Part shown: in pieces, positions 1-64,000 of the stretch
How positions within the stretch are numbered: the first letter of the stretch is position 1
Layout: each line of letters opens with the position of its first letter
Origin: Candidatus Microsaccharimonas sp.
GTDB lineage: Bacteria; Patescibacteriota; Saccharimonadia; Saccharimonadales; Saccharimonadaceae
Assembly (NCBI GenBank): GCA_049276535.1
Contig: JBASWP010000001.1
Location: 168,241 to 232,240, forward strand
Direction: 5' to 3'
DNA: 64,000 bases
Program-made: the position numbers and the translations under genes
Notes under the pieces: model-generated
Database searches by the model: none
Seen by the model: the letters and a program-made list of their open reading frames with translations, nothing else
Told to the model about the DNA's origin: nothing

Positions 1-26
1 TTGGAGCGCTATACTCCCCGAAACTA

Positions 27-2348
27 TTATTTATTCGTGTCGTTATTGTCTGAATCGTTGCTGTTGAACCACGGATTAGCAGGTTTTTCTTCGGTCGGTG
101 TCTCGGTAGCTTCTGGCTCAACGTGTGTCTGGGTCGGGGTAGGTACGACTGGCGCAACACTCTGAACATCTGGTGGCGAACCTGGGGTAACAGTGACGTG
201 TTGGGCAGGATCACCAGGACTTGCTGGAACGACAGTTCCTTGAGCGACACCAGCATTGTAGATAACATGGTGCTTACGATGACGAACAATCAGGAATACT
301 CCGACGCCGGCACCTATGAGGACGATGATTCCCCCGACAATTACAGGGATGAGTGGGAAGTCTTGGGTGTCTTCGCCGTTAGCAATTCGCTTCTGGGCTG
401 CTGCGATAAATTCGGCTGCCTTTGAGTGATTTGGATACAACGCTTGGACCTTTTCAAAGTTCTTGACTGCTTTTGAGTAGTAAGAGGTATAGAAGTAATT
501 GATACCTTGTTCCCATAGGGCTTGGGTTTCACTATTAACGTCTAATGTGATGCCGCTCTCGTTGGCTAAGTCAGTGAGATCCTTGATGTCACGGATATAG
601 TTGTATGTTCCATCACCCGCACCAGTGGCATCGATGCTATACGTAGCGATACCTACTACTGATCCATTATCTTCAAAGGCTGGACCGCCACTATTTCCAT
701 GGCCAACCGTCGCATCGGTTTCGATGAGCATCTTATCGCTACCCGATGCTTTCTTCTTCGAAGATACTTTACCAGTTGTCAGTGTTGCTTCTGCGGTTGT
801 TGATTCAACAATGCCGTTATCTGATGCGTTTCCTGGATAACCAAGGATTGAAAGGCTGGCACCCTGGGTAAGGTCTTCTATGCTTCCAATTTTCGTAATC
901 GGATAATTAGTACCGTCGATTTTGATGATCGCAACGTCAGATGACTTGTACCCATTAATACCATCAATCGCACGATAGTCAGCGGCTTTTAGGGTTGCTT
1001 TGACCGTGTTCTCTTCGCTGTATTCTTGACGCTTACCCGTTGCTTCAAGCAGCTTGGCAGTGTCGATTTCGGCCTTGCTTAGTACGACTAATATATTACT
1101 CACATCATTAGTTTTTGCAATGCGCGAATCGCTAATGTTATACATAGCGTCGATCATGATACTGATCGCTTCTTCCTGGGTTGAGTTAGCAGGAATGTCA
1201 CTCGTCTTTAGTGTTGTTAGTGACAGCAAGTAGTTAACATATTTCGGGTCACCCTTTGATGCATAGTAGTTAAAGGCATCACGAATCACGACGTCTTTTG
1301 GCGTTACCGATGCGACGTGTCCGTTGGTGGCGAGGTAGCCGTCTTGGCTAACGAAAAATCCTGAACCTGATGATGCTTTACAAGCGTTGGTCAGATATAG
1401 TTTTGAATCGATCGTGATATCCATACAGTAGGCATGGTAGATCTTTGCCACTGCCGGTGCGTACAAGGCCGCAATTTTTTCAGAACTTCCAATAGCTGGC
1501 GCATCGGTGGCCGCTGATGCTAATTGTGAACCGGTAATGACATCCAGTAGATCACGAGATTCTTTGATCTTTGTCGCAATTTCGTTAGATGGCGCTGCAA
1601 TGTAGCCGACTCTATCACCAAAGCTGATTGACGAGGTGACTTTTTCAAAGAAACTCTCGTCAGTACTACCGATTCCCAGTGATATGACAATCGTCACTAC
1701 GTTATTCTGGACCAATCCAGTATAGGTTAGGAAACGAGCGTTGATATTCGAAGGAAGCGTACCGCTAGCTTTTGATTCCCACACACTGCGGATGAAATCT
1801 TGGCCACCTACCTTAACATTATCAAAACTAAGCTTACTTAGATTAGCAGCATCCAATCCGCCGTCTTGCAAAGCAATCGCTTCGAGGGGATCGTTAGCAC
1901 TGGCATTACCAGGATGGATAGTAAAGGTAAAGGCAGTTCCGTCAGTACTGTCTTTTGAGGTAAAGTTAGGAGCAATCCGTACAATGTTATAGCCGCGTTC
2001 TTTGTTCAGTTCGGTTCCTAAGTAAAGGTCACCCGTCGTACCTTCAACTGCGCTAGCGTAAAACGCCCGTTGGTCATATGACAAATTAAATCCATATGAC
2101 GAAGAAATTTTTACATCATAGGCTTTGTTTTGATCGAATAGGTCACTAACAAAACTGTTACTGCTCGCAAAGCCGCTAATCAGACGATCGCGGTATTGAA
2201 TAAGAAAAATAGCCAGTAACACGAGGGCAACGATAGATACCGTTACTAATCCAACGTGCCTTTTTCGATACGGTTTGGCGTGGTGAGCCCTTAATTTAAC
2301 CTGTTTATGAACAGTAGCTTTGCGATGACTCGTTTTTTTCCCAACCAT
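27..2348 (-). CDS. Membrane-anchored trypsin-like (S1/HtrA-like) serine protease with C-terminal TM and Pro/Thr-rich tail
   Basis: Translation shows an N-terminal TM segment, a 'TNGHVASV' His region and the 'GHGNSGGP' catalytic Ser motif typical of chymotrypsin-fold proteases. A second TM and a P/T-rich acidic tail sit at the C-terminus. Confidence 0.6.
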   Translation of the reverse strand: MVGKKTSHRKATVHKQVKLRAHHAKPYRKRHVGLVTVSIVALVLLAIFLIQYRDRLISGFASSNSFVSDLFDQNKAYDVKISSSYGFNLSYDQRAFYASAVEGTTGDLYLGTELNKERGYNIVRIAPNFTSKDSTDGTAFTFTIHPGNASANDPLEAIALQDGGLDAANLSKLSFDNVKVGGQDFIRSVWESKASGTLPSNINARFLTYTGLVQNNVVTIVISLGIGSTDESFFEKVTSSISFGDRVGYIAAPSNEIATKIKESRDLLDVITGSQLASAATDAPAIGSSEKIAALYAPAVAKIYHAYCMDITIDSKLYLTNACKASSGSGFFVSQDGYLATNGHVASVTPKDVVIRDAFNYYASKGDPKYVNYLLSLTTLKTSDIPANSTQEEAISIMIDAMYNISDSRIAKTNDVSNILVVLSKAEIDTAKLLEATGKRQEYSEENTVKATLKAADYRAIDGINGYKSSDVAIIKIDGTNYPITKIGSIEDLTQGASLSILGYPGNASDNGIVESTTAEATLTTGKVSSKKKASGSDKMLIETDATVGHGNSGGPAFEDNGSVVGIATYSIDATGAGDGTYNYIRDIKDLTDLANESGITLDVNSETQALWEQGINYFYTSYYSKAVKNFEKVQALYPNHSKAAEFIAAAQKRIANGEDTQDFPLIPVIVGGIIVLIGAGVGVFLIVRHRKHHVIYNAGVAQGTVVPASPGDPAQHVTVTPGSPPDVQSVAPVVPTPTQTHVEPEATETPTEEKPANPWFNSNDSDNNDTNK

Positions 2349-2413
2349 GTTTCCCTCGGTTTAAATACTGACGCTATTCTACCATACCGCTTGTGTTTTT
2401 AAACCAGCGAAAT

Positions 2414-2938
2414 TTAAGCTGATGTGGACAACACCAACCCAATACGAATAATCAGAATAACTAGAGTGGCAATAATGGCTGAAACCACCAATCGCGGATA
2501 CCGCGTGATCCAGGCGAATAATGCGTAACACAGACCATACAGTAGAATCGACCAAGCAATCACCTCAAACCATGCCAAACCTGTTGTCCACGTTGCCAGT
2601 GACCACAAGATAGCTGCCGTACCGACGGTAATAATCACTGGTTGTGCTACACGTAGACGAACCAGAACTAATAGACCTAGTAGTGCCGACATAATGGCCG
2701 CTACATTCCCAGCTAGCCCAGTTGCATTCACACAGTTTGTGGCCGCGTTCGCAATTTGGCGACAGGCAAGCGGTTCAATGACATAGTTAGTTAATAGAAC
2801 GGTTAATATCCACGACACAAGTCCGAACGCCAGTCCGATCAGGACCGTCCTTAGCCAGATTTGCCACGGCCGAGCGACCGGATACTCAATCTCGGTTTGT
2901 ATTACTTTTGCCACGATGAACCCCTGTTTTCTGCCCAC
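2414..2938 (-). CDS. Polytopic membrane protein, function unknown
   Basis: 174-aa ORF that is hydrophobic throughout with several predicted TM helices. It overlaps the upstream ORF by about 50 nt, so the true start may be internal. Confidence 0.4.
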   Translation of the reverse strand: MGRKQGFIVAKVIQTEIEYPVARPWQIWLRTVLIGLAFGLVSWILTVLLTNYVIEPLACRQIANAATNCVNATGLAGNVAAIMSALLGLLVLVRLRVAQPVIITVGTAAILWSLATWTTGLAWFEVIAWSILLYGLCYALFAWITRYPRLVVSAIIATLVILIIRIGLVLSTSA

Positions 2939-3398
2939 CCGGTTTATTCATATACCATAGCGCCCCAACCAGCGCGATCATAATACCAGCGATCACGTCC
3001 AGCGGAGTATGAACCAGTGCCACTACCCTGCCAACAGCGATCAATAGTACTAGTATAACTAATACAGCGGTAGTTTTCTTCATTCTGGTTTCAAACCAGA
3101 CAGCAGCAGTGATTGCGGTGACGAACAAGGCATGATCAGACGGAAAGCCCGGATTGTTCAAATACAGCGCACCCGGTTCGACGCCCAGTAGTTCAAACGG
3201 GCGCTCTAATGATGGCTGATAAATGCTGGCAGCAAACTTTGCCAGCAGATAGGCCGTTAGGCCAGCCATCAGAATGCGACTGTACGATTCAAAGCGATGA
3301 CCCTTTGGAACTTTGAACAGCAGAACAAAAGCGCCAATCAGAATGACAGGGACAATAGCAGCGTCGGCGATGAGGCGGATGAGGACGTCGTAGGTCAT
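2886..3398 (-). CDS. PAP2-family (type 2 phosphatidic acid / undecaprenyl-PP) phosphatase
   Basis: Carries the 'PSDH' and 'GRVVALVHTPLDVIAG' motifs (PSGH / SRx5Hx3D of the PAP2 family) within a polytopic membrane protein. Confidence 0.55.
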   Translation of the reverse strand: MTYDVLIRLIADAAIVPVILIGAFVLLFKVPKGHRFESYSRILMAGLTAYLLAKFAASIYQPSLERPFELLGVEPGALYLNNPGFPSDHALFVTAITAAVWFETRMKKTTAVLVILVLLIAVGRVVALVHTPLDVIAGIMIALVGALWYMNKPGGQKTGVHRGKSNTNRD

Positions 3399-3507
3399 AT
3401 GTATTATGATACACCCGTGAGAAACTCGTTTGTTACATAAATGTTAAGATTTATTTAAAATATTTAGTATATTCTTAAGAAAACATTAGCAGAAAGTATA
3501 AAGAAAT

Positions 3508-4182
3508 ATGAAGCTTTTGGTTGTTGAAGATAATCCTAGACTTGCAGATAGAGTGAGACGTCGACTCGGAAAGAAATATTTTATAGACATTGCCGAGACT
3601 GGTAACGAAGCTCTGTATAAGGTTGATAAATACGAGTATGACATTATCATTCTCGATCTCGGTCTTCCAGATATGAACGGTAAAGATGTATGTAAGAAAT
3701 TTAGAGACTCGAATGTTAAGGTTCCGATATTAGTCCTCACTGGCATTGACGAAAAAACGTCTCGTATAGATTTGTTAGATTGTGGCGCAGACGATTACGT
3801 CGTGAAGCCATTTGATAGTGAAGAACTCAGAGCGCGAATCGATGCATTATTAAGAAGAAAGGTACAACGAGAGTTACGTAGAGTTGTTAAATACCAGGAT
3901 CTGATAATCAATCTTGATAATCGTACAGTATCCAGAGCTGGGTCTAACATTAGTTTACGACGAAAAGAATTTGACATCTTGGAATACCTTGTCAGTAACA
4001 ATGGTCGCATTCTCACAAGGGAAATGATAATAAATCACGCTTGGGATGACTACAAAATAAGCCTAAATAGTACAGTCGATGTTCATATAAAGCATCTGCG
4101 CGATAAGATCGATCGACCTTTTGATTTTCCAATAATAAAAACCGCCTATGGTATCGGTTATAAAGTTGAAGCCATAGAATAG
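3508..4182 (+). CDS. OmpR/PhoB-family response regulator
   Basis: Receiver domain ('LLVVEDN', 'IIILDLGLPDMNG', 'VKPF') followed by a winged-helix C-terminal domain. The gene is AT-rich. Confidence 0.85.
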   Translation: MKLLVVEDNPRLADRVRRRLGKKYFIDIAETGNEALYKVDKYEYDIIILDLGLPDMNGKDVCKKFRDSNVKVPILVLTGIDEKTSRIDLLDCGADDYVVKPFDSEELRARIDALLRRKVQRELRRVVKYQDLIINLDNRTVSRAGSNISLRRKEFDILEYLVSNNGRILTREMIINHAWDDYKISLNSTVDVHIKHLRDKIDRPFDFPIIKTAYGIGYKVEAIE

Positions 4183-4184
4183 TA

Positions 4185-5540
4185 ATGAAGATCCGCTCTA
4201 TTTTTTCTACGTTACTCAATACGCCCAACTATTACGGATTTGTAGAAAACTCAAAAAGAATCACAATCGTAATACTCGCAGCAACATTTTTTGTTTCAAT
4301 AGCCTTGACTGTATTACTCATAGTAAGCGTCGTCCTGTTTCATAATTATCACGTTGCCGGCAGAATAGTCATCGGTCTAGTAACAATTTTTTATTTATCA
4401 ATTGCCGGCTATTTAATTACAGTAGGGCATCATCGGATTTCATCATGGATGTTAATTGTACTTTACTCGATCATCGCTAGTGCAATTCTATTGCTTTGGA
4501 GTATCAACGCTCCTATCGGAATACTATTAATGGCCTTCATCATATTTTTAGCAGGAATAATGCTAGGAGCAAACCGAATAATTCCTGTAACTCTTGGCGT
4601 CGTGATACTTATCTCACTTTTACAATTTTTAGATACTGCCAACATATTCAAACCTGATAGAGAACCTCTTTATACCCCTTCTAATTTCGGTGACGTTGCT
4701 AGCTACGGTGTTATATTAGCCATTTTCGCATTGATAGCATGGTTAGCAGGACGTGAGATGGAAGATGCTATAAAAAACGCAAAAGACGCGCAAACATCGC
4801 TTGCCAAGCAAAAACAAATACTCATCGAGAAACTTGATGAACGTACTCGGTTTTTACGAAAAGTTCAGCTCGATGAAATGAAACAGCTGTACCATTTTGC
4901 CGAGTTAGGTCAACTGACTACTGTCATCCTTCACGATCTGGCAAATTACTTAAGCGTACTGACTCTCGATATTGATGACCTAAAAGAATATAAAAAACGT
5001 GATAGCGCTATTATGCGCGCCGAGGAAAGTATTCAATACATCGACAAGATGATAACGTCCGTCCGAATTCGACTAAGGAATGATGACAGATACGAAATAT
5101 TTAACGCTACAAAAACAATCTTACAATCCACCAAAGAATTCGAAATAAAATGCGCGAGGTTTGGTATAAAACTCACACACTCAGGCAATAGAAACAAGTC
5201 TGTTAAAATTTTCGGAGATTCATTGAGATTATCTCAATGTTTAAATATATTAATTAACAATGCCTTAGATGCATCGATCGAATCAAAGACAGATATCATC
5301 ATAAGCTCTGAAATTTCAAAAAAATATCTCCGCATATCCGTGACGGACTTTGGAACAGGAATAAGTAAGCCTGCTAGAAAAGACCTATTCAGTCCTTTGA
5401 TAAGTGGTAAGAAGAATGGAATGGGAATAGGACTTTATATAACCAAGCAGATCATTGAAACCCACTTCAAAGGGCAGATATCATTAAATCCCGATGACAC
5501 AAAAACCGAGTTTTCAATACTTATCCCGCGAAGCAAGTGA
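4185..5540 (+). CDS. Membrane sensor histidine kinase
   Basis: Multiple N-terminal TM helices. H-box 'LHDLANYLSVL', N-box 'INNALDAS', G1 'TDFGTGIS' and G2 'GMGIGLYI'. Lies immediately downstream of the response regulator. Confidence 0.8.
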   Translation: MKIRSIFSTLLNTPNYYGFVENSKRITIVILAATFFVSIALTVLLIVSVVLFHNYHVAGRIVIGLVTIFYLSIAGYLITVGHHRISSWMLIVLYSIIASAILLLWSINAPIGILLMAFIIFLAGIMLGANRIIPVTLGVVILISLLQFLDTANIFKPDREPLYTPSNFGDVASYGVILAIFALIAWLAGREMEDAIKNAKDAQTSLAKQKQILIEKLDERTRFLRKVQLDEMKQLYHFAELGQLTTVILHDLANYLSVLTLDIDDLKEYKKRDSAIMRAEESIQYIDKMITSVRIRLRNDDRYEIFNATKTILQSTKEFEIKCARFGIKLTHSGNRNKSVKIFGDSLRLSQCLNILINNALDASIESKTDIIISSEISKKYLRISVTDFGTGISKPARKDLFSPLISGKKNGMGIGLYITKQIIETHFKGQISLNPDDTKTEFSILIPRSK

Positions 5541-5541
5541 C

Positions 5542-7338
5542 TTACAACTGCGACTCAAACATCCTATAAAAAGCACCCTTATTCCCCACTAGCTCTTCGT
5601 ACGTTCCCTGCTCTACCAGCTTGCCGTCTTTCATCATGAATATCACGTCGGCTTTTTTCACCGTGCTTAGGCGGTGGCTAATGGTAATAATCGTTTTGTC
5701 TTTTTCTGCGAATAGGTGTTTAAAGATGCGTGATTCAGCCAGTGCGTCGATGGCGCTAGTCGGTTCGTCCAGAATAATAATCGGGCTGTTGCGGTAGAAG
5801 TTACGTGCTAAGGCTAGTCGTTGCCACTGCCCGCCGGATAGGTCAACGCCTTTGTTGCCGTCGTCGTCTTCCATCCAAGTGTGAACGTAGTTGTTAATGC
5901 CGTTTGGCAGCTTTTCCAGGAACTTGCGGGCTTCGGCCATGTCCAGCGCGTTATCAAAACGCTCTTGGTCGAATGGTTTACTGACGTCACCGTAGTACAC
6001 ATTGTCCTTCGCATTAGCAAAGCCAAACGCCAAATAATCCTGGCGCAGCACGGCCAAATGTTTATGCCAGCTGTTCACGTCGTATTCAGACAGAGGTGTG
6101 CCGTCTAGTAGCACGCTCCCTTCGCTGGGGTGATACAAACCAGTGATAATCTTTACTAACGTCGATTTACCGGCGCCGTTCTCGCCCACGATCGCAACGT
6201 GTTGACCTTGTTTAATGTCAAAGGTGACGCCGTTTAGCACCTTGTTCTTTGATTGCGGATAGTTAAATGTCACGTTATCTATCTGGATTAGGTTCACCTT
6301 GCCACGGAAACGCTTAGTCGCTGGTTCTTTTTCAGGCATATCGGTAAAGCGCTGGTATTCCACCAGATTCGCCAGGTCTTCGTCGATATTATTCAGGGTT
6401 GAAATGAAACTGCCGGCCGCACCGAGGGCGCGCGATGTCACCTGTTGCACGTAAATAAAGTGTCCGATCGGCAGTGCTTGGTTGATGATCTGCAGCACCG
6501 TCCAGATCAGAGCAGTCACTTCAGCGGCGGCTTCCAGTCCATTCGCGCCTAAGCGTTTCAAGATATACTGACGTTCGAATTCAATCCGGACCTTTTCGTC
6601 CTTGTCGCGCAGTTTAGCGCGTAGATCTAGCAGGTAGCGACCCATACTATACAGGCGCAGTTCCGCCATGTGCTGTGGCTGCAGCAGATTCCATTCGATA
6701 ATACTAATCGAACGACGCGTATCGATGTTGCTATTCCAATGCTTAATTTGCGCCCGTGACAGGCGGAACTGAATAATGACGCCCGGAATTACCGCCGCTA
6801 ACAGAATCAAGCCCAGCCACCAACTGACCAGCGCCATCGCGACTAGTCCAGCGACTAACGTAAAGAACTGGCTAAGGATGTCAGCCAGCCGGCTAAAGAC
6901 ATATGGGAAGAACCGTGCGAACTGCGACGCCTTGTCGAAGGTATCAATCGTGTCTTTATCGTCGTAGAATGCAAAATCTAGGCGCAGGAAATGTTCATAC
7001 AAATTATCCGCGATGGCCGTTTCTATTCGGTAGCGCAGCATTTGTCCGATATAATTTTCAATCGTTGACCAGGCCGTCGATAGAATACCGAGGATAGCCG
7101 TGATAATGACGTACAGCAATACTCGCCCACCAGCTGTTTCATCGCCGTTAAACGCCTCGGCCAGTGCCGTCGTCGTCGTCGCGGCGAAAAAGGTAGTCAC
7201 AATTGGCAACACCGCATTAAAGATCGAGGTAAACAACTGAACAAAGACCGCAAGCGGCGCAGTTCTATACGTCATGACAGCGACTTTGCCAATCGCTTTG
7301 AAACGCTCTTTATGTGACAATTTTATTGGTTCGGCCAT
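5542..7338 (-). CDS. ABC exporter, fused permease/ATPase (MsbA-like)
   Basis: N-terminal six-TM domain. Walker A 'GENGAGKST', signature 'LSGGQWQRLALAR', Walker B 'IIILDEPTSAID'. Confidence 0.85.
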   Translation of the reverse strand: MAEPIKLSHKERFKAIGKVAVMTYRTAPLAVFVQLFTSIFNAVLPIVTTFFAATTTTALAEAFNGDETAGGRVLLYVIITAILGILSTAWSTIENYIGQMLRYRIETAIADNLYEHFLRLDFAFYDDKDTIDTFDKASQFARFFPYVFSRLADILSQFFTLVAGLVAMALVSWWLGLILLAAVIPGVIIQFRLSRAQIKHWNSNIDTRRSISIIEWNLLQPQHMAELRLYSMGRYLLDLRAKLRDKDEKVRIEFERQYILKRLGANGLEAAAEVTALIWTVLQIINQALPIGHFIYVQQVTSRALGAAGSFISTLNNIDEDLANLVEYQRFTDMPEKEPATKRFRGKVNLIQIDNVTFNYPQSKNKVLNGVTFDIKQGQHVAIVGENGAGKSTLVKIITGLYHPSEGSVLLDGTPLSEYDVNSWHKHLAVLRQDYLAFGFANAKDNVYYGDVSKPFDQERFDNALDMAEARKFLEKLPNGINNYVHTWMEDDDGNKGVDLSGGQWQRLALARNFYRNSPIIILDEPTSAIDALAESRIFKHLFAEKDKTIITISHRLSTVKKADVIFMMKDGKLVEQGTYEELVGNKGAFYRMFESQL

Positions 7339-7384
7339 CTAGAAAATCATAGCATAAAAGCCCCCTACATTAAGGGGCTTTTAT

Positions 7385-9829
7385 TTAGATACGAGCCAGT
7401 TCGGCGTCTGATGTCAGATAGATTTTTAATGGCGGCTTGGCTTCGCTGTCATTCTCGATTGCTTTGACATAAGTACTCACACGAGTCGTCTCTTTTTCTT
7501 GTTGATTCATTACACTTAGTACCTCGAGGTCCAGACCTTCTGCCTCTAGACAGGTCGACCATGCATCGTAGGTATGTTTGCTGCCTTCGGGCAGTAATCG
7601 TAGATGGGCGATACGTTCGGTGATCGCACTTTTACCATCACCTATAATTCCTTCTTCAGTTTCAACGACTTGCTGACACATGAATGTTTGTAGAACGGTC
7701 AGGGCTGCAGCATTGAGGTGCTGTAGGCGCTCTTTATTTACGACACGTTTCTTGCCAGTCAGAATATTCATATCAGGGTCGATGAGGAATCGAACCGGTT
7801 TTACGCCATTTAATTTTACCGTTCCAATGAATGCCTGTGGATTCTTCGGATGTTTGCGTAGTTCTAATCGAACAGCCGCTTGCTCGTTATCGGTACCTGT
7901 TAGCTCGGCAGCAATACCGCGAATATTCATGAATCGGCGTCGGTTTTTCAAAATGTCGTCACGCAGTCCATCAATAATTTCGCGAGGGTCATATTCACCG
8001 CTAAACAATTGCTCCATACGCGCATCGCTTAGTACCGTTTCAAGATCATGTAATCCATGACTGTCTTCTTCGGTTTTGTGGCGCATCATGCCACTAAAGC
8101 CTGATTCATCATCGAAGAAAAGGTGGTTACGTGAATACATACCGCCACTTCGTTCGCCGAATCGCTTTTTCGCGGCCTCGAGAACGTCTGGGTTAACCTG
8201 TTTCAGTCGTTCCTCTTCCTCGGCCAGATCCTCTTCGTTTTGTCCGAATATACCGATAATGTATCCGTCGCCCATGTCGACTTCTCGTTTCAGTTTTAAG
8301 TAGTCACGTGCCATGTCTATCAGTGGCGCGTTACCAAACAATGTCGAGTTTGTCTTGGCCAAGTGTTCGTTCATTTTAAGCGTCGCTTCGAGTGTACGAT
8401 CCGTCAGGTATACATCACTGTCGCTACGAACTAAAGAATCAGACGACAGGACTGCACGAATAAATGCTTCTTGTGAAGGGCTTTTCGCGACTGCATAGTG
8501 GATTAAGTAGTCATTCATACGGCCTTCGCCGAATTCACTATCGAACAGAAAGTCAGTATATTCAGTCATGTCGACAGGTAGATCATGGATCGCCTCTTGA
8601 ATACTTTGCATCGCAAAATGTCGTGCCTTATATTCCTCCGCACCGATTTCACCGACAGCCTCACGTTGAATTGCGAAAATTGCCGATTCATTCCCCTTCA
8701 ATGATCCTTGTTGAAAACGCTGAACAAAACTAGCGGTTTGTTCGACGACACCAGCATTTTCATGACTGTAAGGATTGAGATTCTTACGTTTGAATTCTTT
8801 AGCTGATCCTTCAATCATTGCGTCGGTTAATTCAACCATAACGTCATCATTAACACCCATTTTTATATCCGTAACAGCACGTCCAGCGGTCAGCAAACGT
8901 GCCATCAAGTCAGGGCGATGAAAGCCCGCGCCGCCAAACGACTGCAAATACACGTTGTACATTGCATTGTTCGGAATGACCGATTTGTCTTTGAACTCAA
9001 TAATATTCAGCCCGTACCGAGCCGCTATAGGTTCATCAGCAACACGCAGGATACCGCGTATAAAATTCTCGTAATGAACGATGGTCTGCTCGGACGTCAC
9101 GCCCAAAAAGGGTTTGAAATAGCTACCGATGAGGGTTTTACGCACATCTTGCTGGGCAATGCTTGGTCTGTTAGCCATACGAAGCCAGTTGGCAATATCA
9201 TCGGGGTCAGTATCACGAGCATTCGCTTCGATAAACTTTCCGACACGTTCGGAAATCAGTCCTTTTACTTCACTACGTGCTTGTTCGGATACGTCATCCT
9301 TGGCGATGATACTCTCTAACATGACCGCCAGTCGATGCGGCTCGGCCATAAGTTCTGCCGCCTTTACTGACTGAAGATCCTGCTTTAAGGCACGCTCTGC
9401 GGCTTCTTTCTGTTTTCGGGTGGGGATTTTGTCCATTCCAGCTAGACGCTCGGCGTGGTTTGCTAATACATCATGTACCAGTTGGATGTCCCTTTGACGA
9501 CCTTCGTAGTATTCAGCCTGTGTTTCGGTATCTTCAATAGAATCAAGTAGTGACTCGTAATCTTGTTCAGGTGCCGTCGAGACGGTATCATCATCGAGTG
9601 TCGAGACGTTTCCCTCGGCCCTTCGCAGTACTTTACCAAACGCTGATGCAGCATTTTGGAGTTCACTGTGAATATCGTGGGCTTCGTCATACCTCGAGTC
9701 AGTTTCGATCTCCTCTAACACACTCTCCTGTTCTTCAGGTGATTCGTTTTCGTATACATCTAACAATTCCCGCTCTTCTTTATAGAGGCGAGAGGCTTCG
9801 GATACCTTCATTGACTCCGGCATATCCAT
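7385..9829 (-). CDS. Large acidic hypothetical protein (814 aa)
   Basis: Long ORF in the background composition. No motif recognised by eye. Very acidic N-terminus. Confidence 0.4.
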   Translation of the reverse strand: MDMPESMKVSEASRLYKEERELLDVYENESPEEQESVLEEIETDSRYDEAHDIHSELQNAASAFGKVLRRAEGNVSTLDDDTVSTAPEQDYESLLDSIEDTETQAEYYEGRQRDIQLVHDVLANHAERLAGMDKIPTRKQKEAAERALKQDLQSVKAAELMAEPHRLAVMLESIIAKDDVSEQARSEVKGLISERVGKFIEANARDTDPDDIANWLRMANRPSIAQQDVRKTLIGSYFKPFLGVTSEQTIVHYENFIRGILRVADEPIAARYGLNIIEFKDKSVIPNNAMYNVYLQSFGGAGFHRPDLMARLLTAGRAVTDIKMGVNDDVMVELTDAMIEGSAKEFKRKNLNPYSHENAGVVEQTASFVQRFQQGSLKGNESAIFAIQREAVGEIGAEEYKARHFAMQSIQEAIHDLPVDMTEYTDFLFDSEFGEGRMNDYLIHYAVAKSPSQEAFIRAVLSSDSLVRSDSDVYLTDRTLEATLKMNEHLAKTNSTLFGNAPLIDMARDYLKLKREVDMGDGYIIGIFGQNEEDLAEEEERLKQVNPDVLEAAKKRFGERSGGMYSRNHLFFDDESGFSGMMRHKTEEDSHGLHDLETVLSDARMEQLFSGEYDPREIIDGLRDDILKNRRRFMNIRGIAAELTGTDNEQAAVRLELRKHPKNPQAFIGTVKLNGVKPVRFLIDPDMNILTGKKRVVNKERLQHLNAAALTVLQTFMCQQVVETEEGIIGDGKSAITERIAHLRLLPEGSKHTYDAWSTCLEAEGLDLEVLSVMNQQEKETTRVSTYVKAIENDSEAKPPLKIYLTSDAELARI

Positions 9830-9880
9830 ATTCGGTAAATGATACCATAAATACGAATAAAAGTCAATGTGTATAAAGGG

Positions 9881-10165
9881 TTACGGCTGTAAAACGGCGA
9901 GGATATTCCCTGCCGGGTCCTTGAACCAAGCGATATCTGGCCCTTGATTAGCTGCTTTGCCACGCAATATCCCTTTTTCGTCTTGTTCACCCGGCATATT
10001 ATCGTAGCGTTCAAACGTCAGGCCGTGATGACCGGCGCCTAAATGATCGACGGTCGCATCGATATCTTCGACAACTTTTAAATCGAGTGTCCCGACGTAG
10101 AATTCGCGGGCTTTTTCCAGATTATCAACCGATAATCCGCTAAATGATGATAACGCAGTGAGCAT
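9881..10165 (-). CDS. Small VOC/glyoxalase-like domain protein
   Basis: 94-aa ORF whose 'LSVDNLEKAREFYVGTLDL...FKDPAGNILAV' pattern resembles the glyoxalase/bleomycin-resistance fold. Confidence 0.4.
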   Translation of the reverse strand: MLTALSSFSGLSVDNLEKAREFYVGTLDLKVVEDIDATVDHLGAGHHGLTFERYDNMPGEQDEKGILRGKAANQGPDIAWFKDPAGNILAVLQP

Positions 10166-10197
10166 GAATCCTCCTTTGTTATGTACGATGGTTGAAA

Positions 10198-10563
10198 TTA
10201 ATTGCCAGCGCTAGCATCGAGTGTTTCAAGTTTGCGGGCATACTCCTCAATGGTAGTGACGTCAGGAAAGAGTAAGTAATAATCAAGTAAGAATGCCTTT
10301 TGGACACTGGCTGGTTCACTACCGTCTATGTCTTTGTGCGCGTCTTTTTTCCAATATAGCTCGGCAAACCGTGCATAATCAAATGCTTCCTTGTTTGGGT
10401 TTGAGGCAATAGCCGCCTGCAGGGCGGCATCGGTTGCTGCGTCCTTCTCGGTCCATGCCTCACTCTCTACAAGATCATCGACGCTGACGCCGAATTTTAA
10501 TTCGCTCTCTCCGGACGGAGTAGCAGTGTCGGTATGGGGGGTAGTGTGTTCATCAAATGTCAT
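10198..10563 (-). CDS. Hypothetical protein
   Basis: 121-aa ORF in an operon-like array with its neighbours. Acidic. Confidence 0.35.
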   Translation of the reverse strand: MTFDEHTTPHTDTATPSGESELKFGVSVDDLVESEAWTEKDAATDAALQAAIASNPNKEAFDYARFAELYWKKDAHKDIDGSEPASVQKAFLLDYYLLFPDVTTIEEYARKLETLDASAGN

Positions 10564-10599
10564 AATTGCGTGTCTCCTAATAAGTTAATTATACCATAA

Positions 10600-11193
10600 T
10601 TACGATGCGTTTTGAACCGTAGCGGCTTCGCTATCTAAACGGTCAGAAAGTAACGTGATTGCCATCCGCGCCGACGCATTCAACAACTTTGCTGTCTCTG
10701 CAAAGGTAGTGAATTCAGTTGCCTCGAGCGTCTTTATGGTATTTTCCATAATCGGTCGAAAGAATCCGTTGCCCCACTCCAGACCCAAGGCGTGCAGGTT
10801 ATATAGAACACTAGTCGTGTTATCAATCAAATCAGCATATTTTACGATCCGTACTTCTTCGGGTGCTGAAAAAATTTGTTGCATATATTCAGACGTATGT
10901 TGATCGTCCTGATGATTCGTCAGTTGTTCGATGTAATCAAGGACTCTGTCACCAAACTTCTCTCGCAATTCGTCTCTGGTAACTTCAGTGTCTTCGAGTA
11001 GGTCGTGCCCTAATCCCGCTAGATAAATGTCTTCTAATAAACTTTCATCTAACGATGAATGAGTTGTTCGAAGGGCATAGGTCGCTATCTCGGCAACGTT
11101 ATGACAGTGGAACGTTACAGGAACATCACCCCTAAACTGGCCATCATGCCATTTAGTTATCGTTGCAAACATCAAATCTTTTCGTTGGGTCAT
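10600..11193 (-). CDS. HD-domain phosphohydrolase
   Basis: 'AGLGHDLLEDT' matches the HD motif (H...HD...D) as in the (p)ppGpp-hydrolase/YfbR-like family. Its start overlaps the stop of the upstream large ORF. Confidence 0.55.
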   Translation of the reverse strand: MTQRKDLMFATITKWHDGQFRGDVPVTFHCHNVAEIATYALRTTHSSLDESLLEDIYLAGLGHDLLEDTEVTRDELREKFGDRVLDYIEQLTNHQDDQHTSEYMQQIFSAPEEVRIVKYADLIDNTTSVLYNLHALGLEWGNGFFRPIMENTIKTLEATEFTTFAETAKLLNASARMAITLLSDRLDSEAATVQNAS

Positions 11194-13391
11194 GTCTTAG
11201 CTCCTGCTATTCTTTTGTAGTATCCTAGGAAGTTCTGCCAGGCAGCCTGATCGGCGGCAGGGTCTTGTCCGGCAATAGTACCAGGTGAATGTTTATAATA
11301 CTCTTCTCGCCCGCCCTCATATTTAGGTAGTGGTAGTCCTGCACGCATCAGTATGAACGACGACATCGCCTTGGCAGATTTACCACAGCCATCAGCAAAG
11401 AAGTGGTCAACCATATCAATACGATACTCACAAAACGCGGCAGTTTCTACTGGGTCACTGTCCGGATTTGCCATGCGTTGTTGCAGCTCTTGATAAAACT
11501 GCTGCATCGCAGCCGGTAAATCCTCTAGTCGGGTATAAGGATACTTGTCTGAATCTTCACCACTCCTAATCAGCGCACCTTCCTTGACGATACCTTCATT
11601 GATCTGGGCGGCGATACCTTCAACAAGTTGTCGAACATCTTCAGGCGATGAAAATTCTTTATCGCGTTGTTCAAATGCGCTCATAATTGCCGTGTCAAAA
11701 TTGCGCTTTGCCTTTTCGGCGGCTTCGTCTCCGTCAATTGCTTCCATACTCTCCGCCTTTGTGCCACTCGCCGACACATCAACGGTACCGTTAGCTGTTC
11801 GCGATGTGGCAAGGAGGTTCTGATTTGCATCAGTCAAATATTGAACGGATTCTTCAGCGGACGACGCGTCAGCCATCGTATCGACGGCACGTCGTAAGGT
11901 CTTACCTTTGAACTCACCTAGTTTAGCTCGTACTTTCTGGGCGTACGCTTGCACGTTTTCTGCGTCTCCTATGTAGGTAGCGACGTATTCTTCGATATAC
12001 TCATCAGTAATAACGCGATCACCAATCGCTTCAGCTTCTGCTTGTAGTACCGAGGGGTCAGTCTCGACACTTACCGACATAGCAAGTTCTTCTCGACCTT
12101 CGACAACCCTAATTTCATCGCCATCAAGCTGTGCAACCGTCACTGATTTCTTTTCTGCGTAGTCGAATGCAGTTAACATGTATCCGTCGACACGAGTACC
12201 GCTATACTCTTTGACACTAGCGAATAATTCCCGCCGACTGGCCCGAATACCGACATACCCTTTTACGATAGCCTCGAAAGGAACATTTGGGTCCGCGCCG
12301 CCACGCTGACGTAAAAGGACACCCACCAAAGACGTCTCTACCGGCGCGTCAACGTCAAGAATACGAACCGCTCGATCGGTCTCGGCTGCATTTGCCAGAA
12401 TATCTGCGATATCTTCCGGTGTCTCGTTACGTTTGTCGAGAACCATTGAGGTATCTGGGTTAGTTAACTCTCTATCTACCCTGCGGCCCAACATCGAGCC
12501 TTCATCGTGAACCTGCCCCGCACTAATGTCAACATGTCCTTCACGAAGTTCGTATTTATACGAATCGGGATTCAATGCTCCTGATGGTTCACCTTCCTCA
12601 TCTAAAATTCCGGCAAACATTTCATTGCCTGCAGCGAGTGCGCGTGTTTTACCCGACGCGGTATTTCCACGCAAGGCGTAGATAGTTGGTTTTGGGTTAT
12701 GCTGCTTCAGTCGTTCTGATAATGCTTGCGCCGCTTCTAACGCACCGCTGACAATTGTTTCATGTAACTGCTGTCTTTGAGCTTCCCAATTTTCGGGATT
12801 ATCGTAGACACTTTTTCGTTCTGACTTTGTCATACCTTGGGTCTCGACCGCCACAAATGATTCCACTGTACTTAGCTTTGTCCGTTTTAACTCACCGACC
12901 TTTCCTTCGTATGACCCGTCGGGGGCGACTTCGGCCGAACCTTCTAGCCCGTCCAACCTATCGATCTCGTCAGCAATTTGTTCTGCGAGGGGACGGTCCG
13001 TTTCGGCAATAGCAACGGTAGCCTCGATAACTTCAGAACTGTATCCATCTTGTTTCAGCTCGGCCAACGGATTACCATCGTGCCCAGCTAGTTCACCCTC
13101 CACGGTTTGCCCAGCAGCTGCACTGACTGCTTCAATAATTTCACTGCTTTGATCGTGAGTTCGCTCACCTGTCTGATCGGCCTGCTGAATCGTCTGTTCA
13201 GCAACATAGGTCAGTGCCTCACCTGTTTTTTCTTCTAATTCAACGCGACTAGTGGGTCGGAATGTTTCGGCTACACGGTCTTTAACAGAGATAATTCGAT
13301 CGCGCATCCGCTCAATGAGCGGCTTTTTAACATCGGTTTCTGGACCCTTGTAGCTTTCGGTAGAATCAGACTGCATGTTTGGGTTTGTCAT
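11190..13391 (-). CDS. Large P-loop NTPase protein with C-terminal divergent Fic/Doc-like motif
   Basis: Walker-A-like 'RGNTASGKTRA' mid-protein. The C-terminus has 'HFFADGCGKSAKAMSSFILMRAGLP', which aligns with the Fic core HxFx(D/E)GNGRxxR followed by the LxxxGxP helix. Confidence 0.45.
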   Translation of the reverse strand: MTNPNMQSDSTESYKGPETDVKKPLIERMRDRIISVKDRVAETFRPTSRVELEEKTGEALTYVAEQTIQQADQTGERTHDQSSEIIEAVSAAAGQTVEGELAGHDGNPLAELKQDGYSSEVIEATVAIAETDRPLAEQIADEIDRLDGLEGSAEVAPDGSYEGKVGELKRTKLSTVESFVAVETQGMTKSERKSVYDNPENWEAQRQQLHETIVSGALEAAQALSERLKQHNPKPTIYALRGNTASGKTRALAAGNEMFAGILDEEGEPSGALNPDSYKYELREGHVDISAGQVHDEGSMLGRRVDRELTNPDTSMVLDKRNETPEDIADILANAAETDRAVRILDVDAPVETSLVGVLLRQRGGADPNVPFEAIVKGYVGIRASRRELFASVKEYSGTRVDGYMLTAFDYAEKKSVTVAQLDGDEIRVVEGREELAMSVSVETDPSVLQAEAEAIGDRVITDEYIEEYVATYIGDAENVQAYAQKVRAKLGEFKGKTLRRAVDTMADASSAEESVQYLTDANQNLLATSRTANGTVDVSASGTKAESMEAIDGDEAAEKAKRNFDTAIMSAFEQRDKEFSSPEDVRQLVEGIAAQINEGIVKEGALIRSGEDSDKYPYTRLEDLPAAMQQFYQELQQRMANPDSDPVETAAFCEYRIDMVDHFFADGCGKSAKAMSSFILMRAGLPLPKYEGGREEYYKHSPGTIAGQDPAADQAAWQNFLGYYKRIAGAKT

Positions 13392-13492
13392 TTAAAATCA
13401 TTATACAAAAGCATTAGGCTTAAGGCTAATAATACACACAAAATAGCGACCGATAGTGTCGAGTTAGTAAAAGCTATGTCATAATATTCCAA

Positions 13493-14098
13493 ATGTCCGA
13501 ATTTACCGATGCCGACTTTTCCGATCCGATCCGCCGAATGAGTGATGGCGCCTTAGCACGCCTACATGCCATTAATAACGGCGAGATTGAATCGATGCGC
13601 GTTGGAGACGAACATCTTTCTTTGATCACAGATCGCCACGAATCAGATATCTTTCAAGAAGTCTCGTATGAGGTCCTCACGCGAGCATTTATCTTTGATC
13701 GTGTCGGTGACCCAATTATGCAACAAGATAGACTTCCGCCTCACCTACAAGGAACGTTAAGTGGCATGCTGTTAACCCTGGCCGATTCACAGGATTCAAA
13801 ACAAAGTCGCAATATTACGCCGCTAGAGTTTGATGCGGAATACGCGGCAAAACTGGTTGCCGACAAGTGGCTTTTATCGACCACTGAACGCATGAATCAT
13901 CAGGATTTTAAGTTTTTTACCCTTGATTTAGGCCACGTTGCCTTCACTAGTATCTTCTTTGCCTACGATACTGATACGCAAGCATGGCGATTAGGATATG
14001 AGATGAAACGACCGTTTATTACCTATAGGGCTCATCCAGATTTTAAAGGCGAAATCGACATTGTCGATGACGAAGAAAGTGATCTCGTCGTTCTATAG
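13493..14098 (+). CDS. Hypothetical protein
   Basis: 201-aa ORF in the background composition. No recognisable motif. Confidence 0.4.
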   Translation: MSEFTDADFSDPIRRMSDGALARLHAINNGEIESMRVGDEHLSLITDRHESDIFQEVSYEVLTRAFIFDRVGDPIMQQDRLPPHLQGTLSGMLLTLADSQDSKQSRNITPLEFDAEYAAKLVADKWLLSTTERMNHQDFKFFTLDLGHVAFTSIFFAYDTDTQAWRLGYEMKRPFITYRAHPDFKGEIDIVDDEESDLVVL

Positions 14099-14127
14099 CT
14101 ATTTCCTACTCTTTCAGAGGTCAGCTA

Positions 14128-14156
14128 TTGAATTATCGTAGTTTTTATGCTATAAT
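14128..14156 (+). promoter_or_regulatory. Sigma70-like promoter (TTGAAT-17-TATAAT, extended TGcTATAAT) driving GC-rich island A
   Basis: TTGAAT at 14128-14133, a 17-bp spacer, TATAAT at 14151-14156 preceded by TGC. It sits in an AT-rich segment immediately 5' of the GC-rich genes. Confidence 0.55.
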
Positions 14157-14269
14157 AGGCTAGCTTGTGAGCCTGCTACCGAATCGGGAGCGAGAGCTCC
14201 AGGTTCGTTAACATGCTCACACACTACGAAAGACTTGTCCCTTGTTAGATCCGACCAAAGGAGAAACAC

Positions 14270-15814
14270 ATGCTTGTCATGGGAATCGCATCTCTGGTTA
14301 TCTGCGCGGTCGGCCTCTACGTGGGCTATCGCACAGGAATGCTGAAGATGCGTTATTGGGTTCGGTTGATTTGGGTCGCCTCGCTTGTCGTGGGGACCTT
14401 CGCCACCGGATTCACCGGCTACTACGCGGCGAACGCCGTGGCGTATCAGGCAGTCGTTGGCGGCTTTCACCAATTCCTTAACGGGACGGTGATCGCTGCT
14501 GACGTCGAAGAGACCAAGTGCGAAAAGGACGGCTCGTGCGTCTACGAGTACGACTGCGACCCCTACCAGGTGCCGCATTACAGTACCGACGAAGACGGCG
14601 AGGTCACCGTTACCTACACCACCGAGTACCACGACTGCCCGTACGCGACTTTCGAGTATCGCTACGAGACGACGGACTCGATCGGTAACACGCACGACTT
14701 TGGGAGCTACATCGCCGCCGAACCTGTCGTCTGGGAGGAAGGAGACCTCCTCGACTTGTTCAACATCGATGTCCCAGAGCTCTTCCCGACCACGATTCCG
14801 GACCACATCCCGCGAGGGGTGCCCGGCGATTGGCAGGCCGCAAGGACTGCCTTGGACAATGGTCGCGGACTGCCGATGACCGTCGAAGGAGAATACGAGA
14901 ACTACATTCTCGCCTCCGACGAGGAACTGCTGAAAGCGTCTTCCGACGATATCGATGCGCTGCTGGATGCGGGTCTGCTCCCCGAGCACACCCAAAACCT
15001 GCACAGCCCGATCTACGGAACGTTCAATGCCAACAAGGTCAACTTCGTCGGGTTCACGCCCGACAACGAGGCCGAGTGGCAAGAGTCAGTCATGCAGTTC
15101 AACGCGGCGCTCGGAAGCGAGCTCCGCGGAGATCTGCACGTGGTCGTCATCGAGGATTCGGCGCTTCCCAGCGACGTCTCCGCAGACGACTACGCCAACG
15201 CCCTCAAGGCGTACTGGCTCAACCATCTCGACAAGTACGCGTTCGGCAAAAACGGCATCATGGTGGTCATCGGAATCGACGACCGTCAGGACACCGTTGA
15301 GTGGGCGCGCGCATCCACAGGCATGCCTACCGGCAACGGAGTCATGCTGTCGTGGATCGAGACGTCCCTCCTGAACGAGTCATACGACCTGCCCACCCTC
15401 ATGGGCGAGACGTATGCGACCGTCGCGAACGGCGAGGCTTCCTACACCATCGGTGAGGGGCTGATTCCGCAAGCGATCATGGTCGACTTCCCGTTCGAAC
15501 GGGTATGCATGAGGTGCGATGAAGACGGCGAAGGCGAAGGTATCGGGTTTAGCGACCTGACCATCAATAGCGAGGTCGAATGGTGGGGCTACTTGGTGAC
15601 GATCATCCTGATGATCGTTATCTTGGCGCTCCCCTGGGGCCTGTTCTTCTACAACAACCTTCTTGCTACCGATCGATACGAAGAGATCGAGGAAGAATCC
15701 ACCCGTATGCGCGAACGCGGTTCCTGGAGAGACGAGTTGAGATACTTGGGTCCCCTGGAATTCGCCAGACGCATCAGACAATCCCGCAAGTCCAACCACA
15801 ACAGATGGAGTTAG
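14270..15814 (+). CDS. GC-rich island A gene 1: membrane protein, function unknown
   Basis: 514-aa ORF with strong third-position GC bias. Two N-terminal TM helices, a large Cys-containing central domain ('CEKDGSCVYEYDCDPY', 'YHDCPY') and a C-terminal TM helix. No recognisable motif. Confidence 0.5.
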   Translation: MLVMGIASLVICAVGLYVGYRTGMLKMRYWVRLIWVASLVVGTFATGFTGYYAANAVAYQAVVGGFHQFLNGTVIAADVEETKCEKDGSCVYEYDCDPYQVPHYSTDEDGEVTVTYTTEYHDCPYATFEYRYETTDSIGNTHDFGSYIAAEPVVWEEGDLLDLFNIDVPELFPTTIPDHIPRGVPGDWQAARTALDNGRGLPMTVEGEYENYILASDEELLKASSDDIDALLDAGLLPEHTQNLHSPIYGTFNANKVNFVGFTPDNEAEWQESVMQFNAALGSELRGDLHVVVIEDSALPSDVSADDYANALKAYWLNHLDKYAFGKNGIMVVIGIDDRQDTVEWARASTGMPTGNGVMLSWIETSLLNESYDLPTLMGETYATVANGEASYTIGEGLIPQAIMVDFPFERVCMRCDEDGEGEGIGFSDLTINSEVEWWGYLVTIILMIVILALPWGLFFYNNLLATDRYEEIEEESTRMRERGSWRDELRYLGPLEFARRIRQSRKSNHNRWS

Positions 15815-15819
15815 ATCCC

Positions 15820-16500
15820 ATGTCCGACAACGACACGTCCTACACGAAGACCCCGCCCCGACTCGTCCCCTGGCTCATCGCCGGTGGTGCGTTCGTCGTC
15901 GCGTTGGTCGTCGGCCTGTCAGTGTTCTTCACCTACCAGAACGTGATCAGCACCGGTAACCAGAAGGAGGCGAACATGAGTTCGCTGTACGCTCAGGGAG
16001 CCACCACGCTGTCCACGTGCCTGGTGCAGACGTCACAGGCGGCCAACGTCGCGCAGGCGGAGTCGGAGGCCTTGCAAGAGGTCTTCGCGTCCGCCATCGC
16101 GGCGCGCTACGACACCCCCGCCGGCCAGATCGACGAGGGCGCGCTGTTCTCGGCGATCGTCGAGGCCTACCCCGATGTGACCGGCCTGGAAGAGACTTTC
16201 CAGCAGGTCATCTCGGTCATCGTCGGCTGCCGCACGGACTACGCCAACGCACAGGCGCTCGTCCAGGTGGCCGTGAAGGACTTCAACAGCTGGCGAACTG
16301 GCAGCTGGGTGGTCCGCACCTTCGGTGGCTCGGAGTTCCCGAACGACAACCTCTACATCGCCATCGGCGACACCGAGGTATACGGTCAGGAGGCCTACGA
16401 GATCATGCGCAAGCCGATCGTCGACAACTCGACGATCACCGCCTACGAGGAAGGAGTCATCGAGATCGAGGACCCCTTCCCGTCGGGCGACGACGAGTAG
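15820..16500 (+). CDS. GC-rich island A gene 2: N-terminally membrane-anchored protein, function unknown
   Basis: Same frame as the track ORF 15580..16500. The likely start is ATG 15820, just after the upstream stop at 15812-15814, giving 'MSDNDTSYTKTPPRLVPWLIAGGAFVVALVV...'. It has one TM helix followed by a soluble domain. Confidence 0.5.
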   Translation: MSDNDTSYTKTPPRLVPWLIAGGAFVVALVVGLSVFFTYQNVISTGNQKEANMSSLYAQGATTLSTCLVQTSQAANVAQAESEALQEVFASAIAARYDTPAGQIDEGALFSAIVEAYPDVTGLEETFQQVISVIVGCRTDYANAQALVQVAVKDFNSWRTGSWVVRTFGGSEFPNDNLYIAIGDTEVYGQEAYEIMRKPIVDNSTITAYEEGVIEIEDPFPSGDDE

Positions 16501-16648
16501 GCATCCCTTCGGGGTAACAAGTAGTGACAGTCCTTCGGGAGTGTGAGCATCCGCCACGGCGTCCGATCACTCGGATGTCCGTGGCGGTATGTGTCCAGGA
16601 ATAGAATAATCCTGCTGATGAGTCGTAAACGACGAAACACATCTTGTA

Positions 16649-16677
16649 TTGAATAATTGTATATTTTATGCTATAAT
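16649..16677 (+). promoter_or_regulatory. Second copy of the TTGAAT-17-TATAAT promoter element
   Basis: Contains TTGAAT, a 17-bp spacer and TATAAT, sharing 'ttttatgctataata' with the 14.1 kb copy. It sits in a short AT-rich gap inside the GC-rich island. Confidence 0.5.
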
Positions 16678-16710
16678 ATACTTATTCCCTACTGAAAGGA
16701 AGTACCCGCG

Positions 16711-17133
16711 ATGAACGTCGCACGAATCCTCGAAATCCTGTTCGATTCACTCGGACAGGTCGACGAGAACCAGAACCCTCTCGAGGGTTCAGAAGTTGTG
16801 GATGTGTACATGCAGCCGATCGCGCTCAACGTCGCGAAGGTGCACGAGTACGCCGCCGAGATGATCGAACTCCTCAAGGAGTGGCCCAGCGAAAGCTGGG
16901 GTCAGTCGGTCCCGCCGCTGGGTGAAGAGATCAACTATCTCATCGCCGGCGCCGTTCTCGACAACCAGCGTCACGCCTTCATGCTGTTCGCCTTCGGCAA
17001 GCTGCTGGACTGGTGGGACATCATGGACCCACACACCATGCTCGGCCTCGCAAAGGACGACCCGTTGGGTCTCCAAATGGCCGGCAGCGGCTTCATCGCC
17101 ATCTTGGGCTACCGTCCGACGGTTCCGGCCTAG
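16711..17133 (+). CDS. GC-rich island A gene 3: hypothetical cytoplasmic protein
   Basis: 140-aa ORF with GC-rich codon usage. A GGAAG ribosome-binding site precedes it and an intrinsic terminator follows. Confidence 0.45.
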   Translation: MNVARILEILFDSLGQVDENQNPLEGSEVVDVYMQPIALNVAKVHEYAAEMIELLKEWPSESWGQSVPPLGEEINYLIAGAVLDNQRHAFMLFAFGKLLDWWDIMDPHTMLGLAKDDPLGLQMAGSGFIAILGYRPTVPA

Positions 17134-17148
17134 ATGGCACACTTGCAG

Positions 17149-17175
17149 TACGGGGATCGGGCGCACACATGTGCG
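17149..17175 (+). terminator. Intrinsic terminator ending island A
   Basis: Perfect hairpin 'gggcgcacacatgtgcgccc' followed by TTTTCTCATTT. Confidence 0.6.
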
Positions 17176-17214
17176 CCCTTTTCTCATTTCAGTATATATC
17201 TATACATGACATCT

Positions 17215-17799
17215 TTAAGACGCGGTCAGTATTGAAAACACTCGCTGACCTACCATGTCATCGAACGGTTCGCCTTGTTCGATTCGGCGACGGAGTTCGG
17301 TTGAGCTGAGGTCTAAGTGCGGAATAGTCAACGCCAGTGCCCGTACCGCCAATGGGTTGATCGTGCTTCCTGCCCGTTCGACAACCAACATGGCTAAATT
17401 CCGAAGCAACCAGTCACCGTGTTGCCATTCACCCATCGTCTCGGTTGAATCGGCGCCAAATACCCAGCGAAATTCGCGATCAGGATAGGTATCCGCCAGC
17501 TCAACGACAGTATCGTAGGTTTCAACCGCGACACTTCGATCGAGTTCGGCCGTATATACCGAAGTAGGAACCCCCGTTACGTCAGTGTCTTCAATCATGC
17601 CGGCAACATACGCCAGTCGCTGTTCACGTGTCGCAGGGATCGCCTTGTCTATTCGGTTACCACTAGGCATCACCCATACTTCAGCCCCGTGTGGCCGAGC
17701 GTAATTGACAGCTGCCTGCAAGATCTCTTGATGAGCCAGGGTAGGGGGGTTAAAAGCTCCGCCATAGATGACTGTTTCGATCTGTTCTGGGTTTCTCAT
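17215..17799 (-). CDS. nadD: Nicotinate-nucleotide adenylyltransferase
   Basis: N-terminal 'YGGAFNPPTLAH' nucleotidyltransferase (H/T)xGH motif. Size (194 aa) and NAD-gene context fit. Confidence 0.75.
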   Translation of the reverse strand: MRNPEQIETVIYGGAFNPPTLAHQEILQAAVNYARPHGAEVWVMPSGNRIDKAIPATREQRLAYVAGMIEDTDVTGVPTSVYTAELDRSVAVETYDTVVELADTYPDREFRWVFGADSTETMGEWQHGDWLLRNLAMLVVERAGSTINPLAVRALALTIPHLDLSSTELRRRIEQGEPFDDMVGQRVFSILTAS

Positions 17800-17885
17800 A
17801 GTTTTATTCCTTACTTATTGTTGACATTACACTAACTATGCTCTACGATAAGTATATACCAGTTAGTGTAAAAAAGGAAATAAGT

Positions 17886-19796
17886 ATGGAAATTATGAAA
17901 AAAGATGACGGATACGAACCAAAACGCAACTTTCTAAGGGTCGCGACAGCGACACCAGAAGTTGCCATTGCCGATGTTACCGAGAACCTTACCCGTATCT
18001 GCGAATTGTATGATCAAGCGGTCGACGCACACACTTCCCTCGTTGTCTTCCCCGAGCTATCTTTGACTGGCTATAGTATTCAGGACCTTGTCCAACAACC
18101 CGCCCTTTTACAGAATGCTCGTCAGGCACTTGCTGGTTTCGCTGAATACACTAAGGGTCGTAATACCGCGGCCATCGTCGGTCTTCCTTTTGTAGTTGGT
18201 AATGCGATTTATAACACCGCCGCTGTTGTTTCTGAAGGTAAAATTCGCGGCATCGTTCCAAAGCAAAACCTTCCTACCTATAACGAATTTTACGAAAAAC
18301 GCTGGTACCAGACATGGGACGATCGTCCAAATACCCAGGTCCTGATCGATGATACTGCGGTCACCTTCGGTCGTGACCAGTTATTCGCTATCGGCGATCA
18401 ATTAGTTGGTATCGAAATTTGCGAAGACCTGTGGGTACCGCAACAACCAAGTATTCGCTTAGCTGAAAACGGCGCAACGATCATCGCAAATCCTTCTGCT
18501 TCACCCGAAGCTGTCGCAAAACCACGCTACCGCCGTGAACTGGTTGCCCAAACCGCCGCAAGGAACATGGTTGGGTATGTTTACGCCAGTGCAGACCAAA
18601 GCGAGTCTACCGCCGAAATCGTCATGGGTGGCCACGCCATTATTAACGAACTAGGCACCGGTCTAGCTGAACGCGCACCCTTCACAAAACCTCAACCGCT
18701 GATGATTGCCGACATCGACATGCAACATATCGCCAGTGACCGTCGAAAAACCACCAATTTTCCTAACCGAATGGACATCACTCCTACTCCTACCTTTGTC
18801 ACGCCAGCGCAAAGTGACCTACTACGAGCAATTGACGCAGAACCATTCATTCCAAAAGGTTCAGCCGAAGAAATCGCTGAACGTCTGGAACACATCCTCA
18901 ATATCCAAGCAACGGGCCTAGCAATGCGACTCAAAAGCGCCAATATTAAAAAGGTAGTCTTGGGACTCTCTGGTGGGCTGGATTCAACACTCGCCTTCCT
19001 AGTCGCTACCCGTGCCGCAGATATACTCGATGTTCCAGCAAGTGAGCTCATCCACACACTAACAATGCCAGCAAACGCCAGTTCAGCTCGCACTCAAAAT
19101 AATGCAATGAAGTTAGCAGCCGCTATGGGAATTACTAACGATGAAATTGCCATCCAAAACCTAACCGACGCTCAACTGGCCGTCATTGATCACGAAGGTG
19201 GCCAAGATGTGACGTTCGAAAACACCCAGGCACGTATTCGCCAAGCATTGGTATTTAACAAAGCGAATCAAATCAACGGACTAGCCATGGGTACCGGTGA
19301 CCTTAGTGAAATAGCGCTCGGGTGGGCCACCTACAACGGCGACCACATGTCTCACTACAACGTGAACGCATCAATTCCAAAGACACTGGTCCGCTCACTC
19401 GTCAGGCATGCTAGTACAGCCCTGCCTGAAAAGGCACAGACAATCGTGGCCGATATATTAGATACTCCCGTCTCACCAGAACTGACCGGTGATGGAAACA
19501 CCATTAGCCAGGAAACCGAAGACCTAATTGGCCCTTACGAATTGCATGATTTCTACCTCTATCACTTCCTTCGCTGGATGGAACCAAAGGAAAAGATCGG
19601 CTACCTAGCAGTCAAAGCATTCGAAGGTCGACGCACCGCCGACGAAGTTACCAAATGGTTAGACGTGTTCATCGATCGCTTTTACAAAAACCAATGGAAA
19701 AGACAAGCAATGCCTGATGGCGCCAAAGTAGGCATCAGTTTAAGCCCTAAGGGCGACTGGCGTATGCCACCAGAAGCCCGAGCAGTGTTATACTAA
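17886..19796 (+). CDS. nadE: Glutamine-dependent NAD+ synthetase (CN-hydrolase + NAD synthetase domains)
   Basis: N-terminal nitrilase-like domain ('VVFPELSLTGY') and C-terminal PP-loop 'GLSGGLDS'. The preferred start is ATG 17886, which follows an AAGGAAA ribosome-binding site; the track ORF starts at 17838. Confidence 0.85.
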   Translation: MEIMKKDDGYEPKRNFLRVATATPEVAIADVTENLTRICELYDQAVDAHTSLVVFPELSLTGYSIQDLVQQPALLQNARQALAGFAEYTKGRNTAAIVGLPFVVGNAIYNTAAVVSEGKIRGIVPKQNLPTYNEFYEKRWYQTWDDRPNTQVLIDDTAVTFGRDQLFAIGDQLVGIEICEDLWVPQQPSIRLAENGATIIANPSASPEAVAKPRYRRELVAQTAARNMVGYVYASADQSESTAEIVMGGHAIINELGTGLAERAPFTKPQPLMIADIDMQHIASDRRKTTNFPNRMDITPTPTFVTPAQSDLLRAIDAEPFIPKGSAEEIAERLEHILNIQATGLAMRLKSANIKKVVLGLSGGLDSTLAFLVATRAADILDVPASELIHTLTMPANASSARTQNNAMKLAAAMGITNDEIAIQNLTDAQLAVIDHEGGQDVTFENTQARIRQALVFNKANQINGLAMGTGDLSEIALGWATYNGDHMSHYNVNASIPKTLVRSLVRHASTALPEKAQTIVADILDTPVSPELTGDGNTISQETEDLIGPYELHDFYLYHFLRWMEPKEKIGYLAVKAFEGRRTADEVTKWLDVFIDRFYKNQWKRQAMPDGAKVGISLSPKGDWRMPPEARAVLY

Positions 19797-19800
19797 CTGT

Positions 19801-20475
19801 ATGAAATACACTACACCGTATGTAGCACCGACACTCACTGTTGACGCAGTTATCTTCCAGCTGATCAATAACGAGCTTTCTGTTCTGTTAATACAGCGCC
19901 CGAACGACCCTTTCAAAGGATCATGGGCACTACCTGGTGGCTATAACCCCCAAGGTGAAACGACCATCGTAGCATTGGAACGAATCGTCCAAGAAAAAAC
20001 TGGGGTAAATATCAAAAAGAACCTTAGCTATATCGAACAGCTGTATACATTCGATACTGTCGCCCGCGATCCTCGTGGCCATGCCGTATCGGTCACGTAT
20101 ATGGGGTGTGGGCGCGACCTTGAATCGGATATTTCGACCGGCGTCGGCTTTTTTCCTGTAACGTCCCTTCCAGAACTTGCGTATGACCACGCCGATATTA
20201 TTCACTATGCTCATAAGCGGCTGATCGCGAAGTTGACCTACACCAATGCGGTGTATGCCTTCCTCCCCCCTCGATTTACCCTCGCCGAGTTACAGGCTGC
20301 CTATGAAGGAATCTTTGGCTACGCACTCGATAAACGAAACTTCCGTAAGAAATTCTTGAGTCTAGGCCTAACCGAAGAAACCGACGAAAAACGTCGTGAT
20401 GGTGCCCACCGTCCTGCAGCGTTACATAAATTCCGCTCACAAACCCTCGAAACACTGTCTCGTAGCTTCGATTGA
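19801..20475 (+). CDS. Nudix-domain protein, probably NrtR-like NAD-regulon regulator / ADP-ribose pyrophosphatase
   Basis: Nudix box 'GGYNPQGETTIVALERIVQEKTGV' plus a roughly 90-aa C-terminal domain. It is adjacent to nadD/nadE, as NrtR family members usually are. Confidence 0.55.
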   Translation: MKYTTPYVAPTLTVDAVIFQLINNELSVLLIQRPNDPFKGSWALPGGYNPQGETTIVALERIVQEKTGVNIKKNLSYIEQLYTFDTVARDPRGHAVSVTYMGCGRDLESDISTGVGFFPVTSLPELAYDHADIIHYAHKRLIAKLTYTNAVYAFLPPRFTLAELQAAYEGIFGYALDKRNFRKKFLSLGLTEETDEKRRDGAHRPAALHKFRSQTLETLSRSFD

Positions 20476-20659
20476 TCTTAATTCTTAATTTGTGACTTTC
20501 GTCCTTGGTTATATTCCTATAGCCTGGACTCATCAGCATATGTCTACATATGGAGTCGTGCAGACCTGCGAGGAGGCGAAGTGAATCGCGCTCTCTCGCA
20601 GGTCTGTTAGTGTACGGGCGTTGCGGCTCGCACGGGTGGAATTACACGACTCTTGCCGG

Positions 20660-21436
20660 CTACGGAGCGAAGAAGCCGTTCATCGCCGTCTGGCTGAACG
20701 ACGCCGACTGGCTGGCCCGCACCGCGGACTGGCTGACGACGGCGAACGCCTTGCGGATCTCGGACGGCGAGTTGCCCGGCGTCAGGACCCACTCATCGAG
20801 CAGGCCCATCTTCGAGAACACGTCGCGGAAGTCCGTGTGGCCATCCTCGATGCCGACGCCGGCGATGATGTGCTGCTCGGTCGCCAGCAGTCCCTTCACG
20901 ATCACGGCGACGTCACGAGCCTTCTTGACGGAACCGTAGTCCGCGCCGTCGGTCGTGACGAAGGTGATGGCTCGCGCCGTCACCCCGCCCTGTTCGAACT
21001 CTGCGATCTTTGCAGCCACGGCCGTGAGGACGAGGATCATCTGGTCGTAGAGCGGGGTGCTGCCGCCGGGGTTGTAGTTCGTCCCGTCCAGGCGGATGGC
21101 CTGGTCGAGCAGAACGTACGGCTGCAGCACTCCTCGGTTGAGCGTCCAGACACCGCAGAGAACCGCGGCCTGCTGCTTGGACGCTTTCAGCGAGTCGACC
21201 ACGAGGTTGTGACCATCGCGGGCGTGCTGGGCGTTGTCGTACATCGAGGTGCTGTCGTCGAGCACCTCGGTGACGATGATGACCTCCGAGGCGTCGATGT
21301 CATCGACGACGACCGTGCCGAGGCCGGCGTTGATAGCCGGCCCCAGCGTGTCGACGACCGTAGTCATCGCCGCGGTCGCGTCGTCATCGACCCCTGCTCC
21401 GGAGATCAGGCTGGACAGAGAGGTTGTGCTTGTCAT
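20660..21436 (-). CDS. vWA-domain protein with MIDAS motif (TerY-like), island B gene 4
   Basis: 'LDDSTSM' (DxSxS MIDAS) and 'VTTDGADYG'. GC-rich codon usage. Last gene of the minus-strand operon. Confidence 0.65.
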   Translation of the reverse strand: MTSTTSLSSLISGAGVDDDATAAMTTVVDTLGPAINAGLGTVVVDDIDASEVIIVTEVLDDSTSMYDNAQHARDGHNLVVDSLKASKQQAAVLCGVWTLNRGVLQPYVLLDQAIRLDGTNYNPGGSTPLYDQMILVLTAVAAKIAEFEQGGVTARAITFVTTDGADYGSVKKARDVAVIVKGLLATEQHIIAGVGIEDGHTDFRDVFSKMGLLDEWVLTPGNSPSEIRKAFAVVSQSAVRASQSASFSQTAMNGFFAP

Positions 21437-21457
21437 CTTGTTCGTTTCCTTTCAGGA

Positions 21458-22510
21458 TCAGACGAGATTGATGTCCGGCCAGGACTCGATCGGGTCGGTC
21501 GAGTTGACGACGTGCATGCCGGCGCTGCGGAACTCGTCGAACGCCTTGTCGGCGTCCGGCCCGTAGTCGACGATCACGTCACCGGTGGTGGGGTCCTTCA
21601 CGACGATCGACGTCGTGCAGTCCTCCATGATGTAGATCTTCTTCGCCAGGGCGATGTCGATCGCGGCGATCTCCCGCAGGAGATCCGAGATGGTCCAGGC
21701 CACGCAGTGGCTCTTCGCCTGTCCCGTGATGATCAGCACGTCGTTCTCGATCAGTTCCTTCAGGAACTCGGTGTTGCGAGGGACGGGCTGTCCGTCGAAC
21801 AGCGAGTTAACCTCGGGTCCCAGGATCGAGTAGTTCTCGACGAAGGGGTGAGTCCCCTTGATCTGGATGCCCGGCTGGACTCCACGGACCAGGCCGTGGT
21901 AGTTGACCGCCTCGGCGATGCCGCTGACGAGGGCGTGGCCCTTGTCACCGATCATGCCGTGGTACGGCCACATCGTCAGAGCGTAGCGCCCCGCCGACTC
22001 CAGCTTCGCGGTGTAGTCCATCAGGTGCTGCCGCAGGAACATCACCGATACCTTCAGCGCCGCCGCTGTGAAGGGATCCGGAACCCAGACCCCACCAGCG
22101 ATGTCTGCGTGGGTGATGGTGGTGAACGGCGCCGGGTGGTTGCCGTTCGCATCGATGACGAACGAGGTGTGGAACACCGCGAACGCTCGGTGCGTGTCCA
22201 GCGTGCAGTCGATGCTGGACAGCGTCGCCAGGTTGCGGTAGATGAACTCCGCGGTCCGGATGCTGTCCTGCACCGCGCCATCTCCGCTCATGCCGGCGAC
22301 GAACAGCTCCCCGTTGGGGTCGCAGAACGTCCGCTGAGTGTCGATGAGCAGCAGGCCGACCTTACGAGCGTCGTCCTTCGCCGGCTTGATCCCGAGGGAC
22401 CGCCGGGTGTCGAGTGCCGCCGACTGCAGCGCGCTGAAATCGATCCAGCGCGTGTCATCGACGACGTTCTCCGGCTTGTAAAACGCCGGTAGTGCCAATG
22501 TGTTCTTCAT
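21458..22510 (-). CDS. Isochorismatase/nicotinamidase-family cysteine hydrolase (long form), island B gene 3
   Basis: 'LLLIDTQRTFCDP' (vDmQndF-like) and 'VLIITGQAKSHCVAWTISD' (catalytic Cys segment) with a roughly 130-aa insertion between them. Lies 21 nt from both neighbouring genes. Confidence 0.55.
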   Translation of the reverse strand: MKNTLALPAFYKPENVVDDTRWIDFSALQSAALDTRRSLGIKPAKDDARKVGLLLIDTQRTFCDPNGELFVAGMSGDGAVQDSIRTAEFIYRNLATLSSIDCTLDTHRAFAVFHTSFVIDANGNHPAPFTTITHADIAGGVWVPDPFTAAALKVSVMFLRQHLMDYTAKLESAGRYALTMWPYHGMIGDKGHALVSGIAEAVNYHGLVRGVQPGIQIKGTHPFVENYSILGPEVNSLFDGQPVPRNTEFLKELIENDVLIITGQAKSHCVAWTISDLLREIAAIDIALAKKIYIMEDCTTSIVVKDPTTGDVIVDYGPDADKAFDEFRSAGMHVVNSTDPIESWPDINLV

Positions 22511-22531
22511 TGCCTTGCCTTTCCGTTTTTT

Positions 22532-24403
22532 CTAGTGGATTTTCAGAAGGACGATCTCGTTACCCAAGACCGCGTAGATCCCCTCTCGTCCTTGAACGAG
22601 CTGGGCGTGGGAGTTCACGAACGGCTCGGTGTCGGGGAAAACTTTCTCCACGAACACCGCACCGCCATTCACCCCAAGTCGAACGATGCCGTCGTCGGTG
22701 GCCACGCAGAGCAGCTTACCGATTGCCAGGTGACCCCGAATACCTCCGCCCAGCCATGAATCCTCACCATCCATGGCACTAGCTTCAGCGAGGAGCTTCC
22801 CTTGCTTGTCGACAACGTAACACTTGTGATACAGCGATCCTTGATCCTGCACCGTCGCGAAGAACCAGATCTGGTCGTTCCCGAAAACGGCAGTGGCGTC
22901 GACCAGCTGGCCGGGAATCGAGGGAATCTCGACCCGGTCATTGAACGACTGACCATTGGCGTTAAAGATGAACGAACGGACGATCTTGCCCGCTTGGAAG
23001 AACCCGAAACCGAGTGATTCCCCTACCCAGACCAGTGTCTGATCTGACAGGATGTCACCGATGCGTTCCGGTCCAAACTTGCCGTCCTTGACCAGCTCGT
23101 TGCCGCTCAGCCAGTAGCTGTGCTGCTGGTTCGCGTCGAACACTGGAAGGATCTGACGATAGAGCCCTGTCGTATAGCTCTGGTTCGCACCGTCGCCATC
23201 GATCTCAAAGACCCTGCCTTCTTTTCCAATCAGCGTCGAGTCGCCCTTGATCCTGAACCGAAGTTCGTGATCCAGTTCGCCCGTGAGGACCTTGCGGCCC
23301 CCCTCGCGGTAGTACGCGCCGTTCTCGTGGTACAGATATCGCAGCTCGTGGTCCTGATTCACGACGTACAGCAGGCGCCCGGTTGTACGGAACACTCGCT
23401 CGGACGTGACGGTACCGCGAACGGTGACGACCGTCTTCACATACCCCGACGTGGCCGCGCAGGTCGGACAGATGTTACGCGCATGGGTTTCCCCACACTG
23501 CGTGCATACCGTCCAGCGCAGATTGTCGAAATAGCGAAGCGGAAACTCACCACGCAGATCTTTCTCGTACACCTGGTGCAGGTAGTCCAGAAAGTCGTCC
23601 GGCAAGACACCGAGGGGGAGGGCCGGCTTCGGGTAGATGACACTCGGGTCAAATACCGTCACTCGTCCCAGCACCCTTTCGTCGTGCTGAAGGCGTCTGC
23701 CGGTTTTGGGCCGGTGAACACCTCCGTACGGACCAACCGCCAGTTGCGACTGCATCAGCATCGTAAGAAATGCGTACCAGTCGGACTCTTGGTTGTGTGG
23801 CCGCGCAAGCACAAGGTGATCGGGAGCACACCGAAGCGGGTCGACGAATCGACTCGTGAAGGTGTGGGTCTCGAACCCTGCGAATTGCATACTGTCGGCG
23901 TCGACCACCTTCACGCCACCGTTATTCACGATGACATTCAGGTCATTGACGTCGCCCAGCACCACAGACTGTGCGTGGATCTGCTTGAACACTCGATGGA
24001 GTTCTCGGAAGATCTTGACGACCTGATTACCGTCGATACCGCTTGCTTCGCGGTACTGACGGCTAGTCAGCTTCATCAAAACATCCCCTCCACTGATGAA
24101 AGGCATGGTGTACCCCACCACCTTGTCGTTCCCGGACTTGTCAAAAGCCAGGGCAAGGGGTGCGACGACTTCCGCAGGGAGACCCTTTGGAAAGACGCGC
24201 AGCTTCTTCTGTTGTTCGGCGATGCGAACGACTGCGCCTTGCTGTGCCGCCGAGTCACCCGTGTAGTCGGGATCCTTCGGTGTCTTGAACAGCTTCAGCA
24301 CGGTGTTGTTGTCGACCTTGAAGACGTCTGCTTCGCCACCTTTACCGATCAAGGCGCCCGGTTGCAAACGGACGACCTGACCATTCAGCATGACTGAAGG
24401 CAT
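22532..24403 (-). CDS. Atypical Ser/Thr protein kinase-like protein with CxxC...CxxC zinc ribbon and C-terminal beta-rich domain, island B gene 2
   Basis: Gly-rich loop 'GKGGEADVF', Lys 'VLKLF', catalytic-loop-like 'VLGDVNDLNVIV', 'VVDADS' in place of DFG. Then 'CTQCGETHARNICPTC' and about 300 further residues. It follows the PP2C gene with a 2-nt gap. Confidence 0.55.
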   Translation of the reverse strand: MPSVMLNGQVVRLQPGALIGKGGEADVFKVDNNTVLKLFKTPKDPDYTGDSAAQQGAVVRIAEQQKKLRVFPKGLPAEVVAPLALAFDKSGNDKVVGYTMPFISGGDVLMKLTSRQYREASGIDGNQVVKIFRELHRVFKQIHAQSVVLGDVNDLNVIVNNGGVKVVDADSMQFAGFETHTFTSRFVDPLRCAPDHLVLARPHNQESDWYAFLTMLMQSQLAVGPYGGVHRPKTGRRLQHDERVLGRVTVFDPSVIYPKPALPLGVLPDDFLDYLHQVYEKDLRGEFPLRYFDNLRWTVCTQCGETHARNICPTCAATSGYVKTVVTVRGTVTSERVFRTTGRLLYVVNQDHELRYLYHENGAYYREGGRKVLTGELDHELRFRIKGDSTLIGKEGRVFEIDGDGANQSYTTGLYRQILPVFDANQQHSYWLSGNELVKDGKFGPERIGDILSDQTLVWVGESLGFGFFQAGKIVRSFIFNANGQSFNDRVEIPSIPGQLVDATAVFGNDQIWFFATVQDQGSLYHKCYVVDKQGKLLAEASAMDGEDSWLGGGIRGHLAIGKLLCVATDDGIVRLGVNGGAVFVEKVFPDTEPFVNSHAQLVQGREGIYAVLGNEIVLLKIH

Positions 24404-24405
24404 GG

Positions 24406-25218
24406 TTACTCCGTTTCTGTGGGTTGGGGAACGCGGCGTCCGACGATCATCGTGGTGTCATCCCGCAGGTACCCGAATTCCGGGTCCTTTTGGGGGTAGT
24501 CACGACCGATCAGCTTCAGCTCGCGCTCGATGGCAATGTGGAGGGCGTAGTACTTGTCGTCTTGCCAGAACTGCTCGATCGGTCCGACGATGCCGGACAG
24601 GCCGGGCTTTTTCTTGCCCTCGCTTGCGACCAGGTAGTCTATCCCGTCCGTCGCCAACATGAACGAATTCACGTCGGTGACATCAAACGGGGCAAACACC
24701 GGGTGCAAACGCAACAGGTCGGAATCGACCGTGGCATCCTCGCCCATCAAGCAGTACCCGATATAGGGTGGCTCGTTGTTCGGGAACGGTCCAAGGTTCG
24801 TCACGACTCCGTTGATGACGATGGTGCCGTCGCCTAGCGCAAAGAACGTGATGGTGTGGCCGTCGGTGACAAAACCGAGAAGCGTAAACAGGAAATACTG
24901 CTTGATCACTTCACGATAGTTGCCGCCCATGGCACGCACCAGCACGTCCAACTGCGAGACGACTTGCTGTTGTACGCGGCTCCACTTGATCTGGTGTTTC
25001 GGACCACTGTATGCGGCGCGGATGCTCTCGGCGAGGATCTTGACGCCCAACTGGGCGCCCACCTCGCTGTGAGCATGACTTCCGCAGCCATCAGCCACGA
25101 CTCCGACGGTCAGGTCTCCAGCCGTAAGGATAGTCCAGCTATCCTGACTGTTTAACCCGGCCCAGCGATGATCGCGACCGATCCAGCTTCCGCCAGCGAA
25201 TTGAAATTCGGCTGACAT
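24406..25218 (-). CDS. PP2C-family Ser/Thr phosphatase, island B gene 1
   Basis: 'NSQDS', 'GVVADGCGSH', 'FALGDG', 'ATDGIDYL' and 'DDTTMIV' match PPM/PP2C metal-binding motifs. A GAGGTGA ribosome-binding site precedes the start, which follows a long AT-rich leader. Confidence 0.65.
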   Translation of the reverse strand: MSAEFQFAGGSWIGRDHRWAGLNSQDSWTILTAGDLTVGVVADGCGSHAHSEVGAQLGVKILAESIRAAYSGPKHQIKWSRVQQQVVSQLDVLVRAMGGNYREVIKQYFLFTLLGFVTDGHTITFFALGDGTIVINGVVTNLGPFPNNEPPYIGYCLMGEDATVDSDLLRLHPVFAPFDVTDVNSFMLATDGIDYLVASEGKKKPGLSGIVGPIEQFWQDDKYYALHIAIERELKLIGRDYPQKDPEFGYLRDDTTMIVGRRVPQPTETE

Positions 25219-25635
25219 GGTTTCACCTCTCTCTTGTAGTGTGTAATTCCTAGTTATTAAGTTTCGAGCGAGATTAACTCTCCCGCTAAGCCCTTAATGC
25301 TCCTCTTCTTCCACTCGGGAAGGCGTCAGTAGCTGATGATCGTTAGTAGGTTATTGTCAACGATACACTAACTGATAGTGTAATAATAACACTTAGTATA
25401 AAGTCATACTATAGTTAATGTAAATTCTACAATAAGTGTCGGTCTTTAACAGATTACAGTTATACGACTATTTATTTATATGCAACTAATAAGACGTTGG
25501 TAATCGGCTGTTCGACGGGTACAAAATCGTCGCCATTTTTTGTAAAGACTTCAGCAGCCGTCGCAAAGCGATTTTCAATCAGCCATTGATTCTGCTTGGG
25601 TTCTGATCCCTTACCTACCGTAAATCCGACGTCGG

Positions 25636-27033
25636 TCAAGGCTTTAACCCAATCGCTATATTCCCAGAAACAAAATCGTTCGTGCATTTCACTGGTCCAA
25701 TATTGAAATAATCTTTTTTAGCTAAGAAATCACACAGGTCGGCATGTCGGAGGACCGCATACTCTTCACCCTCAATATTTTCAAATCGATACTCAATTTG
25801 ATCACCTTCCACCGCTCGAAAATCTTTGGCGAATCGTCGAAAACGCGCCTTTGATGACAGTGACCTTAGGAATTCAGGCAGTTCGCCTGTTTCGATATCA
25901 GGATGTACGTCGTCGGGGTTCTCGCCGTCGTCTTCATTGAGAAGTGCGTAAACGATCTTGTCTTTATTATTCGGACCCACGACATCGTAATTAATATAGA
26001 CGCCGCCCGGTGCTAAAATAGCGTGCATTCGTTCAATGAAGGCGACTAATTCACTTCTTCCTAAATACGATTCCACCTCGTGGGTAAGCGCCATTGTAAT
26101 GATCGTGTCGAGGGAATTGCGAGGAAACAACGAGCTGCGCATGATATTACGTTGGTAGAAGAACATATTAGTATCGCCAAATTCACCAGCATCTTTGCGC
26201 TGCTGACAAATCTGGTATAGCGGGCGAGCTGCTTCGACTCCGTAAAAATCAGATTCGAACATTTCAGGACGCTTTGATAAAATCTTTAGTGTTTCACCAG
26301 TCGCACAACCAACATCCAGGATACGCCCCGGCTTTACGTAGTCGACGAAGTCAGCCACTTTCCGGACCGCCCCGTCTTCAAACGCCTGACGATAGGTCGT
26401 ATAATCGCGCGTTGTCGTGATATCACCATCATCACTGTCGATTAACGGATCTTGAAAGATCTCGACGATGTCATCGCCTAAACCGTACCGTTCAAATTCT
26501 TCAAAACAGACAGGGTGCATTTCATCACGAACAATTGCATTTGATCGCCACTGTGCCCCGCTTTTGATAACTTCTTCAACAACATCCCACGGACGTGGTC
26601 CTCGCTGGTGTTCAAACGTTTCATCGAACTCGGCTGAATCAATCGCAAATCCCCGTGCCACATACTGTTCGGCGACTTCCTTGGTCGAACAGACAACTAA
26701 GGTGTTTTCAGGCGTCAGATCAACTCGCCCTTTACTTTGTAGGCGTACTTCTTCAATCAGATAGTGAGCAAAATCCTTCTTCTGCGTCATATTCGTAATG
26801 CGATACACCTGCGATGGCAAGTGCTCGGCCGCACTGACAGCTTCGATAATGCCCAGCCGACGACTCCCTGTTAGTGGATTTCGTTGGGTTCCCCCATGAT
26901 TTGCACTGGTCACTGCCCACACAACCTCGGCGCGGTGCTCGATATCAGGACGCTTTAAAAGCTTCTTTAGATTATCTATCTGGAAACGTGTAACCGCTTG
27001 ATGACGCCCAGGCACCAGCAGATAGCGGTACAT
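25636..27033 (-). CDS. Two-domain protein: N-terminal uncharacterised (nucleotidyltransferase-like?) domain fused to class I SAM-dependent methyltransferase
   Basis: Motif I 'ILDVGCATGETL' of Rossmann-fold methyltransferases in the C-terminal half. N-terminal half has 'VPGRHQAVTRFQ'. Its start overlaps the stop of the downstream phosphatase gene. Confidence 0.5.
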   Translation of the reverse strand: MYRYLLVPGRHQAVTRFQIDNLKKLLKRPDIEHRAEVVWAVTSANHGGTQRNPLTGSRRLGIIEAVSAAEHLPSQVYRITNMTQKKDFAHYLIEEVRLQSKGRVDLTPENTLVVCSTKEVAEQYVARGFAIDSAEFDETFEHQRGPRPWDVVEEVIKSGAQWRSNAIVRDEMHPVCFEEFERYGLGDDIVEIFQDPLIDSDDGDITTTRDYTTYRQAFEDGAVRKVADFVDYVKPGRILDVGCATGETLKILSKRPEMFESDFYGVEAARPLYQICQQRKDAGEFGDTNMFFYQRNIMRSSLFPRNSLDTIITMALTHEVESYLGRSELVAFIERMHAILAPGGVYINYDVVGPNNKDKIVYALLNEDDGENPDDVHPDIETGELPEFLRSLSSKARFRRFAKDFRAVEGDQIEYRFENIEGEEYAVLRHADLCDFLAKKDYFNIGPVKCTNDFVSGNIAIGLKP

Positions 27034-27860
27034 TATCGGTCTTCACCCAACAGCGGCGGTGCGAAATCAGCTTGTCGTAACAACTCTGCGCCGGTAAAAC
27101 GCTGCCGGTCAGGTAACTCTACCCATGTTCCACCGTCTGGTGATTCAGTTGGTGCATCAGGGTAGACCATTCGACGCCAGCGAATCTTTTCCCTAATATC
27201 ATCAGGATCATCAGGGTTCACTCGGGTGTAATGAGTGACGCTACAATTTCGAATGGTATAGGCAGGGTCACGATCAATCGCTTCCCACTGCTCTGGTAAC
27301 ATGCGTTCTATTCCATACCTCGCGACATTGATAAAGTCGCCATGCGATACCACAATGACTCGATTATTCGCCTGTTCACGGTGAAGGGTCCCCTGAAAAT
27401 CACGGAATCGGCTATAAACGTCCGGCATACTTTCACCCCCATCAAAGCGCACATACCATGGGGTCGTTTCGTGCAATCGTACGGTTAATGGAAAGTGTGA
27501 GCGTTGTTCGGCTTTCGGAACAATACCGTATACCCCCCAACTACGCTCAACGACGCGGTCGTCAACGGTCCATTCACCAAGCTCAATGCCACCAATATAC
27601 GCAGCCGTCTCGCGGGTTCGCAGGAACGGCGAAACGTATCGCCCTTGAAACGATTCAACCCCACCTAGATTTTCGTCGAGCCATATCTTTGCCAGTATTG
27701 CCTGCTCAATCCCAAGTTTTGACAAGCGTTGTTGCCAATCAGGCCGATCATTAATTTCGGCTTCCTTTTCGTGTTCACCACCTTTTTTCGTGATCCTATG
27801 AACGGTATTTGCCTCGGACATTCCGTGACGGACAAAAACAAGATCGTTTGGCATTGGCAT
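27033..27860 (-). CDS. Histidine phosphatase superfamily (phosphoglycerate-mutase-like) protein
   Basis: 'LVFVRHGMSEAN' RHG catalytic motif and a downstream 'SHG'. Confidence 0.6.
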   Translation of the reverse strand: MPMPNDLVFVRHGMSEANTVHRITKKGGEHEKEAEINDRPDWQQRLSKLGIEQAILAKIWLDENLGGVESFQGRYVSPFLRTRETAAYIGGIELGEWTVDDRVVERSWGVYGIVPKAEQRSHFPLTVRLHETTPWYVRFDGGESMPDVYSRFRDFQGTLHREQANNRVIVVSHGDFINVARYGIERMLPEQWEAIDRDPAYTIRNCSVTHYTRVNPDDPDDIREKIRWRRMVYPDAPTESPDGGTWVELPDRQRFTGAELLRQADFAPPLLGEDR

Positions 27861-27997
27861 GGTGGTGCTCCTTTTCTTACTAATGAAAGTATACAGTTAT
27901 CGAACATAAAATGCAATTAGTGTTGACTTTACAATAAGTAGGGGGTACTATGATACTAGATAGTGTATAAAGAACACTAATTAATAAAAGGATCATT

Positions 27998-29269
27998 ATG
28001 TCAGAACTGCTCACTCTCACACCAGAACGACCATTCAACCTAAGTGAAGGGCTTGATTTCTACAAGCCGACTATGGGACAGGTTGCCCTCGAGAACTACC
28101 CCGATGCCGAGGTCACCTTTACAATGAAGAACCGTTCTGAACGATTGTTGAGCGAATTTGTGAGTGTTGATGAGCTTAACGCGCGATTCGAGGCAATCCG
28201 AGACCAAGGATTTACTCCTGAAGAAATTGCCTACTATGCCGGTTTGACCGCCCAAGATGGTTCGGCGCGATTTGACGAACCCTACCTCGATTTCCTCGCT
28301 GACCTTCGCCTCCCCCCTGTCAATGTTGGTATTAACCCTGAAACCAAAGACCTCGCGATTTCAACGACTGGCCCTTGGGCAGCGGTCAGTCTGTGGGAAA
28401 CGGTGGTTATGAGTGAAGTTAACGAACAATACTACGCCAACCTGATTGAGGCACGTGGCCTTAGTATGGAAGAAGTATGGGCAGAGGGCGATCGTCGACT
28501 CGACGAAAAAATCGCTCGACTCAAAGAACGCCCTGATATTAAATTTGCCGACTTTGGTACTCGCCGTCGCTTTAGCGCTGCTTGGCATCAACACGTCGTT
28601 GAACGATTCGCGAATGAACTTCCTGATAACTTCGTTGGCACCAGCAACCCCTACTACGCTCACAAGTTTGGTCTAAAACCAATTGGTACCTACGCCCACG
28701 AAATGCCTATGGTATACGCGGCGATAGAAGACGCCAAAAGTGGTCAACCCCTACTGGGTCACCGCAAGATGATGAAAGACTGGTTTAATCGTTATGGTAA
28801 GGATCTCTCGATTGGCTTGACTGACACCTTCGGTAGTGACTTCTTCTTTGCGGACTTCTCACAACAAGACGCAGCAGAGTGGAATGGCCTCCGCCATGAT
28901 TCAGGTAATCCGATCGACTTTGGCGAAAAAACTATCGACTTTTATATCGACAATGACATCGACCCTGAAAAAAAGACGATCGTCTTTAGTGATGGACTTA
29001 ACGTCGATAAAATGATTATATTGGCTGATCAGTTCAACGGTCGTATCAACGTCCTTGACGGTGTGGGCACTGACTTTACAAACGACATGGGACTTCCCGT
29101 TAATAATTTCGTCATGAAAGCGACTCACGCTGGCGAAAAAGACACGGTGAAGATCAGTGACGACGAAGGCAAACACACCGGTCCGATTGATATCGTTAAA
29201 CGATACCAGACCGATGCTGCCCGAGTTGTCATGCTAGCCGAAGCAATGAAAGACGGAGCCTACGTATGA
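27998..29269 (+). CDS. pncB: Nicotinate phosphoribosyltransferase
   Basis: 'LDFYKPTMGQV' (DxYKxTM hallmark). Length 423 aa and conserved 'FGTRRR' / 'HEMP' regions. Confidence 0.7.
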   Translation: MSELLTLTPERPFNLSEGLDFYKPTMGQVALENYPDAEVTFTMKNRSERLLSEFVSVDELNARFEAIRDQGFTPEEIAYYAGLTAQDGSARFDEPYLDFLADLRLPPVNVGINPETKDLAISTTGPWAAVSLWETVVMSEVNEQYYANLIEARGLSMEEVWAEGDRRLDEKIARLKERPDIKFADFGTRRRFSAAWHQHVVERFANELPDNFVGTSNPYYAHKFGLKPIGTYAHEMPMVYAAIEDAKSGQPLLGHRKMMKDWFNRYGKDLSIGLTDTFGSDFFFADFSQQDAAEWNGLRHDSGNPIDFGEKTIDFYIDNDIDPEKKTIVFSDGLNVDKMIILADQFNGRINVLDGVGTDFTNDMGLPVNNFVMKATHAGEKDTVKISDDEGKHTGPIDIVKRYQTDAARVVMLAEAMKDGAYV

Positions 29270-30933
29270 ACACGCAACTATTTGAAGCAACCCGCCGCGT
29301 TATAACCAGCGGTGAAGTCTACCGCGGTTATCCTACGACGCGCCTGACGCTCGACAAGGATAGCTTTTCCAGCGATACCCTACCAGAACTACCAAACGGG
29401 CCGTGGACAATGAATAACACTCCCCTCCCTACTGTCGAGGAATCAAAAAAATTTCTGGATGCAGGCTACAAGATTGATTCAGATGGCCGACCGCTTCATC
29501 CTTGGATTAATAGCATGATCACCGATCCTGAAGTAGGAATGGTCACCGGCAAGGGTACATACTATTTCTGGGGCCCAAATTATACGGCTGATCCTATCGT
29601 TATTACCAGCGAAGCCGTCCCCCGCGTGCTACTTATCCAACGAAGCGATACACCTCTAGGTCCTGACGGCAAACCAGTTGAACCCGTCTGGGCAATCCCT
29701 GGAGGATTTGTCGACGACGGCGAAGACCCCGAAGACAGTGCTCGTCGCGAACTGGGTGAAGAAACCGGACGCAACATAACCGAACCAGCAACGCTTCTTT
29801 ATCGAGGCGTAGTGGCCGACCTACGAACTACCGCGAACTCTTGGGCTGAAACATCTGCGTATACGTTTGTTGTTGATAAACCCTTCCCTGTCGTTGCTGG
29901 TGATGACGCCGACGACGCCTGCTGGTTTACCGAAGAAGAGTTAGCAGGAATAAAAATGCATGGATCACATGAGGTACTTGTTCGTATGGCATTTCATCCC
30001 GAGGGCGATACCACTATTCGTGATATCCTCGCCCTTCCGAAAGAATCTTTAGAAACCACCGTTATTGATGCGGGGCACATGGCCTATGATCATCGTTATG
30101 TTTCCGACGGTTCGACCCGTCTATTTGTCAAAGCACATGATGCATCTCGATTCACCGATCCAGAACGCGAAAAGCACTCTCGTCGCTATCTAAGAAAAGA
30201 ATTCTTCCTGTTCGGTCATGCCGCAAAGCAAGGGTTTACTGCCATCCCAAAACGTGTCGACTTGATTGATGACTCTATCCTAGCAATGGATGCATTTCAT
30301 CCTGATGATGGTTACTTATGGGATGCTCCTTACGACGAGCGCTTTAAACAATATTGCGAAGACATTATTGCTAAACTTGACCACCTGCAATCAATCGAAG
30401 CACCCGTTAATCCTGAATATCATGAAGATATAAAAGATACCTATACCACCTTCTGGGAAGAAGGCTGGGATGCCATTGATAATGCTTCGATGACGGCTAT
30501 TACTGATAAAATCCACCTATTATCAGCGAACTGGACAAATGACCAGAAATCCCTCGCCAGCGACCTTGCGAATTTCTTGCCACAGCTTCGAGGCACCGCG
30601 TCTCAACTTGATCGAGATGTTCCGTTATACATGGCACATAACGACGCACGTCAATCAAACATTGCTTGGCATCCCGACCAAGGAGTTAAATTGGTTGACT
30701 GGAGCTGGGGTGACGTTGCGCCAAAAGACGCTGATATCACTATGTTCCTAATTGACCTGGCAAAGTCTGGCCATGACGTATCGAAATATGCCGATCGCAT
30801 TAATCGCGATCAAGCCCTCGTCTACCTCGGTTTCTTGGTAGCACATAGCATCTGGGAAACCCGTGACGGTAGCCAAACAGTTCGTGAACACCAAGTCGCG
30901 GCCGCGGCGGCAGCGTTTTCGTTGATTCGATAA
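29266..30933 (+). CDS. Fusion protein: Nudix hydrolase + aminoglycoside-phosphotransferase-like (APH/ChoK-fold) kinase domain
   Basis: Nudix box 'GGFVDDGEDPEDSARRELGEETG' in the N-terminal half. C-terminal half has 'HNDARQSNIAWH...VDWSWGD' (Brenner HxDxxxxN ... D motif). Overlaps pncB by 4 nt. Confidence 0.55.
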   Translation: MNTQLFEATRRVITSGEVYRGYPTTRLTLDKDSFSSDTLPELPNGPWTMNNTPLPTVEESKKFLDAGYKIDSDGRPLHPWINSMITDPEVGMVTGKGTYYFWGPNYTADPIVITSEAVPRVLLIQRSDTPLGPDGKPVEPVWAIPGGFVDDGEDPEDSARRELGEETGRNITEPATLLYRGVVADLRTTANSWAETSAYTFVVDKPFPVVAGDDADDACWFTEEELAGIKMHGSHEVLVRMAFHPEGDTTIRDILALPKESLETTVIDAGHMAYDHRYVSDGSTRLFVKAHDASRFTDPEREKHSRRYLRKEFFLFGHAAKQGFTAIPKRVDLIDDSILAMDAFHPDDGYLWDAPYDERFKQYCEDIIAKLDHLQSIEAPVNPEYHEDIKDTYTTFWEEGWDAIDNASMTAITDKIHLLSANWTNDQKSLASDLANFLPQLRGTASQLDRDVPLYMAHNDARQSNIAWHPDQGVKLVDWSWGDVAPKDADITMFLIDLAKSGHDVSKYADRINRDQALVYLGFLVAHSIWETRDGSQTVREHQVAAAAAAFSLIR

Positions 30934-30949
30934 ATTCATTTATATTTTG

Positions 30950-30986
30950 GGAATTGAAAAGCCCCAGGGCTTATCAGATGCCTGGG
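30950..30986 (-). terminator. Intrinsic terminator for the flotillin-like gene
   Basis: Hairpin gccccagg/cctggggc followed on the minus strand by TTTTCAATT. A second hairpin ggggtacgt/acgtacccc at about 31033-31066 sits right after the stop. Confidence 0.5.
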
Positions 30987-31081
30987 GCGATTCGCGTACG
31001 TGACCATCGTCTCAATACAATTGTAGAGACGGTGCCGGGGTACGTCAGCGCGAGCCAACGTACCCCAGCCTCATCATGCGA

Positions 31082-32920
31082 CTACTTCTTGTCCCGCTTG
31101 CCCGGACGGACCGCGTCCCGGATGTCCCGGGCGTGGCCGAGGATCTCCGGTGCGGCCTCGGCGGCAGCCTGCAGGCCCGCGATGGCGTCATCCGCGAACG
31201 ATCCCTCGGAACCGGGCTCGACGACAGAGTCGACGGCCGGAACCACGGGTTCGGCGGGCTCCGCCAGAGCGGCAGCGGTTGCAGCGGCCGCGACGGCCGC
31301 AGTTCCCACTCTGGAGCTGGGGGACTTGGCCGAAGCCGCATCTCCCGACACCACCGGAGCCGGAACCTGCGACTGGGTCGCGGGCTCGGGCTCATCCGCA
31401 GCCGGCTTGGAAGCCGGCTGGTTGCGCAGACCGAGAGGAACGCCTCCACCTGCCTGCTCACCGCGGAGTCCCGCGACGAGCGAACCGAGCATGGCCCCCA
31501 GAGGGGCACCGCCGAGCAGCTGAGACTGCAGGTCACCCTGCTGCATCAGCTTGGGCAGGTCGCCGAGGAAGTCGGACAGCACGTTGCCGCCGCCTTCCCG
31601 AGAACCCGCACCCATGTCGACGATCGTGACCTTCTCGCCGATGTTGCCGACGACCTTGGCGGTCTCGGTGGCGATGGTGACACGCATGTTGCTCTCGATC
31701 TCGGCGATGCGGACCTGGAGGTTCGCACCGTCGTTGGCCGCGAGCGCTTCCGCCATCAGGCGTTCGCGCTCGGCCTCGGCCTTACCGAGTGCGAGGATCG
31801 CAGCGGCTTCGGCCTCACCCTTCGCCTGAGTGGCGTCGGCTTCGGCACGACCACGCGCACGGACCTGCTCGGCCTCGGCGTTGGTGGTGATACCGATGGC
31901 GTCAGCCTTACCCTTCGCCTCGATCGTCACCGCCTCGGCCGCAGCCGACGCTTGGGTCCTGGCGACCGTACCGGCCGCCTGTGCGTCGATCTCGCTCTTG
32001 CGAGCCGAGGACTCCGCCTCGATCTCGAGCGTCTTGCGAGCGGTCTCGGCCTGAGTAACCGCCACCTCCTGTTGGGCGGTGGCGGCGGCCTTCTCCTGCT
32101 GCGCACGAACGACAGTGACCTGGCCCTGTGCAGCTGCGGTCTCCTGGTCGAACTCCGCCTGGCGGAGCGCGACATCGCGATCCTTCTCGGCGACGACCAG
32201 CTTCTTGTCGAGCATGGCCGTCTCCGAGACCTGCTCGGATTCGGCCTTCGCCACGTTGATCGCCTTCTCGGCCGCAGCCGTGAGGACCGCGGCACTGCGC
32301 CGCTTCTCCTCGCGGTCTTCGGCCGCCGAGTTGCTGTAGTACTCGTTCCGGTCGCTGACCTCGGCGATGTTCAGCGAGACCAGCTGGAAGCCCAGGTCCA
32401 GCATCTTCGGCGCGACGTTCGTCGTGACCTGGCTGCTGAACTCGTCCTTCTTGGTGAGCACGTCATCCGGCGTCATCGTCGCGACGACCTGACGAATCTC
32501 TCCGTCAAGCGTCAGCTTGAGCGACTTGACGGTGTCGTCGAAGCCGCCACCGATGTAGCCGACGATGGCCTTCTCGAGCGCGCCGTCGGTCTTCGTGTCG
32601 GGACGGATCTGGGCGGTCCACTTGACGACGATCGGCACCTTGGTGCTGGTCTGCGTCTCGTAGTCGTCCGACTGGATCGTCATGTTGCCCAGCGGGAACC
32701 GCTCGCTCTTGCGAAGGAACGAGACGTAGGCGCCGCCGGACTTGATGATCCGAGGGCCCTTCTTCCCGCCGGTAATCACCAGCGCCTCGTCGGCATCGGT
32801 GATCCGATAGCCGATCTTGAAGACGATGAATCCGACGGCGACGACCACGAGGACGCCGATGACACCCACGATGATCGCGGGTCCTTCGAGCAGGCTCTGC
32901 AGCCACGCGAAGATGTCCAT
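31082..32920 (-). CDS. Flotillin-like SPFH/band-7 protein with long Ala/Glu-rich coiled coil, island C
   Basis: N-terminal TM then an SPFH-like region ('VITGGKKGPRIIKSGGAYVSF', 'VPIVVKWTAQIRP'). Followed by an EA-rich coiled coil ('AEAEQVRARGRAEADATQAKGEAEAAAILALGKAEAERERL') and a flexible Ala/Pro tail. GC-rich. Confidence 0.65.
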   Translation of the reverse strand: MDIFAWLQSLLEGPAIIVGVIGVLVVVAVGFIVFKIGYRITDADEALVITGGKKGPRIIKSGGAYVSFLRKSERFPLGNMTIQSDDYETQTSTKVPIVVKWTAQIRPDTKTDGALEKAIVGYIGGGFDDTVKSLKLTLDGEIRQVVATMTPDDVLTKKDEFSSQVTTNVAPKMLDLGFQLVSLNIAEVSDRNEYYSNSAAEDREEKRRSAAVLTAAAEKAINVAKAESEQVSETAMLDKKLVVAEKDRDVALRQAEFDQETAAAQGQVTVVRAQQEKAAATAQQEVAVTQAETARKTLEIEAESSARKSEIDAQAAGTVARTQASAAAEAVTIEAKGKADAIGITTNAEAEQVRARGRAEADATQAKGEAEAAAILALGKAEAERERLMAEALAANDGANLQVRIAEIESNMRVTIATETAKVVGNIGEKVTIVDMGAGSREGGGNVLSDFLGDLPKLMQQGDLQSQLLGGAPLGAMLGSLVAGLRGEQAGGGVPLGLRNQPASKPAADEPEPATQSQVPAPVVSGDAASAKSPSSRVGTAAVAAAATAAALAEPAEPVVPAVDSVVEPGSEGSFADDAIAGLQAAAEAAPEILGHARDIRDAVRPGKRDKK

Positions 32921-33177
32921 GTATTTCTCCTTGGGATAGGTGTTGCATGAATGGTGGGATGAACGTAACTAGTTACGTATGTAGTTTCATGATGAATTGT
33001 GATGATCGTTCGTCGCCCACCAGCGAATTTTGCAATTTTACATCTTTTTTCATAAAAAGTCAAGGGTTGAGAGGTGTTAATTTGATAATAACGCGATGTT
33101 AATTAACTTGCAAAAAATACATAAATATGATATATTACCTCTGTTGTTTTACTGGACACTACCGGAAGGCGTAAGAC

Positions 33178-34182
33178 ATGGACCTGTTCATCGGAATTGT
33201 CATCGGCCTCGCCCTCGCGGGCGGCGTCTTTGGCATTGTTGTTCTCATCAAGCGGCGCAACGCTGCCTGGGAGAACAGCTCCACCAGTTCGTCGCGAGAC
33301 GAGCGAGAAGATCGACGTGACACCTCCCGCGAGGATGCCGAGCGGTCGCTCGCCACGCGCGAGGCGGAAGCGAAGAATGCCGCGTATCGTCAGATGCGCG
33401 ACAAGTACGACGCTGCCACCACGCGCGAGGAGTACGTCGCTCTGCAGACCGAGCTCGAGGCCGGACGATCGAAGCTCGCCGAGGCGGACTATGACTCGCT
33501 GGTCAGCCAGATCGAGAGCGAGATCGAAGCGCTGGACGAGGAAGCTCGAGCCCGCGCCGAGATCGAGCCCAAGCTGGCGGCCTTCGCGGCACTGAAGAAC
33601 GTCACGGACAAGGAGGAGCTCTTCACTAAGCTTCACCCCATGTTCGCGACCGACGAAACGCCGGTGATCACCTACGACGAGCTGGAAGAGCACGCCGAAG
33701 AAGGCGACCTCGACTGGCTCGACACCGCCTACGACGAGGCGCTCATCGAGCACCTCAAGGCGTTGTTGATCGCCGCTCGCGAGGGCACGGTCGCCGACTA
33801 CAAGGCGGTCACCAAGCTGTGGGACGAGCTCGAGGACTACAGCAGCAACACGTACGACGACAGGGATGACCTGGTCAGCCAGAACCTCGCAACCGAGTGG
33901 AACGAGATGATCGTCCGCTTCAAGCGCGAGCCTGACTACGACGAGGACCTGTACGGGCTCGACGACCTCGACGAGGACGGTTACAAGGCGATCATCAAGA
34001 AGGCCCGTGAAGACCACGACCTTCTCAGCCTGCGGCTGCTGTTCATCATCGTGAACGAATGGCAGGATTCGGATTTCACGGACCTGCTGGTCGCCAGCTT
34101 CACCGAAGAGCTTCAGGCCCAGCTGGACGCCCAGTACCTCGCCCTCGGGTTCACGCCCAACGAGCAGGAACGAAGCGTTTAG
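33178..34182 (+). CDS. Membrane-anchored, highly acidic coiled-coil protein, function unknown (island C)
   Basis: TM helix 'MDLFIGIVIGLALAGGVFGIVVLI' followed by an acidic region. It diverges from the flotillin gene across an AT-rich promoter region at 32930-33175. Confidence 0.45.
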   Translation: MDLFIGIVIGLALAGGVFGIVVLIKRRNAAWENSSTSSSRDEREDRRDTSREDAERSLATREAEAKNAAYRQMRDKYDAATTREEYVALQTELEAGRSKLAEADYDSLVSQIESEIEALDEEARARAEIEPKLAAFAALKNVTDKEELFTKLHPMFATDETPVITYDELEEHAEEGDLDWLDTAYDEALIEHLKALLIAAREGTVADYKAVTKLWDELEDYSSNTYDDRDDLVSQNLATEWNEMIVRFKREPDYDEDLYGLDDLDEDGYKAIIKKAREDHDLLSLRLLFIIVNEWQDSDFTDLLVASFTEELQAQLDAQYLALGFTPNEQERSV

Positions 34183-34302
34183 CCACGCCGGCTCGAAAAC
34201 AGCAACAACTCGTCGCTAATACCGGCGATACGGAGGGCGGCTCGGGATTTCCCCGGGCTGCCCTCCAGCAACACCCACGCGGGTGTTATTTTATTTCAAA
34301 AA

Positions 34303-34331
34303 TTGACAATAGTATAGATAATTGTTATAAT
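34303..34331 (+). promoter_or_regulatory. Perfect-consensus sigma70 promoter TTGACA-17-TATAAT
   Basis: TTGACA at 34303-34308, a 17-bp spacer, TATAAT at 34326-34331. A GAGGA ribosome-binding site and a GTG start at 34368 follow. Confidence 0.6.
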
Positions 34332-34367
34332 ATACATACTGTTCACGAGACGAGATGAGGAATAATC

Positions 34368-34754
34368 GTGTTGATCCCCAAAGGAGACGGAACGTTCACG
34401 AGCGGACCGTTAGACATCATCCTGATTTACCACAACGTCGAAGCGGACACCTTCCATCCCGCCTTCTACCGCGAGCACGGCATGCCGGGCCCGCCGGAAC
34501 TGGCGAGTGAGCAGGACTTCGTCCGGCTCATGAGTGACAAGCACCACACCGATGGGCTCCCCACCCTCGAAGAGGCTCAGGAGTTCGTTCGAACGACCAT
34601 GCAACCCACGTTCGGGGTGCCTGACCGCAACATCGTCCTCGACCCGCCCTATCCATGGCACGGTCAGATCGGTGATGTGATGATCGTGCAGAACTGGCTG
34701 AAGGTCGGACCTGATGCCACGTTCCGCGAGGTCAACGTCAACGTCACTACATGA
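34368..34754 (+). CDS. Hypothetical protein (island C), GTG start
   Basis: 128-aa GC-rich ORF downstream of a consensus promoter and ribosome-binding site. No recognisable motif. Confidence 0.4.
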   Translation: MLIPKGDGTFTSGPLDIILIYHNVEADTFHPAFYREHGMPGPPELASEQDFVRLMSDKHHTDGLPTLEEAQEFVRTTMQPTFGVPDRNIVLDPPYPWHGQIGDVMIVQNWLKVGPDATFREVNVNVTT

Positions 34755-34832
34755 TCGAAGGTCCACCCTTCGCACCTGGGACACTCTCCCGTGCGGGGGG
34801 TGTTTCAGTTTTTGGCGAAGAAATTATTCTAT

Positions 34833-35813
34833 TTAGGCGTCAATTGCTTGACCAAATAAACTCACTAATTCAGCTCGAACCTCACGGGCACGTCGCTCAA
34901 GATCGTGTTCGGCTTCACTGCCAATAACAAGTGGTGAGCGACAGTAACCGATCGCTTTTTCACCCAAAATAGTGCGCATCATTGCTTTTGTTGGAAGTGG
35001 GTTTGGAGTATCGGCTGATGTCTCGAAGTTATATGAACCTTGCAGAGCAGCATTAATCGATTCTGCCATTTGTCCATCGCCAGTATTGTATGCATCATAC
35101 ATTGCAGCCATTTCACGAGCTGCCCAATGTCCCGCAACCGATATCGCTCCAACTGACCCAACCCGTGCAAGTGCGAGGTTCTTTTCGTCATCACCGCTAT
35201 ACACGACAAAGTCAGACGGTAAATCAGAACGTCGTAGTAATGTCGCAGTCCTGGTTGGATCACCTGCCGCATCTTTCAACCCACGAATATGTGGGAATTT
35301 CTGTGCTAGCTCAACCATCGTATCGTGCTCAATACCACGACCTGTACGAACAGGGATGTCATACATAACAATCGGCAAATCGGTCGCATCAGCAACCTGA
35401 CTGAAATAGTCAATGATGCCACTCTGCGGTGGACGGTTATAGTACGGTGACACGACGAGTAGACCGTTCGCTAACTGATTATCAGTGGCGTATTTCGCTA
35501 ACTCGACCGCTTCCCTTGTGTCATTTGAGCCAGTTCCAGCGAGAATTGGGACATCCACCGCTTCGCGTACAGTCCAAAACAATTCATGTTGTTCTTCGTG
35601 GGTAATAGTAGGGCTTTCACCGGTCGTGCCGGCAACAACCAGACCTTCCGAACCAGTCTGAACCAGATACTGCGCCAGCTTCCCTGCTGCACGCAGATCT
35701 ATGCGGCCATTTTCGGCAAACGGCGTCACCATAGCAGTCATTACCCGACCAAAAGGAGCCTCTTTCATCCGAGGTGCTGCAGGATAACTTTCTGGACTTG
35801 GTCGAAGCGTCAT
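34833..35813 (-). CDS. dapA: 4-hydroxy-tetrahydrodipicolinate synthase
   Basis: 'MVTPFAENGRIDL' ... 'VVAGTTGES' and DapA/NAL-family TIM-barrel motifs. 326 aa, which includes an N-terminal extension. Confidence 0.75.
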   Translation of the reverse strand: MTLRPSPESYPAAPRMKEAPFGRVMTAMVTPFAENGRIDLRAAGKLAQYLVQTGSEGLVVAGTTGESPTITHEEQHELFWTVREAVDVPILAGTGSNDTREAVELAKYATDNQLANGLLVVSPYYNRPPQSGIIDYFSQVADATDLPIVMYDIPVRTGRGIEHDTMVELAQKFPHIRGLKDAAGDPTRTATLLRRSDLPSDFVVYSGDDEKNLALARVGSVGAISVAGHWAAREMAAMYDAYNTGDGQMAESINAALQGSYNFETSADTPNPLPTKAMMRTILGEKAIGYCRSPLVIGSEAEHDLERRAREVRAELVSLFGQAIDA

Positions 35814-35897
35814 TATGGGGGTTTATTATATCTTTAGATAGCTAATTTGCAAGCATAAGCAAATGATGTTCCAATAAGAAATGCTATAATAAACACA

Positions 35898-36374
35898 GTG
35901 AATAAAAAGATATTATTTATTGTCATTGGTCTGCTCGTTTTAATCTCTGCCGCAGTCGCCTATATTCTAATTACCCCGAATAAGGGTACGGTTGCCGAAG
36001 AAATGACTAAAGAGACATCAACCTCGTCGGAAGAAACCACGCCACCTGCACAGACGAACACTCAACCAGGTGTGTATACCGACTACTCCGAAGAAGCTAT
36101 CGCAACTACAAAAGGCACTAAACTGCTCTTTTTCCATGCTTCTTGGTGCCCACAGTGTCGACAGATCGAGGCAAGCATAAAGGCTGACGGAATCCCGACT
36201 GGCGTTACTGTATTCAAGATCGACTACGATTCAAACCAGAAACTTCGGGAACGATATGGTGTTACCTTACAAACAACTTTCGTAAAAATAGATGATGCCG
36301 GTAATAAAATCGCCAGCTATGTCGCTTACGAAGAACCTCAATTCAGCTCGGTTGAACGCGAGCTGCTGCGATGA
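35898..36374 (+). CDS. Membrane-anchored thioredoxin-like protein (WCPQC)
   Basis: N-terminal TM. 'FFHASWCPQCRQ' is a CxxC thioredoxin-fold motif. Forms an operon with ccdA. Confidence 0.65.
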   Translation: MNKKILFIVIGLLVLISAAVAYILITPNKGTVAEEMTKETSTSSEETTPPAQTNTQPGVYTDYSEEAIATTKGTKLLFFHASWCPQCRQIEASIKADGIPTGVTVFKIDYDSNQKLRERYGVTLQTTFVKIDDAGNKIASYVAYEEPQFSSVERELLR

Positions 36375-37114
36375 TTGAGTTATTCATCGTTTCATTCGTC
36401 GCCGGAATTCTGACCGTGCTTGCCCCTTGTATTCTACCCCTGCTCCCGGTGATCATTGGCGGAAGTTCATTGCATCAAAATAACGACAAAAAAGTATCGC
36501 TGAAACACCCATTAGTTATTATCGCCAGTCTTATCGTCTCGATCATCCTTTTTACACTACTTCTTAAAGCGACGACCGCGCTTCTCGGTGTTCCGACAAC
36601 GGTATGGGCGGTCATTTCTGGCGGCATCGTACTATTGTTTGGTATAACCCTGCTCTTCCCTGTCCTATGGGAAAAATTCATGGTCGCCACACGGTTAAAC
36701 CTCCTCGCTAACCGTTTCATGGGTCAATCGCAAGGAAAAAGTGGGATAAAAAAAGACATCCTTCTTGGTGCTGCGCTTGGACCGATTTTTAATAGCTGCA
36801 GCCCAACCTACGCCCTGATCGTTGCTGTTATTCTCCCTGCTTCCTTCGTATCAGGCGTTGGGTACCTGATCGCGTATTGTATTGGCCTGGGCACGATTCT
36901 TTTCTTGATTAGTATCTTTGGTCGCGTGCTGGTAAATAAAATGAAGTGGATGAGCAACCCTCGCGGAGTATTTCAGAAAGTTATCGGCAGCCTATTTATC
37001 ATCGTAGGTATAGCGGTGATCTTCGGGCTGGAAAAGCAAGTGCAGACCTATGTTTTGGAAAACGGCTGGTACGATCCGATTATGCGGATCGAAGAATCTT
37101 TCCAACTGAAGTAG
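36371..37114 (+). CDS. ccdA: Cytochrome-c-biogenesis/DsbD-like thiol-disulfide transporter CcdA
   Basis: 'LAPCILPLLPVIIGG' and a second conserved Cys region 'NSCSPTY'. Polytopic. Overlaps the thioredoxin-like gene by 4 nt. Confidence 0.7.
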   Translation: MIELFIVSFVAGILTVLAPCILPLLPVIIGGSSLHQNNDKKVSLKHPLVIIASLIVSIILFTLLLKATTALLGVPTTVWAVISGGIVLLFGITLLFPVLWEKFMVATRLNLLANRFMGQSQGKSGIKKDILLGAALGPIFNSCSPTYALIVAVILPASFVSGVGYLIAYCIGLGTILFLISIFGRVLVNKMKWMSNPRGVFQKVIGSLFIIVGIAVIFGLEKQVQTYVLENGWYDPIMRIEESFQLK

Positions 37115-37246
37115 AGGTAATATCGAGCGTTACTACCCAAGAAGCATTCAAAAGTTATATGAAATACGCACTCTATCAAGGAACTAAGTTTGAAAAGGCA
37201 CAACTAGTACGGAATGTCACTTTGGGCCTAAAGTTGCACGACAGGA

Positions 37247-38914
37247 CTATAGTTGTCCAAGCCTATTTTCAAAAGTAGCATTCAGAGCTTGTAACATAAC
37301 AGGCATCTCAGTCTCGAACTGCTCTTTGGTGATTGCGTCACCAACGCGTCTTGCTACGCTTACTTTACGGCCGCTACTAAATGCCGCGACGTCACTAGCG
37401 CTAAATGTCCAGGTCTCCATATATGTTCTGCTGTCCGACGCATCACTACATTGATCATCATGTTTATTCGGATAATACTCCTCTAGTGAGCCTACCCCTA
37501 GTTCATGAAGCTGATCATCTTTTGAAAAACTAGGTAACCTTGCGATCAGCGCAGCAAACTGCTCTGGAGACACCTTATTAGAATCGACTACTACTTGGTA
37601 TCTTTTATCATAAATAGTTGCCGAAAGGGGTGTGAATATCTTTTCAAGAGCACTGATTAACTGCACAGCTTCGTGCATATCTCCTTTCGCCGGGAGAAGC
37701 TTTACGCTTGCCCATTCTGGATAGTGGCGAGCTATTACACGCGTAAGAAACTCAACCTCCGAAGCGCCTTCAACTATTAAGAAGTTCGTGGGCAAAAGTA
37801 GGTCAGAAGGGCTCCCACCAAGCAAGTCGTAAATAACATTCTGCTTAGCCAACTTATCTTGTGGCTCGACGGTTGTGATACCATCCTCATACTTTTGGAC
37901 CTTCAATGTAACTTGTTTGTCTCCTAAATTCTCTTCCGCAATGAGCACAGACGAATGTGTGGTAAGAAAAATTTGATCACCATTCTGCGCCAAGTCTTCA
38001 AGTGCACGCTTCAAATGTCGCTGTGCTCTCGGATGAAGGTGCAATTCGCCCTCGTCAATTAAGAAAATGAAATTCTTTATGTCGGCGTTATTGCGCCTAT
38101 AATCCGCGAAGGTCTGTATGATAGCAAGCATTAAGGCTCGCTGCATACCATCGCCTTTTTCGTATGCTTCCGTGACTACGCCATCATCAACTTTTGCAGA
38201 GAAGTTCTTGAATAGGTCATTCAGATCGGGATTCTTTACCTCAAACTCCACATTCGTAGTTTCAGGAAACTGTTTCTGGAGATAAAGCTGCACACTTTGT
38301 GCAAGCTTATTTAATTCATCATAAATTTTGGAGTCTTTCGAACCAAAGAGCTCATAAAATTCATCGATGAATTTTTTATACTTCTCGTCTCCACTCGCGA
38401 GTATTTCGCTTAGGACACCCGACAACATTGTGCCGATCTGTGTGGTTTTGCCGTACTTTAAAACTTCCCTTAGATTATTCTCCGTTTGTACGAATTCGAT
38501 TGAAGGAAGAAAGTCATTTAGAGCTCTATCAAACCCAACCCCTGGATCATCGTATGTACCGTCAGGTTTGAGAATTTTTCTATAGGTCTTTCCTGCCTCA
38601 TCGACAGTACGAACAAGAGTAACGGTATCTAGTTCACCTATCTTGCTATCGAGTGTTTTCTGATTCTTTTCATTTTTCATCTTTGACAGGGCAGTCTTGA
38701 TGTCATCAAATTCAACTTCGATGTAAGGTGCTCTTGAAGTGCCTTTACGTTTATGTTGATCGACCGAGCCACCAAAATAGAACCAATTGATTGCATTTAA
38801 GAAATTTGTTTTACCGTGGTTGTTTTGTCCAACAAGTACGTTCAAGCTTGAGACACTAATCTCTATATCTTCTATAGAACGGAAATCTCTTACCAACACT
38901 CTTGTTATATTCAT
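37247..38914 (-). CDS. OLD-family nuclease (N-terminal ABC-type ATPase + C-terminal Toprim)
   Basis: 'LNVLVGQNNHGKTNFLNAI' Walker A right after 'VRDFRSIEDIEI'. 'LIDEGELHLHP' (Walker B/D-loop), 'FLTTHSSVLI' (H-loop). C-terminal 'FLIVEGASEVEF' and 'VVVDSN' are Toprim-like acidic motifs. AT-rich gene. Confidence 0.65.
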   Translation of the reverse strand: MNITRVLVRDFRSIEDIEISVSSLNVLVGQNNHGKTNFLNAINWFYFGGSVDQHKRKGTSRAPYIEVEFDDIKTALSKMKNEKNQKTLDSKIGELDTVTLVRTVDEAGKTYRKILKPDGTYDDPGVGFDRALNDFLPSIEFVQTENNLREVLKYGKTTQIGTMLSGVLSEILASGDEKYKKFIDEFYELFGSKDSKIYDELNKLAQSVQLYLQKQFPETTNVEFEVKNPDLNDLFKNFSAKVDDGVVTEAYEKGDGMQRALMLAIIQTFADYRRNNADIKNFIFLIDEGELHLHPRAQRHLKRALEDLAQNGDQIFLTTHSSVLIAEENLGDKQVTLKVQKYEDGITTVEPQDKLAKQNVIYDLLGGSPSDLLLPTNFLIVEGASEVEFLTRVIARHYPEWASVKLLPAKGDMHEAVQLISALEKIFTPLSATIYDKRYQVVVDSNKVSPEQFAALIARLPSFSKDDQLHELGVGSLEEYYPNKHDDQCSDASDSRTYMETWTFSASDVAAFSSGRKVSVARRVGDAITKEQFETEMPVMLQALNATFENRLGQL

Positions 38915-39003
38915 AAGTACAGTATAACAAACCCAATAGCATGACTTTAAGGAGTTCTAGACCCACTTACCCTATAGAGGTCGAGGGCACATGGGATTCG
39001 AAC

Positions 39004-39032
39004 TAAAAAACGACCAAAATCGGTCGTTTTTT
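39004..39032. terminator. Bidirectional intrinsic terminator
   Basis: AAAAAA-acgacc-aaaat-cggtcgt-TTTTTTATT. The hairpin is flanked by A and T runs. Confidence 0.5.
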
Positions 39033-39270
39033 ATTACTTTGATTTGCACCAACACTTTAGACCTATTCGGGTCACGCTTGGTGTAAATCGTGGCTGGGGA
39101 TGAGGGATATCGCAGTAAACTGCTCCTCCGTTCATTCGCTCAAAAATGTAAACACTTTTTCGCTTCATTCACTTCACCGAACCCTCCGTCGTTTTGCTTC
39201 GCAAAACCGGGGGTTCAAATCATACGTCCTAAATCAAGAAAATTGACCCGCAAAAGCAGGTCAATTTTCT

Positions 39271-39345
39271 TGGCTGGGGATGAGGGATTCGAACCCCCGA
39301 ATGTCGGCACCAAAAGCCGATGCCTTACCACTTGGCGAATCCCCA
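39271..39345 (-). tRNA. tRNA-Gln (anticodon UUG)
   Basis: Reverse complement reads 'TGGGGATTCGCCAAGTGGTAAGGCATCGGCTTTTGGTGCCGACATTCGGGGGTTCGAATCCCTCATCCCCAGCCA'. It has U1-A72, anticodon loop tTTTGgt, a canonical T-loop and an encoded CCA, and is close to E. coli tRNA-Gln. Confidence 0.8.
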
Positions 39346-39455
39346 GTAAGTGCACCTAAGGATTGTACACTAACCGAGGTGATCTCTCAAGTGTTAGGTG
39401 CTGACTAGATATAAAAATAAGCCCCGGTCGGGGCTTATTTAAGAATGTATCTAGA

Positions 39456-39974
39456 CTACGCTTTTTTCGCTTTGTGTTTAACGGTATGTACAAATTGTCC
39501 GTGAATTTCGAACAAGAAGTACCCGCTAATAGCGATACCGATAGCACCGAATAGAATACCGGTGATAAAGCCAAAGACGCTAAAGCTAAGTACTGCACCC
39601 AGTACCACTGACACTACGTTTAGTAGCCAGCTAGCGAATAGGATCACCCAACCCTTTTTCTGACCTGCTTTGAGGGGTTTTACTGCCATCGCCATCAACA
39701 ATACCTGTAGAACGAGGAAGACGACGCCCACAATTGCACCAACCAAGCTACTCACCGTCGCAGTCGGTGCGTAGATTGCGTAGGCGCTCATGAGGGCAAG
39801 AAGCGTAAAGATTCCGCCAATTGCTACCAGTCCACCGATCGCTGACAAGATTGTTCCGATCAGGACAATCCACCATACGTTCTGACCCAACCATTTCTGC
39901 CCAGCCACAGGAAGGTGCGGGACACTCTTCACCCAACCATGAATGGTCGACTCAAGTTTATTTAAGATATCCAT
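39456..39974 (-). CDS. Polytopic membrane protein, function unknown
   Basis: 172-aa hydrophobic ORF with several TM helices. Confidence 0.4.
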   Translation of the reverse strand: MDILNKLESTIHGWVKSVPHLPVAGQKWLGQNVWWIVLIGTILSAIGGLVAIGGIFTLLALMSAYAIYAPTATVSSLVGAIVGVVFLVLQVLLMAMAVKPLKAGQKKGWVILFASWLLNVVSVVLGAVLSFSVFGFITGILFGAIGIAISGYFLFEIHGQFVHTVKHKAKKA

Positions 39975-40015
39975 GTCATAACTCCTTAATTACTTAGTTT
40001 AATCATACGACCGAA

Positions 40016-40615
40016 CTAGCGTTTCGACAACTGTTTTTTTGCTGAAGTCTTAACAGATCCAGGCCACATTCCCCAACTACTCCAAGCAGCAATGATCGCC
40101 AAGCCAATACTGACGAATACCGCCCACCAGCCAGGCATCACCGCTACGGCCGTACCCAGGAAACCAATATTGTCAGTGATTCCGTCCTGCAGTGCCAGAT
40201 TCGTCGTGATAAACAGCCATATGCCCGCCACTAACCATCCGCAGCCCATACTGAAATAGCGAAAGGCTGGACTGAGGGGCATGCGCAGCAAGAATGGCAA
40301 TGCAAACACCTCTACAGATACCAGCAGCGCCGCTAAAAAGACCGAGAATTGCTCGCCGCCAGGCAATCCAAAGCCGATGATCAACGCGGGGAATTCATCG
40401 TAGGTAAACAGTTGAGCCACGACGAATATGACAATTACGATGGCGTAGAAAAGAGCGATTCGTTTCGCGTCCTTTGTTTTTGGTGTTGGTGCTTTCGTAA
40501 CAGTAGGGAAGATACTCATGCTTGCAGTATAATACCCCACTCTCCTTCTTAGCAAATTGTTGTTATTTTTATCAATATGCTTGCGCTTTACTGGTTCGTC
40601 CTTTACAGTAAACAC
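40016..40615 (-). CDS. Polytopic membrane protein, function unknown
   Basis: 199-aa ORF with several TM helices and a basic N-terminus. Confidence 0.4.
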   Translation of the reverse strand: MFTVKDEPVKRKHIDKNNNNLLRRRVGYYTASMSIFPTVTKAPTPKTKDAKRIALFYAIVIVIFVVAQLFTYDEFPALIIGFGLPGGEQFSVFLAALLVSVEVFALPFLLRMPLSPAFRYFSMGCGWLVAGIWLFITTNLALQDGITDNIGFLGTAVAVMPGWWAVFVSIGLAIIAAWSSWGMWPGSVKTSAKKQLSKR

Positions 40616-40737
40616 AAGCGAAAGTTACAAAAATAAACATAACTCCAAAAAAACATATGTTGTGACTGACTCGCTCTACGATATCCACCACAACGCAGTA
40701 CGTCCCCTCTAGGGGGCGTTTCTGTTTCTTGATATAT

Positions 40738-41391
40738 TTATTCAGCTTTTAGAGATTGTTCGTCGCGCCACTTTGCGATTGCCGCGTGATTTCCACTCAG
40801 TAGAACGTCGGGAACTTTCAAACCGTTAAATTCGGCTGGTTTCGTGTATTGAGGGAACTCAAGTGTCTCACCATCTGAAAAACTCTCGATCTCGGCACTG
40901 GATTCACCCCCAAGGACATTTGGCAACAAACGAACGATCGAATCAATAATAGTCATTGCCGGCAGCTCCCCACCCGTCAACACATAGTCGCCCACGCTAA
41001 CCTGTTCGTCGACTAGGCTGACTATACGCTCGTCATAGCCCTCGTAGCGCCCGCAGACAAAGATATAGCCTGTTTCTGCATCAGCCCACTCACTAGCCAG
41101 TGATTGCTTCCAGCGCTGCCCACGAGGGGTCATCAGGACGACTTTAGCCGTAGGGTCAGCTTTTTTAGCGGCTTTGACCGCCGCAAACAGCGGTTCAGGC
41201 TTCAACAGCATACCGTCGCCACCCCCATACGGGGTATCATCGACTTGCTGACGTGGCCCCACGCCATAGTCACGCAGGTTGATCAACGCAAATTCGGCAG
41301 CATTCTGTTGCTGCGCCTTCCACATCATGGAACTATTCAGAACGCCGTCGAACATTTCTGGAAACAGCGTGATTACCTGTAGCTTTTTCAT
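40738..41391 (-). CDS. trmD: tRNA (guanine37-N1)-methyltransferase
   Basis: 'LQVITLFPEMF' at the N-terminus, 'GRYEGYDER' and a SPOUT-fold pattern. Lies downstream of rpsP and the KH-protein gene as in the conserved operon. Confidence 0.85.
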   Translation of the reverse strand: MKKLQVITLFPEMFDGVLNSSMMWKAQQQNAAEFALINLRDYGVGPRQQVDDTPYGGGDGMLLKPEPLFAAVKAAKKADPTAKVVLMTPRGQRWKQSLASEWADAETGYIFVCGRYEGYDERIVSLVDEQVSVGDYVLTGGELPAMTIIDSIVRLLPNVLGGESSAEIESFSDGETLEFPQYTKPAEFNGLKVPDVLLSGNHAAIAKWRDEQSLKAE

Positions 41392-41503
41392 TCTCCATAA
41401 GTGTACGGTACATTGACGGTATTATCAATATGTGATAATGTAAGGATTGACCTAAACACAAATGGAGTTTAGTCAATTCGCCTAGCTTTTTGGAGTAACC
41501 GCA

Positions 41504-41752
41504 ATGAAGACCACCCCGCTCTTGCAGTCACCCGTCACCGACGTGGCGGCCGCAACAGAGGAGGCTTCGGCCGCCTCCAACCGTGAAGGGCTGCAGCAGG
41601 ACCTGATCGCACTCATGGTGTCGCCCGAGTCCGCTCGCTCTACTCCCTCGTCGGCAGTCGACCCCATCAGCGCCCTGCGCATGTCGACTCCGGTCGACTT
41701 CGACTCCGCCTTCAAGCGGTACCACGGCAAGCCGATGGCCACACACGCCTGA
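41504..41752 (+). CDS. Small GC-rich hypothetical ORF (island D), antisense to the ribosomal operon
   Basis: 82-aa ORF with a TTGACG promoter-like element about 60 nt upstream and a strong terminator at 41896-41922. It could equally be a non-coding insert. Confidence 0.3.
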   Translation: MKTTPLLQSPVTDVAAATEEASAASNREGLQQDLIALMVSPESARSTPSSAVDPISALRMSTPVDFDSAFKRYHGKPMATHA

Positions 41753-41895
41753 GGTTCCCCTCACCCACCATACGTCGTCCGTCGTGGCTCACCCCACGAC
41801 AACACATCGTGCGGCCTTGGGGGTAGAACCTCAGGCCAATCGACCTTTATATGAACGCGTTTCATATCGGGGCAGATTGGCCTAAAATAACAAAT

Positions 41896-41922
41896 AACCG
41901 CCCTAATACTAGGCGGTTTTTT
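41896..41922 (+). terminator. Intrinsic terminator after island D
   Basis: 'aaccgccctaatactaggcgg' hairpin followed by TTTTTT. Confidence 0.6.
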
Positions 41923-42009
41923 GTACACATAAGCTCTCAACAAATGTGGTGATTTGTCGCTCGCATGAGCCATTTCTCGCAGTCCAAGAGTTTCTGAACT
42001 TAAGCGTTA

Positions 42010-42441
42010 TTATATATCAAGGTCGTCGAGTTCTGCAAGCTCTGCACGGGTCTTTTTTGAGTAGGCTGAACCGTTGTCCACAGACTCATCTGTCGAGGTT
42101 TCCACAGGTGCATCGGTCGCATCATCAGAAGTTGTATCAGAAACAGGCGTTTCATCACGATCATCAGATGAGATCGTATGAGTTGGCCCATCGCCATCAT
42201 TGTTAACAATCTTCAAGTTATAGCGAGCGTCGTTCTTTGTTCCTAAGGCACGTAACAGCGTACGCAAACTTTGGGCAGTCACGCCACGCTTACCAATAAC
42301 GCGACCGAGATCTTCTGGATTGACGGTCAAACTAAGTAACACACCTTTTTCATCAATAATACGATCGACAATAACGTCGTCCGGGTGTCCGACAACGGAT
42401 TTTACGATATATTCTATGAATTGCTGGTCAATGGTCGACAT
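42010..42441 (-). CDS. KH-domain RNA-binding protein (YlqC/UPF0109-like)
   Basis: 'LGRVIGKRGVTAQSLRTL' GxxG KH motif with an acidic C-terminal extension. Lies between rpsP and trmD. Confidence 0.7.
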   Translation of the reverse strand: MSTIDQQFIEYIVKSVVGHPDDVIVDRIIDEKGVLLSLTVNPEDLGRVIGKRGVTAQSLRTLLRALGTKNDARYNLKIVNNDGDGPTHTISSDDRDETPVSDTTSDDATDAPVETSTDESVDNGSAYSKKTRAELAELDDLDI

Positions 42442-42522
42442 AATTCCCCCTTATAGTGACGTTGGTCGTGCATCTGATATCGTAATTTAATTGTAGCACG
42501 AATCCGCTTGTGCTCTCCTACA

Positions 42523-42551
42523 TTGACTTTTATAAGCATTAGTGATATAAT
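42523..42551 (+). promoter_or_regulatory. Consensus sigma70 promoter TTGACT-17-TATAAT driving island E
   Basis: TTGACT at 42523-42528, a 17-bp spacer, TATAAT at 42546-42551. A GGAG ribosome-binding site precedes ATG 42604. Confidence 0.55.
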
Positions 42552-42603
42552 ATATAGCGTTGTTATAGAGATACTATAGCCACAGCACCTGAAGGAGCAC
42601 CCA

Positions 42604-42801
42604 TTGGACATCGTCGAAGGCGAGCTGAACCTCCACGCCCACTACAACGGCTGGACTCAGCACCAGCTGGAAGCTGCACAGGACTACCTGCGCGCCCTCC
42701 ACTCCGACCCCAACGCGACACCGCCGCCCACCAAGGTCTTGTCCATAAACAAGGCCAACGTCGTCAAGACGCTGATGGAGCGGTACGCCGGCGTCAGCTA
42801 G
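42604..42801 (+). CDS. Small GC-rich hypothetical ORF (island E)
   Basis: 65-aa ORF with a consensus promoter, a ribosome-binding site and two downstream hairpins. No motif recognised. Confidence 0.3.
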   Translation: MDIVEGELNLHAHYNGWTQHQLEAAQDYLRALHSDPNATPPPTKVLSINKANVVKTLMERYAGVS

Positions 42802-42829
42802 GCTTCTACGTGAGCCCCTCGGTGTTGAT

Positions 42830-42914
42830 CCCCGTCCGTCGCCTCCCCTGGCTACGGACGGGGATCGCCCCAACTTTTTGAAATCAAAAACCCGCCGAGT
42901 TGGCGGGCTTTTTT
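42830..42914 (+). terminator. Tandem intrinsic terminators after island E
   Basis: Hairpin ccccgtccgt...acggacgggg followed by CAACTTTTTG. Then 'cccgccgagttggcgggc' followed by TTTTTTATT. Confidence 0.6.
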
Positions 42915-42927
42915 ATTGGGCTGGTAA

Positions 42928-43347
42928 TTATTCAGCTTTTTCTTCAGTTGCTTCTTCGACAGGAGTTTCTTCGACGGCAACTTCTTCCGCAGGTGCTTCA
43001 GGAGTTTCGATAACTTCTTCAACTTCCTCTGCGGGACGGTTCTTGCGAAGTTTGTCGGAGTGGCGAATTGTTTTTACCTTGTCAGTAGTGAAATCTTTGA
43101 CCCACTTTGGCATAACAACACCGGCATCTTTCAAAAGCTTTACCACTCGTGGTGTTGGTTGTGCACCGTTATTAAGGAACTTTTGTGCCTGTTCAACTTG
43201 AATATTAACTTCTTTGGTGTGTGGGTTGTAGCTACCTACATAGGCAACAACACGACCACTTGATGGGTGGCGTTGAGATTCTTGGACCGCGAGGCGATAC
43301 GTTGCGTATCCCTTACGTCCGAGGCGTTGCAATCGGATTGCGAGCAT
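42928..43347 (-). CDS. rpsP: 30S ribosomal protein S16 (with C-terminal extension)
   Basis: 'MLAIRLQRLGRKGYATYRLAVQESQRHPSSGRVVAYVGSYNP'. Confidence 0.85.
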   Translation of the reverse strand: MLAIRLQRLGRKGYATYRLAVQESQRHPSSGRVVAYVGSYNPHTKEVNIQVEQAQKFLNNGAQPTPRVVKLLKDAGVVMPKWVKDFTTDKVKTIRHSDKLRKNRPAEEVEEVIETPEAPAEEVAVEETPVEEATEEKAE

Positions 43348-43443
43348 AAAACAGAAACTTCCTTTAACTCTATAAAATTATTTTTAACTCTCGGATGATT
43401 TTACACTGTTTCAATCTGTAAGTCAACCTAGTACTGGTGGTGC

Positions 43444-44154
43444 TTATTTACCGTCGCCGTAATACTCTAACGCGGCTTTGGCGGCCACCTGTTGGGCATG
43501 TTGCTTACTAGGGCCAGTACCTTGACTGACCAAACGATCGCCTGAATAGACGCCCAAGGTAAACATTTTGTCGTGGTCAGGCCCGACTTCTTCCAACACA
43601 ACGTAGCGTGGCGTCACTCCGTCAGTTCGTTGCATAACTTCTTGCAGGTGTGACTTTGGATCACGCCAGCTGCCGCTGACCAAGATAGCGTCAAGCTTTG
43701 AGGTAATGTGCTTTTTGATGAATACTTCCGCGTCGGCGTAGCCTCGCTCCAAGTAAATCGCCCCGATCAGCGCTTCAAAGGCATTTGCCAGAATCTGCTG
43801 ACGGGCTCGATCACCGCCTTGTTTTTCACCACGGCTCATACGGATCAATGATTCATACCCCAGTTTTGTCCCAGCCTCGCCAATACTCTCGGTACGCACC
43901 AGCGATGCGCGCCAACTGGTCAAAATACCTTCTGGTTCGCTGTAGTTATTAAACAAGAAATCGGTCACGACTAGCTCTAAAACAGCATCGCCCAAAAACT
44001 CGAGGCGTTCGTTGTGTTCGTGAACGCTTTTGCGGTGTTCGTTCACGTAGCTACGGTGGGTAAAGGCAGTGATCAGTAGATCGATTTTCTCAAACTCAAA
44101 GCCCAGTATTTCTCGAGCAAATTCTTGGTATGGTGCCACCTGCATCCCCGTCAT
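43444..44154 (-). CDS. rnc: Ribonuclease III
   Basis: 'ERLEFLGDAVLELVV' RNase III signature plus a C-terminal dsRBD. Confidence 0.9.
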   Translation of the reverse strand: MTGMQVAPYQEFAREILGFEFEKIDLLITAFTHRSYVNEHRKSVHEHNERLEFLGDAVLELVVTDFLFNNYSEPEGILTSWRASLVRTESIGEAGTKLGYESLIRMSRGEKQGGDRARQQILANAFEALIGAIYLERGYADAEVFIKKHITSKLDAILVSGSWRDPKSHLQEVMQRTDGVTPRYVVLEEVGPDHDKMFTLGVYSGDRLVSQGTGPSKQHAQQVAAKAALEYYGDGK

Positions 44155-44649
44155 TTATAAATTCTCCTGCCTTATACGTTTCATACCTAGTAGCATCAGT
44201 TTGCCGATATCTTCGTATTCAATGGCGTCGAGGGCATCGTGGAACGAGAACCACTTGATACCATTCATCCATTCTTCTTTTTTGATGGCATTCGTATCAC
44301 CCATGGCTCGGACCAAATATATCTGGGTGGTCATCAGAACTAGTTTGTCGATACGACGATAACGAAAATGAATCTTACCTAACCAGCCGAGGATTTCGAC
44401 GTTAGCTAGCCCTGCTTCTTCACCAATTTCACGCTTAGCGGTTTGCTGCGCGGTTTCACCTTCTTCGATGTGACCTTTTGGAATCGTCCAGCGGTCTTTG
44501 GCGTCTTGGATCAGCAGGATTTCGATAGCACCCTCTTTGCCATGGCGAAATACAATACCTCCCGCGGTTGGTTCGCGGACGATTTCTTGAATAGCTGGTT
44601 TTTTACGAGAAAAATATTTCTTGAATTTATCAAACTGTGGTGCGGCCAT
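44155..44649 (-). CDS. Nudix hydrolase
   Basis: '[22 protein letters not shown]' Nudix box. Confidence 0.65.
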
Positions 44650-45088
44650 CAGTGGCTCCCTCTATAAGTGTGCGGTAGGCTGTTCCCAGCACTCCATTCA
44701 CAAACTTACTCGAGTTATCAGAACCAAACGCTTTTGCGAGTTCGACGGCTTCATTGATTGCTACCTTCGGAGGGACGACATCAGCTTGATGCAGTAGCTC
44801 ATAGATACCAATACGAAGGATATTGCGGTCAATTCGGGCAATCTGTTCAAGTGGCCAATCGGGTGCGATCGGCGTGATCTTTGCGTCAATGTCGCTCTGT
44901 TCTTTTAGAACGCCAGCGACGAGGTTTTCGACGAACTTCGTGTCTTGGATAGCCTCTTCGTACCTCGAAATGTTGCGCTCAAGGACTTCCTTGATCTCAA
45001 CCGAAGTGTCTCCAGACTCGGTACGAAATTCGTACTCGTAGAGTGTCTGGAGGGCGACGATGCGACCGAGATGACGATTAGATGCCAT
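44630..45088 (-). CDS. nusB: Transcription antitermination factor NusB
   Basis: 'LQTLYEYEF' ... 'RIGIYELL' NusB-fold pattern. 152 aa. Confidence 0.75.
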
Positions 45089-45132
45089 AATGCGTTTGTT
45101 TCTCTTGTTAATTAAATGTACAGATTAAAAGC

Positions 45133-45282
45133 TTATACGGCTTTTTTCTTGCCCGTTTCCTTACGGGTAGTGGTGACTTTGACCGGTGAACTTCCATTCA
45201 CACGGCGAGCAAGCACCAGTCGCAGGTGGCTGCGACGTAGGCCGGTTTTACGCGGGCTACTTTGCTTTTTTGGTTGTCCCAT
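45133..45282 (-). CDS. rpmF: 50S ribosomal protein L32 (short form)
   Basis: Minus-strand ORF not in the track: 'MGQPKKQSSPRKTGLRRSHLRLVLARRVNGSSPVKVTTTRKETGKKKAV'. It has the RRSH motif and is preceded by a GGAG ribosome-binding site. Confidence 0.55.
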   Translation of the reverse strand: MGQPKKQSSPRKTGLRRSHLRLVLARRVNGSSPVKVTTTRKETGKKKAV

Positions 45283-45394
45283 TGAAAGTACTCCTTTAAT
45301 AGGTGATTGTTAAACTTGTTGTTATTATACTATTTACCTCTCAAGTACTCAAGTGGTTATGCTTATTCTGATTTTGTGGTATGGTAGGAATAAC

Positions 45395-45943
45395 ATGGCT
45401 GAAACACAAAAATCTGAATTCAATTGGAAAAAAGCTGGCTTGATTGCCGGAGGAATTATCGCTGGAGCTGCCGTCGCTGGTCCAACGGTAACAAATGCTA
45501 TCCAAGATGGTGAACGACAAGCACGCGCCGACGAAAAAGAAGCAGCCGCAGAAGCCTACAAGGACGCTGTTAACGAAGCAGTTAACGCGGCGTACGATCG
45601 TAAAGAGGTTGTTGATGAAATACACGTCACACAGGGTGGTCCGTTTCTTATAGATGCCGCCGAAGATATCCTGAAAGCAAGTCTAGGCGAAGATGTCTAC
45701 AAAGAAAATCGTGGCCGACTATACGACCTACTTCAGGACACGGCTCAAGTATATACCTCAACTGGTGATCCTCAACCAGGCTCGACATTTTACGTCGTTG
45801 AAACCGACTTCGATCACAACCCAGAAAATGGTAAAGAATATATTGTCACCGACGGAAAGGGCGGCATCATCGAAGAACCTACTGATACTATTCCTTCACC
45901 TCAACAAATCGACGACACTCAACTACCGACACTCGATCAATAA
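45395..45943 (+). CDS. Membrane-anchored hypothetical protein
   Basis: The likely start is ATG 45395 after an AGGAA ribosome-binding site; the track ORF starts at 45353. 'MAETQKSEFNWKKAGLIAGGIIAGAAVAG' is a TM helix followed by a soluble acidic domain. Confidence 0.4.
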   Translation: MAETQKSEFNWKKAGLIAGGIIAGAAVAGPTVTNAIQDGERQARADEKEAAAEAYKDAVNEAVNAAYDRKEVVDEIHVTQGGPFLIDAAEDILKASLGEDVYKENRGRLYDLLQDTAQVYTSTGDPQPGSTFYVVETDFDHNPENGKEYIVTDGKGGIIEEPTDTIPSPQQIDDTQLPTLDQ

Positions 45944-45944
45944 A

Positions 45945-48848
45945 CTAAAGAACAATACTCACTAATCGGCCAGGGACATAAATCACCTTGGTCGGTTTTT
46001 TATTCTCAACAAATTTAGCGACATTTTCTTGCCCAAGTGCAGCTGTCTTGATCGCTTCAGCGTCAAGATCCTTAGCAACTTCAATTTCACCGCGAAGCTT
46101 ACCATTTACCTGAACGGCAATCGTCATAATATCTTCAACGATCAGTGATTCGTCCCAAGTCGGCCATGTGGCATTTTGGACCAGACCTTCATTGCCTAGT
46201 TGCTGCCATAACTCGTCGGCCATGTGCGGTGCAAACGGCGCAAGTAATTGGGTCAGAGCGGTCAAGGCTTCTTTCCAAACCTCATCGCTGAATCCATCAA
46301 TCTTGAATTTGTAGAGGTCGTTCGTGTATTCCATCAGTCCCGCGATTGCAGTGTTAAAACTAAGCCGACGAATATCGTCAGTGACTTTACGAATCGTTTT
46401 ATGCATAGCGACGCGAACAGCCGCATCATTTTTGGTGACAGTTTTTTTAGCATCAAAGTACTGCTGGCTAAGTGTCCACACTCGTCCTAGGAAGCGGTAG
46501 ATTCCTGCGATCCCCTTCGAACTCCAGGCCGCGTCTAGTTCAATCGGTCCCATGAACAGCATGTAGGTACGTAGTGAGTCAGCGCCATAGCCTTGGTCGA
46601 TAATATCGAGTGGATCAACCACGTTGCCAAGGCTCTTGCTCATCTTGCGACCGTCTTCGGCATTCACGTAGCCATGGTAGATCAATTTCTTAACTGGTTC
46701 TTTAAAGTTAACCAGTTTCATATCGTAAAAGACGTGCGTCCAGAAACGAACGTACAGCAAGTGCGCGACGGCATGATCGCCACCGACGTAGAAATCGAGT
46801 GGATTCCAATAGTTAGCCGTTTCCGGGTCCCATGCCTGTTCGTTGTTGTGCGGGTCGGTATAACGCAGTAAGTACCAGCTACTACAAGCATAGCCGTCCA
46901 TGGTGTCGGTTTCACGCTTGGCAGGCTTGCCACAATCAGGACAGGTAGTATTTACCCAATCTTCCGCACGAGCGAGTGCCGACAGACCGTCGCCCTTTGG
47001 CGCGTAATCTTCGATTTCAGGGAGTACTACTGGCAGTTGGTCCTCGGGGACCGCGACTGCACCGTGTTCTGGACAGTGAATAATAGGGATCGGCGCACCC
47101 CAATAGCGCTGACGGCTGATCAGCCAATCGCGCATTTTGTAGGTGGTTTTCGCTTGGCCGAGTTTCTGTTCTTCTAACCACGCGACAATTTGTTCGCGGG
47201 CTTCGCTACTTGGCAAGCCATCGAACGCTCCCGAGTTAAACAACACGCCTTCACCGTGGAAAATAGGAAGGTTTGCTGACGTGTTGGCTTCATACGCCTC
47301 GAGTACAGCCGGAATACGGTTCAATGTTTCGATCCAGTGGCCGCGGCCTTCTGGTTCAGCATGTAGGTCGGCCATAATTTCGTCTAGACTTGACCAGACG
47401 ACTTTGTAATCTTCGTGTGATTCTTGGTGTTGGTCACCTTGATCGTCGCGGTTAATAATTGCTAGGAATGTATAGCTGAACGAACGACGATTACTGTCTT
47501 TGTTGCTGTTGTAGTAATACGAATACGTCGGGCCGCCCAGCGGAATGATCGCTTCGGCCGTTGCAAAGCCGGCTTCTTCTTCCAATTCACGGCGTGCTGC
47601 TGATTCGTAGGTCTCGCCTTCATCTATTCCACCGCCTACCAGCCAACGCTTGTTGGCTTTTTGGTTAATCAGACTCATAAATTCTTTGGTTCGTGGGTCA
47701 TAACCAATGACAACAGGGCCAGTAACATCAACGGCATCTTGTAATGGTTCACCAAAATCAGGCGCAACAACTGCCACAATCGGTAGATTATATTTCGTCG
47801 CAAAGGCATTGTCGCGCTCGTCGTGTGCAGGCACTGCCATGATCGCGCCAGTTCCATAGCCGCCAAGTACATAGTCAGCCACCCAGACCGGTACCTTCTC
47901 ACCGTTCGCTGGATTAATTGCGTAACTGCCCGTAAATACGCCTGTTTTTTCTTTCGTATCATTGGTTCGTTCGATCTCGGATTTCTTGACGGCATCCTTA
48001 ACGTATTGCTTTAACGAGTCAGTAAATTCACCCGTTCCTAATTCCAGCGCCAAAGGATGTTCTGGTGCCAATACGAGGAAGGTTGCCCCGAAAATAGTAT
48101 CGGGTCGGGTCGTAAAGACCGTAATAGTCTCATTGCGGCCATCGAGGGCAAATTGTACTTCGGCGCCCTGTGATTTTCCGATCCAGTTCGTCTGCGCTGT
48201 CTTAATTTTCTGTGGCCAATCCAGATCTTCGATTTCATCCAGCAATGCATCGGCGTATTCTGTGATCTTGAAAAACCACTGCTTCATCGATTTCTTTTCA
48301 ACTAAACTACCACAGCGCCAACAATGGCCACCTTCGACTTGTTCGTTAGCAAGGACCGTCTTATCTACCGGACACCACCACTGCAATGATTCTTTTTGAT
48401 ACGCTAAGCCACGTTCGAATAATTTCGTAAATACCCACTGGGTCCAGCGATAGTATTCAGGGTCACTGGTATTAATCTCGCGTGACCAATCGATACTGAC
48501 ACCCATGCGCTTGAATTGATTCTTAAAGTTCGCGATGTTTTCCAGCGTTACTTCGGCTGGTGCGCGACCGGTTTTAATAGCAAAGTTTTCAGCCGGCAAC
48601 CCAAACGTATCCCACCCCATCGGGTTCAGTACATTATGGCCGTGTTGTTTTTGAAAGCGTGCAATCGCATCAACAATCGCCCAGCTAAAGGCATGTCCGG
48701 TGTGCATCCCGGCGCCGCTTGGGTACGGGAACATGCCCGAGACGTAGGTTTTCACCTTACTCGGGTCGATCACTACTTCGTTGGCTTTTTGATCTTCCCA
48801 GACCTTCTGCCACTTCGGTTCGATTTCAGACGGGTTGTAGCGTTGCAT
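45945..48848 (-). CDS. leuS: Leucyl-tRNA synthetase carrying an inserted Nudix domain
   Basis: 'PYPSGAGMHTGHAF' HIGH-type motif, 'KMSKS', a CP1 editing domain and 'RDWLISRQRYWGAPIP'. Plus 'GGGIDEGETYESAARRELEEEAGF', a perfect Nudix box, inserted after the editing domain at about aa 375-505. Confidence 0.9.
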   Translation of the reverse strand: MQRYNPSEIEPKWQKVWEDQKANEVVIDPSKVKTYVSGMFPYPSGAGMHTGHAFSWAIVDAIARFQKQHGHNVLNPMGWDTFGLPAENFAIKTGRAPAEVTLENIANFKNQFKRMGVSIDWSREINTSDPEYYRWTQWVFTKLFERGLAYQKESLQWWCPVDKTVLANEQVEGGHCWRCGSLVEKKSMKQWFFKITEYADALLDEIEDLDWPQKIKTAQTNWIGKSQGAEVQFALDGRNETITVFTTRPDTIFGATFLVLAPEHPLALELGTGEFTDSLKQYVKDAVKKSEIERTNDTKEKTGVFTGSYAINPANGEKVPVWVADYVLGGYGTGAIMAVPAHDERDNAFATKYNLPIVAVVAPDFGEPLQDAVDVTGPVVIGYDPRTKEFMSLINQKANKRWLVGGGIDEGETYESAARRELEEEAGFATAEAIIPLGGPTYSYYYNSNKDSNRRSFSYTFLAIINRDDQGDQHQESHEDYKVVWSSLDEIMADLHAEPEGRGHWIETLNRIPAVLEAYEANTSANLPIFHGEGVLFNSGAFDGLPSSEAREQIVAWLEEQKLGQAKTTYKMRDWLISRQRYWGAPIPIIHCPEHGAVAVPEDQLPVVLPEIEDYAPKGDGLSALARAEDWVNTTCPDCGKPAKRETDTMDGYACSSWYLLRYTDPHNNEQAWDPETANYWNPLDFYVGGDHAVAHLLYVRFWTHVFYDMKLVNFKEPVKKLIYHGYVNAEDGRKMSKSLGNVVDPLDIIDQGYGADSLRTYMLFMGPIELDAAWSSKGIAGIYRFLGRVWTLSQQYFDAKKTVTKNDAAVRVAMHKTIRKVTDDIRRLSFNTAIAGLMEYTNDLYKFKIDGFSDEVWKEALTALTQLLAPFAPHMADELWQQLGNEGLVQNATWPTWDESLIVEDIMTIAVQVNGKLRGEIEVAKDLDAEAIKTAALGQENVAKFVENKKPTKVIYVPGRLVSIVL

Positions 48849-48882
48849 AACCGCTCAATTATAACAGAGGCTACGAAGAACG

Positions 48883-50394
48883 TTAAGGCATAGTGACGGC
48901 GGTAGGCACATACGAGTCAATCGTCGTACCGTTGCCGAGTTTACCATTGGCGTTGTATCCCCAGCAATACGCTTCGTCGGCGGCGATGACGCAACTGAAA
49001 TTACTCCCGGCAGAAATGGCAGTCACCGTCTTTCCAGCCAGAACACCGCTAGTTGAAACGGCTACTGGTACATATGAATTCGCAGTACTGTTATTACCGA
49101 GCTTTCCTATAGCCCCACTGCCCCAGCAGAACGCTTCTCCGTCCGCAATAGCACAGGTGTGGGCGTTTCCAGCGGAAATGGCAGTCACCGTCTTTCCAGC
49201 CAAAACACCGCTGGTTGAAACGGCTACTGGAGCAGCTGCGTTCGTCGTAGTGTTATCACCAACTTGGCCAGTGCTGTTATAGCCCCAGCAGTAGGCGGCA
49301 CCGTCGGCGATGGCGCACGTATGCCCATAGCTCGATGAAATGGCGGTCACTGTTTTTCCTGCAAGTACGCCGCTAGTAGAAACCGCGACAGGAACGGATG
49401 AGGACGTAAGTAAATTATCGCCGAGCCTTCCTAGGCTTCCGGCTCCCCAGCAGTAGGCGGCACCGTCGGCGATGGCGCAGGAATGATGCTCGCCAGCCGC
49501 TAAGGCGGTCACTGTTTTTCCTGCAAGTACGCCGCTAGTAGAAACAGGTGTCGGCACTAACGAGTTAGTCGTTCCACCATTTCCAAAACGCGAGTTCGCG
49601 TTATCTCCCCAACAGTAGGCGGCACCATCGGCAACGGCACAGCTGTGGTAGACATTGACGGTAATCTGCGTTACTGTTTTTCCTGCAAGTACGCCGCTAG
49701 TAGAAACGGCTACTGGGACGTTCGAGTTCGCAGTGCTGTTGTTTCCTAGTTTGCCAGCTAGGGTCGCATTCCCCCAACAGTACGCTTCTCCGTCCGCAAT
49801 AGCACAGGTATGATAGCCTCCCGAGCCATTAGATGCGACTGCCGTGATTGTCTTGCCCGAGAGAACGCCCGTCGTTAGAACCGGAACTGCCACTATCGAG
49901 CTTCCAGAACCGCCATCACCAAGCTGCCCGTACGTACTATCTCCCCAGCAGTACAGCTGTGAGGAAATAAGGCTACACCCCGTATTGGTTGCCGTTTGAA
50001 TCTGAGACGCAACGACCGACACGGTTGGGCATGCGCCTGCCTGCACCGTCTTAGTCTCTGAATCTATATGATATACAGGCACGCCGTTCTGACTGCTCGT
50101 CGCCGTTAAACAGTAGGAGTTAGTGCCTGCGTCGTAGCTATAGGAAAATGTAGTCGTGGAACTTTTCTTAACATCATCAGCCGAACTCGGGTACCTGTCG
50201 GAGTTGGTGGTCTTCGCATTTTCAAGTTGGGTGGCGGCGCTTTGTAAGTCGGACTGTATCACAGCGTCGCCCGCACGTTGTTGAATACCTCCATACCCAA
50301 CCACCGCTAACGTAGCTAGAATTCCGATGACGACAATCACGATGAGCAACTCAACAATCGTAAAGCCTCGAAAGGTTGTATGGGTATGTTTCAT
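48883..50394 (-). CDS. Type-IV-pilin-like (N-terminal methylation motif) protein with RCC1-repeat beta-propeller domain
   Basis: 'FRGFTIVELLIVIVVIGILA' prepilin class-III signal. Followed by about seven repeats of '...HTCAIADGAAYCWGxNxxGxLG...SxxxVPVAVSTSGVLAGKTVTAI...' (RCC1/BLIP-II-like). Confidence 0.65.
   Translation of the reverse strand: MKHTHTTFRGFTIVELLIVIVVIGILATLAVVGYGGIQQRAGDAVIQSDLQSAATQLENAKTTNSDRYPSSADDVKKSSTTTFSYSYDAGTNSYCLTATSSQNGVPVYHIDSETKTVQAGACPTVSVVASQIQTATNTGCSLISSQLYCWGDSTYGQLGDGGSGSSIVAVPVLTTGVLSGKTITAVASNGSGGYHTCAIADGEAYCWGNATLAGKLGNNSTANSNVPVAVSTSGVLAGKTVTQITVNVYHSCAVADGAAYCWGDNANSRFGNGGTTNSLVPTPVSTSGVLAGKTVTALAAGEHHSCAIADGAAYCWGAGSLGRLGDNLLTSSSVPVAVSTSGVLAGKTVTAISSSYGHTCAIADGAAYCWGYNSTGQVGDNTTTNAAAPVAVSTSGVLAGKTVTAISAGNAHTCAIADGEAFCWGSGAIGKLGNNSTANSYVPVAVSTSGVLAGKTVTAISAGSNFSCVIAADEAYCWGYNANGKLGNGTTIDSYVPTAVTMP
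48950..50000 (-). repeat. About 150-nt tandem coding repeats (RCC1-like blades) inside the pilin-like gene
   Basis: Near-identical nucleotide blocks recur in tandem, for example 'gtcaccgtctttccagcca(g/a)aacaccgct(a/g)gttgaaacggctactgg'. The protein shows matching repeats. Confidence 0.6.
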
Positions 50395-50462
50395 TATGCT
50401 TATGATACCACTCTATAAAATGTTCGGGAAGTATGCCATCACATAGGGAATAGATCAATACG

Positions 50463-50539
50463 TGGTGGAGCATATCGGATTCGAACCGATGACCTCTTCC
50501 ATGCCATGGAAGCGCGCTAGCCAACTGTGCCAATGCCCC
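50463..50539 (-). tRNA. tRNA-Ala (anticodon GGC)
   Basis: Reverse complement 'GGGGCATTGGCACAGTTGGCTAGCGCGCTTCCATGGCATGGAAGAGGTCATCGGTTCGAATCCGATATGCTCCACCA'. It has a G3:U70 pair, anticodon loop atGGCat, a canonical T-arm and an encoded CCA. Confidence 0.7.
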
Positions 50540-50910
50540 GTGCACACATGATTTTAACAAAAACTCGCCCCTGTTTCTAGAAGCGAGTTAGTCTGCTGCT
50601 GCGCGCCCACCCGGGGCGCCGCCTTTTGTGGTGGTGTTTGTTTTGCCGCGCTAAGAGGGGTAGCCCCTAGCGCATCAGCATAGATTTATTATCACTCGCG
50701 GGCGCGAAAAGCACAAGTACTTTACATCCTTTAACACTAGTATTTAGTATAAGAATATGCTTAACTGAAGAAGTTCAGAAACACGCGCGTACCAAGAGCT
50801 GGATGCCGAGTGTTTATCTTCACCAAGATAATCTCTCTTCACCGCTTAAAATACTAGTCGCCAGGTCGATCTGACAACAAGTAAAGAAGAAGAGAAGATA
50901 ATCCAAATAT

Positions 50911-51213
50911 ATGTCACAAAATCTATTTATCGGTAGCCTAGCTTACGCTACTACTGATGACAGCTTGAAGGCTTTCTTTGAGGAAATCGGCGAAGTGACC
51001 AGTGCACGAGTCGTTATGGACCGCGAAAGCGGCCGCTCAAAGGGATTTGGTTTCGTCGAATTTGCAGACGAAGCTAATAACCAAAAAGCAGTTGACCAGT
51101 TAAATGGTAAAGAACTTGACGGACGCCCTATCAACGTTAGCCTTGCACGACCTAAAGAAGATCGTCCACGTGGCGGCGATGGTGGTGGTTCATTCCGCCA
51201 ACGTAGCTGGTAA
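50911..51213 (+). CDS. RRM-type RNA-binding protein with Gly-rich tail
   Basis: RNP-2 'LFIGSL' and RNP-1 'KGFGFVEF'. C-terminal 'RGGDGGG'. Confidence 0.75.
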   Translation: MSQNLFIGSLAYATTDDSLKAFFEEIGEVTSARVVMDRESGRSKGFGFVEFADEANNQKAVDQLNGKELDGRPINVSLARPKEDRPRGGDGGGSFRQRSW

Positions 51214-51232
51214 TCAGTTACCCCATTTAAAA

Positions 51233-51261
51233 ATACTCCCTTTACTGGGAGTATTTTTTTA
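51233..51261 (+). terminator. Intrinsic terminator after the RRM gene
   Basis: 'atactccc-tttact-gggagtat' followed by TTTTTTTATT. Confidence 0.65.
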
Positions 51262-51274
51262 TTCAAACTACTGG

Positions 51275-51637
51275 CTAGTTGCTAGCTGTAGATGCGGGAC
51301 AGGTGTAGGTTACACCATCGACAACGTGTGAGCCTGGGCCAAGTTCTTTACACTTTTCAAGCAACACCCCTGCAGCACCTACCATAACGATAACGAAGAT
51401 AATCGTTGCGATAATGTTCAGAATTCCGAGGATAATACCCGCTATAGCAAAGCCGTTTCCTTGTCCGGCTGCTTTCGATTTGTTTATACCTATGATACCA
51501 AGGATCAGACCAACGAGGCCGATTCCTAAGAACGAAACAATAAGACTGGCGATACCAATTCCTTTACCTGGGTTTGCAACGACCGATCCGGTGACTGGTG
51601 CTGCCGGTGGAAGTGTAGTTGGTTGATTTGGATCCAT
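51275..51637 (-). CDS. Small membrane protein (two TM helices), function unknown
   Basis: 120-aa hydrophobic ORF with a Pro/Thr-rich N-terminus. Confidence 0.35.
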   Translation of the reverse strand: MDPNQPTTLPPAAPVTGSVVANPGKGIGIASLIVSFLGIGLVGLILGIIGINKSKAAGQGNGFAIAGIILGILNIIATIIFVIVMVGAAGVLLEKCKELGPGSHVVDGVTYTCPASTASN

Positions 51638-51694
51638 AGATTCTCCTTATGCTAATGTCTATCATTGTAGTTGTATGCCCTCATGAAAGCAAGC

Positions 51695-52066
51695 TTAACG
51701 AAACAGTGGTGAATACAGCCAATCCAGACCTAGGTTCAGGAATGTATTAATCAGACCAAAAGTATTAAGCAGCCACGCTGTCGTGATTAACACTAAACCG
51801 GTTAAACACAGCACTAAGATTCTCACTGCAATATGCTGACGCTTTAGCCAATCAGTCCACTGATCGTAGCGCACCCTTAGTCTGTCGAGTACTTTTGAGG
51901 CAAATTCAAACTCAGTAGCCAGGATAGCCAGACCAGCAAATACAATCAGCCAGCCCGGCCCTGGGTAAGGAATCAACACGATACCAATCAGGACAATCAA
52001 CCCACCAACGATGCCGATTAGCACGCGTCGACTATGACGTCTAATTCTTTCCCTGTGACTACTCAT
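51695..52066 (-). CDS. Small membrane protein, function unknown
   Basis: 123-aa ORF with three TM helices and a basic N-terminus. Overlaps the upstream gene by 8 nt. Confidence 0.35.
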   Translation of the reverse strand: MSSHRERIRRHSRRVLIGIVGGLIVLIGIVLIPYPGPGWLIVFAGLAILATEFEFASKVLDRLRVRYDQWTDWLKRQHIAVRILVLCLTGLVLITTAWLLNTFGLINTFLNLGLDWLYSPLFR

Positions 52067-52457
52067 CGCTCACTTCTTTAAACACGTCAGGTGACTTGCG
52101 ATAATAGTCTACCCATTTATCACCATCTTGCAGGCGAAGTGTCGTCACATAATGAGCGCCCGTAAAACCGCCCTTTTTATTAAATGTCTCGATACGCTTT
52201 GCTTCCACTTCATCAGCACTCACGTGTTCATGGTCCATCAAATCTTGGACTACCTGTTGAATATCGGCAAGCTCACTCACAAGATCCTCACGAGAATCCG
52301 ATACTACCAGCTCTTTCACTTCTTCGAGAAGTTTTTGCTTTAACGCTTTAGTGAATTCTTCGGATGTCAGATCTTTATACTCGGCGTCTTGGTTTAGCTC
52401 AACATATAGACCCTTGAGTTTGTCACGGATCAGTTTATTGAAAATAAATGTCGGCAT
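52059..52457 (-). CDS. MazG-like / all-alpha NTP-pyrophosphohydrolase-family protein (tentative)
   Basis: 'EEVKELV...ELADIQQVVQDLM' resembles the EExxE/ExxD helix pair of MazG/HisE-type pyrophosphohydrolases. This is a weak call. Confidence 0.35.
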   Translation of the reverse strand: MPTFIFNKLIRDKLKGLYVELNQDAEYKDLTSEEFTKALKQKLLEEVKELVVSDSREDLVSELADIQQVVQDLMDHEHVSADEVEAKRIETFNKKGGFTGAHYVTTLRLQDGDKWVDYYRKSPDVFKEVSDE

Positions 52458-52460
52458 ACT

Positions 52461-55522
<3,062 letters not shown>

Positions 55523-55539
<17 letters not shown>

Positions 55540-56395
55540 GAGTTTTCAATCGTTTAATACGGTCTTCGAGTGGAGGATGAGTGCTAAACAATTTTGATAG
55601 ACCACCAGATTTCAGTGGATTGTTAAAGAACAAATGAGCCGTAGTAGTGCTTTGGCGCTTCATTGGCTTGCCGTATTGTCGCAATTTTTCGAGAGCGCTC
55701 GCTAGTCCGTCAGAATCACGAGTAGTCATAACGCCTGATGCATCGGCGAGGTATTCACGCTGTCGGCTAATCGCCAGTTGGACAATCGTAGCGACAATCG
55801 GAGCAAGGATCACGACGACCAAGCCCACCACCAAAACGATCGGGTGAACATCTCGGCGATCACCACCAAAAAACAGTAGGCGAGCGACTAGGTCAGATAA
55901 TAATCCGATCGCACTGACTAAACCAAAGGCGATCATGCTGACACGAATGTCATAGTTTTGGACATGTCCCATCTCGTGTGCCATAACTGCTTCCAGTTCA
56001 CGGTCGTCCATAATATCCATCAGGCCTGTCGTTGCTGCCACGACCGCATGTTTCGGGTCACGTCCAGTCGCAAAGGCATTTGGCGCTGGGTCGTCAATAA
56101 TATAAATCTTTGGTGTCGGCATACCCAGGGTGATTGCTAGGTTTTCAACGATGCGATACAGACGAGGGTTTTGTTTCTTTTCAATCTCATGCGCGCCCGA
56201 TACAGCTAGCGCTAGCTTGCTGGCAATGAAGTATTGAATAAACGCGTACACTGCAGCACCACCGATGATCCAATACGTAAACGAGGTATTGCCCATATAG
56301 GCGCTCACCAGCCAGCCGATACCCCCTATCAAGCCAATAAAAACCGCCATGATCAGCAGTGTATTTCGTTTATTCGCAGCGATTGCTTTGTACAT
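55523..56395 (-). CDS. htpX: M48 zinc metalloprotease HtpX
   Basis: 'HEMGHVQNYD' HExxH motif. Four TM helices. Downstream 'ExxxD'. Confidence 0.8.
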
Positions 56396-56433
56396 AATCT
56401 GTGTATAATTATAGCGTTTTTACAGAGAAAAAA

Positions 56434-57669
56434 CTACATCTTCATCTCTTTAAATGCTGCCTTTAGAATCTCGAGCATCGTGGCGTAGTTACTACTACTT
56501 ACTACTATCTGTTCCGGAGCATACAGGTAAATAAGGTTATCGACAACCTCGATGTTTACTTCGAACGGAAGTGCCTGCAGTTGTTCCATGAATTTTGGAT
56601 TGAGGAGTTCAAAACTTGTGGCAAGTTCTGGCACTGTGGCAAAGACTTCGTATTTTATATTAAAGTCATTCCACTCCATCTTCACTTTTTCCAGCCCCGA
56701 GATACCCCCGCCAAAGACGCCTTTGTTTCGACGGACCACAATATTGCCATAGCTTTTTGGAATTGCCGTTTGGGCAATCAAATACGAACGTGTCGATTGT
56801 TGTGGATTTTCAACGTAGGTATACAGCTGAATAATAATGTCGTTGTACAAGCCTATAACGTGATTATTAATATCAGATCGGCCAAATGCCCCGCGGCTGA
56901 ATAATTCCCCTCTGCGTGGCAATAATAAGTACCCCCAGTCGAGTGAATAGAAATAGCCTTCTTGGCGCGAGAACGCTTCTAATCCGGGGTTGCGCATTCC
57001 TGGATTGGCCGTTGCTTGATCAATACCATCAAATAACCATGTGTGTTGGTGACGCTTAAATTTATAGTATTCAGTAACCGACAGTGGTTGCTGGAAAATG
57101 ATGACGTTTTCTTTCAGATCTTTTAATACGTCGTGTACAGTGACCGTCATCCGCATGGTGTGCGCGTCGACAGCGTCGTCTACGTTATCACGCATTTCAT
57201 ATACCTCTGACGATATGACAGTTGGGTTTTGAACATCATTCTGTCGATTCGCCTGTTTCAGCGCACCCATCATCAACAGGTTATGCTGATAGTACTGCGC
57301 GCTCATGTAGGTTTTCATCGAGTCGACATTAAACGACGACCAATCTTTTTGATACTGCACAAACGTATCTCTGGCATGAGTTTCAATCGTGCCCGGTTCC
57401 CAAATCTTGTCAGTAGCAGCTGCGGTTTCAAGAGCCAGCTTCATCCGTGCCCGACGTTCTTTGAGCAGTTTTGCCGCTTTGGCACTAGAAATCGCTACGA
57501 AGATAAATATAACGATAAATAGGATGACCATGAACAAAAGCGAGAGCGGGCTGGAACCACCGCCACCTCCACCGCCCCCGCCCCCGCCGCCGCCGCCTCC
57601 CGAGCCGCCACCGCCGCCAATAGCAAACAGATCAACGACGAATGATAAGAGGCTGAAGAACCCTTCCAT
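56434..57669 (-). CDS. Hypothetical membrane-anchored protein with N-terminal poly-Gly tract
   Basis: 'GGGGGSGGGGGGGGGGGGGGGSS' then a TM helix and a roughly 330-aa soluble domain. Adjacent to lemA. Confidence 0.4.
   Translation of the reverse strand: MEGFFSLLSFVVDLFAIGGGGGSGGGGGGGGGGGGGGGSSPLSLLFMVILFIVIFIFVAISSAKAAKLLKERRARMKLALETAAATDKIWEPGTIETHARDTFVQYQKDWSSFNVDSMKTYMSAQYYQHNLLMMGALKQANRQNDVQNPTVISSEVYEMRDNVDDAVDAHTMRMTVTVHDVLKDLKENVIIFQQPLSVTEYYKFKRHQHTWLFDGIDQATANPGMRNPGLEAFSRQEGYFYSLDWGYLLLPRRGELFSRGAFGRSDINNHVIGLYNDIIIQLYTYVENPQQSTRSYLIAQTAIPKSYGNIVVRRNKGVFGGGISGLEKVKMEWNDFNIKYEVFATVPELATSFELLNPKFMEQLQALPFEVNIEVVDNLIYLYAPEQIVVSSSNYATMLEILKAAFKEMKM
57538..57622 (-). repeat. (GGN)n simple-sequence tract encoding poly-Gly
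   Basis: On the plus strand the tract reads 'ccaccgccacctccaccgcccccgcccccgccgccgccgcctcccgagccgccaccgccgcc'. Confidence 0.7.
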
Positions 57670-57687
57670 AGCGAGGTGCTAAAGGAA

Positions 57688-58251
57688 TTAGAACTTTACT
57701 TCAGTTGGCTGACTAGCTGCTTCGCGTTCAGTTTCGTCAACATCAAAGAACTCACGGTTCTTAAAGCCGAACATACCGGCAACAGCGTTGGCTGGGAATG
57801 TTTGAATCTTGGTGTTTAGGTCACGGACGCCACTGTTATAGAAACGACGAGATGCTTGAATCTTGTCTTCGGTGTCGACAAGTTCTTGTTGCAATTCGAC
57901 GAAGTTCTGACTAGCCTTCAGGTCTGGATAGGCTTCAGCAACTGCAAACAGGCTTTTTAATGTTGCTTCGAATTGATTCTCAGCAGCAGCGGTCTCTTTA
58001 ACACCCTTAGCACTCATGACGTTTGCACGAGCTTCGGTTACTGCCTCAAAGACACCTTTTTCGTGCTTTGCATAACCCTTTACTGTTTCAACCAGATTAG
58101 GAATCAGGTCAAGACGACGCTTAAGCTGAACATTGATATCGCTCCATGCTTCATCAACGCGAACGCGTAACGTAACTAAACCGTTGTAGGTTACCCATAC
58201 GAACAGTGCTATTAAAACGACTACTCCAATAATTATCCAAAGCGCGATCAT
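57688..58251 (-). CDS. lemA: LemA-family membrane protein
   Basis: '[51 protein letters not shown]' matches the LemA consensus. N-terminal TM. Confidence 0.8.
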
Positions 58252-58325
58252 GTGTTTATTCCTTCACATTAATTAGTGTTCTTATTATAACAAAAACTCG
58301 ATATAAAACCGAGTTAAATAAGTTC

Positions 58326-58412
58326 TGGTGCGCGGGGCGGGAATTGAACCCGCACGGCCTTGCGGCCAAGAGATTTTAAGTCTCTCATGTCTACCAATTC
58401 CATCACCCGCGC
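58326..58412 (-). tRNA. tRNA-Leu (anticodon UAA)
   Basis: Reverse complement 'GCGCGGGTGATGGAATTGGTAGACATGAGAGACTTAAAATCTCTTGGCCGCAAGGCCGTGCGGGTTCAATTCCCGCCCCGCGCACCA'. It has a long variable arm, anticodon loop ctTAAaa and an encoded CCA. Confidence 0.75.
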
Positions 58413-58429
58413 ATGGGATTAAACATATA

Positions 58430-58503
58430 TGGAGGCACGTACGGGAGTCGCACCCGTCTACGCGGTTTTGCAGACCGCTGCGTAACTGCTCCGCCAACGC
58501 GCC
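58430..58503 (-). tRNA. tRNA-Cys (anticodon GCA), T-loop non-canonical
   Basis: Reverse complement 'GGCGCGTTGGCGGAGCAGTTACGCAGCGGTCTGCAAAACCGCGTAGACGGGTGCGACTCCCGTACGTGCCTCCA'. It has a U73 discriminator, anticodon loop ctGCAaa, and acceptor/anticodon/T stems that pair, but T-loop TGCGACT instead of TTCGACT. Confidence 0.6.
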
Positions 58504-58572
58504 ATCTGGGGCTATTATAACAGAAGTAAGTTTGCAATCGTCATCGATTTCCATCTGCTATACTCAATTAAT

Positions 58573-59280
58573 ATGAGTTATAAACGAATATTATTGAAAC
58601 TTTCCGGTGAACAGTTAGCCGGTGAAGGTGGCTCGGGCATTGATCCTGTCTTTGTCGGGTGGCTAGCCGGTGAAATTAAAAAGGTAACAGAAACAGGAAT
58701 CCAAGTAGTCATTGTCGTGGGCGGAGGCAACTTCCTGCGTGGTGCGACCTTTGCAGGACATGGCATCGATCGTGCAACCGCTGATTATATGGGGATGCTC
58801 GCCACTGTCATGAACGGTCTGGCGTTAAAGGACATGCTTGAGTTTAACGGACAGCCAAGCCGTCTACAGACCAATCTACACATGAATCAGGTTGCTGAAC
58901 AATTCATCCGTCTGCGAGCTACCCGACACTTAGAAAAGGGACGCGTCGTGATCGTTGCAGGTGGACTGGGTAAACCATATCTCACGACCGATACAACATC
59001 AGCATCCGTAGCGCTGGAATTAAACTGTGACGTCATACTAAAGGCTACCAAAGTCGATGGTATCTACGACAAAGACCCTTTCGAAAATGTCGATGCCGTA
59101 AAGTTTGACGCCGTTACCTTCCAAGAAGCAGTTGAAAACGAGAACATCGTGGTTATGGACAAAGCCGCTCTGGGTCTAGCGATGGAACAGAATATGCCAG
59201 TTATCGTTTTCGAACTCGCCAAGGACGGCAATATTCTTCGTGCAGCACAAGGCGAGCCTATAGGAACAAAGGTTTCCTAG
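58573..59280 (+). CDS. pyrH: UMP kinase
   Basis: 'ILLKLSGEQLAGEGGSGID' ... 'VVIVVGGGNFLRG' amino-acid-kinase-fold signature. Confidence 0.9.
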   Translation: MSYKRILLKLSGEQLAGEGGSGIDPVFVGWLAGEIKKVTETGIQVVIVVGGGNFLRGATFAGHGIDRATADYMGMLATVMNGLALKDMLEFNGQPSRLQTNLHMNQVAEQFIRLRATRHLEKGRVVIVAGGLGKPYLTTDTTSASVALELNCDVILKATKVDGIYDKDPFENVDAVKFDAVTFQEAVENENIVVMDKAALGLAMEQNMPVIVFELAKDGNILRAAQGEPIGTKVS

Positions 59281-59292
59281 TTAGACAACACC

Positions 59293-60585
59293 GTGCGACA
59301 ATTTTATAACGTTCTTATAAACACCCTCATTGCAAACGTTACGACTAGCTTTTTGTGGTTCGCCCTTACGTTCTGGGTATACCTCGAGACACGATCAGTC
59401 ATGGCGACGGCAATTATTGGTGGGTCATACATGCTCTTCGTGGCCGTTTTCGGCATGATCTTTGGTTCAATCGTTGACCATAACCGTAAAAAGCGTGTCA
59501 TGTTGGCGTCGAGCGCCATTACCCTTGGCGCATACTTACTGGCTGGGCTTCTCTTTGTTATTTTTCCAAAGAGCGCCCTGATCGACTGGGGTTCACTCGC
59601 CTTTTGGCTATTCGGTGGAATCATTCTACTAGGTGGCGTAGTTGAAAATATGCGCAATATCGCACTTTCGACGACAGTTACATTACTAGTCGACAAAGAG
59701 AATCATGCCAAAGCCAATGGCCTGGTCGGTGCAGTCCAAGGCATCGCCTTTCTTGTGACGTCAGTATTTAGTGGTCTATCGATAGGATTCCTAGGAATGG
59801 GATGGACGTTGGCAATTGCGATCACCCTTACCGCGGTCGCACTCATTCACTTGTTATTCGTGCCTATTCCCGAAGAAAAGATTATTCATGATCCAGCCCT
59901 TGGTAAAAAAATCGACATAAAAGGCAGTATTGCGGCGATCAAATCAGTGCCGGGCCTCTTCTCATTAATCTTATTCTCGACCTTCAATAACTTAATCGGT
60001 GGTGTCTTCATGGCACTGATGGACCCGTATGGTTTGACTTTGTTCTCGGTTCAAATCTGGGGGCTAATCCTTGGTATCGCTAGTACTGGGTTTATTGTCG
60101 GTGGCGCGATTATAGCGAAAAAAGGCCTAGGCAAGAATCCGTTAAAGACGTTGCTTTGGGTCAACGTCGCCATCGGAATCTTGGGCATGACCTTTACCCT
60201 GCGTGAGTTCTGGTGGCTGTATGCTGTCGGTATATTTATCTTTATGTGTCTGATCCCTGCTGCAGAAGCCGCGGAACAAACTATTATTCAGCGCGTCGTT
60301 CCCTTTAAACGCCAAGGACGCGTCTTTGGGTTTGCACAGAGCATCGAATCAGCATCGATGCCAATCACCGCATTCCTTATCGGCCCTATCGCCCAATTCG
60401 GTATTATTCCATACATGAATAGCGATGCCGGCAAAGCACAGCTGGGCTGGTTACTGGGTAGCGGCGAAGCTCGTGGTATCGCGTTGATTTTCTTGATCAC
60501 TGGCGCAATCGCAATTATATTCGCCTCACTCGCATTCGGCTCGAAAGCGTACCGAAAGCTAAGCGAACACTACAAAAAAGCCTAG
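59293..60585 (+). CDS. MFS transporter
   Basis: 430 aa with about twelve TM helices and 'GSIVDHNRKKRVM' between TM2 and TM3 (MFS motif A-like). Confidence 0.75.
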   Translation: MRQFYNVLINTLIANVTTSFLWFALTFWVYLETRSVMATAIIGGSYMLFVAVFGMIFGSIVDHNRKKRVMLASSAITLGAYLLAGLLFVIFPKSALIDWGSLAFWLFGGIILLGGVVENMRNIALSTTVTLLVDKENHAKANGLVGAVQGIAFLVTSVFSGLSIGFLGMGWTLAIAITLTAVALIHLLFVPIPEEKIIHDPALGKKIDIKGSIAAIKSVPGLFSLILFSTFNNLIGGVFMALMDPYGLTLFSVQIWGLILGIASTGFIVGGAIIAKKGLGKNPLKTLLWVNVAIGILGMTFTLREFWWLYAVGIFIFMCLIPAAEAAEQTIIQRVVPFKRQGRVFGFAQSIESASMPITAFLIGPIAQFGIIPYMNSDAGKAQLGWLLGSGEARGIALIFLITGAIAIIFASLAFGSKAYRKLSEHYKKA

Positions 60586-63306
60586 CTATATAGCATTGAT
60601 TATTGCTTCGGATACTCTGTCTCTCGTCGCTTCAGATAGTTTCTTGTTGTATCGAAGCGTCTCGGGATTTCGTTTAATTACATCGATATTCCCTCGATCG
60701 AGTAATTGGTTCGTAAATGCATCAAGGTCAATCGTACCGTCACGGAATTTCTTAATATTTTTAACAATAATGTTTGGATTGTTTTCTTCCATGGCCTTTT
60801 CAAACAATTGGCGATGATCAACCAGTTTTCCAAAGTATTCCAGATTATCGATGACTATATGTGTTACGCCTTTTTCGACCAATCTAGCTGCAACGTATTT
60901 CAGAACAGGGTCGGGTAGTTCAAATTCAGGAATTGATTTCGCGAAATCCATCAGGTCTCTCACATTTGTTGTTGCTCGTTCAATAATTTCTACTTGCGTG
61001 TCAAAATCGAAGTAACGCATCGTCTTTTTCGAAATACTACTTGCTCCATTTGGAAGCATCGATAATAGCGTTTCGGTATCAAGGTGCTCGCTGAAAATTT
61101 TGGCATGCTTTTCGAATATTCTTAATCGGTTATACTGATCCATTCCAGCAATCTTTTTAGCAAGGTCGTTAAAATCAATATCTTCCGGGGAGAATGTATC
61201 TAGATTCTCAGTAATAAACGATATGTCTTCGGTCTCAAGCAATTGTTTCTTTAGACCAGCCATGTCGATGCCATCTTCACCAACTTTCTTCGCAAGGTCA
61301 AAGACCGTTCTATATTCATTGTGTTCCAGTAGTATCTGCACAATTGACGATTTGTCCATGTGTCTAACTAGCTTGTCGTAGTAAAGGCTCGTAAAATAGC
61401 CCACCTCACTACTTCTCTCTTCAAAGTATCTGTCCATAACACGACGGACATCAACAGTACCAGGCTTTAGCTGGTCCAGTGCATTGATCAACGACGAGGT
61501 ATGTACTTTAGGATCCTCTATCAACGACTCGAACACTGCTTTGTCATCGAGTTCGATTGGGAACGTATCACGGTTTTGTAGCGCAAATAATGGATCTTTC
61601 TTAGTGATGTCTCGCGCAACTTCGCTGATATTTACATATTGACCGGTAACTTCCCTCTTCGTGTAGGTCCAAACCGGATCATCTTGAGCAAACTTGCGTA
61701 CTACCCGTTGCACAGTGTCATCACTTGTATTCTTTGAAAAATATTCGATGTGATCACGAATAACCGACTCGTGATCATGGTGATACAGCAAGTCAGCGAC
61801 TTCAGTCGCATCCATGTGGGTAAATATCGTGTGTTTTCCCGCTTCGAGAATTTGCGAAATACTGTATGACGATTGCTCTGCGAATACCATACTTTTTATT
61901 ACCGGTGTAAAGTCCGCATCGCGAAATGCGGTGATTCGTTCTTCTATCATGTCAAATCTGTCATTTTCAGCTAATTTCATGAGGAATGTCGCACTGCCGT
62001 ACGCTTCAATCATCCTATTAAAGTCTTGGTCTTCGTTCCGGCCCTCGAGTAATTCTTCAACTCTGGGATCACCATCCCAGCCGAATCCTTCGATATCACC
62101 GTATCGCAGGAAGTATATTTCGTCGTAGGTCAATCTACCACCAGCTTTCACGCGCTCGTCGATTTCAGTTACCCGTTTCATATCTTCAGCATTCTTTAGG
62201 TATCGATCACCTCCAGGTAGTTCGGCTAATTTCGCTAGGGCAATATCAAGCATTTCTGGTTCTAGATTCTGAGACTCTTTGATGCCTCGTACCTCAGCCA
62301 CTTCTCCGTCTTCCATACGAATTGCAATACGCGGCGTAGTATCATCACCATCGTGGTCTTTTGTGTAGTAGACGTAGAAATCACCCTGCGAGAGTTGCAT
62401 TGCTGCTGTGCTATAGCCGGCCGTACACCAGCCCGTGCCGTGCCCCTGAAGTGATTCGGCTAGTTCTCGCGCTGTCTCGTCGTCGACAGTATCACCTGCT
62501 AAATATTCCCCGTCTTCAAAGTCATCAAAGGATGGGCTGTACTTACCTTCTATTCGGCCGTATTTCTTCCACGAGCCCTGCGTATCTTTCAGCGCTTCAA
62601 TGTCACTCGGCATAACTTCTATCAAAGCATTTGCATACAGCTTAGCAAAGTTCCCACTCTGCAGTTCCACGGCCAGATCTTGGCTAGACACACCTTTTTC
62701 TTTCAAGTGCTTGATTAGTGAATCGGCCACGTGTGCGAGCGCCTCTGGATTAAGGTCCACGAACGGAGCGACTGTGTTTGTACTTCGTCTACTAAAACTG
62801 TGTGTTTCTTTATTGAACGTACCTAGTTTCAACATGTTTTCAAAGGCATACTTCTTAAACCAATTCGGGTATGCATTGGCGTTTGTTGGGTCGGTTAAGT
62901 AATTTGCCCACCTCTCCAGGCTGTGGCGTTGATCTTGTTGAACCGCTTCAATCATTTGCGATCGCATCTCGCCAGTAATAGTGATTTCACCGCGGCCCTG
63001 CTCACGCGCGATTCTTCGCTGTAGATCAAAGTACGATACAGGAACTTCCGATGCACGAATAACCAAACCGTCCAATTGACGATCCATACTATCGCTATCA
63101 CCCGTCAACAGTCCATCATTTACGTACTCTGGGTGGGCTAGAAATGTAATGTATGAACCGATTTTAGCGACTGGTTCGTTTGGAATCTTCTCACCGTTTG
63201 ACTTAAGGTAACCGACAACATGATTCACTTCATCAGAGTGATGCAATTTAGGGTCCCTACTATGAAGGAACTTTGACCCTGCTTGTTCGGTTTGTTCGGT
63301 TGCCAT
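60586..63306 (-). CDS. Large hypothetical protein (906 aa)
   Basis: Long ORF in the background composition. No motif recognised. Mostly alpha-helical, acidic character. Confidence 0.4.
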   Translation of the reverse strand: MATEQTEQAGSKFLHSRDPKLHHSDEVNHVVGYLKSNGEKIPNEPVAKIGSYITFLAHPEYVNDGLLTGDSDSMDRQLDGLVIRASEVPVSYFDLQRRIAREQGRGEITITGEMRSQMIEAVQQDQRHSLERWANYLTDPTNANAYPNWFKKYAFENMLKLGTFNKETHSFSRRSTNTVAPFVDLNPEALAHVADSLIKHLKEKGVSSQDLAVELQSGNFAKLYANALIEVMPSDIEALKDTQGSWKKYGRIEGKYSPSFDDFEDGEYLAGDTVDDETARELAESLQGHGTGWCTAGYSTAAMQLSQGDFYVYYTKDHDGDDTTPRIAIRMEDGEVAEVRGIKESQNLEPEMLDIALAKLAELPGGDRYLKNAEDMKRVTEIDERVKAGGRLTYDEIYFLRYGDIEGFGWDGDPRVEELLEGRNEDQDFNRMIEAYGSATFLMKLAENDRFDMIEERITAFRDADFTPVIKSMVFAEQSSYSISQILEAGKHTIFTHMDATEVADLLYHHDHESVIRDHIEYFSKNTSDDTVQRVVRKFAQDDPVWTYTKREVTGQYVNISEVARDITKKDPLFALQNRDTFPIELDDKAVFESLIEDPKVHTSSLINALDQLKPGTVDVRRVMDRYFEERSSEVGYFTSLYYDKLVRHMDKSSIVQILLEHNEYRTVFDLAKKVGEDGIDMAGLKKQLLETEDISFITENLDTFSPEDIDFNDLAKKIAGMDQYNRLRIFEKHAKIFSEHLDTETLLSMLPNGASSISKKTMRYFDFDTQVEIIERATTNVRDLMDFAKSIPEFELPDPVLKYVAARLVEKGVTHIVIDNLEYFGKLVDHRQLFEKAMEENNPNIIVKNIKKFRDGTIDLDAFTNQLLDRGNIDVIKRNPETLRYNKKLSEATRDRVSEAIINAI

Positions 63307-63368
63307 GATATGTTTTTGTTGAGTGTTTTCTAACCATAATCATAGCAATTTACACATGATTAGTCGAG

Positions 63369-63956
63369 CTATGAGCGACTAGCGGTCACAAATGCACGAA
63401 CAAGAATTGCAGCACCGATGGCTAGCGGTGCAATCGCACCGGTTATCGAAACAAACAAGAGCGTCAACACGCCAAGGAATAACAAAATTCCACCGAATAT
63501 AAATAATGCGGTGGCACTCTTTTTGGCGCTTTTGTTAATGACCGTTCCTATCTGACTCTGCGTGATTGGCTGCGCAGGAGCTGGGACGCCCGGTACGACT
63601 GCAGGTGGCATACCAGGGACTGCTGTTGTCGGAACACCTGGCTGAACTGACGCCACGGGCGCGGTCAAGATTGGCATGTTTGATCCTGCCTTGAAATGAT
63701 CGATTGCTTCAAAGAACGTATTCAGGCTACTTACCGTTGCGACCAGACCAGCGACTTGTGGCATCCCCCCGATAGTCCCAACCGGATGCGCCGCACTGGG
63801 ATCGGCAGTGAAATAAAACTTCTCGCCGTTAATTATCACATCGAAGGTATTCGCAAGTAACAGGCCTTTCTTTTTATAGGTCAGATTAGCCGCGGTTGTC
63901 CGCATTGTTTCCTGTCCCATCTCGTTATAATTGACGATCGAGCCGTCAGTGAACAA
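63369..63956 (-). CDS. Hypothetical protein with Pro-rich linker and C-terminal TM anchor
   Basis: 195-aa ORF with 'PGVPTTAVPGMPPAVVPGVPAPAQP' then a C-terminal TM helix. Confidence 0.35.
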   Translation of the reverse strand: MFTDGSIVNYNEMGQETMRTTAANLTYKKKGLLLANTFDVIINGEKFYFTADPSAAHPVGTIGGMPQVAGLVATVSSLNTFFEAIDHFKAGSNMPILTAPVASVQPGVPTTAVPGMPPAVVPGVPAPAQPITQSQIGTVINKSAKKSATALFIFGGILLFLGVLTLLFVSITGAIAPLAIGAAILVRAFVTASRS

Positions 63957-64000
63957 AACAAAAAAAGATATCTTTGTTGTAATATTATTTGCGAATAGTT

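Follow-up and report, generated by a model that had tools for sequence, protein, structure and literature searches.

A Saccharibacteria locus that probably joins two toxin-antidote cassettes, an AvrRxo1-like kinase with an Arc1-like protein and a Fic-fold domain with a RelA/SpoT-type hydrolase

In this study, we describe a chromosomal locus of Candidatus Microsaccharimonas (Saccharibacteria) at which two toxin-antidote cassettes are probably joined, with an HD-domain protein acting as an enzymatic antidote, and we establish its domain identities, the fold and conserved catalytic residues involved, and a conserved gene order. In the window, by which we mean the whole 64-kb stretch of DNA analysed, three genes follow one another on the minus strand: a 733-aa composite toxin ORF (11190..13391) made up of an N-terminal helical region, an AvrRxo1-like kinase and a Fic-like domain; a 197-aa HD ORF (10600..11193); and a 121-aa Arc1-like ORF (10198..10563) with its own AGGAGA ribosome-binding site. 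In the first cassette, an AvrRxo1-type zeta kinase would, by homology, convert NAD to 3'-NADP by phosphorylating its adenosine 3'-OH, and an Arc1-type small protein would neutralise the kinase by binding. In the second, a Fic-fold enzyme with the family-specific motif HFFxDGCGKxxK and no inhibitory glutamate would be partnered by a RelA/SpoT-type HD hydrolase, which may neutralise the toxin enzymatically by hydrolysing a 3'-(pyro)phosphate-type product made by the Fic-like domain, and perhaps the kinase product too. This role is proposed by analogy with the small alarmone hydrolases that serve as enzymatic antitoxins for toxSAS toxins. In the window the two predicted toxin domains are fused into one protein, with the predicted antidote genes nested behind it, the translationally coupled HD gene first and then Arc1.

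The earlier note on this DNA had recorded the 733-aa ORF, the Walker A sequence GNTASGKT, the motif HFFADGCGKSAK and the overlap of the toxin stop with the HD start, all of which are present as described; the overlap is the 4-nt ATGA (...AAG ACA TGA / ATG ACC...). It had proposed a toxin/effector-antidote pair. The kinase and Fic assignments stand, as set out below, and so does the HD gene as a partner that is conserved downstream of the Fic-like domain; the Arc1-like ORF after HD had been missed, and we therefore recognize four parts in two cassettes and not one pair. The 733-aa protein is 100% identical to the NCBI protein 'zeta toxin family protein [Candidatus Microsaccharimonas sp.]', and its domain limits were set with HMMs built in this analysis. 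A weak promoter-like site (TTCAAA, 17 nt, TG-TATAAT; 10588..10616, minus strand) lies in the 3' end of the HD gene, upstream of arc1, and the region shows no excess of such sites (4 vs a shuffle expectation of 6.4). PADLOC returned no defence-system match. The layout itself is not new: Triplett et al. listed long AvrRxo1 homologues of Saccharimonas and Parcubacteria in 2016 and reported in Saccharimonas a kinase-Fic fusion, an arc1-like ORF and, between them, an unexplained ORF that was left unanalysed, as in the window (PMC4938570). The partnership of a Fic enzyme with an alarmone hydrolase appears to be new.

The kinase domain (aa 191-505; 11877..12821, minus strand) matches AvrRxo1-ORF1 in the PDB (4z8q_A, E 5.6e-35) and the NCBIfam model NF041405 (XopAJ/AvrRxo1; 217.1 bits, E 3.4e-64, under the curated cutoff of 300), and Pfam Zeta_toxin (PF06414) scores over its gathering cutoff at aa 229-377 (25.4 bits vs 22.3). 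Its Walker A (aa 242-249; 12645-12668, minus strand) aligns with GNTATGKT of AvrRxo1, and the catalytic-Asp equivalent D276 (NPD; 12564-12566, minus strand) aligns with AvrRxo1 D193 (NPD), and the D193N change impairs AvrRxo1 (PMC5087710). Across 13 homologues neither K248 nor D276 varies. No PezT or zeta chain was matched by the kinase part in the PDB, where the solved relatives found for it are AvrRxo1 chains only; the other PDB matches of the 733-aa protein are Fic proteins, aligned to the C-terminus. Judged by sequence, the P-loop region is an AvrRxo1-like zeta-toxin-type kinase and a relative that falls outside the curated XopAJ/AvrRxo1 subfamily NF041405. The earlier view of a kinase/zeta-like module is borne out, and the alternative of an ordinary metabolic kinase is ruled out. 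AvrRxo1 produces 3'-NADP and uses ATP and ADP as slow extra substrates (PMC5087710), and from this homology we predict NAD 3'-kinase activity giving 3'-NADP for the window kinase; substrate-facing residues differ even between close AvrRxo1 homologues (PMC4938570).

Homologues keep the acidic, helical N-terminal region (aa 1-190; 12822..13391, minus strand) in front of the kinase, even within giant proteins. It reached an AF2 pLDDT of 74 in one of five models, and Foldseek against the PDB gave nothing under E 0.3 and no recognisable fold relative.

The small ORF at the end of the module points to an antitoxin for the kinase. AvrRxo1 and Arc1 form a functional toxin-antitoxin pair (PMC4938570). 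A profile of six small ORFs matched AvrRxo1-ORF2 in the PDB (4z8q_B, E 3.7e-8), the sole match under 0.05, and K58, E59, F61, Y95 and Y96 are invariant among the Arc1-like ORFs. The published Arc1 motif is KExFD(x25-27)(Y/L)ExxYY (PMC4938570); the window protein has KEAFD and the YY pair, with a spacer of 28 residues and F-L in place of (Y/L)E. Across the loci compared, an Arc1-like ORF adjoins the kinase in 14. We assign the 121-aa ORF as an Arc1/AvrRxo1-ORF2 homologue, a probable antitoxin or chaperone of the kinase, and as the homology-supported antitoxin at the locus.

The C-terminal domain (aa 506-733; 11193..11876, minus strand) is modelled by AF2 with a pLDDT of 94 and a pTM of 0.90, and the best 50 Foldseek hits listed from the PDB are all Fic proteins, with E values down to 4.3e-5 and a TM of at most 0.61. 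The match to FICD has an E of 2e-4 with the single sequence and 1.6e-6 with the family profile, and hhalign gives a probability of 94.9%. Pfam PF02661 stays below its curated cutoff of 24 (16.5-18.3 bits), and a weak match to it is found in 49 of 68 family members (best E 3.4e-5). The motif HFFADGCGKSAK (aa 663-674; 11370-11405, minus strand) belongs to a family form in which, across 68 homologues, H, F, D, G and G never change and the second F, A, C and both K hardly do; HFFADGCGKxxK is the commonest form among 222 Fic-like domain copies. That Cys and two Lys recur in nearly all of 68 sequences indicates selection on the active site. The kinase and Fic motifs both lie far outside what chance would give, the first in view of the AvrRxo1 and NF041405 matches, the second in view of the FICD match, the fold and this conservation; a fortuitous Fic motif, which would have undone the earlier assignment, is thereby ruled out, and the domain has a true Fic fold with a conserved non-canonical motif. 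The family numbers 449 cluster representatives at E<=1e-10, and the motif HFFADGCG is rare (18 of 185,579 species genomes).

What the domain does is another matter. The window motif departs from the AMPylase signature HxFx(D/E)GNGRxxR: it retains H, F, D, G and G but replaces N with C and both R with K. In the canonical motif the Asn binds the alpha-phosphate, and deviation from the motif has been taken to imply an activity other than AMPylation (PMC3667792). Since the canonical signature fails, the chemistry is not readable from homology. The earlier suggestion that the motif lies closer to Doc did not hold: by sequence and by fold the domain is closest to class-II AMPylators (FICD, BT_2513, IbpA-Fic2), the Doc motif HxFx(D/N)(A/G)NKR is unmatched (G-C-G-K vs (A/G)-N-K-R), and no Doc structure is among the best 50 Foldseek hits. 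A search for the inhibitory motif (S/T)xxxE(G/N), which the earlier note had called for in cis or in neighbours, found it in none of the toxin, the HD protein, the Arc1 ORF and a 201-aa neighbour. At the position of the class-II inhibitory helix the family carries an invariant segment S-R-T-A-x-G (S530-R-T-A-N-G in the window; 11787-11804, minus strand), and the residue at the inhibitory-Glu position is Q, K, N, R, G or S, with Glu in one of 181 copies. The hhalign alignment stops short of this segment. From the S-x-x-x-x-G segment to the catalytic His there are 129 residues, in agreement with the FICD spacing from E234 to H363. Polar residues in or before the flap (R609, D613, S614, K616, Y619, R531, D538 and K545) are also invariant.

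The 197-aa HD protein carries GHDLLEDT, and as a single sequence it matches Lmo0812 in the PDB (E 2.7e-9). With the family profile, 23 PDB sequences were matched, almost all of them named RSH hydrolases, SAHs or Mesh1 (Lmo0812 4.9e-23, fly Mesh1 2.3e-19, human MESH1 5.7e-18, Rel/SpoT ~1e-14). In a six-sequence alignment H29, H63-D64, E67-D68 and D121 are invariant, and the Asn of the DxxxN motif, as seen in four Fic-fused HDs and two solved reference fragments, falls at N125, so that the RSH motifs H...HDxxED...DxxxN are all present in this single-domain protein. Pfam HD_4 scores 23.7 bits with the window protein alone, under its curated cutoff of 27.2, and appears in the precomputed annotations of several HD orthologues. 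We class the protein as a predicted RelA/SpoT-type hydrolase of the small alarmone hydrolase family. The earlier idea that HD could reverse AMPylation or phosphorylation is upheld in so far as an HD partner of a Fic domain fits an antidote; the RelA/SpoT type favours 3'-(pyro)phosphate chemistry over generic de-AMPylation.

Which domain HD serves is suggested by gene order elsewhere. Two cassettes, Fic-like then HD and kinase then Arc1, recur in a comparison set of about 30 loci taken from other genomes, arranged in tandem, convergently or, as in the window, fused and nested. HD lies directly downstream of the Fic-like domain on the same strand in 18 of the 28 distinct loci over which the order was counted, and the same order is found in a myxobacterial locus (L034). 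That HD is the conserved downstream partner in many unrelated loci fits an antidote role. A reverse scan anchored on HD gave a Fic-like neighbour only for HDs of the same subfamily (>130 bits). Only HD separates the kinase-containing ORF from the Arc1-like ORF in the window and in L001, the relative closest to it. The genes flanking these two modules are not alike, which, like the rarity of HFFADGCG, fits a mobile toxin module.

One alternative is that HD is the antidote of the kinase, as a 3'-NADP phosphatase, and the Fic-like domain a non-catalytic or regulatory nucleotide-binding appendage. The chemistry is compatible: AvrRxo1 places a 3'-phosphate on adenosine, RSH enzymes cut 3'-pyrophosphates, and MESH1, which has NADPH phosphatase activity, takes off the 2'-phosphate of NADPH. 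The Fic motif is non-canonical, and in L004, which has no Fic-like domain, a divergent HD stands with a kinase and Arc1, which is why HD may serve the kinase. Against this, HD follows the Fic-like domain even where the zeta kinase is absent (L015, L024, and L040, with no kinase present) or where no Walker-A protein is nearby (L026, L031), classical AvrRxo1:Arc1 modules have no HD, and the Fic loop keeps its catalytic His, Asp and Gly-x-Gly without exception, which is unexpected for a dead domain. We regard this alternative as very unlikely and favour HD as the antidote of the Fic-like domain.

Fusions raise another possibility. Kinase and Fic-like domains are joined in both orders in dozens of proteins, five HD/Fic fusions in one polypeptide were among the search hits, with the catalytic residues of the Fic-fused HDs kept, and one 1761-aa protein is a kinase-Fic-HD fusion. 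The HD/Fic fusions fit cooperating or opposing enzymes of one pathway at least as well as a toxin with its immunity protein. In such a pathway, the kinase would phosphorylate the adenosine 3'-OH, the Fic-like domain would add a second phosphate or nucleotidyl group, and HD would remove the 3'-(pyro)phosphate; the product would be an alarmone-like toxic or signalling nucleotide made without an RSH synthetase, with Arc1 as a brake on the kinase only. HD hydrolase and synthetase likewise share a single chain in bifunctional Rel enzymes. Fic-like domains are also fused to P-loop plus Csx3 and to an APH-type kinase, which are phosphotransfer or adenine-nucleotide modules, and the invariant polar residues around the Fic flap suggest a small-molecule substrate. 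The slow phosphorylation of ATP and ADP by AvrRxo1 (PMC5087710) is in favour. Against a single pathway, no known Fic enzyme uses a nucleotide acceptor, and neither half needs the other: L026 and L031 have Fic-HD pairs with no kinase or Walker-A protein nearby, and conversely kinase and Arc1 pair up with neither Fic nor HD in L006, in L009 and in the AvrRxo1 modules of plant pathogens. We think a single pathway unlikely and retain two cassettes. A related conjecture, to which we give a low chance of being right, is that the HFFxDGCGKxxK domain performs an undescribed Fic chemistry whose target is the 3' end of NAD, of tRNA or of an adenine nucleotide instead of a protein hydroxyl, that its product is specifically erased by a dedicated RelA/SpoT-type hydrolase, and that together with the zeta-type 3'-kinase it would offer an RSH-synthetase-free route to alarmone-like 3'-(pyro)phosphorylated toxins.

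The toxin may act inside the cell or be delivered to a host bacterium. Saccharibacteria are obligate epibionts, and the module could encode a contact-dependent effector delivered into the actinobacterial host or competitors, with HD and Arc1 providing self-immunity, in place of an intracellular toxin-antitoxin addiction or defence system. In support of this, the zeta and Fic-like pair stands at the C-terminal end of giant proteins with a WXG100_2 N-terminus, one of them in an ESX/type VII secretion locus, and these relatives appear to have the polymorphic-toxin layout of a trafficking N-terminus and a C-terminal toxin. In L012/L013, the module adjoins PrgI, TraC-like and VirB4-like type IV secretion genes, and AvrRxo1 is a secreted effector as well as the toxin of a toxin-antitoxin pair (PMC4938570). 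The window protein, however, shows no signal peptide or recognisable trafficking domain, and no secretion genes adjoin the module within the 64-kb window. As the N-terminal region accompanies the kinase even in giant proteins, it seems to belong to the kinase and not to serve for delivery. Delivery is possible but, on balance, doubtful for the window protein.

Both AvrRxo1-type kinases and Fic enzymes have been studied in depth as toxins and effectors, and their Saccharimonas fusion was mentioned only in passing in 2016. Its unexplained middle gene can now be read as an alarmone-hydrolase-type enzyme, a recurrent partner of a large Fic subfamily that is missed by curated models and has no Pfam annotation. 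The locus connects the toxin worlds of zeta kinases, Fic enzymes and RSH hydrolases, and yields a testable hypothesis of new Fic chemistry with an enzymatic antidote. It is a candidate weapon, either host-directed or for self-control, of an ultra-small epibiont whose ways of interacting are poorly known. If the conjecture of a new 3'-end Fic chemistry is true, Saccharibacteria may turn it on host bacteria; in other phyla the kinase and Fic-like domains form the tips of giant type VII toxins.

Among known systems, Doc (Phd/Doc, a Fic-fold kinase) shares with the window protein the Fic fold, a non-canonical motif with Lys and a toxin role, proposed in our case; unlike Doc, the window has neither the Doc motif, a Doc structure among its best 50 fold hits nor a Phd-like antitoxin. 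Epsilon/zeta and PezAT resemble the first cassette in the P-loop zeta kinase fold, the predicted 3'-OH phosphorylation of a nucleotide cofactor or precursor and a small protein antitoxin alongside, but here the antitoxin is Arc1-like, not epsilon-like, and is encoded downstream of the toxin instead of upstream. Class II Fic AMPylators (human FICD/HYPE, Bacteroides BT_2513, Shewanella SoFic) share with the window family the fold, with helices that precede the core, as well as the catalytic His, the Asp that binds Mg, the Gly-x-Gly anion nest and the LxxxGxP helix that comes after it; the family differs in having HFFxDGCGKxxK and not HxFx(D/E)GNGRxxR, in the near-constant replacement of the inhibitory Glu and in the RSH hydrolase as partner. 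AvrRxo1:Arc1 of Xanthomonas oryzae pv. oryzicola has a homologous kinase with conserved Walker A and catalytic Asp and a homologous small downstream protein that likewise has KExFD and the YY pair, whereas the window module lacks a type III secretion context in the 64-kb window and has in addition the 190-aa N-terminal region, the fused Fic-like domain and the HD gene between toxin and arc1. Finally, in toxSAS systems (FaRel/ATfaRel, PhRel2/PaSpo) the toxin has a RelA/SpoT synthetase fold, while the toxin partner in the window has a Fic fold together with a zeta kinase; as in toxSAS, where the hydrolase detoxifies by hydrolysing the toxin's product, a single-domain RSH-type HD hydrolase gene lies beside the toxin.

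A composite locus is the best-supported reading: two toxin-antidote cassettes, a kinase with its Arc1-type partner and a Fic-like domain with an HD hydrolase, would have been joined as one operon. Three ORFs follow one another on the reverse strand: a 733-aa toxin (13391..11190), a 197-aa HD protein (11193..10600), whose start codon and the toxin's stop codon share an ATGA, and a 121-aa ORF (10563..10198). The toxin is 100% identical to the NCBI entry 'zeta toxin family protein [Candidatus Microsaccharimonas sp.]', which places the organism among the Saccharibacteria (TM7, Patescibacteria), and carries GNTASGKT at aa 242-249 and the Fic motif HFFADGCGKSAK at aa 663-674. The module is flanked, past a 94-aa glyoxalase fragment (9881-10165) beyond the 121-aa ORF, by an 814-aa acidic ORF (7385-9829, reverse strand), and on its other side by a 201-aa acidic ORF (13493-14098, forward strand). 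Neither acidic ORF matched a Pfam, NCBIfam or PADLOC family, the fragment matched the Glyoxalase family only, and none of the three adjoins the module in L001, the closest relative; we therefore rejected them as parts of the system. Promoter and terminator scans gave nothing above shuffle expectation. Base composition in the window is mosaic, with 14001-18000, 20001-24000 and 30001-34000 at 55-60% GC and 43-50% elsewhere; the high-GC blocks hold long antiparallel ORF pairs, such as 31076-32950 (forward) and 31082-32920 (reverse), and the toxin module belongs to a block of 46-48% GC, ending near 14.1 kb.

The earlier note had proposed a Fic-like C-terminal module behind a kinase- or zeta-like P-loop region, and both assignments held. 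AlphaFold2 modelled the Fic-like domain with a pLDDT of 94 and a pTM of 0.90 (68-sequence alignment), and the top 50 Foldseek matches in the PDB were all Fic proteins (FICD, BT_2513, IbpA-Fic2, SoFic, VbhT), at a best E of 4.3e-5 and a TM of up to 0.61. A search with a profile built on the last 235 aa gathered 79 proteins, for the most part Saccharibacteria proteins of about 244 aa that stand alone. The family profile matched FICD at E 1.6e-6, with an hhalign probability of 94.9% over an alignment of the core only. Pfam Fic fell under its cutoff for the domain, and in its homologues the domain has no precomputed Pfam annotation. The motif retains the catalytic His, the Phe, the Asp and both Gly; the replacement of Asn by Cys and of both Arg by Lys is near-invariant in the family. 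PMC3667792 assigns alpha-phosphate binding to the Asn of the Fic motif and beta- and gamma-phosphate binding to its Arg residues, and takes deviating motifs as a sign of other activities.

An invariant S530-R-T-A-x-G...D538...K545 segment precedes helix alpha1, the site of class-II inhibitory helices. Residue 534 and H663 are 129 residues apart, the same spacing as that between E234 and H363 of FICD. By position and spacing only, this segment may be equivalent to a class-II inhibitory segment; of 181 copies, only one has Glu at position 534, the residues otherwise seen there being Q, K, N, R, G or S. The (S/T)xxxE(G/N) motif, which the earlier note had suggested looking for in cis or in neighbours, was searched for and not found anywhere in the locus. 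A class-II inhibitory helix was rejected on this result and on the restriction of the FICD alignment to the core.

For the kinase part of the toxin, Pfam Zeta_toxin scored above its cutoff, and the AvrRxo1-ORF1 chains were the sole solved relatives (E 5.6e-35, aa 196-502). The NCBIfam model for XopAJ/AvrRxo1 matched at E 3.4e-64, its 217 bits falling under the curated cutoff of 300. The P-loop, the Asp of NPD and the DxDxPxE...R...GG block are kept in an alignment with AvrRxo1 and also in 13 homologues. AvrRxo1 is an NAD kinase that yields 3'-NADP, and the D193N substitution impairs it (PMC5087710); from this relationship we infer that the kinase described here would catalyze the same reaction. 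The N-terminal 190 aa were modelled at an AF2 pLDDT of 74 in one of five models only, and Foldseek returned nothing under E 0.3. Since an HMM of this region matches directly before the kinase, even within giant proteins, we treated it as a kinase extension; a delivery domain was rejected on the same placement and on the lack of a fold match. NAD salvage genes lie 4-17 kb from this NAD-kinase-type toxin, possibly by coincidence: nadD (17215-17799, reverse strand) and nadE (17838-19796, forward strand), both assigned from reading the translation, and, on the forward strand, an NrtR-type Nudix regulator (19801-20475), NAPRTase/pncB (27998-29269) and a Nudix and choline-kinase-like protein (29266-30933).

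Every kinase homologue retrieved is adjoined by a small ORF of about 70-120 aa. Six of these were aligned, with K58, E59, F61, Y95, Y96 and P100 invariant, and their profile matched AvrRxo1-ORF2 (4z8q_B) at E 3.7e-8, with no other match under 0.05. Because of this match, the 121-aa ORF is assigned as a predicted Arc1-type antitoxin or chaperone, which would bind and so neutralise the kinase, on the model of the solved AvrRxo1:ORF2 complex. The toxin-antidote pair of the earlier note included the HD partner and missed the Arc1-type ORF.

As a single sequence, the HD protein matches Lmo0812 (2.7e-9), small alarmone hydrolases (SAH), Mesh1 and a (p)ppApp hydrolase, and its family profile matches RelA/SpoT-type hydrolases only (best 4.9e-23). 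H29, H63-D64, E67-D68 and D121 are invariant in a six-sequence alignment, and N125 lines up with the motif Asn in solved references. In a reciprocal HD-anchored scan, only HDs of this subfamily (>130 bits) had Fic-like neighbours, and about 75 generic SAH/Rel HDs had none; a housekeeping role in the stringent response was therefore rejected. An orphan HD of the Fic-associated subfamily lies at 1859-2425 of locus L036 (199 bits against the HD HMM built here); its 1.8 kb of upstream sequence contains neither a Fic-like nor a kinase gene, and it resembles an orphan immunity gene.

HMMs were built for the four parts, and ORFs were scanned in 28 distinct loci sourced through exact-protein look-ups and a scan of 185,579 species genomes. 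The HD gene directly follows the Fic-like gene on the same strand in 18 of the 28, with gaps of 4-130 nt or an overlap, and in L014 the two form one fusion; Arc1 adjoins the kinase in 14. The cassettes occur in tandem, in one order in L010, L016, L017, L019 and L020 and the other in L021, convergently in L002, L007 and L023, and fused and nested in the window, L001 and L035. Each also occurs apart from the other: Fic-HD is found without any AvrRxo1-like kinase in five loci (L015, L024, L026, L031, L040), with no Walker-A protein found within several kb in L026 and L031, and kinase-Arc1 without Fic or HD in L006 and L009. The Fic-like, HD and kinase genes of one lineage of Saccharibacteria (L012, 8425-10750; L013, 4085-6410) have type IV secretion genes as neighbours, namely PrgI-like, TraC-like and VirB4-like ones.

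Relatives of the Fic-like domain in a full HMMER scan of 1.84 billion representatives numbered 666 (E<=1e-3), of which 449 passed E<=1e-10 and 225 passed E<=1e-30. Many are parts of proteins 1,000-6,100 aa long, where they often form the very C-terminal end, and in 6 of 6 sampled proteins, one with an N-terminal WXG100_2, a Zeta_toxin domain lies just ahead. The gene of a 3,676-aa Actinomycetes protein shares an ESX-type locus with genes for EccC, WXG100 and mycosin. A 1,764-aa Kofleriaceae protein has an HD of the Fic-associated subfamily directly after it, the two genes overlapping, and no Arc1. Relatives are clearly secreted toxins. No trafficking domain was recognisable in the window toxin by AF2 and Foldseek; it may act in its own cell or, after delivery, in a host bacterium. 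Two giant relatives with an internal Fic-like domain, P0142 (5878 aa) and P0189 (6100 aa), bear the JGI name N12-class adenine methylase/kinase and resemble the large multi-enzyme proteins that conjugative elements or jumbo phages encode.

In this reading the HD protein is partnered with the Fic-like domain and probably reverses its product enzymatically; small alarmone hydrolases reverse the products of toxSAS toxins, and MESH1 does so for NADPH. The fusions in the family are of the kinase-Fic, Fic-kinase, HD-Fic and Fic-HD types, with one kinase-Fic-HD protein, and the HD catalytic residues are intact in four aligned HD fusions, this protein among them. In two Saccharibacteria genomes (L015, 5369-7663; L024, 5645-7636) the fusion partners of the Fic-like domain are another kind of P-loop domain and Cas_csx3, of the cyclic-oligoadenylate ring nuclease type, and an HD follows there too. 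In L030 (6962-8821), on a contig binned as Clostridiales, it forms the N-terminal part of a protein of 620 aa that also has a domain of the APH type (aminoglycoside/choline kinase-like), with no HD nearby. Because the HD also occurs fused to the Fic-like domain, once with the kinase as well, and because phosphotransfer modules recur as fusion partners of the Fic-like domain, we keep open a single pathway, whose enzymes would make and remove a 3'-modified adenine nucleotide. The composite of two cassettes remains the best-supported reading.

The exact Fic-like motif occurs in only 18 of the 185,579 species genomes, and the flanks of the toxin module show no synteny between the window and L001; this sporadic distribution argues against a housekeeping role. 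A known anti-phage defence system was rejected, PADLOC giving no relevant match. So was carriage on a mobile element, as neither PLSDB plasmids nor INPHARED phages gave a tblastn match to the Fic-like domain and no tRNA was found near the module. Elsewhere in the window, all on the reverse strand, are a 555-aa AAA_15/AAA_21 (AbiEii-like) ATPase (37247-38914), a Ser/Thr-kinase-like protein adjoining a PP2C phosphatase (22532-25218) and a leucyl-tRNA synthetase (45945-48848) whose aa 388-499 are an inserted NUDIX domain (Pfam E 1.1e-14), an insertion that is unusual for LeuRS. A 503-aa RCC1-repeat (beta-propeller) protein (48883-50394, reverse strand) has an N-terminal methylation motif of the prokaryotic pilin type and is a possible adhesin of an epibiont, either at the pilus tip or linked to a pseudopilin.

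Altogether, the earlier note described a real system and interpreted it largely correctly, if incompletely. Our literature search found no description of a Fic-alarmone hydrolase or AvrRxo1-alarmone pairing, and nothing on Saccharibacteria with Fic or zeta toxins. A Saccharimonas kinase-Fic fusion with an arc1-like ORF and an intervening ORF was reported by Triplett et al. 2016 (PMC4938570), who analysed neither the intervening ORF nor what kind of Fic domain this is. The window locus is a new member of this published architecture; the partnership between the Fic-like domain and an alarmone hydrolase appears to be new, as does the size of the unannotated Fic subfamily, and both are open to experimental test.

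What the first reader, a model, noticed from the sequence alone, without database searches (positions are those of the whole stretch)
14100..17185. GC-rich three-gene cassette of uncharacterised membrane/secreted proteins with its own promoters and terminator
A GC-rich block with strong third-position GC encodes three proteins. The first is 514 aa with two N-terminal TM helices, a Cys-pair-containing extracytoplasmic domain and a C-terminal TM. The second is 226 aa, TM-anchored with a soluble domain. The third is 140 aa and cytoplasmic. I cannot recognise a family signature in any of them. The cassette is driven by a near-consensus promoter at 14128-14156, with a second copy of the same element before gene 3. 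It has a roughly 110-nt structured leader and ends with a perfect intrinsic terminator at 17149-17175. Its composition is completely unlike the flanking nadD and hypothetical genes. This is a candidate novel envelope-associated system whose function, for example exclusion, immunity or adhesion, is unknown.
Basis: partly seen in the sequence, partly recalled or inferred. Interest (0 to 1): 0.7.

Follow-up and report, generated by a model that had tools for sequence, protein, structure and literature searches.

The report
Membrane-protein operon ending in a hammerhead ribozyme
The GC-rich block is a membrane-protein gene pair (divergent TPM-domain and LemA-like proteins) conserved in Saccharibacteria and related CPR bacteria, which in Saccharibacteria is followed by a previously unnoticed self-cleaving hammerhead ribozyme; this gives a rare, testable case for what such ribozymes do in bacteria.

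Summary
The window comes from a Candidatus Microsaccharimonas (Saccharibacteria) MAG.

The interpretation needs revising.
- Gene 3 belongs to a separate, conserved family of unknown function. Elsewhere it occurs as a lone gene.
- The high GC3 is not a sign of foreign DNA or a chimera. The gene-pair relatives are GC-richer than their own flanks in 19 of 19 loci.
It sits just after a strong hairpin and just before gene 3's promoter.
- The same hairpin-plus-ribozyme arrangement follows gene 2 relatives in 20 loci, with compensatory changes in all three stems. Non-Saccharibacteria CPR have ordinary terminators there.
- A second such ribozyme ends another GC-rich operon at 20489-20562 (-).

The most likely role is ribozyme-made 3' end formation and insulation of the operon mRNA. 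This role is inferred, not shown.

The parts
14128..14156 (+). Promoter P1 (TTGAAT-17-TATAAT, extended -10), part of the 32-nt element 14126-14157
   Evidence: The second copy at 16647-16678 matches at 28 of 32 bases.
14163..14269 (+). 5' leader of about 107 nt, with a hairpin at about 14166-14221 and the RBS GGAG
   Evidence: MFE -34.8 kcal/mol, z = -2.9. The closest relatives share the leader block GGYTCNTTAACAWGC.
14270..15814 (+). Gene 1: 514-aa membrane protein with two N-terminal TM helices, an extracytoplasmic beta-rich domain and a TPM-fold domain carrying 6 conserved Cys, and a C-terminal TM helix with a basic tail
15820..16500 (+). Gene 2: 226-aa single-pass membrane protein, a divergent LemA-like helical protein, starting 5 nt after the gene 1 stop codon
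   Evidence: phrog_1383 at E 2.9e-12 over profile positions 10-160. The same profile is hit by the window's true LemA. The only PDB hit of its profile is LemA 2etd. It follows gene 1 in every locus examined.
16547..16592 (+). Strong GC-rich hairpin with no U tract, immediately 5' of the ribozyme
   Evidence: z -4.1 and -5.2. An equivalent hairpin precedes the ribozyme in 14 of 15 related loci, with unrelated hairpin sequences.
16588..16643 (+). Type III hammerhead ribozyme. Predicted cleavage falls after C16595 (GUC|C). Stem I is CAGGA/UCCUG, stem II is GUCG-UAAA-CGAC and stem III is (A)UGUGU/ACACA(U).
   Evidence: Rfam RF00008 at 50.2 bits against a gathering score of 48.5, E 1.5e-10 to 4e-8. 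My covariance model R1 scores it at 73 bits. Covariation is shown.
16649..16677 (+). Promoter P2 for gene 3, starting 6 nt after the ribozyme
16711..17133 (+). Gene 3: 140-aa soluble protein of a conserved family of unknown function. It is not part of the conserved pair.
   Evidence: 53 close homologues. 402 cluster representatives at E <= 1e-3. It is a lone gene elsewhere. No Pfam or PDB match.
17159..17185 (+). Intrinsic terminator (8-bp GC stem plus T run). It is the only terminator-like site downstream of P1 that is not inside a coding region.
20489..20562 (-). Second type III hammerhead ribozyme, preceded by a hairpin at 20561-20606, at the 3' end of another GC3-rich operon (20660-25218, - strand)
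   Evidence: Found by regex. R1 scores it at 42.3 bits, E 4e-9, and it was not used to build the model.

Best explanation
What the block encodes. Window 14128-17185 is a transcription unit of a Saccharibacteria chromosome, driven by a strong promoter. It encodes a divergent TPM-domain membrane protein (gene 1) and a divergent LemA-like membrane protein (gene 2). These form a conserved CPR gene pair. The large domains of both proteins are predicted to face outward and to be disulfide-stabilised. The pair probably works like other LemA/TPM pairs, in membrane or envelope maintenance or assembly. That role is inferred, because the biochemistry of these families is itself unclear.

How the transcript is processed. 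The operon has no intrinsic terminator after gene 2. Instead it has a strong hairpin directly followed by a type III hammerhead ribozyme. Transcription from P1 most likely reads through towards gene 3 and the terminator at 17159. The ribozyme would cut after C16595. That leaves the gene 1-gene 2 mRNA with a 3' end made of a stable hairpin, a tail of a few nucleotides and a 2',3'-cyclic phosphate. Such an end should resist 3' exonucleases and tailing. The downstream RNA would start with a 5'-OH, which uncouples (insulates) gene 3. Gene 3 has its own copy of the promoter and is an unrelated conserved gene.

Composition. The high GC3 is a conserved property of these gene families, not a mark of foreign origin.

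Shown: gene content, folds and profiles, the ribozyme motif and its covariation, synteny, and composition. Inferred: self-cleavage in vivo, read-through, and the stabilising or insulating role.
For: Proteins:
- Gene 2 matches phrog_1383 at 2.9e-12. That profile is LemA-family, because the window's PF04011 protein (2.8e-60) hits it at 2.4e-24.
- Gene 2 follows gene 1 in the window, L001, L003, L004, L011-L021, L023-L025 and L028, and in Yanofskybacteria, Falkowbacteria and one other CPR locus.

Ribozyme:
- Rfam hit above the gathering score with the full core CUGAUGA...GAAA and a GUC cleavage site.
- The same motif lies 74-329 nt after gene 2 in 15 of 19 Saccharibacteria loci, plus 5 metagenome loci. 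L021, L023, L025, L152, L153, L155 and L157 were found by the covariance model and had not been used to build it.
- 14 of 15 base pairs show double (compensatory) changes, and 96% of cells are paired against 23-50% for slid controls.

Hairpin and position:
- A strong hairpin (-22 to -47 kcal/mol) immediately precedes the ribozyme in 14 of 15 loci, with unrelated hairpin sequences.
- Non-Saccharibacteria CPR loci have classic hairpin-plus-U terminators at the same position and no ribozyme. This fits the two elements being functional alternatives.
- No terminator-like site lies between gene 2 and gene 3.

Composition: GC of the pair exceeds that of the flanks in 19 of 19 loci, by 7.9 points on average.
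Against: - No experiment or transcript data were available. Cleavage, read-through and mRNA half-life are all inferred.
- The MFE fold of 16540-16650 pairs the 3' strand of stem III with an upstream GUGUG (16541-16545) instead of the strand next to the cleavage site. The active fold may therefore compete with an inactive one.
- Some orthologous ribozymes carry core changes that usually lower activity: C3U in L004, and a swapped 15.1-16.1 pair in L021, L023 and L025.
- Four Saccharibacteria loci lack the ribozyme (L013, L014, L020, L028), so it is dispensable.
- Gene 1 fails Pfam's TPM threshold (13.6 against 22.1 bits).
Confidence: 0.6

Rival explanations
1. The block is a horizontally acquired island from a high-GC donor, or an assembly chimera. 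Its composition would then reflect foreign origin. This is the reading implied by the first reader.
For: GC3 is 0.78-0.91 against about 0.45 in the background, with sharp boundaries at 14.1 and 17.2 kb. Codon usage resembles a high-GC organism, for example AAG 0.91 against 0.39 and ATC 0.92 against 0.40.
Against: - Homologues of gene 1 are all CPR.
- Relatives of the pair at 34-59% identity are GC-richer than their own flanks in 19 of 19 loci with unrelated neighbours. The three gene 3 homologues examined also have raised GC3.
- There is no integrase, tRNA or bounding direct repeat.
- The contig is 700 kb, and NCBI's annotation has the same genes.
Confidence: 0.04
2. The hammerhead (with or without its hairpin) is a selfish or mobile repeat, or a leftover of a phage or retroelement. 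It would then land in intergenic DNA without serving the operon.
For: - Bacterial hammerheads are mostly reported near prophage genes, flanking genes of varying identity (PMC3088659).
- Several copies occur per genome: 2 in this window, 3 in L017, 2 each in L015 and L011.
- Copies within one genome resemble each other. L015's two differ at 4 of 51 nt, and L017's share an unusual stem II.
- The core pattern is common in viral contigs.
Against: - It keeps the same position, strand and orientation after gene 2 in 20 loci whose proteins are only 30-65% identical. The core is preserved and the stems change in a compensatory way.
- The accompanying hairpins are unrelated in sequence, and the window's two copies differ in stems and hairpin. 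This is therefore not a dispersed repeat.
- No phage genes are adjacent. Only one 'viral' contig carries gene 1, and it has no ribozyme.
Confidence: 0.12
3. The ribozyme serves the downstream gene. It would trim a read-through or long 5' UTR to set the 5' end, and so the stability or translation, of the next mRNA (here gene 3).
For: Cleavage would leave a 5'-OH RNA that starts 115 nt before gene 3. In several loci a promoter or gene start follows within 100 nt.
Against: - The downstream genes differ between loci and are often on the other strand.
- Gene 3 homologues elsewhere have no ribozyme upstream (L005, L007 and L009).
- In the window, gene 3 has its own consensus promoter between the ribozyme and its start codon.
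Confidence: 0.08
4. The ribozyme units punctuate tandem GC3-rich genes, so that flanked segments are excised. These segments could then be ligated into circular RNAs, as in retrozymes or viroid-like RNAs.
For: L015 and L017 have hammerheads both before and after the gene 1-gene 2 pair, and L015's two copies are near-identical direct repeats. Perreault et al. raised this possibility for clustered bacterial hammerheads.
Against: - The window and most loci have a ribozyme only on the 3' side.
- The 'upstream' copies in L015 and L017 each sit at the 3' end of a preceding GC3-rich gene.
- Perreault et al. found no circular or spliced products.
Confidence: 0.05

Closest known systems
Type III hammerhead ribozyme (Rfam RF00008); bacterial hammerheads described by Perreault et al. 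2011 (PMC3088659)
   Same: It has the same catalytic core, the same three-helix junction with stem III open, and a score above Rfam's gathering threshold. Like the reported bacterial examples, it lies between genes of one transcription direction and would cut a long transcript into gene-length or operon-length pieces.
   Different: - Reported bacterial cases are mainly in prophage regions, next to genes whose identity is not constant. Here the ribozyme is tied to one chromosomal, phylum-wide gene pair.
- It is always 3' of that pair and always behind a strong hairpin.
- It occupies the place where relatives in other CPR lineages have an intrinsic terminator.
- I found no paper linking hammerheads to Saccharibacteria, Patescibacteria or CPR.
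LemA (PF04011) and TPM-domain (PF04536) membrane proteins: TLP18.3/Psb32, BA41/BA42, MamQ
   Same: Gene 1 has the TPM fold flanked by TM helices. Gene 2 has the LemA layout (N-terminal TM helix plus a helical domain with the 'AxxExYPD' block) and matches a LemA-family profile. The two are adjacent and translationally close. That LemA and TPM genes are often neighbours in bacteria is my own knowledge and was not tested here.
   Different: - Both proteins fall below Pfam thresholds.
- Gene 1 has an extra N-terminal beta-rich domain, six conserved cysteines (including an RxCMxC motif) and a second N-terminal TM helix.
- The gene order is TPM first, then LemA.
- The same genome also keeps a canonical LemA operon (55523-58251), so this is a second, CPR-specific paralogous system.
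Intrinsic (hairpin plus U-tract) terminators; engineered ribozyme insulators (RiboJ-type); glmS ribozyme with RNase J decay of the 5'-OH product
   Same: A stable hairpin sits at the mRNA's 3' end and defines where the message ends. Self-cleavage decouples neighbouring expression units. Relatives encode RNase J (L001), which could act on the 5'-OH product.
   Different: There is no U tract, so the 3' end would be made by RNA self-cleavage rather than by polymerase release. The cleavage is not known to depend on a ligand. These are comparisons of how it may work, not claims of membership.

Membership tests
Hammerhead ribozyme, type III (RF00008) | Conserved catalytic core (C3 U4 G5 A6 N7 G8 A9 ... 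G12 A13 A14) and a non-G nucleotide at the cleavage site after a U16.1-A15.1 pair | tested here: met
   CUGAUGA ... GAAA with GUC|C at 16593-16596, in the cmscan alignment. Some orthologues deviate: C3U in L004, and a swapped 15.1/16.1 pair in L021, L023 and L025.
Hammerhead ribozyme, type III (RF00008) | Three helices around the core with helix III open, supported by covariation | tested here: met
   14 of 15 pairs show changes on both sides across 24 sequences. 96% of cells are paired, against 23-50% when partners are slid (for the 15-sequence seed). Caveat: the seed sequences were picked by a regex that required pairing. Nine sequences were found independently by the covariance model.
Hammerhead ribozyme, type III (RF00008) | Score at or above Rfam's gathering threshold | tested here: met
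   50.2 bits against 48.5. The second copy at 20489-20562 did not reach the threshold, but scores 42 bits (E 4e-9) with my model.
Hammerhead ribozyme, type III (RF00008) | Site-specific self-cleavage giving 2',3'-cyclic phosphate and 5'-OH ends | not testable with these tools
   This needs in vitro transcription or cyclic-phosphate-specific RNA-seq.
TPM domain (PF04536) | Match to the Pfam model above its gathering score | tested here: not met
   13.6 bits against 22.1, E 0.068, residues 273-346. Only 4 of 66 family members give even a weak hit.
TPM domain (PF04536) | TPM fold (alpha/beta sandwich as in TLP18.3, BA42) | tested here: met
TPM domain (PF04536) | Phosphatase or metal-binding activity reported for some members | not tested
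   Active-site residues were not compared. The activity is in any case weakly established for the family (own knowledge).
LemA family (PF04011) | Match to the Pfam model above its gathering score | tested here: not met
   Gene 2 gives no hit. 2 of 18 relatives give weak hits, best E 0.029. The NCBIfam MamQ hit is at E 0.037.
LemA family (PF04011) | Significant full-length match to a profile that bona fide LemA proteins match | tested here: met
   phrog_1383: gene 2 at E 2.9e-12 over profile positions 10-160. The window's PF04011 protein matches at E 2.4e-24 over positions 11-160.
LemA family (PF04011) | LemA fold (helical bundle, PDB 2etd) after an N-terminal TM helix | tested here: inconclusive
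Horizontally acquired genomic island | Atypical composition that is specific to this genome, with orthologues elsewhere having their host's composition or being absent | tested here: not met
   Gene-pair relatives are GC-richer than their flanks in 19 of 19 loci, and the three gene 3 homologues examined also have raised GC3.
Horizontally acquired genomic island | Mobility signatures (integrase or transposase, tRNA target, flanking direct repeats) | tested here: not met
   None lies between 11 and 20 kb. The nearest tRNA is at 39.3 kb. The only notable direct repeat is the duplicated promoter.

The most novel reading that the evidence does not exclude
Saccharibacteria may have a distinct class of transcription units: genes with extreme, evolutionarily maintained GC3, whose mRNAs end in a ribozyme-cut 3' end (hairpin plus 2',3'-cyclic phosphate) instead of an intrinsic terminator. 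This could be a dedicated route to unusually long-lived or specially handled messages in these tiny episymbionts. Handling might include RNase J 'torpedo' clearance of the downstream RNA, or even circularisation or export.

The evidence so far:
- Genes directly 5' of the 24 hammerheads found have median GC3 0.73, against 0.45 for background ORFs.
- The four clear non-gene-2 cases have GC3 0.71-0.89.
- L017 has three consecutive GC3-rich units, each followed by a hammerhead.
Probability: 0.2. Interest if true: 0.85.

Novelty: new variant of a known kind. Interest (0 to 1): 0.62.

Why it matters
What hammerhead ribozymes do in bacteria has been open since they were found there in 2010-2011. Known cases sit in prophages next to changing genes, so no stable phenotype can be attached to them. 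Here a hammerhead is fixed to one conserved chromosomal operon across many Saccharibacteria. It is always behind a hairpin, and it sits where sister lineages use a normal terminator. That makes a clear, testable hypothesis: the ribozyme makes and protects the 3' end of the mRNA and insulates it from the next gene. The phylum has recently become genetically tractable (own knowledge).

The work also gives a first structural assignment (TPM-like plus LemA-like) to a CPR-wide pair of hypothetical membrane proteins. It further flags an unexplained, conserved class of GC3-rich genes in these reduced genomes.

Tried and rejected
- Pfam, NCBIfam and PADLOC on the three proteins gave only sub-threshold hits.
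- tblastn of genes 1 and 2 against 50,697 phage genomes found nothing.
- The gene 1 family profile against PDB sequences found nothing. The gene 3 profile against PDB found nothing. Pfam on ten distant gene 3 relatives found nothing. The context of a distant gene 3 relative, next to dnaJ, was uninformative.
- The first search for related loci attempt with the 66-sequence alignment failed and was redone with 19 sequences. The afdb50 fold library was not available.
- Rfam on the leader found nothing, so there is no known riboswitch.
- I tested whether every GC-rich island ends in a hammerhead. It does not: island 3 (31082-34754) and gene 3 use ordinary terminators.
- I tested whether the leader motif is general. 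It occurs only in the closest clade.
- Translational selection as the cause of high GC3 is rejected. Ribosomal-protein genes in the window and in related loci are not GC3-rich, and both C-ending and G-ending codons are enriched.
- Literature searches for hammerheads in Saccharibacteria, Patescibacteria, CPR or TM7, and for GC3 or codon usage in Saccharibacteria, found nothing relevant.


Full report
OBSERVATION

The three ORFs are real. Gene 1 is 14270-15814 (514 aa), gene 2 is 15820-16500 (226 aa) and gene 3 is 16711-17133 (140 aa). Exact-match database proteins place the window in a 700,895-bp contig of a Candidatus Microsaccharimonas sp. MAG, with locus tags WAO28_01005 and WAO28_01010.

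GC3 is 0.78, 0.91 and 0.82. The upstream gene has 0.44 and the rest of the window about 0.45. GC1 and GC2 are ordinary. The codon usage of the GC-rich genes is completely different from the background, for example AAG 0.91 against 0.39 and ATC 0.92 against 0.40.

- The promoter TTGAAT-17-TATAAT lies at 14128-14156 and is repeated at 16649-16677, as a 32-nt element with 28 of 32 bases identical.
- The leader holds a hairpin with z = -2.9.
- A clean intrinsic terminator lies at 17159-17178 followed by a T run.

THE PROTEINS

Gene 1 has 108 homologues. All named ones are CPR (Saccharibacteria, Yanofskybacteria, Falkowbacteria), and none has a Pfam domain.

- An AlphaFold model built on 66 relatives is confident (pLDDT 90.8, pTM 0.82).
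- Foldseek against viral models finds a jumbo-phage protein and a 'TPM domain-containing protein'.
- The Pfam TPM model itself gives only 13.6 bits against a cut-off of 22.1. This is a fold-level assignment, not a sequence-level one.

Hydrophobicity and the positive-inside rule give this layout: N-terminus out, TM1, a basic loop inside, TM2, a large domain outside, TM3, and a basic tail inside. The outside domain combines a beta-rich region with the TPM fold and carries six conserved cysteines: C84, C90, C96, C123, C413 and C416.

Gene 2 has one N-terminal TM helix and a helical domain with two conserved cysteines.

- It matches PHROG 1383 at E 2.9e-12 over almost the whole profile.
- That profile is a LemA-family profile. 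The window's own bona fide LemA (57688-58251, PF04011 at 2.8e-60) hits it at 2.4e-24 over the same positions.
- The only PDB sequence hit of the gene 2 family profile is LemA 2etd (E 0.31), and the best NCBIfam hit is MamQ, a LemA relative.

I therefore call gene 2 a divergent LemA-like protein with good but not complete support.

Gene 2 starts 5 nt after the gene 1 stop codon. It follows a gene 1 relative in every locus where the contig continues. This holds for 19 Saccharibacteria loci and for three loci from other CPR lineages.

Gene 3 is different. Its family is well conserved (58-72% identity; 402 cluster representatives). In other genomes it is a lone gene, next to pyruvate kinase, AraC-type regulators or ClpC/NusA, and never next to genes 1 and 2. 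It has no Pfam or PDB relative. The 'three-gene cassette' is really a conserved pair plus an unrelated neighbour.

THE COMPOSITION IS NOT FOREIGN

In all 19 distinct loci holding a gene 1 relative (34-59% protein identity), the gene 1-gene 2 span, or gene 1 alone where the contig ends, is GC-richer than the rest of its locus. The mean excess is 7.9 points, and GC3 reaches 0.86 and 0.94. Neighbouring genes differ among the loci whose gene maps I examined. The three gene 3 homologues examined also have raised GC3, and a Yanofskybacteria locus shows the same bias.

Ribosomal-protein genes are not GC3-rich. No mobility genes, tRNAs or bounding repeats are present.

Recent transfer and assembly chimerism are thus effectively excluded. 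Ordinary translational selection is also unlikely. Why these families keep extreme GC3 remains unexplained.

THE MISSED ELEMENT: A HAMMERHEAD RIBOZYME

Rfam finds a type III hammerhead at 16588-16643, with 50.2 bits against a gathering score of 48.5. It has the full CUGAUGA/GAAA core and a GUC|C cleavage site at 16595/16596. Stem I is CAGGA/UCCUG, stem II is GUCG-UAAA-CGAC and stem III has 5-6 bp. It lies 88 nt after the gene 2 stop codon. It sits directly behind a very stable hairpin at 16547-16592 (z about -4 to -5), and 6 nt before the -35 box of gene 3's promoter.

A structure-aware regex, and then a covariance model built from 15 hits, found the same ribozyme 74-329 nt downstream of gene 2 relatives in 15 of 19 Saccharibacteria loci and in 5 further metagenome loci. 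Several of these were not used to build the model.

Across 24 ribozyme sequences, 14 of 15 base pairs show compensatory double changes while the core stays fixed. In 14 of 15 loci a strong hairpin (-22 to -47 kcal/mol) of unrelated sequence immediately precedes the ribozyme. The four Saccharibacteria loci without it have either a classic terminator or a U-less hairpin. The Yanofskybacteria and Falkowbacteria loci have classic hairpin-plus-U terminators at that position.

A second hairpin-plus-hammerhead lies at 20489-20606 (- strand). It closes another GC3-rich operon in the window, encoding a PP2C phosphatase, a kinase-like protein and two unknowns. In L017, three consecutive GC3-rich units are each followed by a hammerhead. 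Genes directly upstream of hammerheads have median GC3 0.73 against 0.45 for the background. These observations are not independent, because 20 of the 24 are gene 2 orthologues.

MECHANISM

Shown:
- The motif, its covariation and its fixed position and strand.
- The conserved hairpin.
- The absence of a terminator between gene 2 and gene 3.
- Its replacement by terminators in sister lineages.

Inferred:
- Transcription from P1 reads through the U-less hairpin.
- The ribozyme cuts after C16595.
- The gene 1-gene 2 mRNA is left with a hairpin and a 2',3'-cyclic phosphate 3' end, which should resist 3' exonucleases and tailing.
- The downstream RNA starts with a 5'-OH. This is a known RNase J substrate in Firmicutes (own knowledge), and relatives encode RNase J.
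- Gene 3, with its own promoter, is thereby insulated.

Caveats:
- The MFE fold offers a competing pairing for the 3' strand of stem III.
- Some orthologues carry weakening core changes.
- The ribozyme is absent from some relatives.

COMPARISON WITH WHAT IS KNOWN

Bacterial hammerheads were reported as mostly prophage-associated. They flank genes of inconstant identity, and their function is unknown. Processing of long transcripts was suggested (PMC3088659).

This case shares the ribozyme class and the 'cut a long transcript' logic. It differs in three ways. It is bound to one chromosomal, lineage-wide operon. It is always 3' of that operon, behind a hairpin. And it stands in for a terminator.

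Full-text searches found nothing linking hammerheads with Saccharibacteria, Patescibacteria, CPR or TM7.

The proteins are a new, divergent variant of the poorly understood LemA/TPM membrane proteins. A canonical LemA operon coexists in the same window.

VERDICT

The protein pair alone would be of modest interest: divergent members of known but obscure families.

Three things raise the finding to moderately high interest:
- the conserved hammerhead;
- its architecture, behind a hairpin and in the place of a terminator;
- its association with a conserved class of GC3-rich genes.

Together they make the long-standing question of what hammerheads do in bacteria directly testable.

I rate the finding a new variant of a known kind, with interest 0.62 and confidence 0.6 in the composite explanation. 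Confidence by component:
- about 0.9 that the ribozyme motif is real and conserved;
- about 0.8 for the TPM and LemA assignment;
- about 0.45 for the 3'-end-forming and insulating role.

Noticed in passing
window 20489-20606 (-) and 20660-25218 (-): A second hairpin plus type III hammerhead lies at the 3' end of another GC3-rich operon. The operon encodes PP2C (PF13672), a kinase-like 623-aa protein, and proteins of 350 and 258 aa. This resembles the vWA/PP2C/kinase 'TerY-P' type triads (own knowledge, not tested).
   Followed up: partly
window 31082-34754: A third GC3-rich block encodes an SPFH/flotillin protein (612 aa, - strand), a 334-aa TM/acidic protein and a 128-aa protein. GC3 is 0.69-0.85. 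Each has an AT-rich promoter and an ordinary terminator, and there is no ribozyme.
   Followed up: partly
window 11190-13391 (-) and 13493-14098 (+): A 733-aa protein has an XopAJ/AvrRxo1-type zeta-toxin kinase domain (NCBIfam E 3.4e-64) and a weak Fic-like C-terminus. The divergently transcribed 201-aa neighbour has no family match.
   Followed up: no
window 55523-58251 (-): A canonical LemA (PF04011, 2.8e-60) is followed by a Gly-rich 411-aa DUF3137/Tim44-like protein and an M48 peptidase. Gene 2 is therefore a second, divergent LemA paralogue in this genome.
   Followed up: partly
window 14200-14225; L001, L003, L004 and L011, 66-124 nt upstream of gene 1: The gene 1 leaders of the closest clade share the conserved block GGYTCNTTAACAWGC. 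The L003 and L011 leaders also contain a terminator-like hairpin plus U run. This may be a cis-regulatory leader, and Rfam has no match for it.
   Followed up: partly
L017 3899-3974, 4716-4775 and 7414-7472; L015 4579-4637 and 7283-7341: Tandem GC3-rich genes are each followed by a hammerhead. L015's two copies differ at only 4 of 51 nt, and L017's copies share an unusual stem II (GCCG/CGGC). This suggests within-genome duplication or homogenisation.
   Followed up: partly
L004 4324-4377; L021 2086-2144, L023 7135-7193, L025 7123-7181: These are natural core variants of the ribozyme. L004 has C3U (UUGAUGA). L021, L023 and L025 have a swapped U15.1-A16.1 pair, giving the cleavage triplet AAC. 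They may have reduced or altered activity.
   Followed up: no
window 16541-16545 versus 16590-16594: GUGUG occurs on both sides of the hairpin. The MFE fold pairs the ribozyme's 3' strand with the upstream copy, which gives a possible inactive alternative conformation.
   Followed up: no
window 41482-41742 and 42574-42873: Two short GC-rich stretches (0.63-0.64) lie between genes of the rpsP/KH/rimM/trmD region. Only dubious ORFs cover them and Rfam finds nothing. They may be structured RNAs.
   Followed up: no

Follow-up and report, generated by a model that had tools for sequence, protein, structure and literature searches.

GC-rich islands in a Saccharibacteria chromosome

The window, that is, the whole 64,000-nucleotide stretch of DNA analyzed here, is a part of a chromosome from Saccharibacteria (TM7, Candidate Phyla Radiation or CPR), which are tiny parasitic bacteria. 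Its genes include those for LigA, LeuRS, PyrH and DapA, rpsP, trmD and a pilin-like gene, among others, and its NadE protein is 67-77% identical to Saccharibacteria MAGs. In 200-nt windows, GC content reaches 0.58-0.76 at 14.3-16.5, 16.7-17.1, 20.6-25.2, 31.0-32.9, 33.2-34.2, 34.4-34.8, 41.5-41.85 and 42.6-42.9 kb, versus ~0.44-0.52 outside these islands, and the island edges are sharp. Similarly, GC content at third codon positions (GC3) is 0.71-0.91 in the island genes versus 0.36-0.59 in the rest of the window. The GC-rich islands with abrupt junctions proposed in an earlier sequence-only reading are thus borne out. The five islands counted there make up eight transcription units. These islands are natural, self-contained chromosomal gene cassettes.

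The GC excess lies almost wholly at third codon positions, GC1 and GC2 being close to native values, and the amino-acid make-up of the island proteins resembles that of native proteins. Within the protein families of cassette I2 (see below), comparison of GC1/GC2 with GC3 gave z = -1.2 to -1.7 for three of the four genes. G/C-ending codons are favoured across all codon families, with C- and G-ending codons about equally frequent. The non-coding 3′UTRs of the cassettes are also GC-rich (0.47-0.62).

Organization of the eight cassettes

Each unit consists of an AT-rich promoter region, one or more GC3-rich ORFs and a GC-rich 3′UTR, followed by either an intrinsic terminator or a type III hammerhead ribozyme. 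Cassette I1 (14112..16644, + strand; edges set by alignment to contig L091, one of the related loci designated here by L numbers, and by homology to L089, 14127-16641) carries the promoter TTGAAT-17-TGCTATAAT (14128-14156, +) and a 106-nt leader. It encodes I1_A (14270-15814, +), a 514-aa protein with transmembrane segments at both ends (phrog_2087), and I1_B (15820-16500, +), a LemA-like protein of 226 aa (phrog_1383). A GC-rich hairpin 3′UTR follows, and the cassette is closed by a type III hammerhead (16588..16643, +; Rfam RF00008, 50.2 bits, gathering threshold 48.5). Cassette I1_C (16645..17232, +) has a duplicated promoter (16649-16677, +), an ORF of 140 aa (16711-17133, +; GC3 0.82) and a terminator (17159-17178, +).

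Cassette I2, or island 2 (20493..25292, - strand), is an operon of four genes. Their products are a PP2C phosphatase (24406-25218, -; PF13672), a kinase-like protein of atypical form (22532-24403, -), a protein of 350 aa whose similarity to nicotinamidase/cysteine hydrolases is weak (21458-22510, -) and a vWA-like protein of 258 aa that has a DxSxS motif (20660-21436, -). Both the weak Pkinase match and the vWA assignment are below curated thresholds; the kinase-like protein also has weak PADLOC matches to PD-T4-6 and Stk2. The promoter, TTTACA-18-TATACT, lies at ~25.3-25.45 kb (-) in a region carrying an operator-like repeat. The 20.5 kb edge is the 3′ end of the operon, with a GC-rich 3′UTR and a second type III hammerhead (20494..20557, -) found by a purpose-built descriptor scan.

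Cassette I3 (30952..34301, both strands) is a divergent pair comprising a flotillin/SPFH gene (31082-32920, -) and a gene for a 334-aa acidic membrane protein (33178-34182, +). A 257-bp AT-rich promoter region is common to the two genes, whose terminators are separate. The cassette is located in a variable region and adjoins tRNA-Gln. Cassette I3_128 (34302..34830, +) is composed of a perfect promoter, TTGACA-17-TATAAT (34303-34331, +; 12/12 consensus match), an ORF of 128 aa (34368-34754, +; GC3 0.78) and a terminator (34776-34808, +). Cassette I4 (41392..41925, +), between trmD and khpA, encodes 82 aa (41504-41752, +; GC3 0.83), followed by a GC-rich 3′UTR and a bidirectional terminator (41896-41918). 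Its promoter, TTGACG at 41415 plus TGTGATAAT with a short spacer, is a weak assignment read from the sequence. Finally, cassette I5 (42523..42915, +), between rpsP and khpA, carries the promoter TTGACT-17-TATAAT (42523-42551, +), an ORF of 65 aa with a TTG start (42604-42801, +) and a terminator (42891-42907, +); in L084 the rpsP-khpA gap is only 127 bp.

Near-consensus promoters with an extended -10 are found upstream of I1 (14128), I1_C (16649), I3_128 (34303) and I5 (42523), while the flotillin gene and its divergent partner show weaker matches at 33063 (-) and 33103/33108 (+). The 20.5 kb edge of island 2 has no promoter. Because the number of promoter-like sites between 13 and 33 kb does not exceed chance (16 versus 13.6 expected), the pattern rests on the location of the best sites. 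TGCTATAAT occurs three times (14148, 16669 and 35882) versus 0.46 expected. The first two copies are parts of the duplicated 32-nt promoter (88% identical) and the third lies at the ccdA operon, in agreement with the view that the promoters are of host style. Judging from these motifs, the cassettes are probably transcribed from promoters of their own. Predicted hairpin-plus-T terminators close 6 of the 8 units (17159, 30957-30990 (-), 34270, 34776, 41896 and 42891), as had been noticed for most islands, and hammerheads close the remaining two (I1 A-B and island 2).

The I1 hammerhead is kept in L090/L091, L086/L087 and L088, and as a C3U variant in L089. The I2 hammerhead is kept with compensatory stem changes in L090/L091, L092, L097, L106, L098, L099 and L101. 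Its Rfam scores are below the gathering threshold (15.5 bits in L092, 45.9 bits in L101), and the window copy has no Hammerhead_3 match in Rfam up to E = 10. The descriptor scan returned 16 matches in 2.63 Mb versus 0.67 in shuffles, and 15 of these 16 are located at the 3′ ends of I1- or I2-type cassettes. In the hammerhead stems, 84% of cells are paired versus 64% in shuffles, and double-sided changes occur in 40 cells versus 16. These hammerheads may well cleave in vivo; self-cleavage would cut the transcript and part the cassette RNA from that of the neighbouring gene.

Cassettes in other Saccharibacteria

Independently assembled metagenomes contain these cassettes, with the same promoters and UTRs, in other Saccharibacteria; the sites are partly shared with the window and partly different, and GC3 is high in nearly every case. 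The cassettes thus carry their AT-rich promoters and UTRs along between genomes, contrary to the idea of promoter capture at each insertion. GC3-rich I1-type cassettes are present in L086, L088, L089 and L084, GC3-rich I2 in L092, L106, L099 and others, and GC3-rich flotillin cassettes in L081/L083, L084, L200 and L199; one flotillin homologue, in L100, has native GC3. For I2, the GC3 of the 350-aa gene exceeds that of its flanks by a mean of +0.18 over 38 loci. The whole I3 unit is 83% identical at the nucleotide level to L081 3499-6740. The homologue of I3_128 in L089 (52% protein identity, GC3 0.73) adjoins an I1-type cassette. The sequence-only reading had named the presence of the islands at orthologous positions in many related genomes as evidence against itself, and islands 1 and 2 do occupy the same sites in sister contigs L090/L091. 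The more distant L092, L106 and L099 likewise have island 2 at the orthologous site, and an NAD-salvage/NrtR cluster surrounds its operon in the window, L091, L092 and L099. The NrtR|MTase slot in L001 holds a different GC-rich cargo. No integrase, vehicle or boundary repeats were found at the cassettes.

Relative to L091, native coding sequences are 74-86% identical at the nucleotide level and cassettes 92-96%, non-coding parts included; the fraction of differing four-fold sites is 0.49-0.65 in native genes and 0.09-0.22 in cassettes. The same contrast is seen for flotillin versus L083 and for I2 between L092 and L106. The I2 promoter/operator region (25293-25450) has diverged as fast as native sequence. 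In their native proteins, the window, L092 and L106 lie at equal distances from one another, but the I2 proteins of L092 and L106 are much closer to each other than either is to the window, in conflict with the backbone. The relative-distance test at the protein level, based on few genes, was not significant.

Origin of the cassettes and comparison with known systems

We think it probable (roughly 0.6) that the cassettes are exchangeable accessory expression units of the Saccharibacteria pangenome, whose high GC content is maintained by a fixation bias in favour of G/C. They would pass between related Saccharibacteria by allele swap at a conserved slot or by relocation. Such exchange would explain why the cassettes are several-fold less diverged than the backbone and, together with relocation, why they interrupt gene pairs that are contiguous in other genomes. 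On this reading, the GC-richness is no remnant of a donor's base composition in neutral decay but is sustained, at least partly, by a fixation bias that favours G/C at synonymous sites. When third-position changes in I2 were polarised (S = G or C, W = A or T), 82 S>W versus 41 W>S were counted at GC3 0.76, although such recent differences may include polymorphisms that never fix. These changes imply an equilibrium GC3 of 0.62 versus 0.45 for the backbone; under the native equilibrium (assumed 0.45), a ratio of 3.9:1 is expected (p = 7e-4). The bias could reflect selection at synonymous sites, for example for stable mRNA, or alternatively GC-biased gene conversion tied to frequent recombination. 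The GC-rich non-coding 3′UTRs fit a foreign or regional origin as well as selection.

Low synonymous divergence could also stem from strong synonymous-site constraint rather than recent exchange. In a purely vertical history, old resident genes would keep a high GC3 and a slow dS by strong selection for G/C-ending codons, without meaningful exchange. We regard this as unlikely, although several observations agree with it. The same gene is consistently the GC3-richer one: I1_B exceeds I1_A in five genomes, and the 350-aa gene exceeds the kinase gene at most loci. Moreover, four-fold divergence within cassettes falls as GC3 rises, cassette and native proteins have similar amino-acid identity in close comparisons, and the position of island 2 in the NAD cluster is conserved. 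However, GC-neutral changes relative to L091 are also about four times rarer in cassettes than in native genes (C↔G, 0.058 versus 0.242; A↔T, 0.045 versus 0.209), despite the about equal use of C- and G-ending codons. Ribosomal protein genes show no island-type bias, either in the window (rpsP, GC3 0.36) or in related loci (rpsP, rpsO and rpsT, overall GC 0.44-0.49). Vertical descent is also at odds with the I2 protein distances, with the different genomic contexts of I1-type and flotillin cassettes, and with I1_C, which is absent from L091, where a native-GC 201-aa gene sits instead. Finally, L090 has an allele replacement at the I3 site, where its flotillin pair shares only 43% protein identity, although the native neighbours share 84-99%.

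The horizontal history proposed in the sequence-only reading is retained, but its recent high-GC donor is not. Saccharibacteria live on Actinobacteria, and recent direct transfer from a high-GC donor such as this host, with host-type promoters gained later, would be in line with the general high-GC-genome pattern of island codon usage, the resemblance of the GC-rich 3′UTRs to payload DNA, and the Actinomycetaceae and Coriobacteriia among the named flotillin matches. These matches, however, are only 42-48% identical, and a database of 5.8 billion proteins yielded no homologue above ~52% except on Saccharibacteria-type contigs. The closest homologues found for each of the three query proteins are metagenome proteins, every contig inspected looks like a Saccharibacteria chromosome, and the best matches are themselves GC-rich islands within moderate-GC genomes. 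Named matches are mostly Saccharibacteria or other CPR, and those of I1_A and the kinase are CPR lineages. Recent import is improbable also given that islands 1 and 2 share sites with relatives whose synonymous sites are already saturated, that promoters and leaders are conserved along with the cassettes, that neutral decay would give a stronger substitution skew than the one observed, and that the amino-acid composition is native-like.

Equally improbable, in our opinion, is an origin as morons or other cargo of an unrecognised GC-rich phage or plasmid of Saccharibacteria, the islands being traces of repeated lysogenic or plasmid traffic. Promoter-gene-terminator units between conserved genes do follow the moron pattern, I1_A and I1_B match PHROG families, kinase homologues (39-46%) occur on large IMG/VR contigs, and the flotillin cassette lies in a variable region beside a tRNA gene. 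Type III hammerheads, moreover, adjoin single genes or short operons, often in bacterial prophages, an arrangement that points to transcripts being processed into defined units (Perreault et al. 2011, PMC3088659). Yet phage contigs sharing the identical hammerhead core represent an unrelated family, I1_A and flotillin have no close match in 50,697 phage records or IMG/VR, no phage structural, integrase or replication genes are present in or near the islands, and attachment-site repeats were not found. As for a chimeric assembly with high-GC reads or a synthetic construct, the modular layout, the perfect promoter at 34303 and a hammerhead beside a promoter only superficially resemble synthetic-biology parts (consensus promoters, ribozyme insulators and terminators), and such an artefact is effectively refuted by the same junctions and cassettes in independent ENA, JGI, Logan and NCBI assemblies, the natural divergence of cassettes between assemblies with codon-position structure, the position of the hammerheads at operon 3′ ends and their covariation across genomes, and plasmid and phage collections without a near match. 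As the cassettes are carried and swapped by related TM7 while staying GC-rich, and two of them end in a hammerhead, they are neither fresh high-GC imports nor engineered.

The exchangeable units proposed here parallel several known systems. Phage morons (Juhala/Hendrix) are reportedly independent promoter-gene-terminator units of deviant base composition between conserved genes. The cassettes are likewise autonomous, with their own promoter and terminator and a sharp compositional contrast, and are inserted between genes adjacent in relatives (rpsP|khpA, NrtR|HisPhos, I1 hammerhead|NMNAT). Unlike morons, they reside in a cellular CPR chromosome without a surrounding prophage, several are multi-gene, two end in a ribozyme, and conserved slots hold the same cassettes in different species. 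Horizontally acquired genomic islands are said to undergo amelioration (the Lawrence and Ochman model). They share with the cassettes deviant GC3 and codon usage and a patchy distribution, and island 3 lies in a variable region beside a tRNA gene. The cassettes differ in lacking integrase and direct repeats and in being GC-richer, not AT-richer, than the genome; their nearest relatives are in the same phylum and GC-rich there too, and their composition persists where synonymous sites are saturated, with a skew that is not neutral decay. Like integron gene cassettes (an ORF with a structured 3′ attC), they are small exchangeable units with a conserved structured 3′ element, and one slot holds different cargo by genome. 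Here, however, there is no IntI or attC, each unit brings its own promoter, the units are dispersed instead of forming an array, and the 3′ element contains a complete catalytic ribozyme core.

The I2 operon resembles the TerY-P triad, reportedly composed of vWA, PP2C phosphatase and Ser/Thr kinase genes (Anantharaman/Iyer/Aravind), in combining PP2C with kinase-like and DxSxS vWA-like proteins, the latter two below curated thresholds. It differs by its fourth conserved gene, the one weakly similar to nicotinamidase/cysteine hydrolases, by its location inside the NrtR/NAD-salvage cluster and by its 3′ hammerhead. Our literature search turned up no paper that connects hammerheads to Saccharibacteria or Patescibacteria. 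As in prophages (PMC3088659), the type III hammerheads here lie beside single genes or short operons; unlike there, GC-rich operons on Saccharibacteria chromosomes have a single hammerhead at their 3′ end, which is orthologously conserved with two unrelated cargo types.

The islands and their chromosomal setting

The window carries cellular housekeeping genes (NAD-dependent DNA ligase, LeuRS, UMP kinase, DapA, ribosomal protein S16, KhpA and TrmD) together with an NAD-salvage set (NAPRT, NMNAT, NadE, NrtR and Nudix proteins), a pilin-like RCC1 protein and four tRNAs. The best relatives of its NadE are found in Candidatus Microsaccharimonas and other Saccharibacteria MAGs, at 67-77% amino acid identity. 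The window is a cellular sequence, neither phage nor synthetic. A jumbo phage was first suspected from the scattered tRNAs, LeuRS and NAD-salvage genes; it was ruled out by LigA, PyrH, DapA, rpsP and trmD together with the Saccharibacteria matches.

Abrupt GC-rich islands, as described in the sequence-only reading, are indeed present where that reading had placed them: from a background of about 0.46-0.50, sliding windows jump to 0.58-0.76 GC. The signal is an effect of the third codon position. GC at this position (GC3) is 0.71-0.91 in island genes versus 0.36-0.59 in native genes, i.e., window genes outside the islands, and GC1 and GC2 are nearly alike in the two groups. G- and C-ending codons are favoured in all synonymous families of island genes, and the amino-acid composition is near native. 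Since rpsP, a ribosomal protein gene of the same window, has a GC3 of 0.36, the island GC3 is not ordinary high-expression codon bias. The promoter regions of the cassettes are AT-rich (0.21-0.43 GC), the I1 leader is intermediate (0.51), and the 3'UTRs of all cassettes are GC-rich (0.47-0.62) compared with native intergenic DNA (0.26-0.43).

The five islands resolve into eight transcription units. I1 (14112..16644, plus strand) has an extended -10 promoter and a 106-nt leader, two genes, for a 514-aa membrane protein (I1_A) and a LemA-like protein (I1_B), and then a 3'UTR rich in hairpins and a type III hammerhead ribozyme. Next to it lies I1_C (16645..17232, plus strand), a 140-aa ORF preceded by a promoter copy 88% identical to the I1 promoter. 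I2 (20493..25292, minus strand) is an operon encoding a PP2C, a kinase-like protein, a 350-aa protein and a 258-aa vWA-like protein; its promoter had been assigned to the wrong end of the island. In I3 (30952..34301) a flotillin and a divergent 334-aa partner have a single AT-rich promoter region in common. I3_128 (34302..34830), I4 (41392..41925, 82 aa) and I5 (42523..42915, 65 aa), all on the plus strand, are small one-gene units. Candidate promoters matching the consensus are present for most cassette units, and two units close with hammerheads. The total of promoter-like sites across 13-33 kb is at chance level. The I1 leader (14158-14269) travels with its cassette, being 100% identical over about 120 nt to the sister contig L091 and about 69% identical to L089 (1985-2090). 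It includes a TTAACAWGC motif common to five genomes; no Rfam family and no consensus fold were found for it.

Probable exchange of the cassettes, and their GC content

The closest homologues of I1_A, the flotillin and the kinase are unnamed metagenome proteins. Named homologues are mostly from CPR bacteria (Saccharibacteria, Uhrbacteria, Yanofskybacteria and Falkowbacteria). The inspected contigs bearing the closest homologues resemble Saccharibacteria chromosomes of moderate GC, in which the homologue is again a GC-rich island. This is seen for the flotillin in L081/L083, L084 and L200 (more weakly in L199) and for the I1_A/I1_B pair in L086, L088, L089 and L084. In the sister contigs L090/L091, with native proteins 84-99% identical to those of the window, islands 1 and 2 occupy the same sites with the same GC3. 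Island 2 is also found, GC3-enriched and in the NAD-salvage neighbourhood, in the more distant L092 (an NCBI Microsaccharimonas MAG), L106 and L099. In 38 loci that carry the operon, the GC3 of the 350-aa gene is on average 0.18 above that of its flanks. Island 2 is absent from L002 and L004, with no insert in the slot, and the NrtR/MTase slot of L001 is filled by other GC-rich genes. L001 is the closest MAG by NadE identity; its slot (12632-20224) holds an ADP-ribosylglycohydrolase, a nucleotidyltransferase-like protein and GC-rich genes including an adenylosuccinate-synthetase-like ORF.

Several comparisons speak for horizontal exchange of the cassettes among Saccharibacteria. The alignment of the window with L091 is a mosaic that tracks composition: native coding sequences are 74-86% identical in nucleotides and cassettes 92-96%. 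The promoter and leader of I1 and the proximal UTRs of I2 are included in the high-identity blocks, whose edges lie near 14112, 16644, 20493 and 25292. At four-fold sites the differences are 0.49-0.65 in native genes and 0.09-0.22 in cassette genes. The frequency of GC-neutral changes in cassettes is likewise about one quarter of that in native genes (0.058 versus 0.242 for C<->G; 0.045 versus 0.209 for A<->T). The same contrast was obtained for the flotillin against L083 and for island 2 between L092 and L106. Among the window, L092 and L106, native protein distances are about equal; for the I2 proteins the L092-L106 distance is by far the smallest. The whole of I3, including its AT-rich promoter, is 83% identical in nucleotides to L081, and the flotillin pair found at the I3 site in L090 is only 43% identical in protein.

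Strong synonymous-site constraint could also cause the low synonymous divergence of the cassettes, and recency and constraint are only partly separated. The most GC3-rich cassette genes diverge least, and the richer member of each cassette is always the same gene. The operon-internal spacers differ at 9 of 42 nt, in keeping with the cassette rate, and do not discriminate between the two.

The sequence-only reading had offered either a recent acquisition from a high-GC donor or a construct-like insertion. Its observation is real and its explanation holds in part; neither a simple recent foreign insert nor a construct is borne out. The best matches lie in Saccharibacteria-type contigs of moderate GC; the flotillin also has named matches in Actinomycetaceae and Coriobacteriia, and these are only 42-48% identical. 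Recent acquisition is contradicted by the presence of islands 1 and 2 in L090/L091 and of island 2 in L092, L106 and L099; only I1_C, missing from L091, shows the absence from the orthologous site that is a feature of a recent island. A tRNA-associated variable region was found for island 3 only, downstream of tRNA-Gln, and the islands have no integrase domains and no direct repeats at their boundaries. Plasmid and phage collections gave no near match to the cassettes, and megablast to plasmids was empty. As for a phage vehicle, tblastn searches of phage records with I1_A and the kinase returned either no match or matches of about 20-29% identity; in IMG/VR the flotillin and I1_A scans were empty and the kinase relatives only 39-46% identical. 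The exact I1_A protein was not on record, and nothing relevant was found in the literature on GC-rich islands in Saccharibacteria or Patescibacteria. Finally, independent assemblies from ENA, Logan, JGI and NCBI contain the cassettes with natural divergence, so that neither a chimeric assembly nor a construct can account for them.

To see what keeps the cassettes GC-rich, third-position changes were polarised among the window and two metagenome copies of 97% identity, L091 serving as the outgroup. There were 82 changes from G or C to A or T and 41 in the opposite direction at a GC3 of 0.76; the corresponding equilibrium GC3 is about 0.62 (p = 7e-4). Under neutral decay towards the backbone equilibrium GC3 of about 0.45, roughly 3.9 losses per gain would be expected. 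The observed skew is below this expectation, and therefore a GC-favouring fixation bias acts on the cassette genes. The bias may be either selection or biased gene conversion, and the cassettes offer a natural system for telling synonymous-site selection from biased gene conversion. A regression of GC1/GC2 on GC3 in the I2 families, run to learn when the GC enrichment arose, gave no clear date for it. We hold with moderate confidence a model of exchange plus GC bias, and class the islands as moron-like accessory cassettes and putative hammerhead-processed operons.

Cargo, neighbouring genes and a possible NAD link

The cargo functions can be assigned only tentatively. The flotillin is a clear SPFH protein and I1_B is LemA-like by PHROG. 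In island 2, the PP2C matches PP2C_2 (2.6e-19), and the kinase-like protein, an atypical kinase, scores 26.9 bits with Pkinase, below the cut-off of 31.7. The 258-aa vWA-like protein has an invariant DDSGS motif and integrin I-domain matches at E of about 0.5. PADLOC defence-system models gave weak kinase matches only. No island 2 gene is richer in GC3 than that for the 350-aa protein (21458-22510, minus strand). Asp, Lys and Cys (SHCV) residues are invariant in this protein, which in profile searches weakly matched PncA of M. tuberculosis and a cysteine hydrolase. These matches are consistent with the location of the gene beside NAPRT. Sequence and profile searches of PDB with the 350-aa and 258-aa proteins gave weak hints only.

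The 23-nt motif TTAnTGTTGACnTTACAnTAAnT, with inverted TACACTAAC half-sites, occurs at 17815-17837, 25351-25373 and 27917-27939, in the promoter regions of NadE/NMNAT, island 2 and NAPRT/HisPhos, respectively. It is probably an NrtR operator; if so, the GC-rich operon would be linked to NAD regulation. Its presence in both the NAD promoters and island 2 suggests that the NrtR regulon includes island 2.

In the LeuRS (45945-48848, minus strand), the editing domain is followed by an inserted NUDIX domain (about residues 388-499). Such a fusion is unusual, and the surrounding region of the genome already has many Nudix and NAD genes. A 503-aa protein (48883-50394, minus strand) has a prepilin-type methylation motif at its N terminus and also seven RCC1 repeats; a homologue of it lies near the flotillin cassette in L084. 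The stretch from tRNA-Gln to the Nudix-kinase gene (30933-39345) is a variable accessory region. In L081 (3368-3499) the flotillin cassette begins 60 nt past the tRNA; the variable region of the window interposes an AAA_15/AAA_21 ATPase, ccdA-trx, dapA and I3_128. Upstream of island 1, two large minus-strand ORFs (11190-13391 and 27-2348) carry a Zeta-toxin-like P-loop domain and a trypsin-like peptidase domain; no counterpart of the Zeta-toxin-like ORF was seen in the related loci checked.

Terminal hammerheads and comparison with known systems

The I1 hammerhead (16588-16643) scores 50.2 bits and reaches the RF00008 gathering threshold of 48.5; its L091 copy scores 49.9. A second hammerhead, at the 3' end of I2 (20494-20557, minus strand), was found by a descriptor scan and has no Hammerhead_3 match in Rfam up to E = 10. 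The I2 orthologues in L092 and L101 score 15.5 and 45.9 bits, respectively, and the threshold is reached by I1 alone. The descriptor specifies the core CUGANGA ... GAAA, the A15.1-U16.1 pair, an NUH cleavage triplet and three stems with stem III open; this core and the three stems were found in both window copies and in 13 related copies. Over the window and all fetched loci (2.63 Mb), the scan returned 16 type III hammerheads versus 0.67 per shuffle, and all except one of the 16 are 3'-terminal in a cassette of I1 type or I2 type. In 13 aligned sequences the catalytic core is invariant, with compensatory changes in stems I and III. Stem cells are paired in 84% of cases, compared with 64% in shuffles and 26-45% in slid controls, and double-sided stem changes number 40 versus 16 +/- 3, a count reached in none of 500 shuffles. 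In both I1 and I2, the edge of the high-identity block relative to L091 coincides with the outer end of the hammerhead. The hammerhead of the I1-type cassette in L089 (4322-4379), which scores just 34.5 bits, has U for core C3 (UUGAUGAG); this change may be tolerated or may impair the ribozyme.

Hammerheads closing two unrelated cassette types would give bacterial hammerheads a concrete and testable role as 3'-end makers or insulators. A bolder proposal, which we regard as unlikely, is that Saccharibacteria possess a previously undescribed class of exchangeable expression cassettes with a consensus promoter, a payload selected to be GC3-rich and a terminal type III hammerhead. The hammerhead 3' end and the GC-rich coding sequence and 3'UTR would then form an mRNA-stabilising or insulating package, or else the hammerhead would have a role in cassette mobility. 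If true, the stabilising or insulating package would let cassettes function unaltered in any recipient of this reduced, naturally transformable lineage.

Gene-flanking bacterial hammerheads are known from prophages (PMC3088659), and no report of hammerheads in Saccharibacteria or Patescibacteria was found in the literature. The exact core-plus-stem-II string CTGATGAGTCGTAAACGACGAAA also occurs in 14 IMG/VR phage contigs (L185-L198, 50-144 kb), where it belongs to a different, highly conserved hammerhead family; these contigs carry no cassette genes and are unrelated to the cassettes.

As in morons, insertion between genes that are neighbours in related genomes is seen: NrtR directly adjoins HisPhos in L002, and the rpsP-khpA gap, the site of I5 in the window, is 127 bp in L084. 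Morons lie inside a phage or prophage genome; the window has housekeeping genes, no phage modules and no match to phage records. Cassette divergence is several-fold below that of the backbone, and alleles are exchanged at fixed slots, which bears on how accessory functions (membrane/stress proteins, a signalling operon and NAD-linked genes) are renewed in tiny-genome CPR bacteria. In practice, GC-based binning or contamination filters could wrongly remove cassette segments from Saccharibacteria bins. Horizontally mobile bacterial DNA is usually AT-richer than its host and drifts toward host composition. The pattern in this ultra-small epibiotic lineage is the opposite, with recurring accessory cassettes that stay strongly GC3-rich across species.
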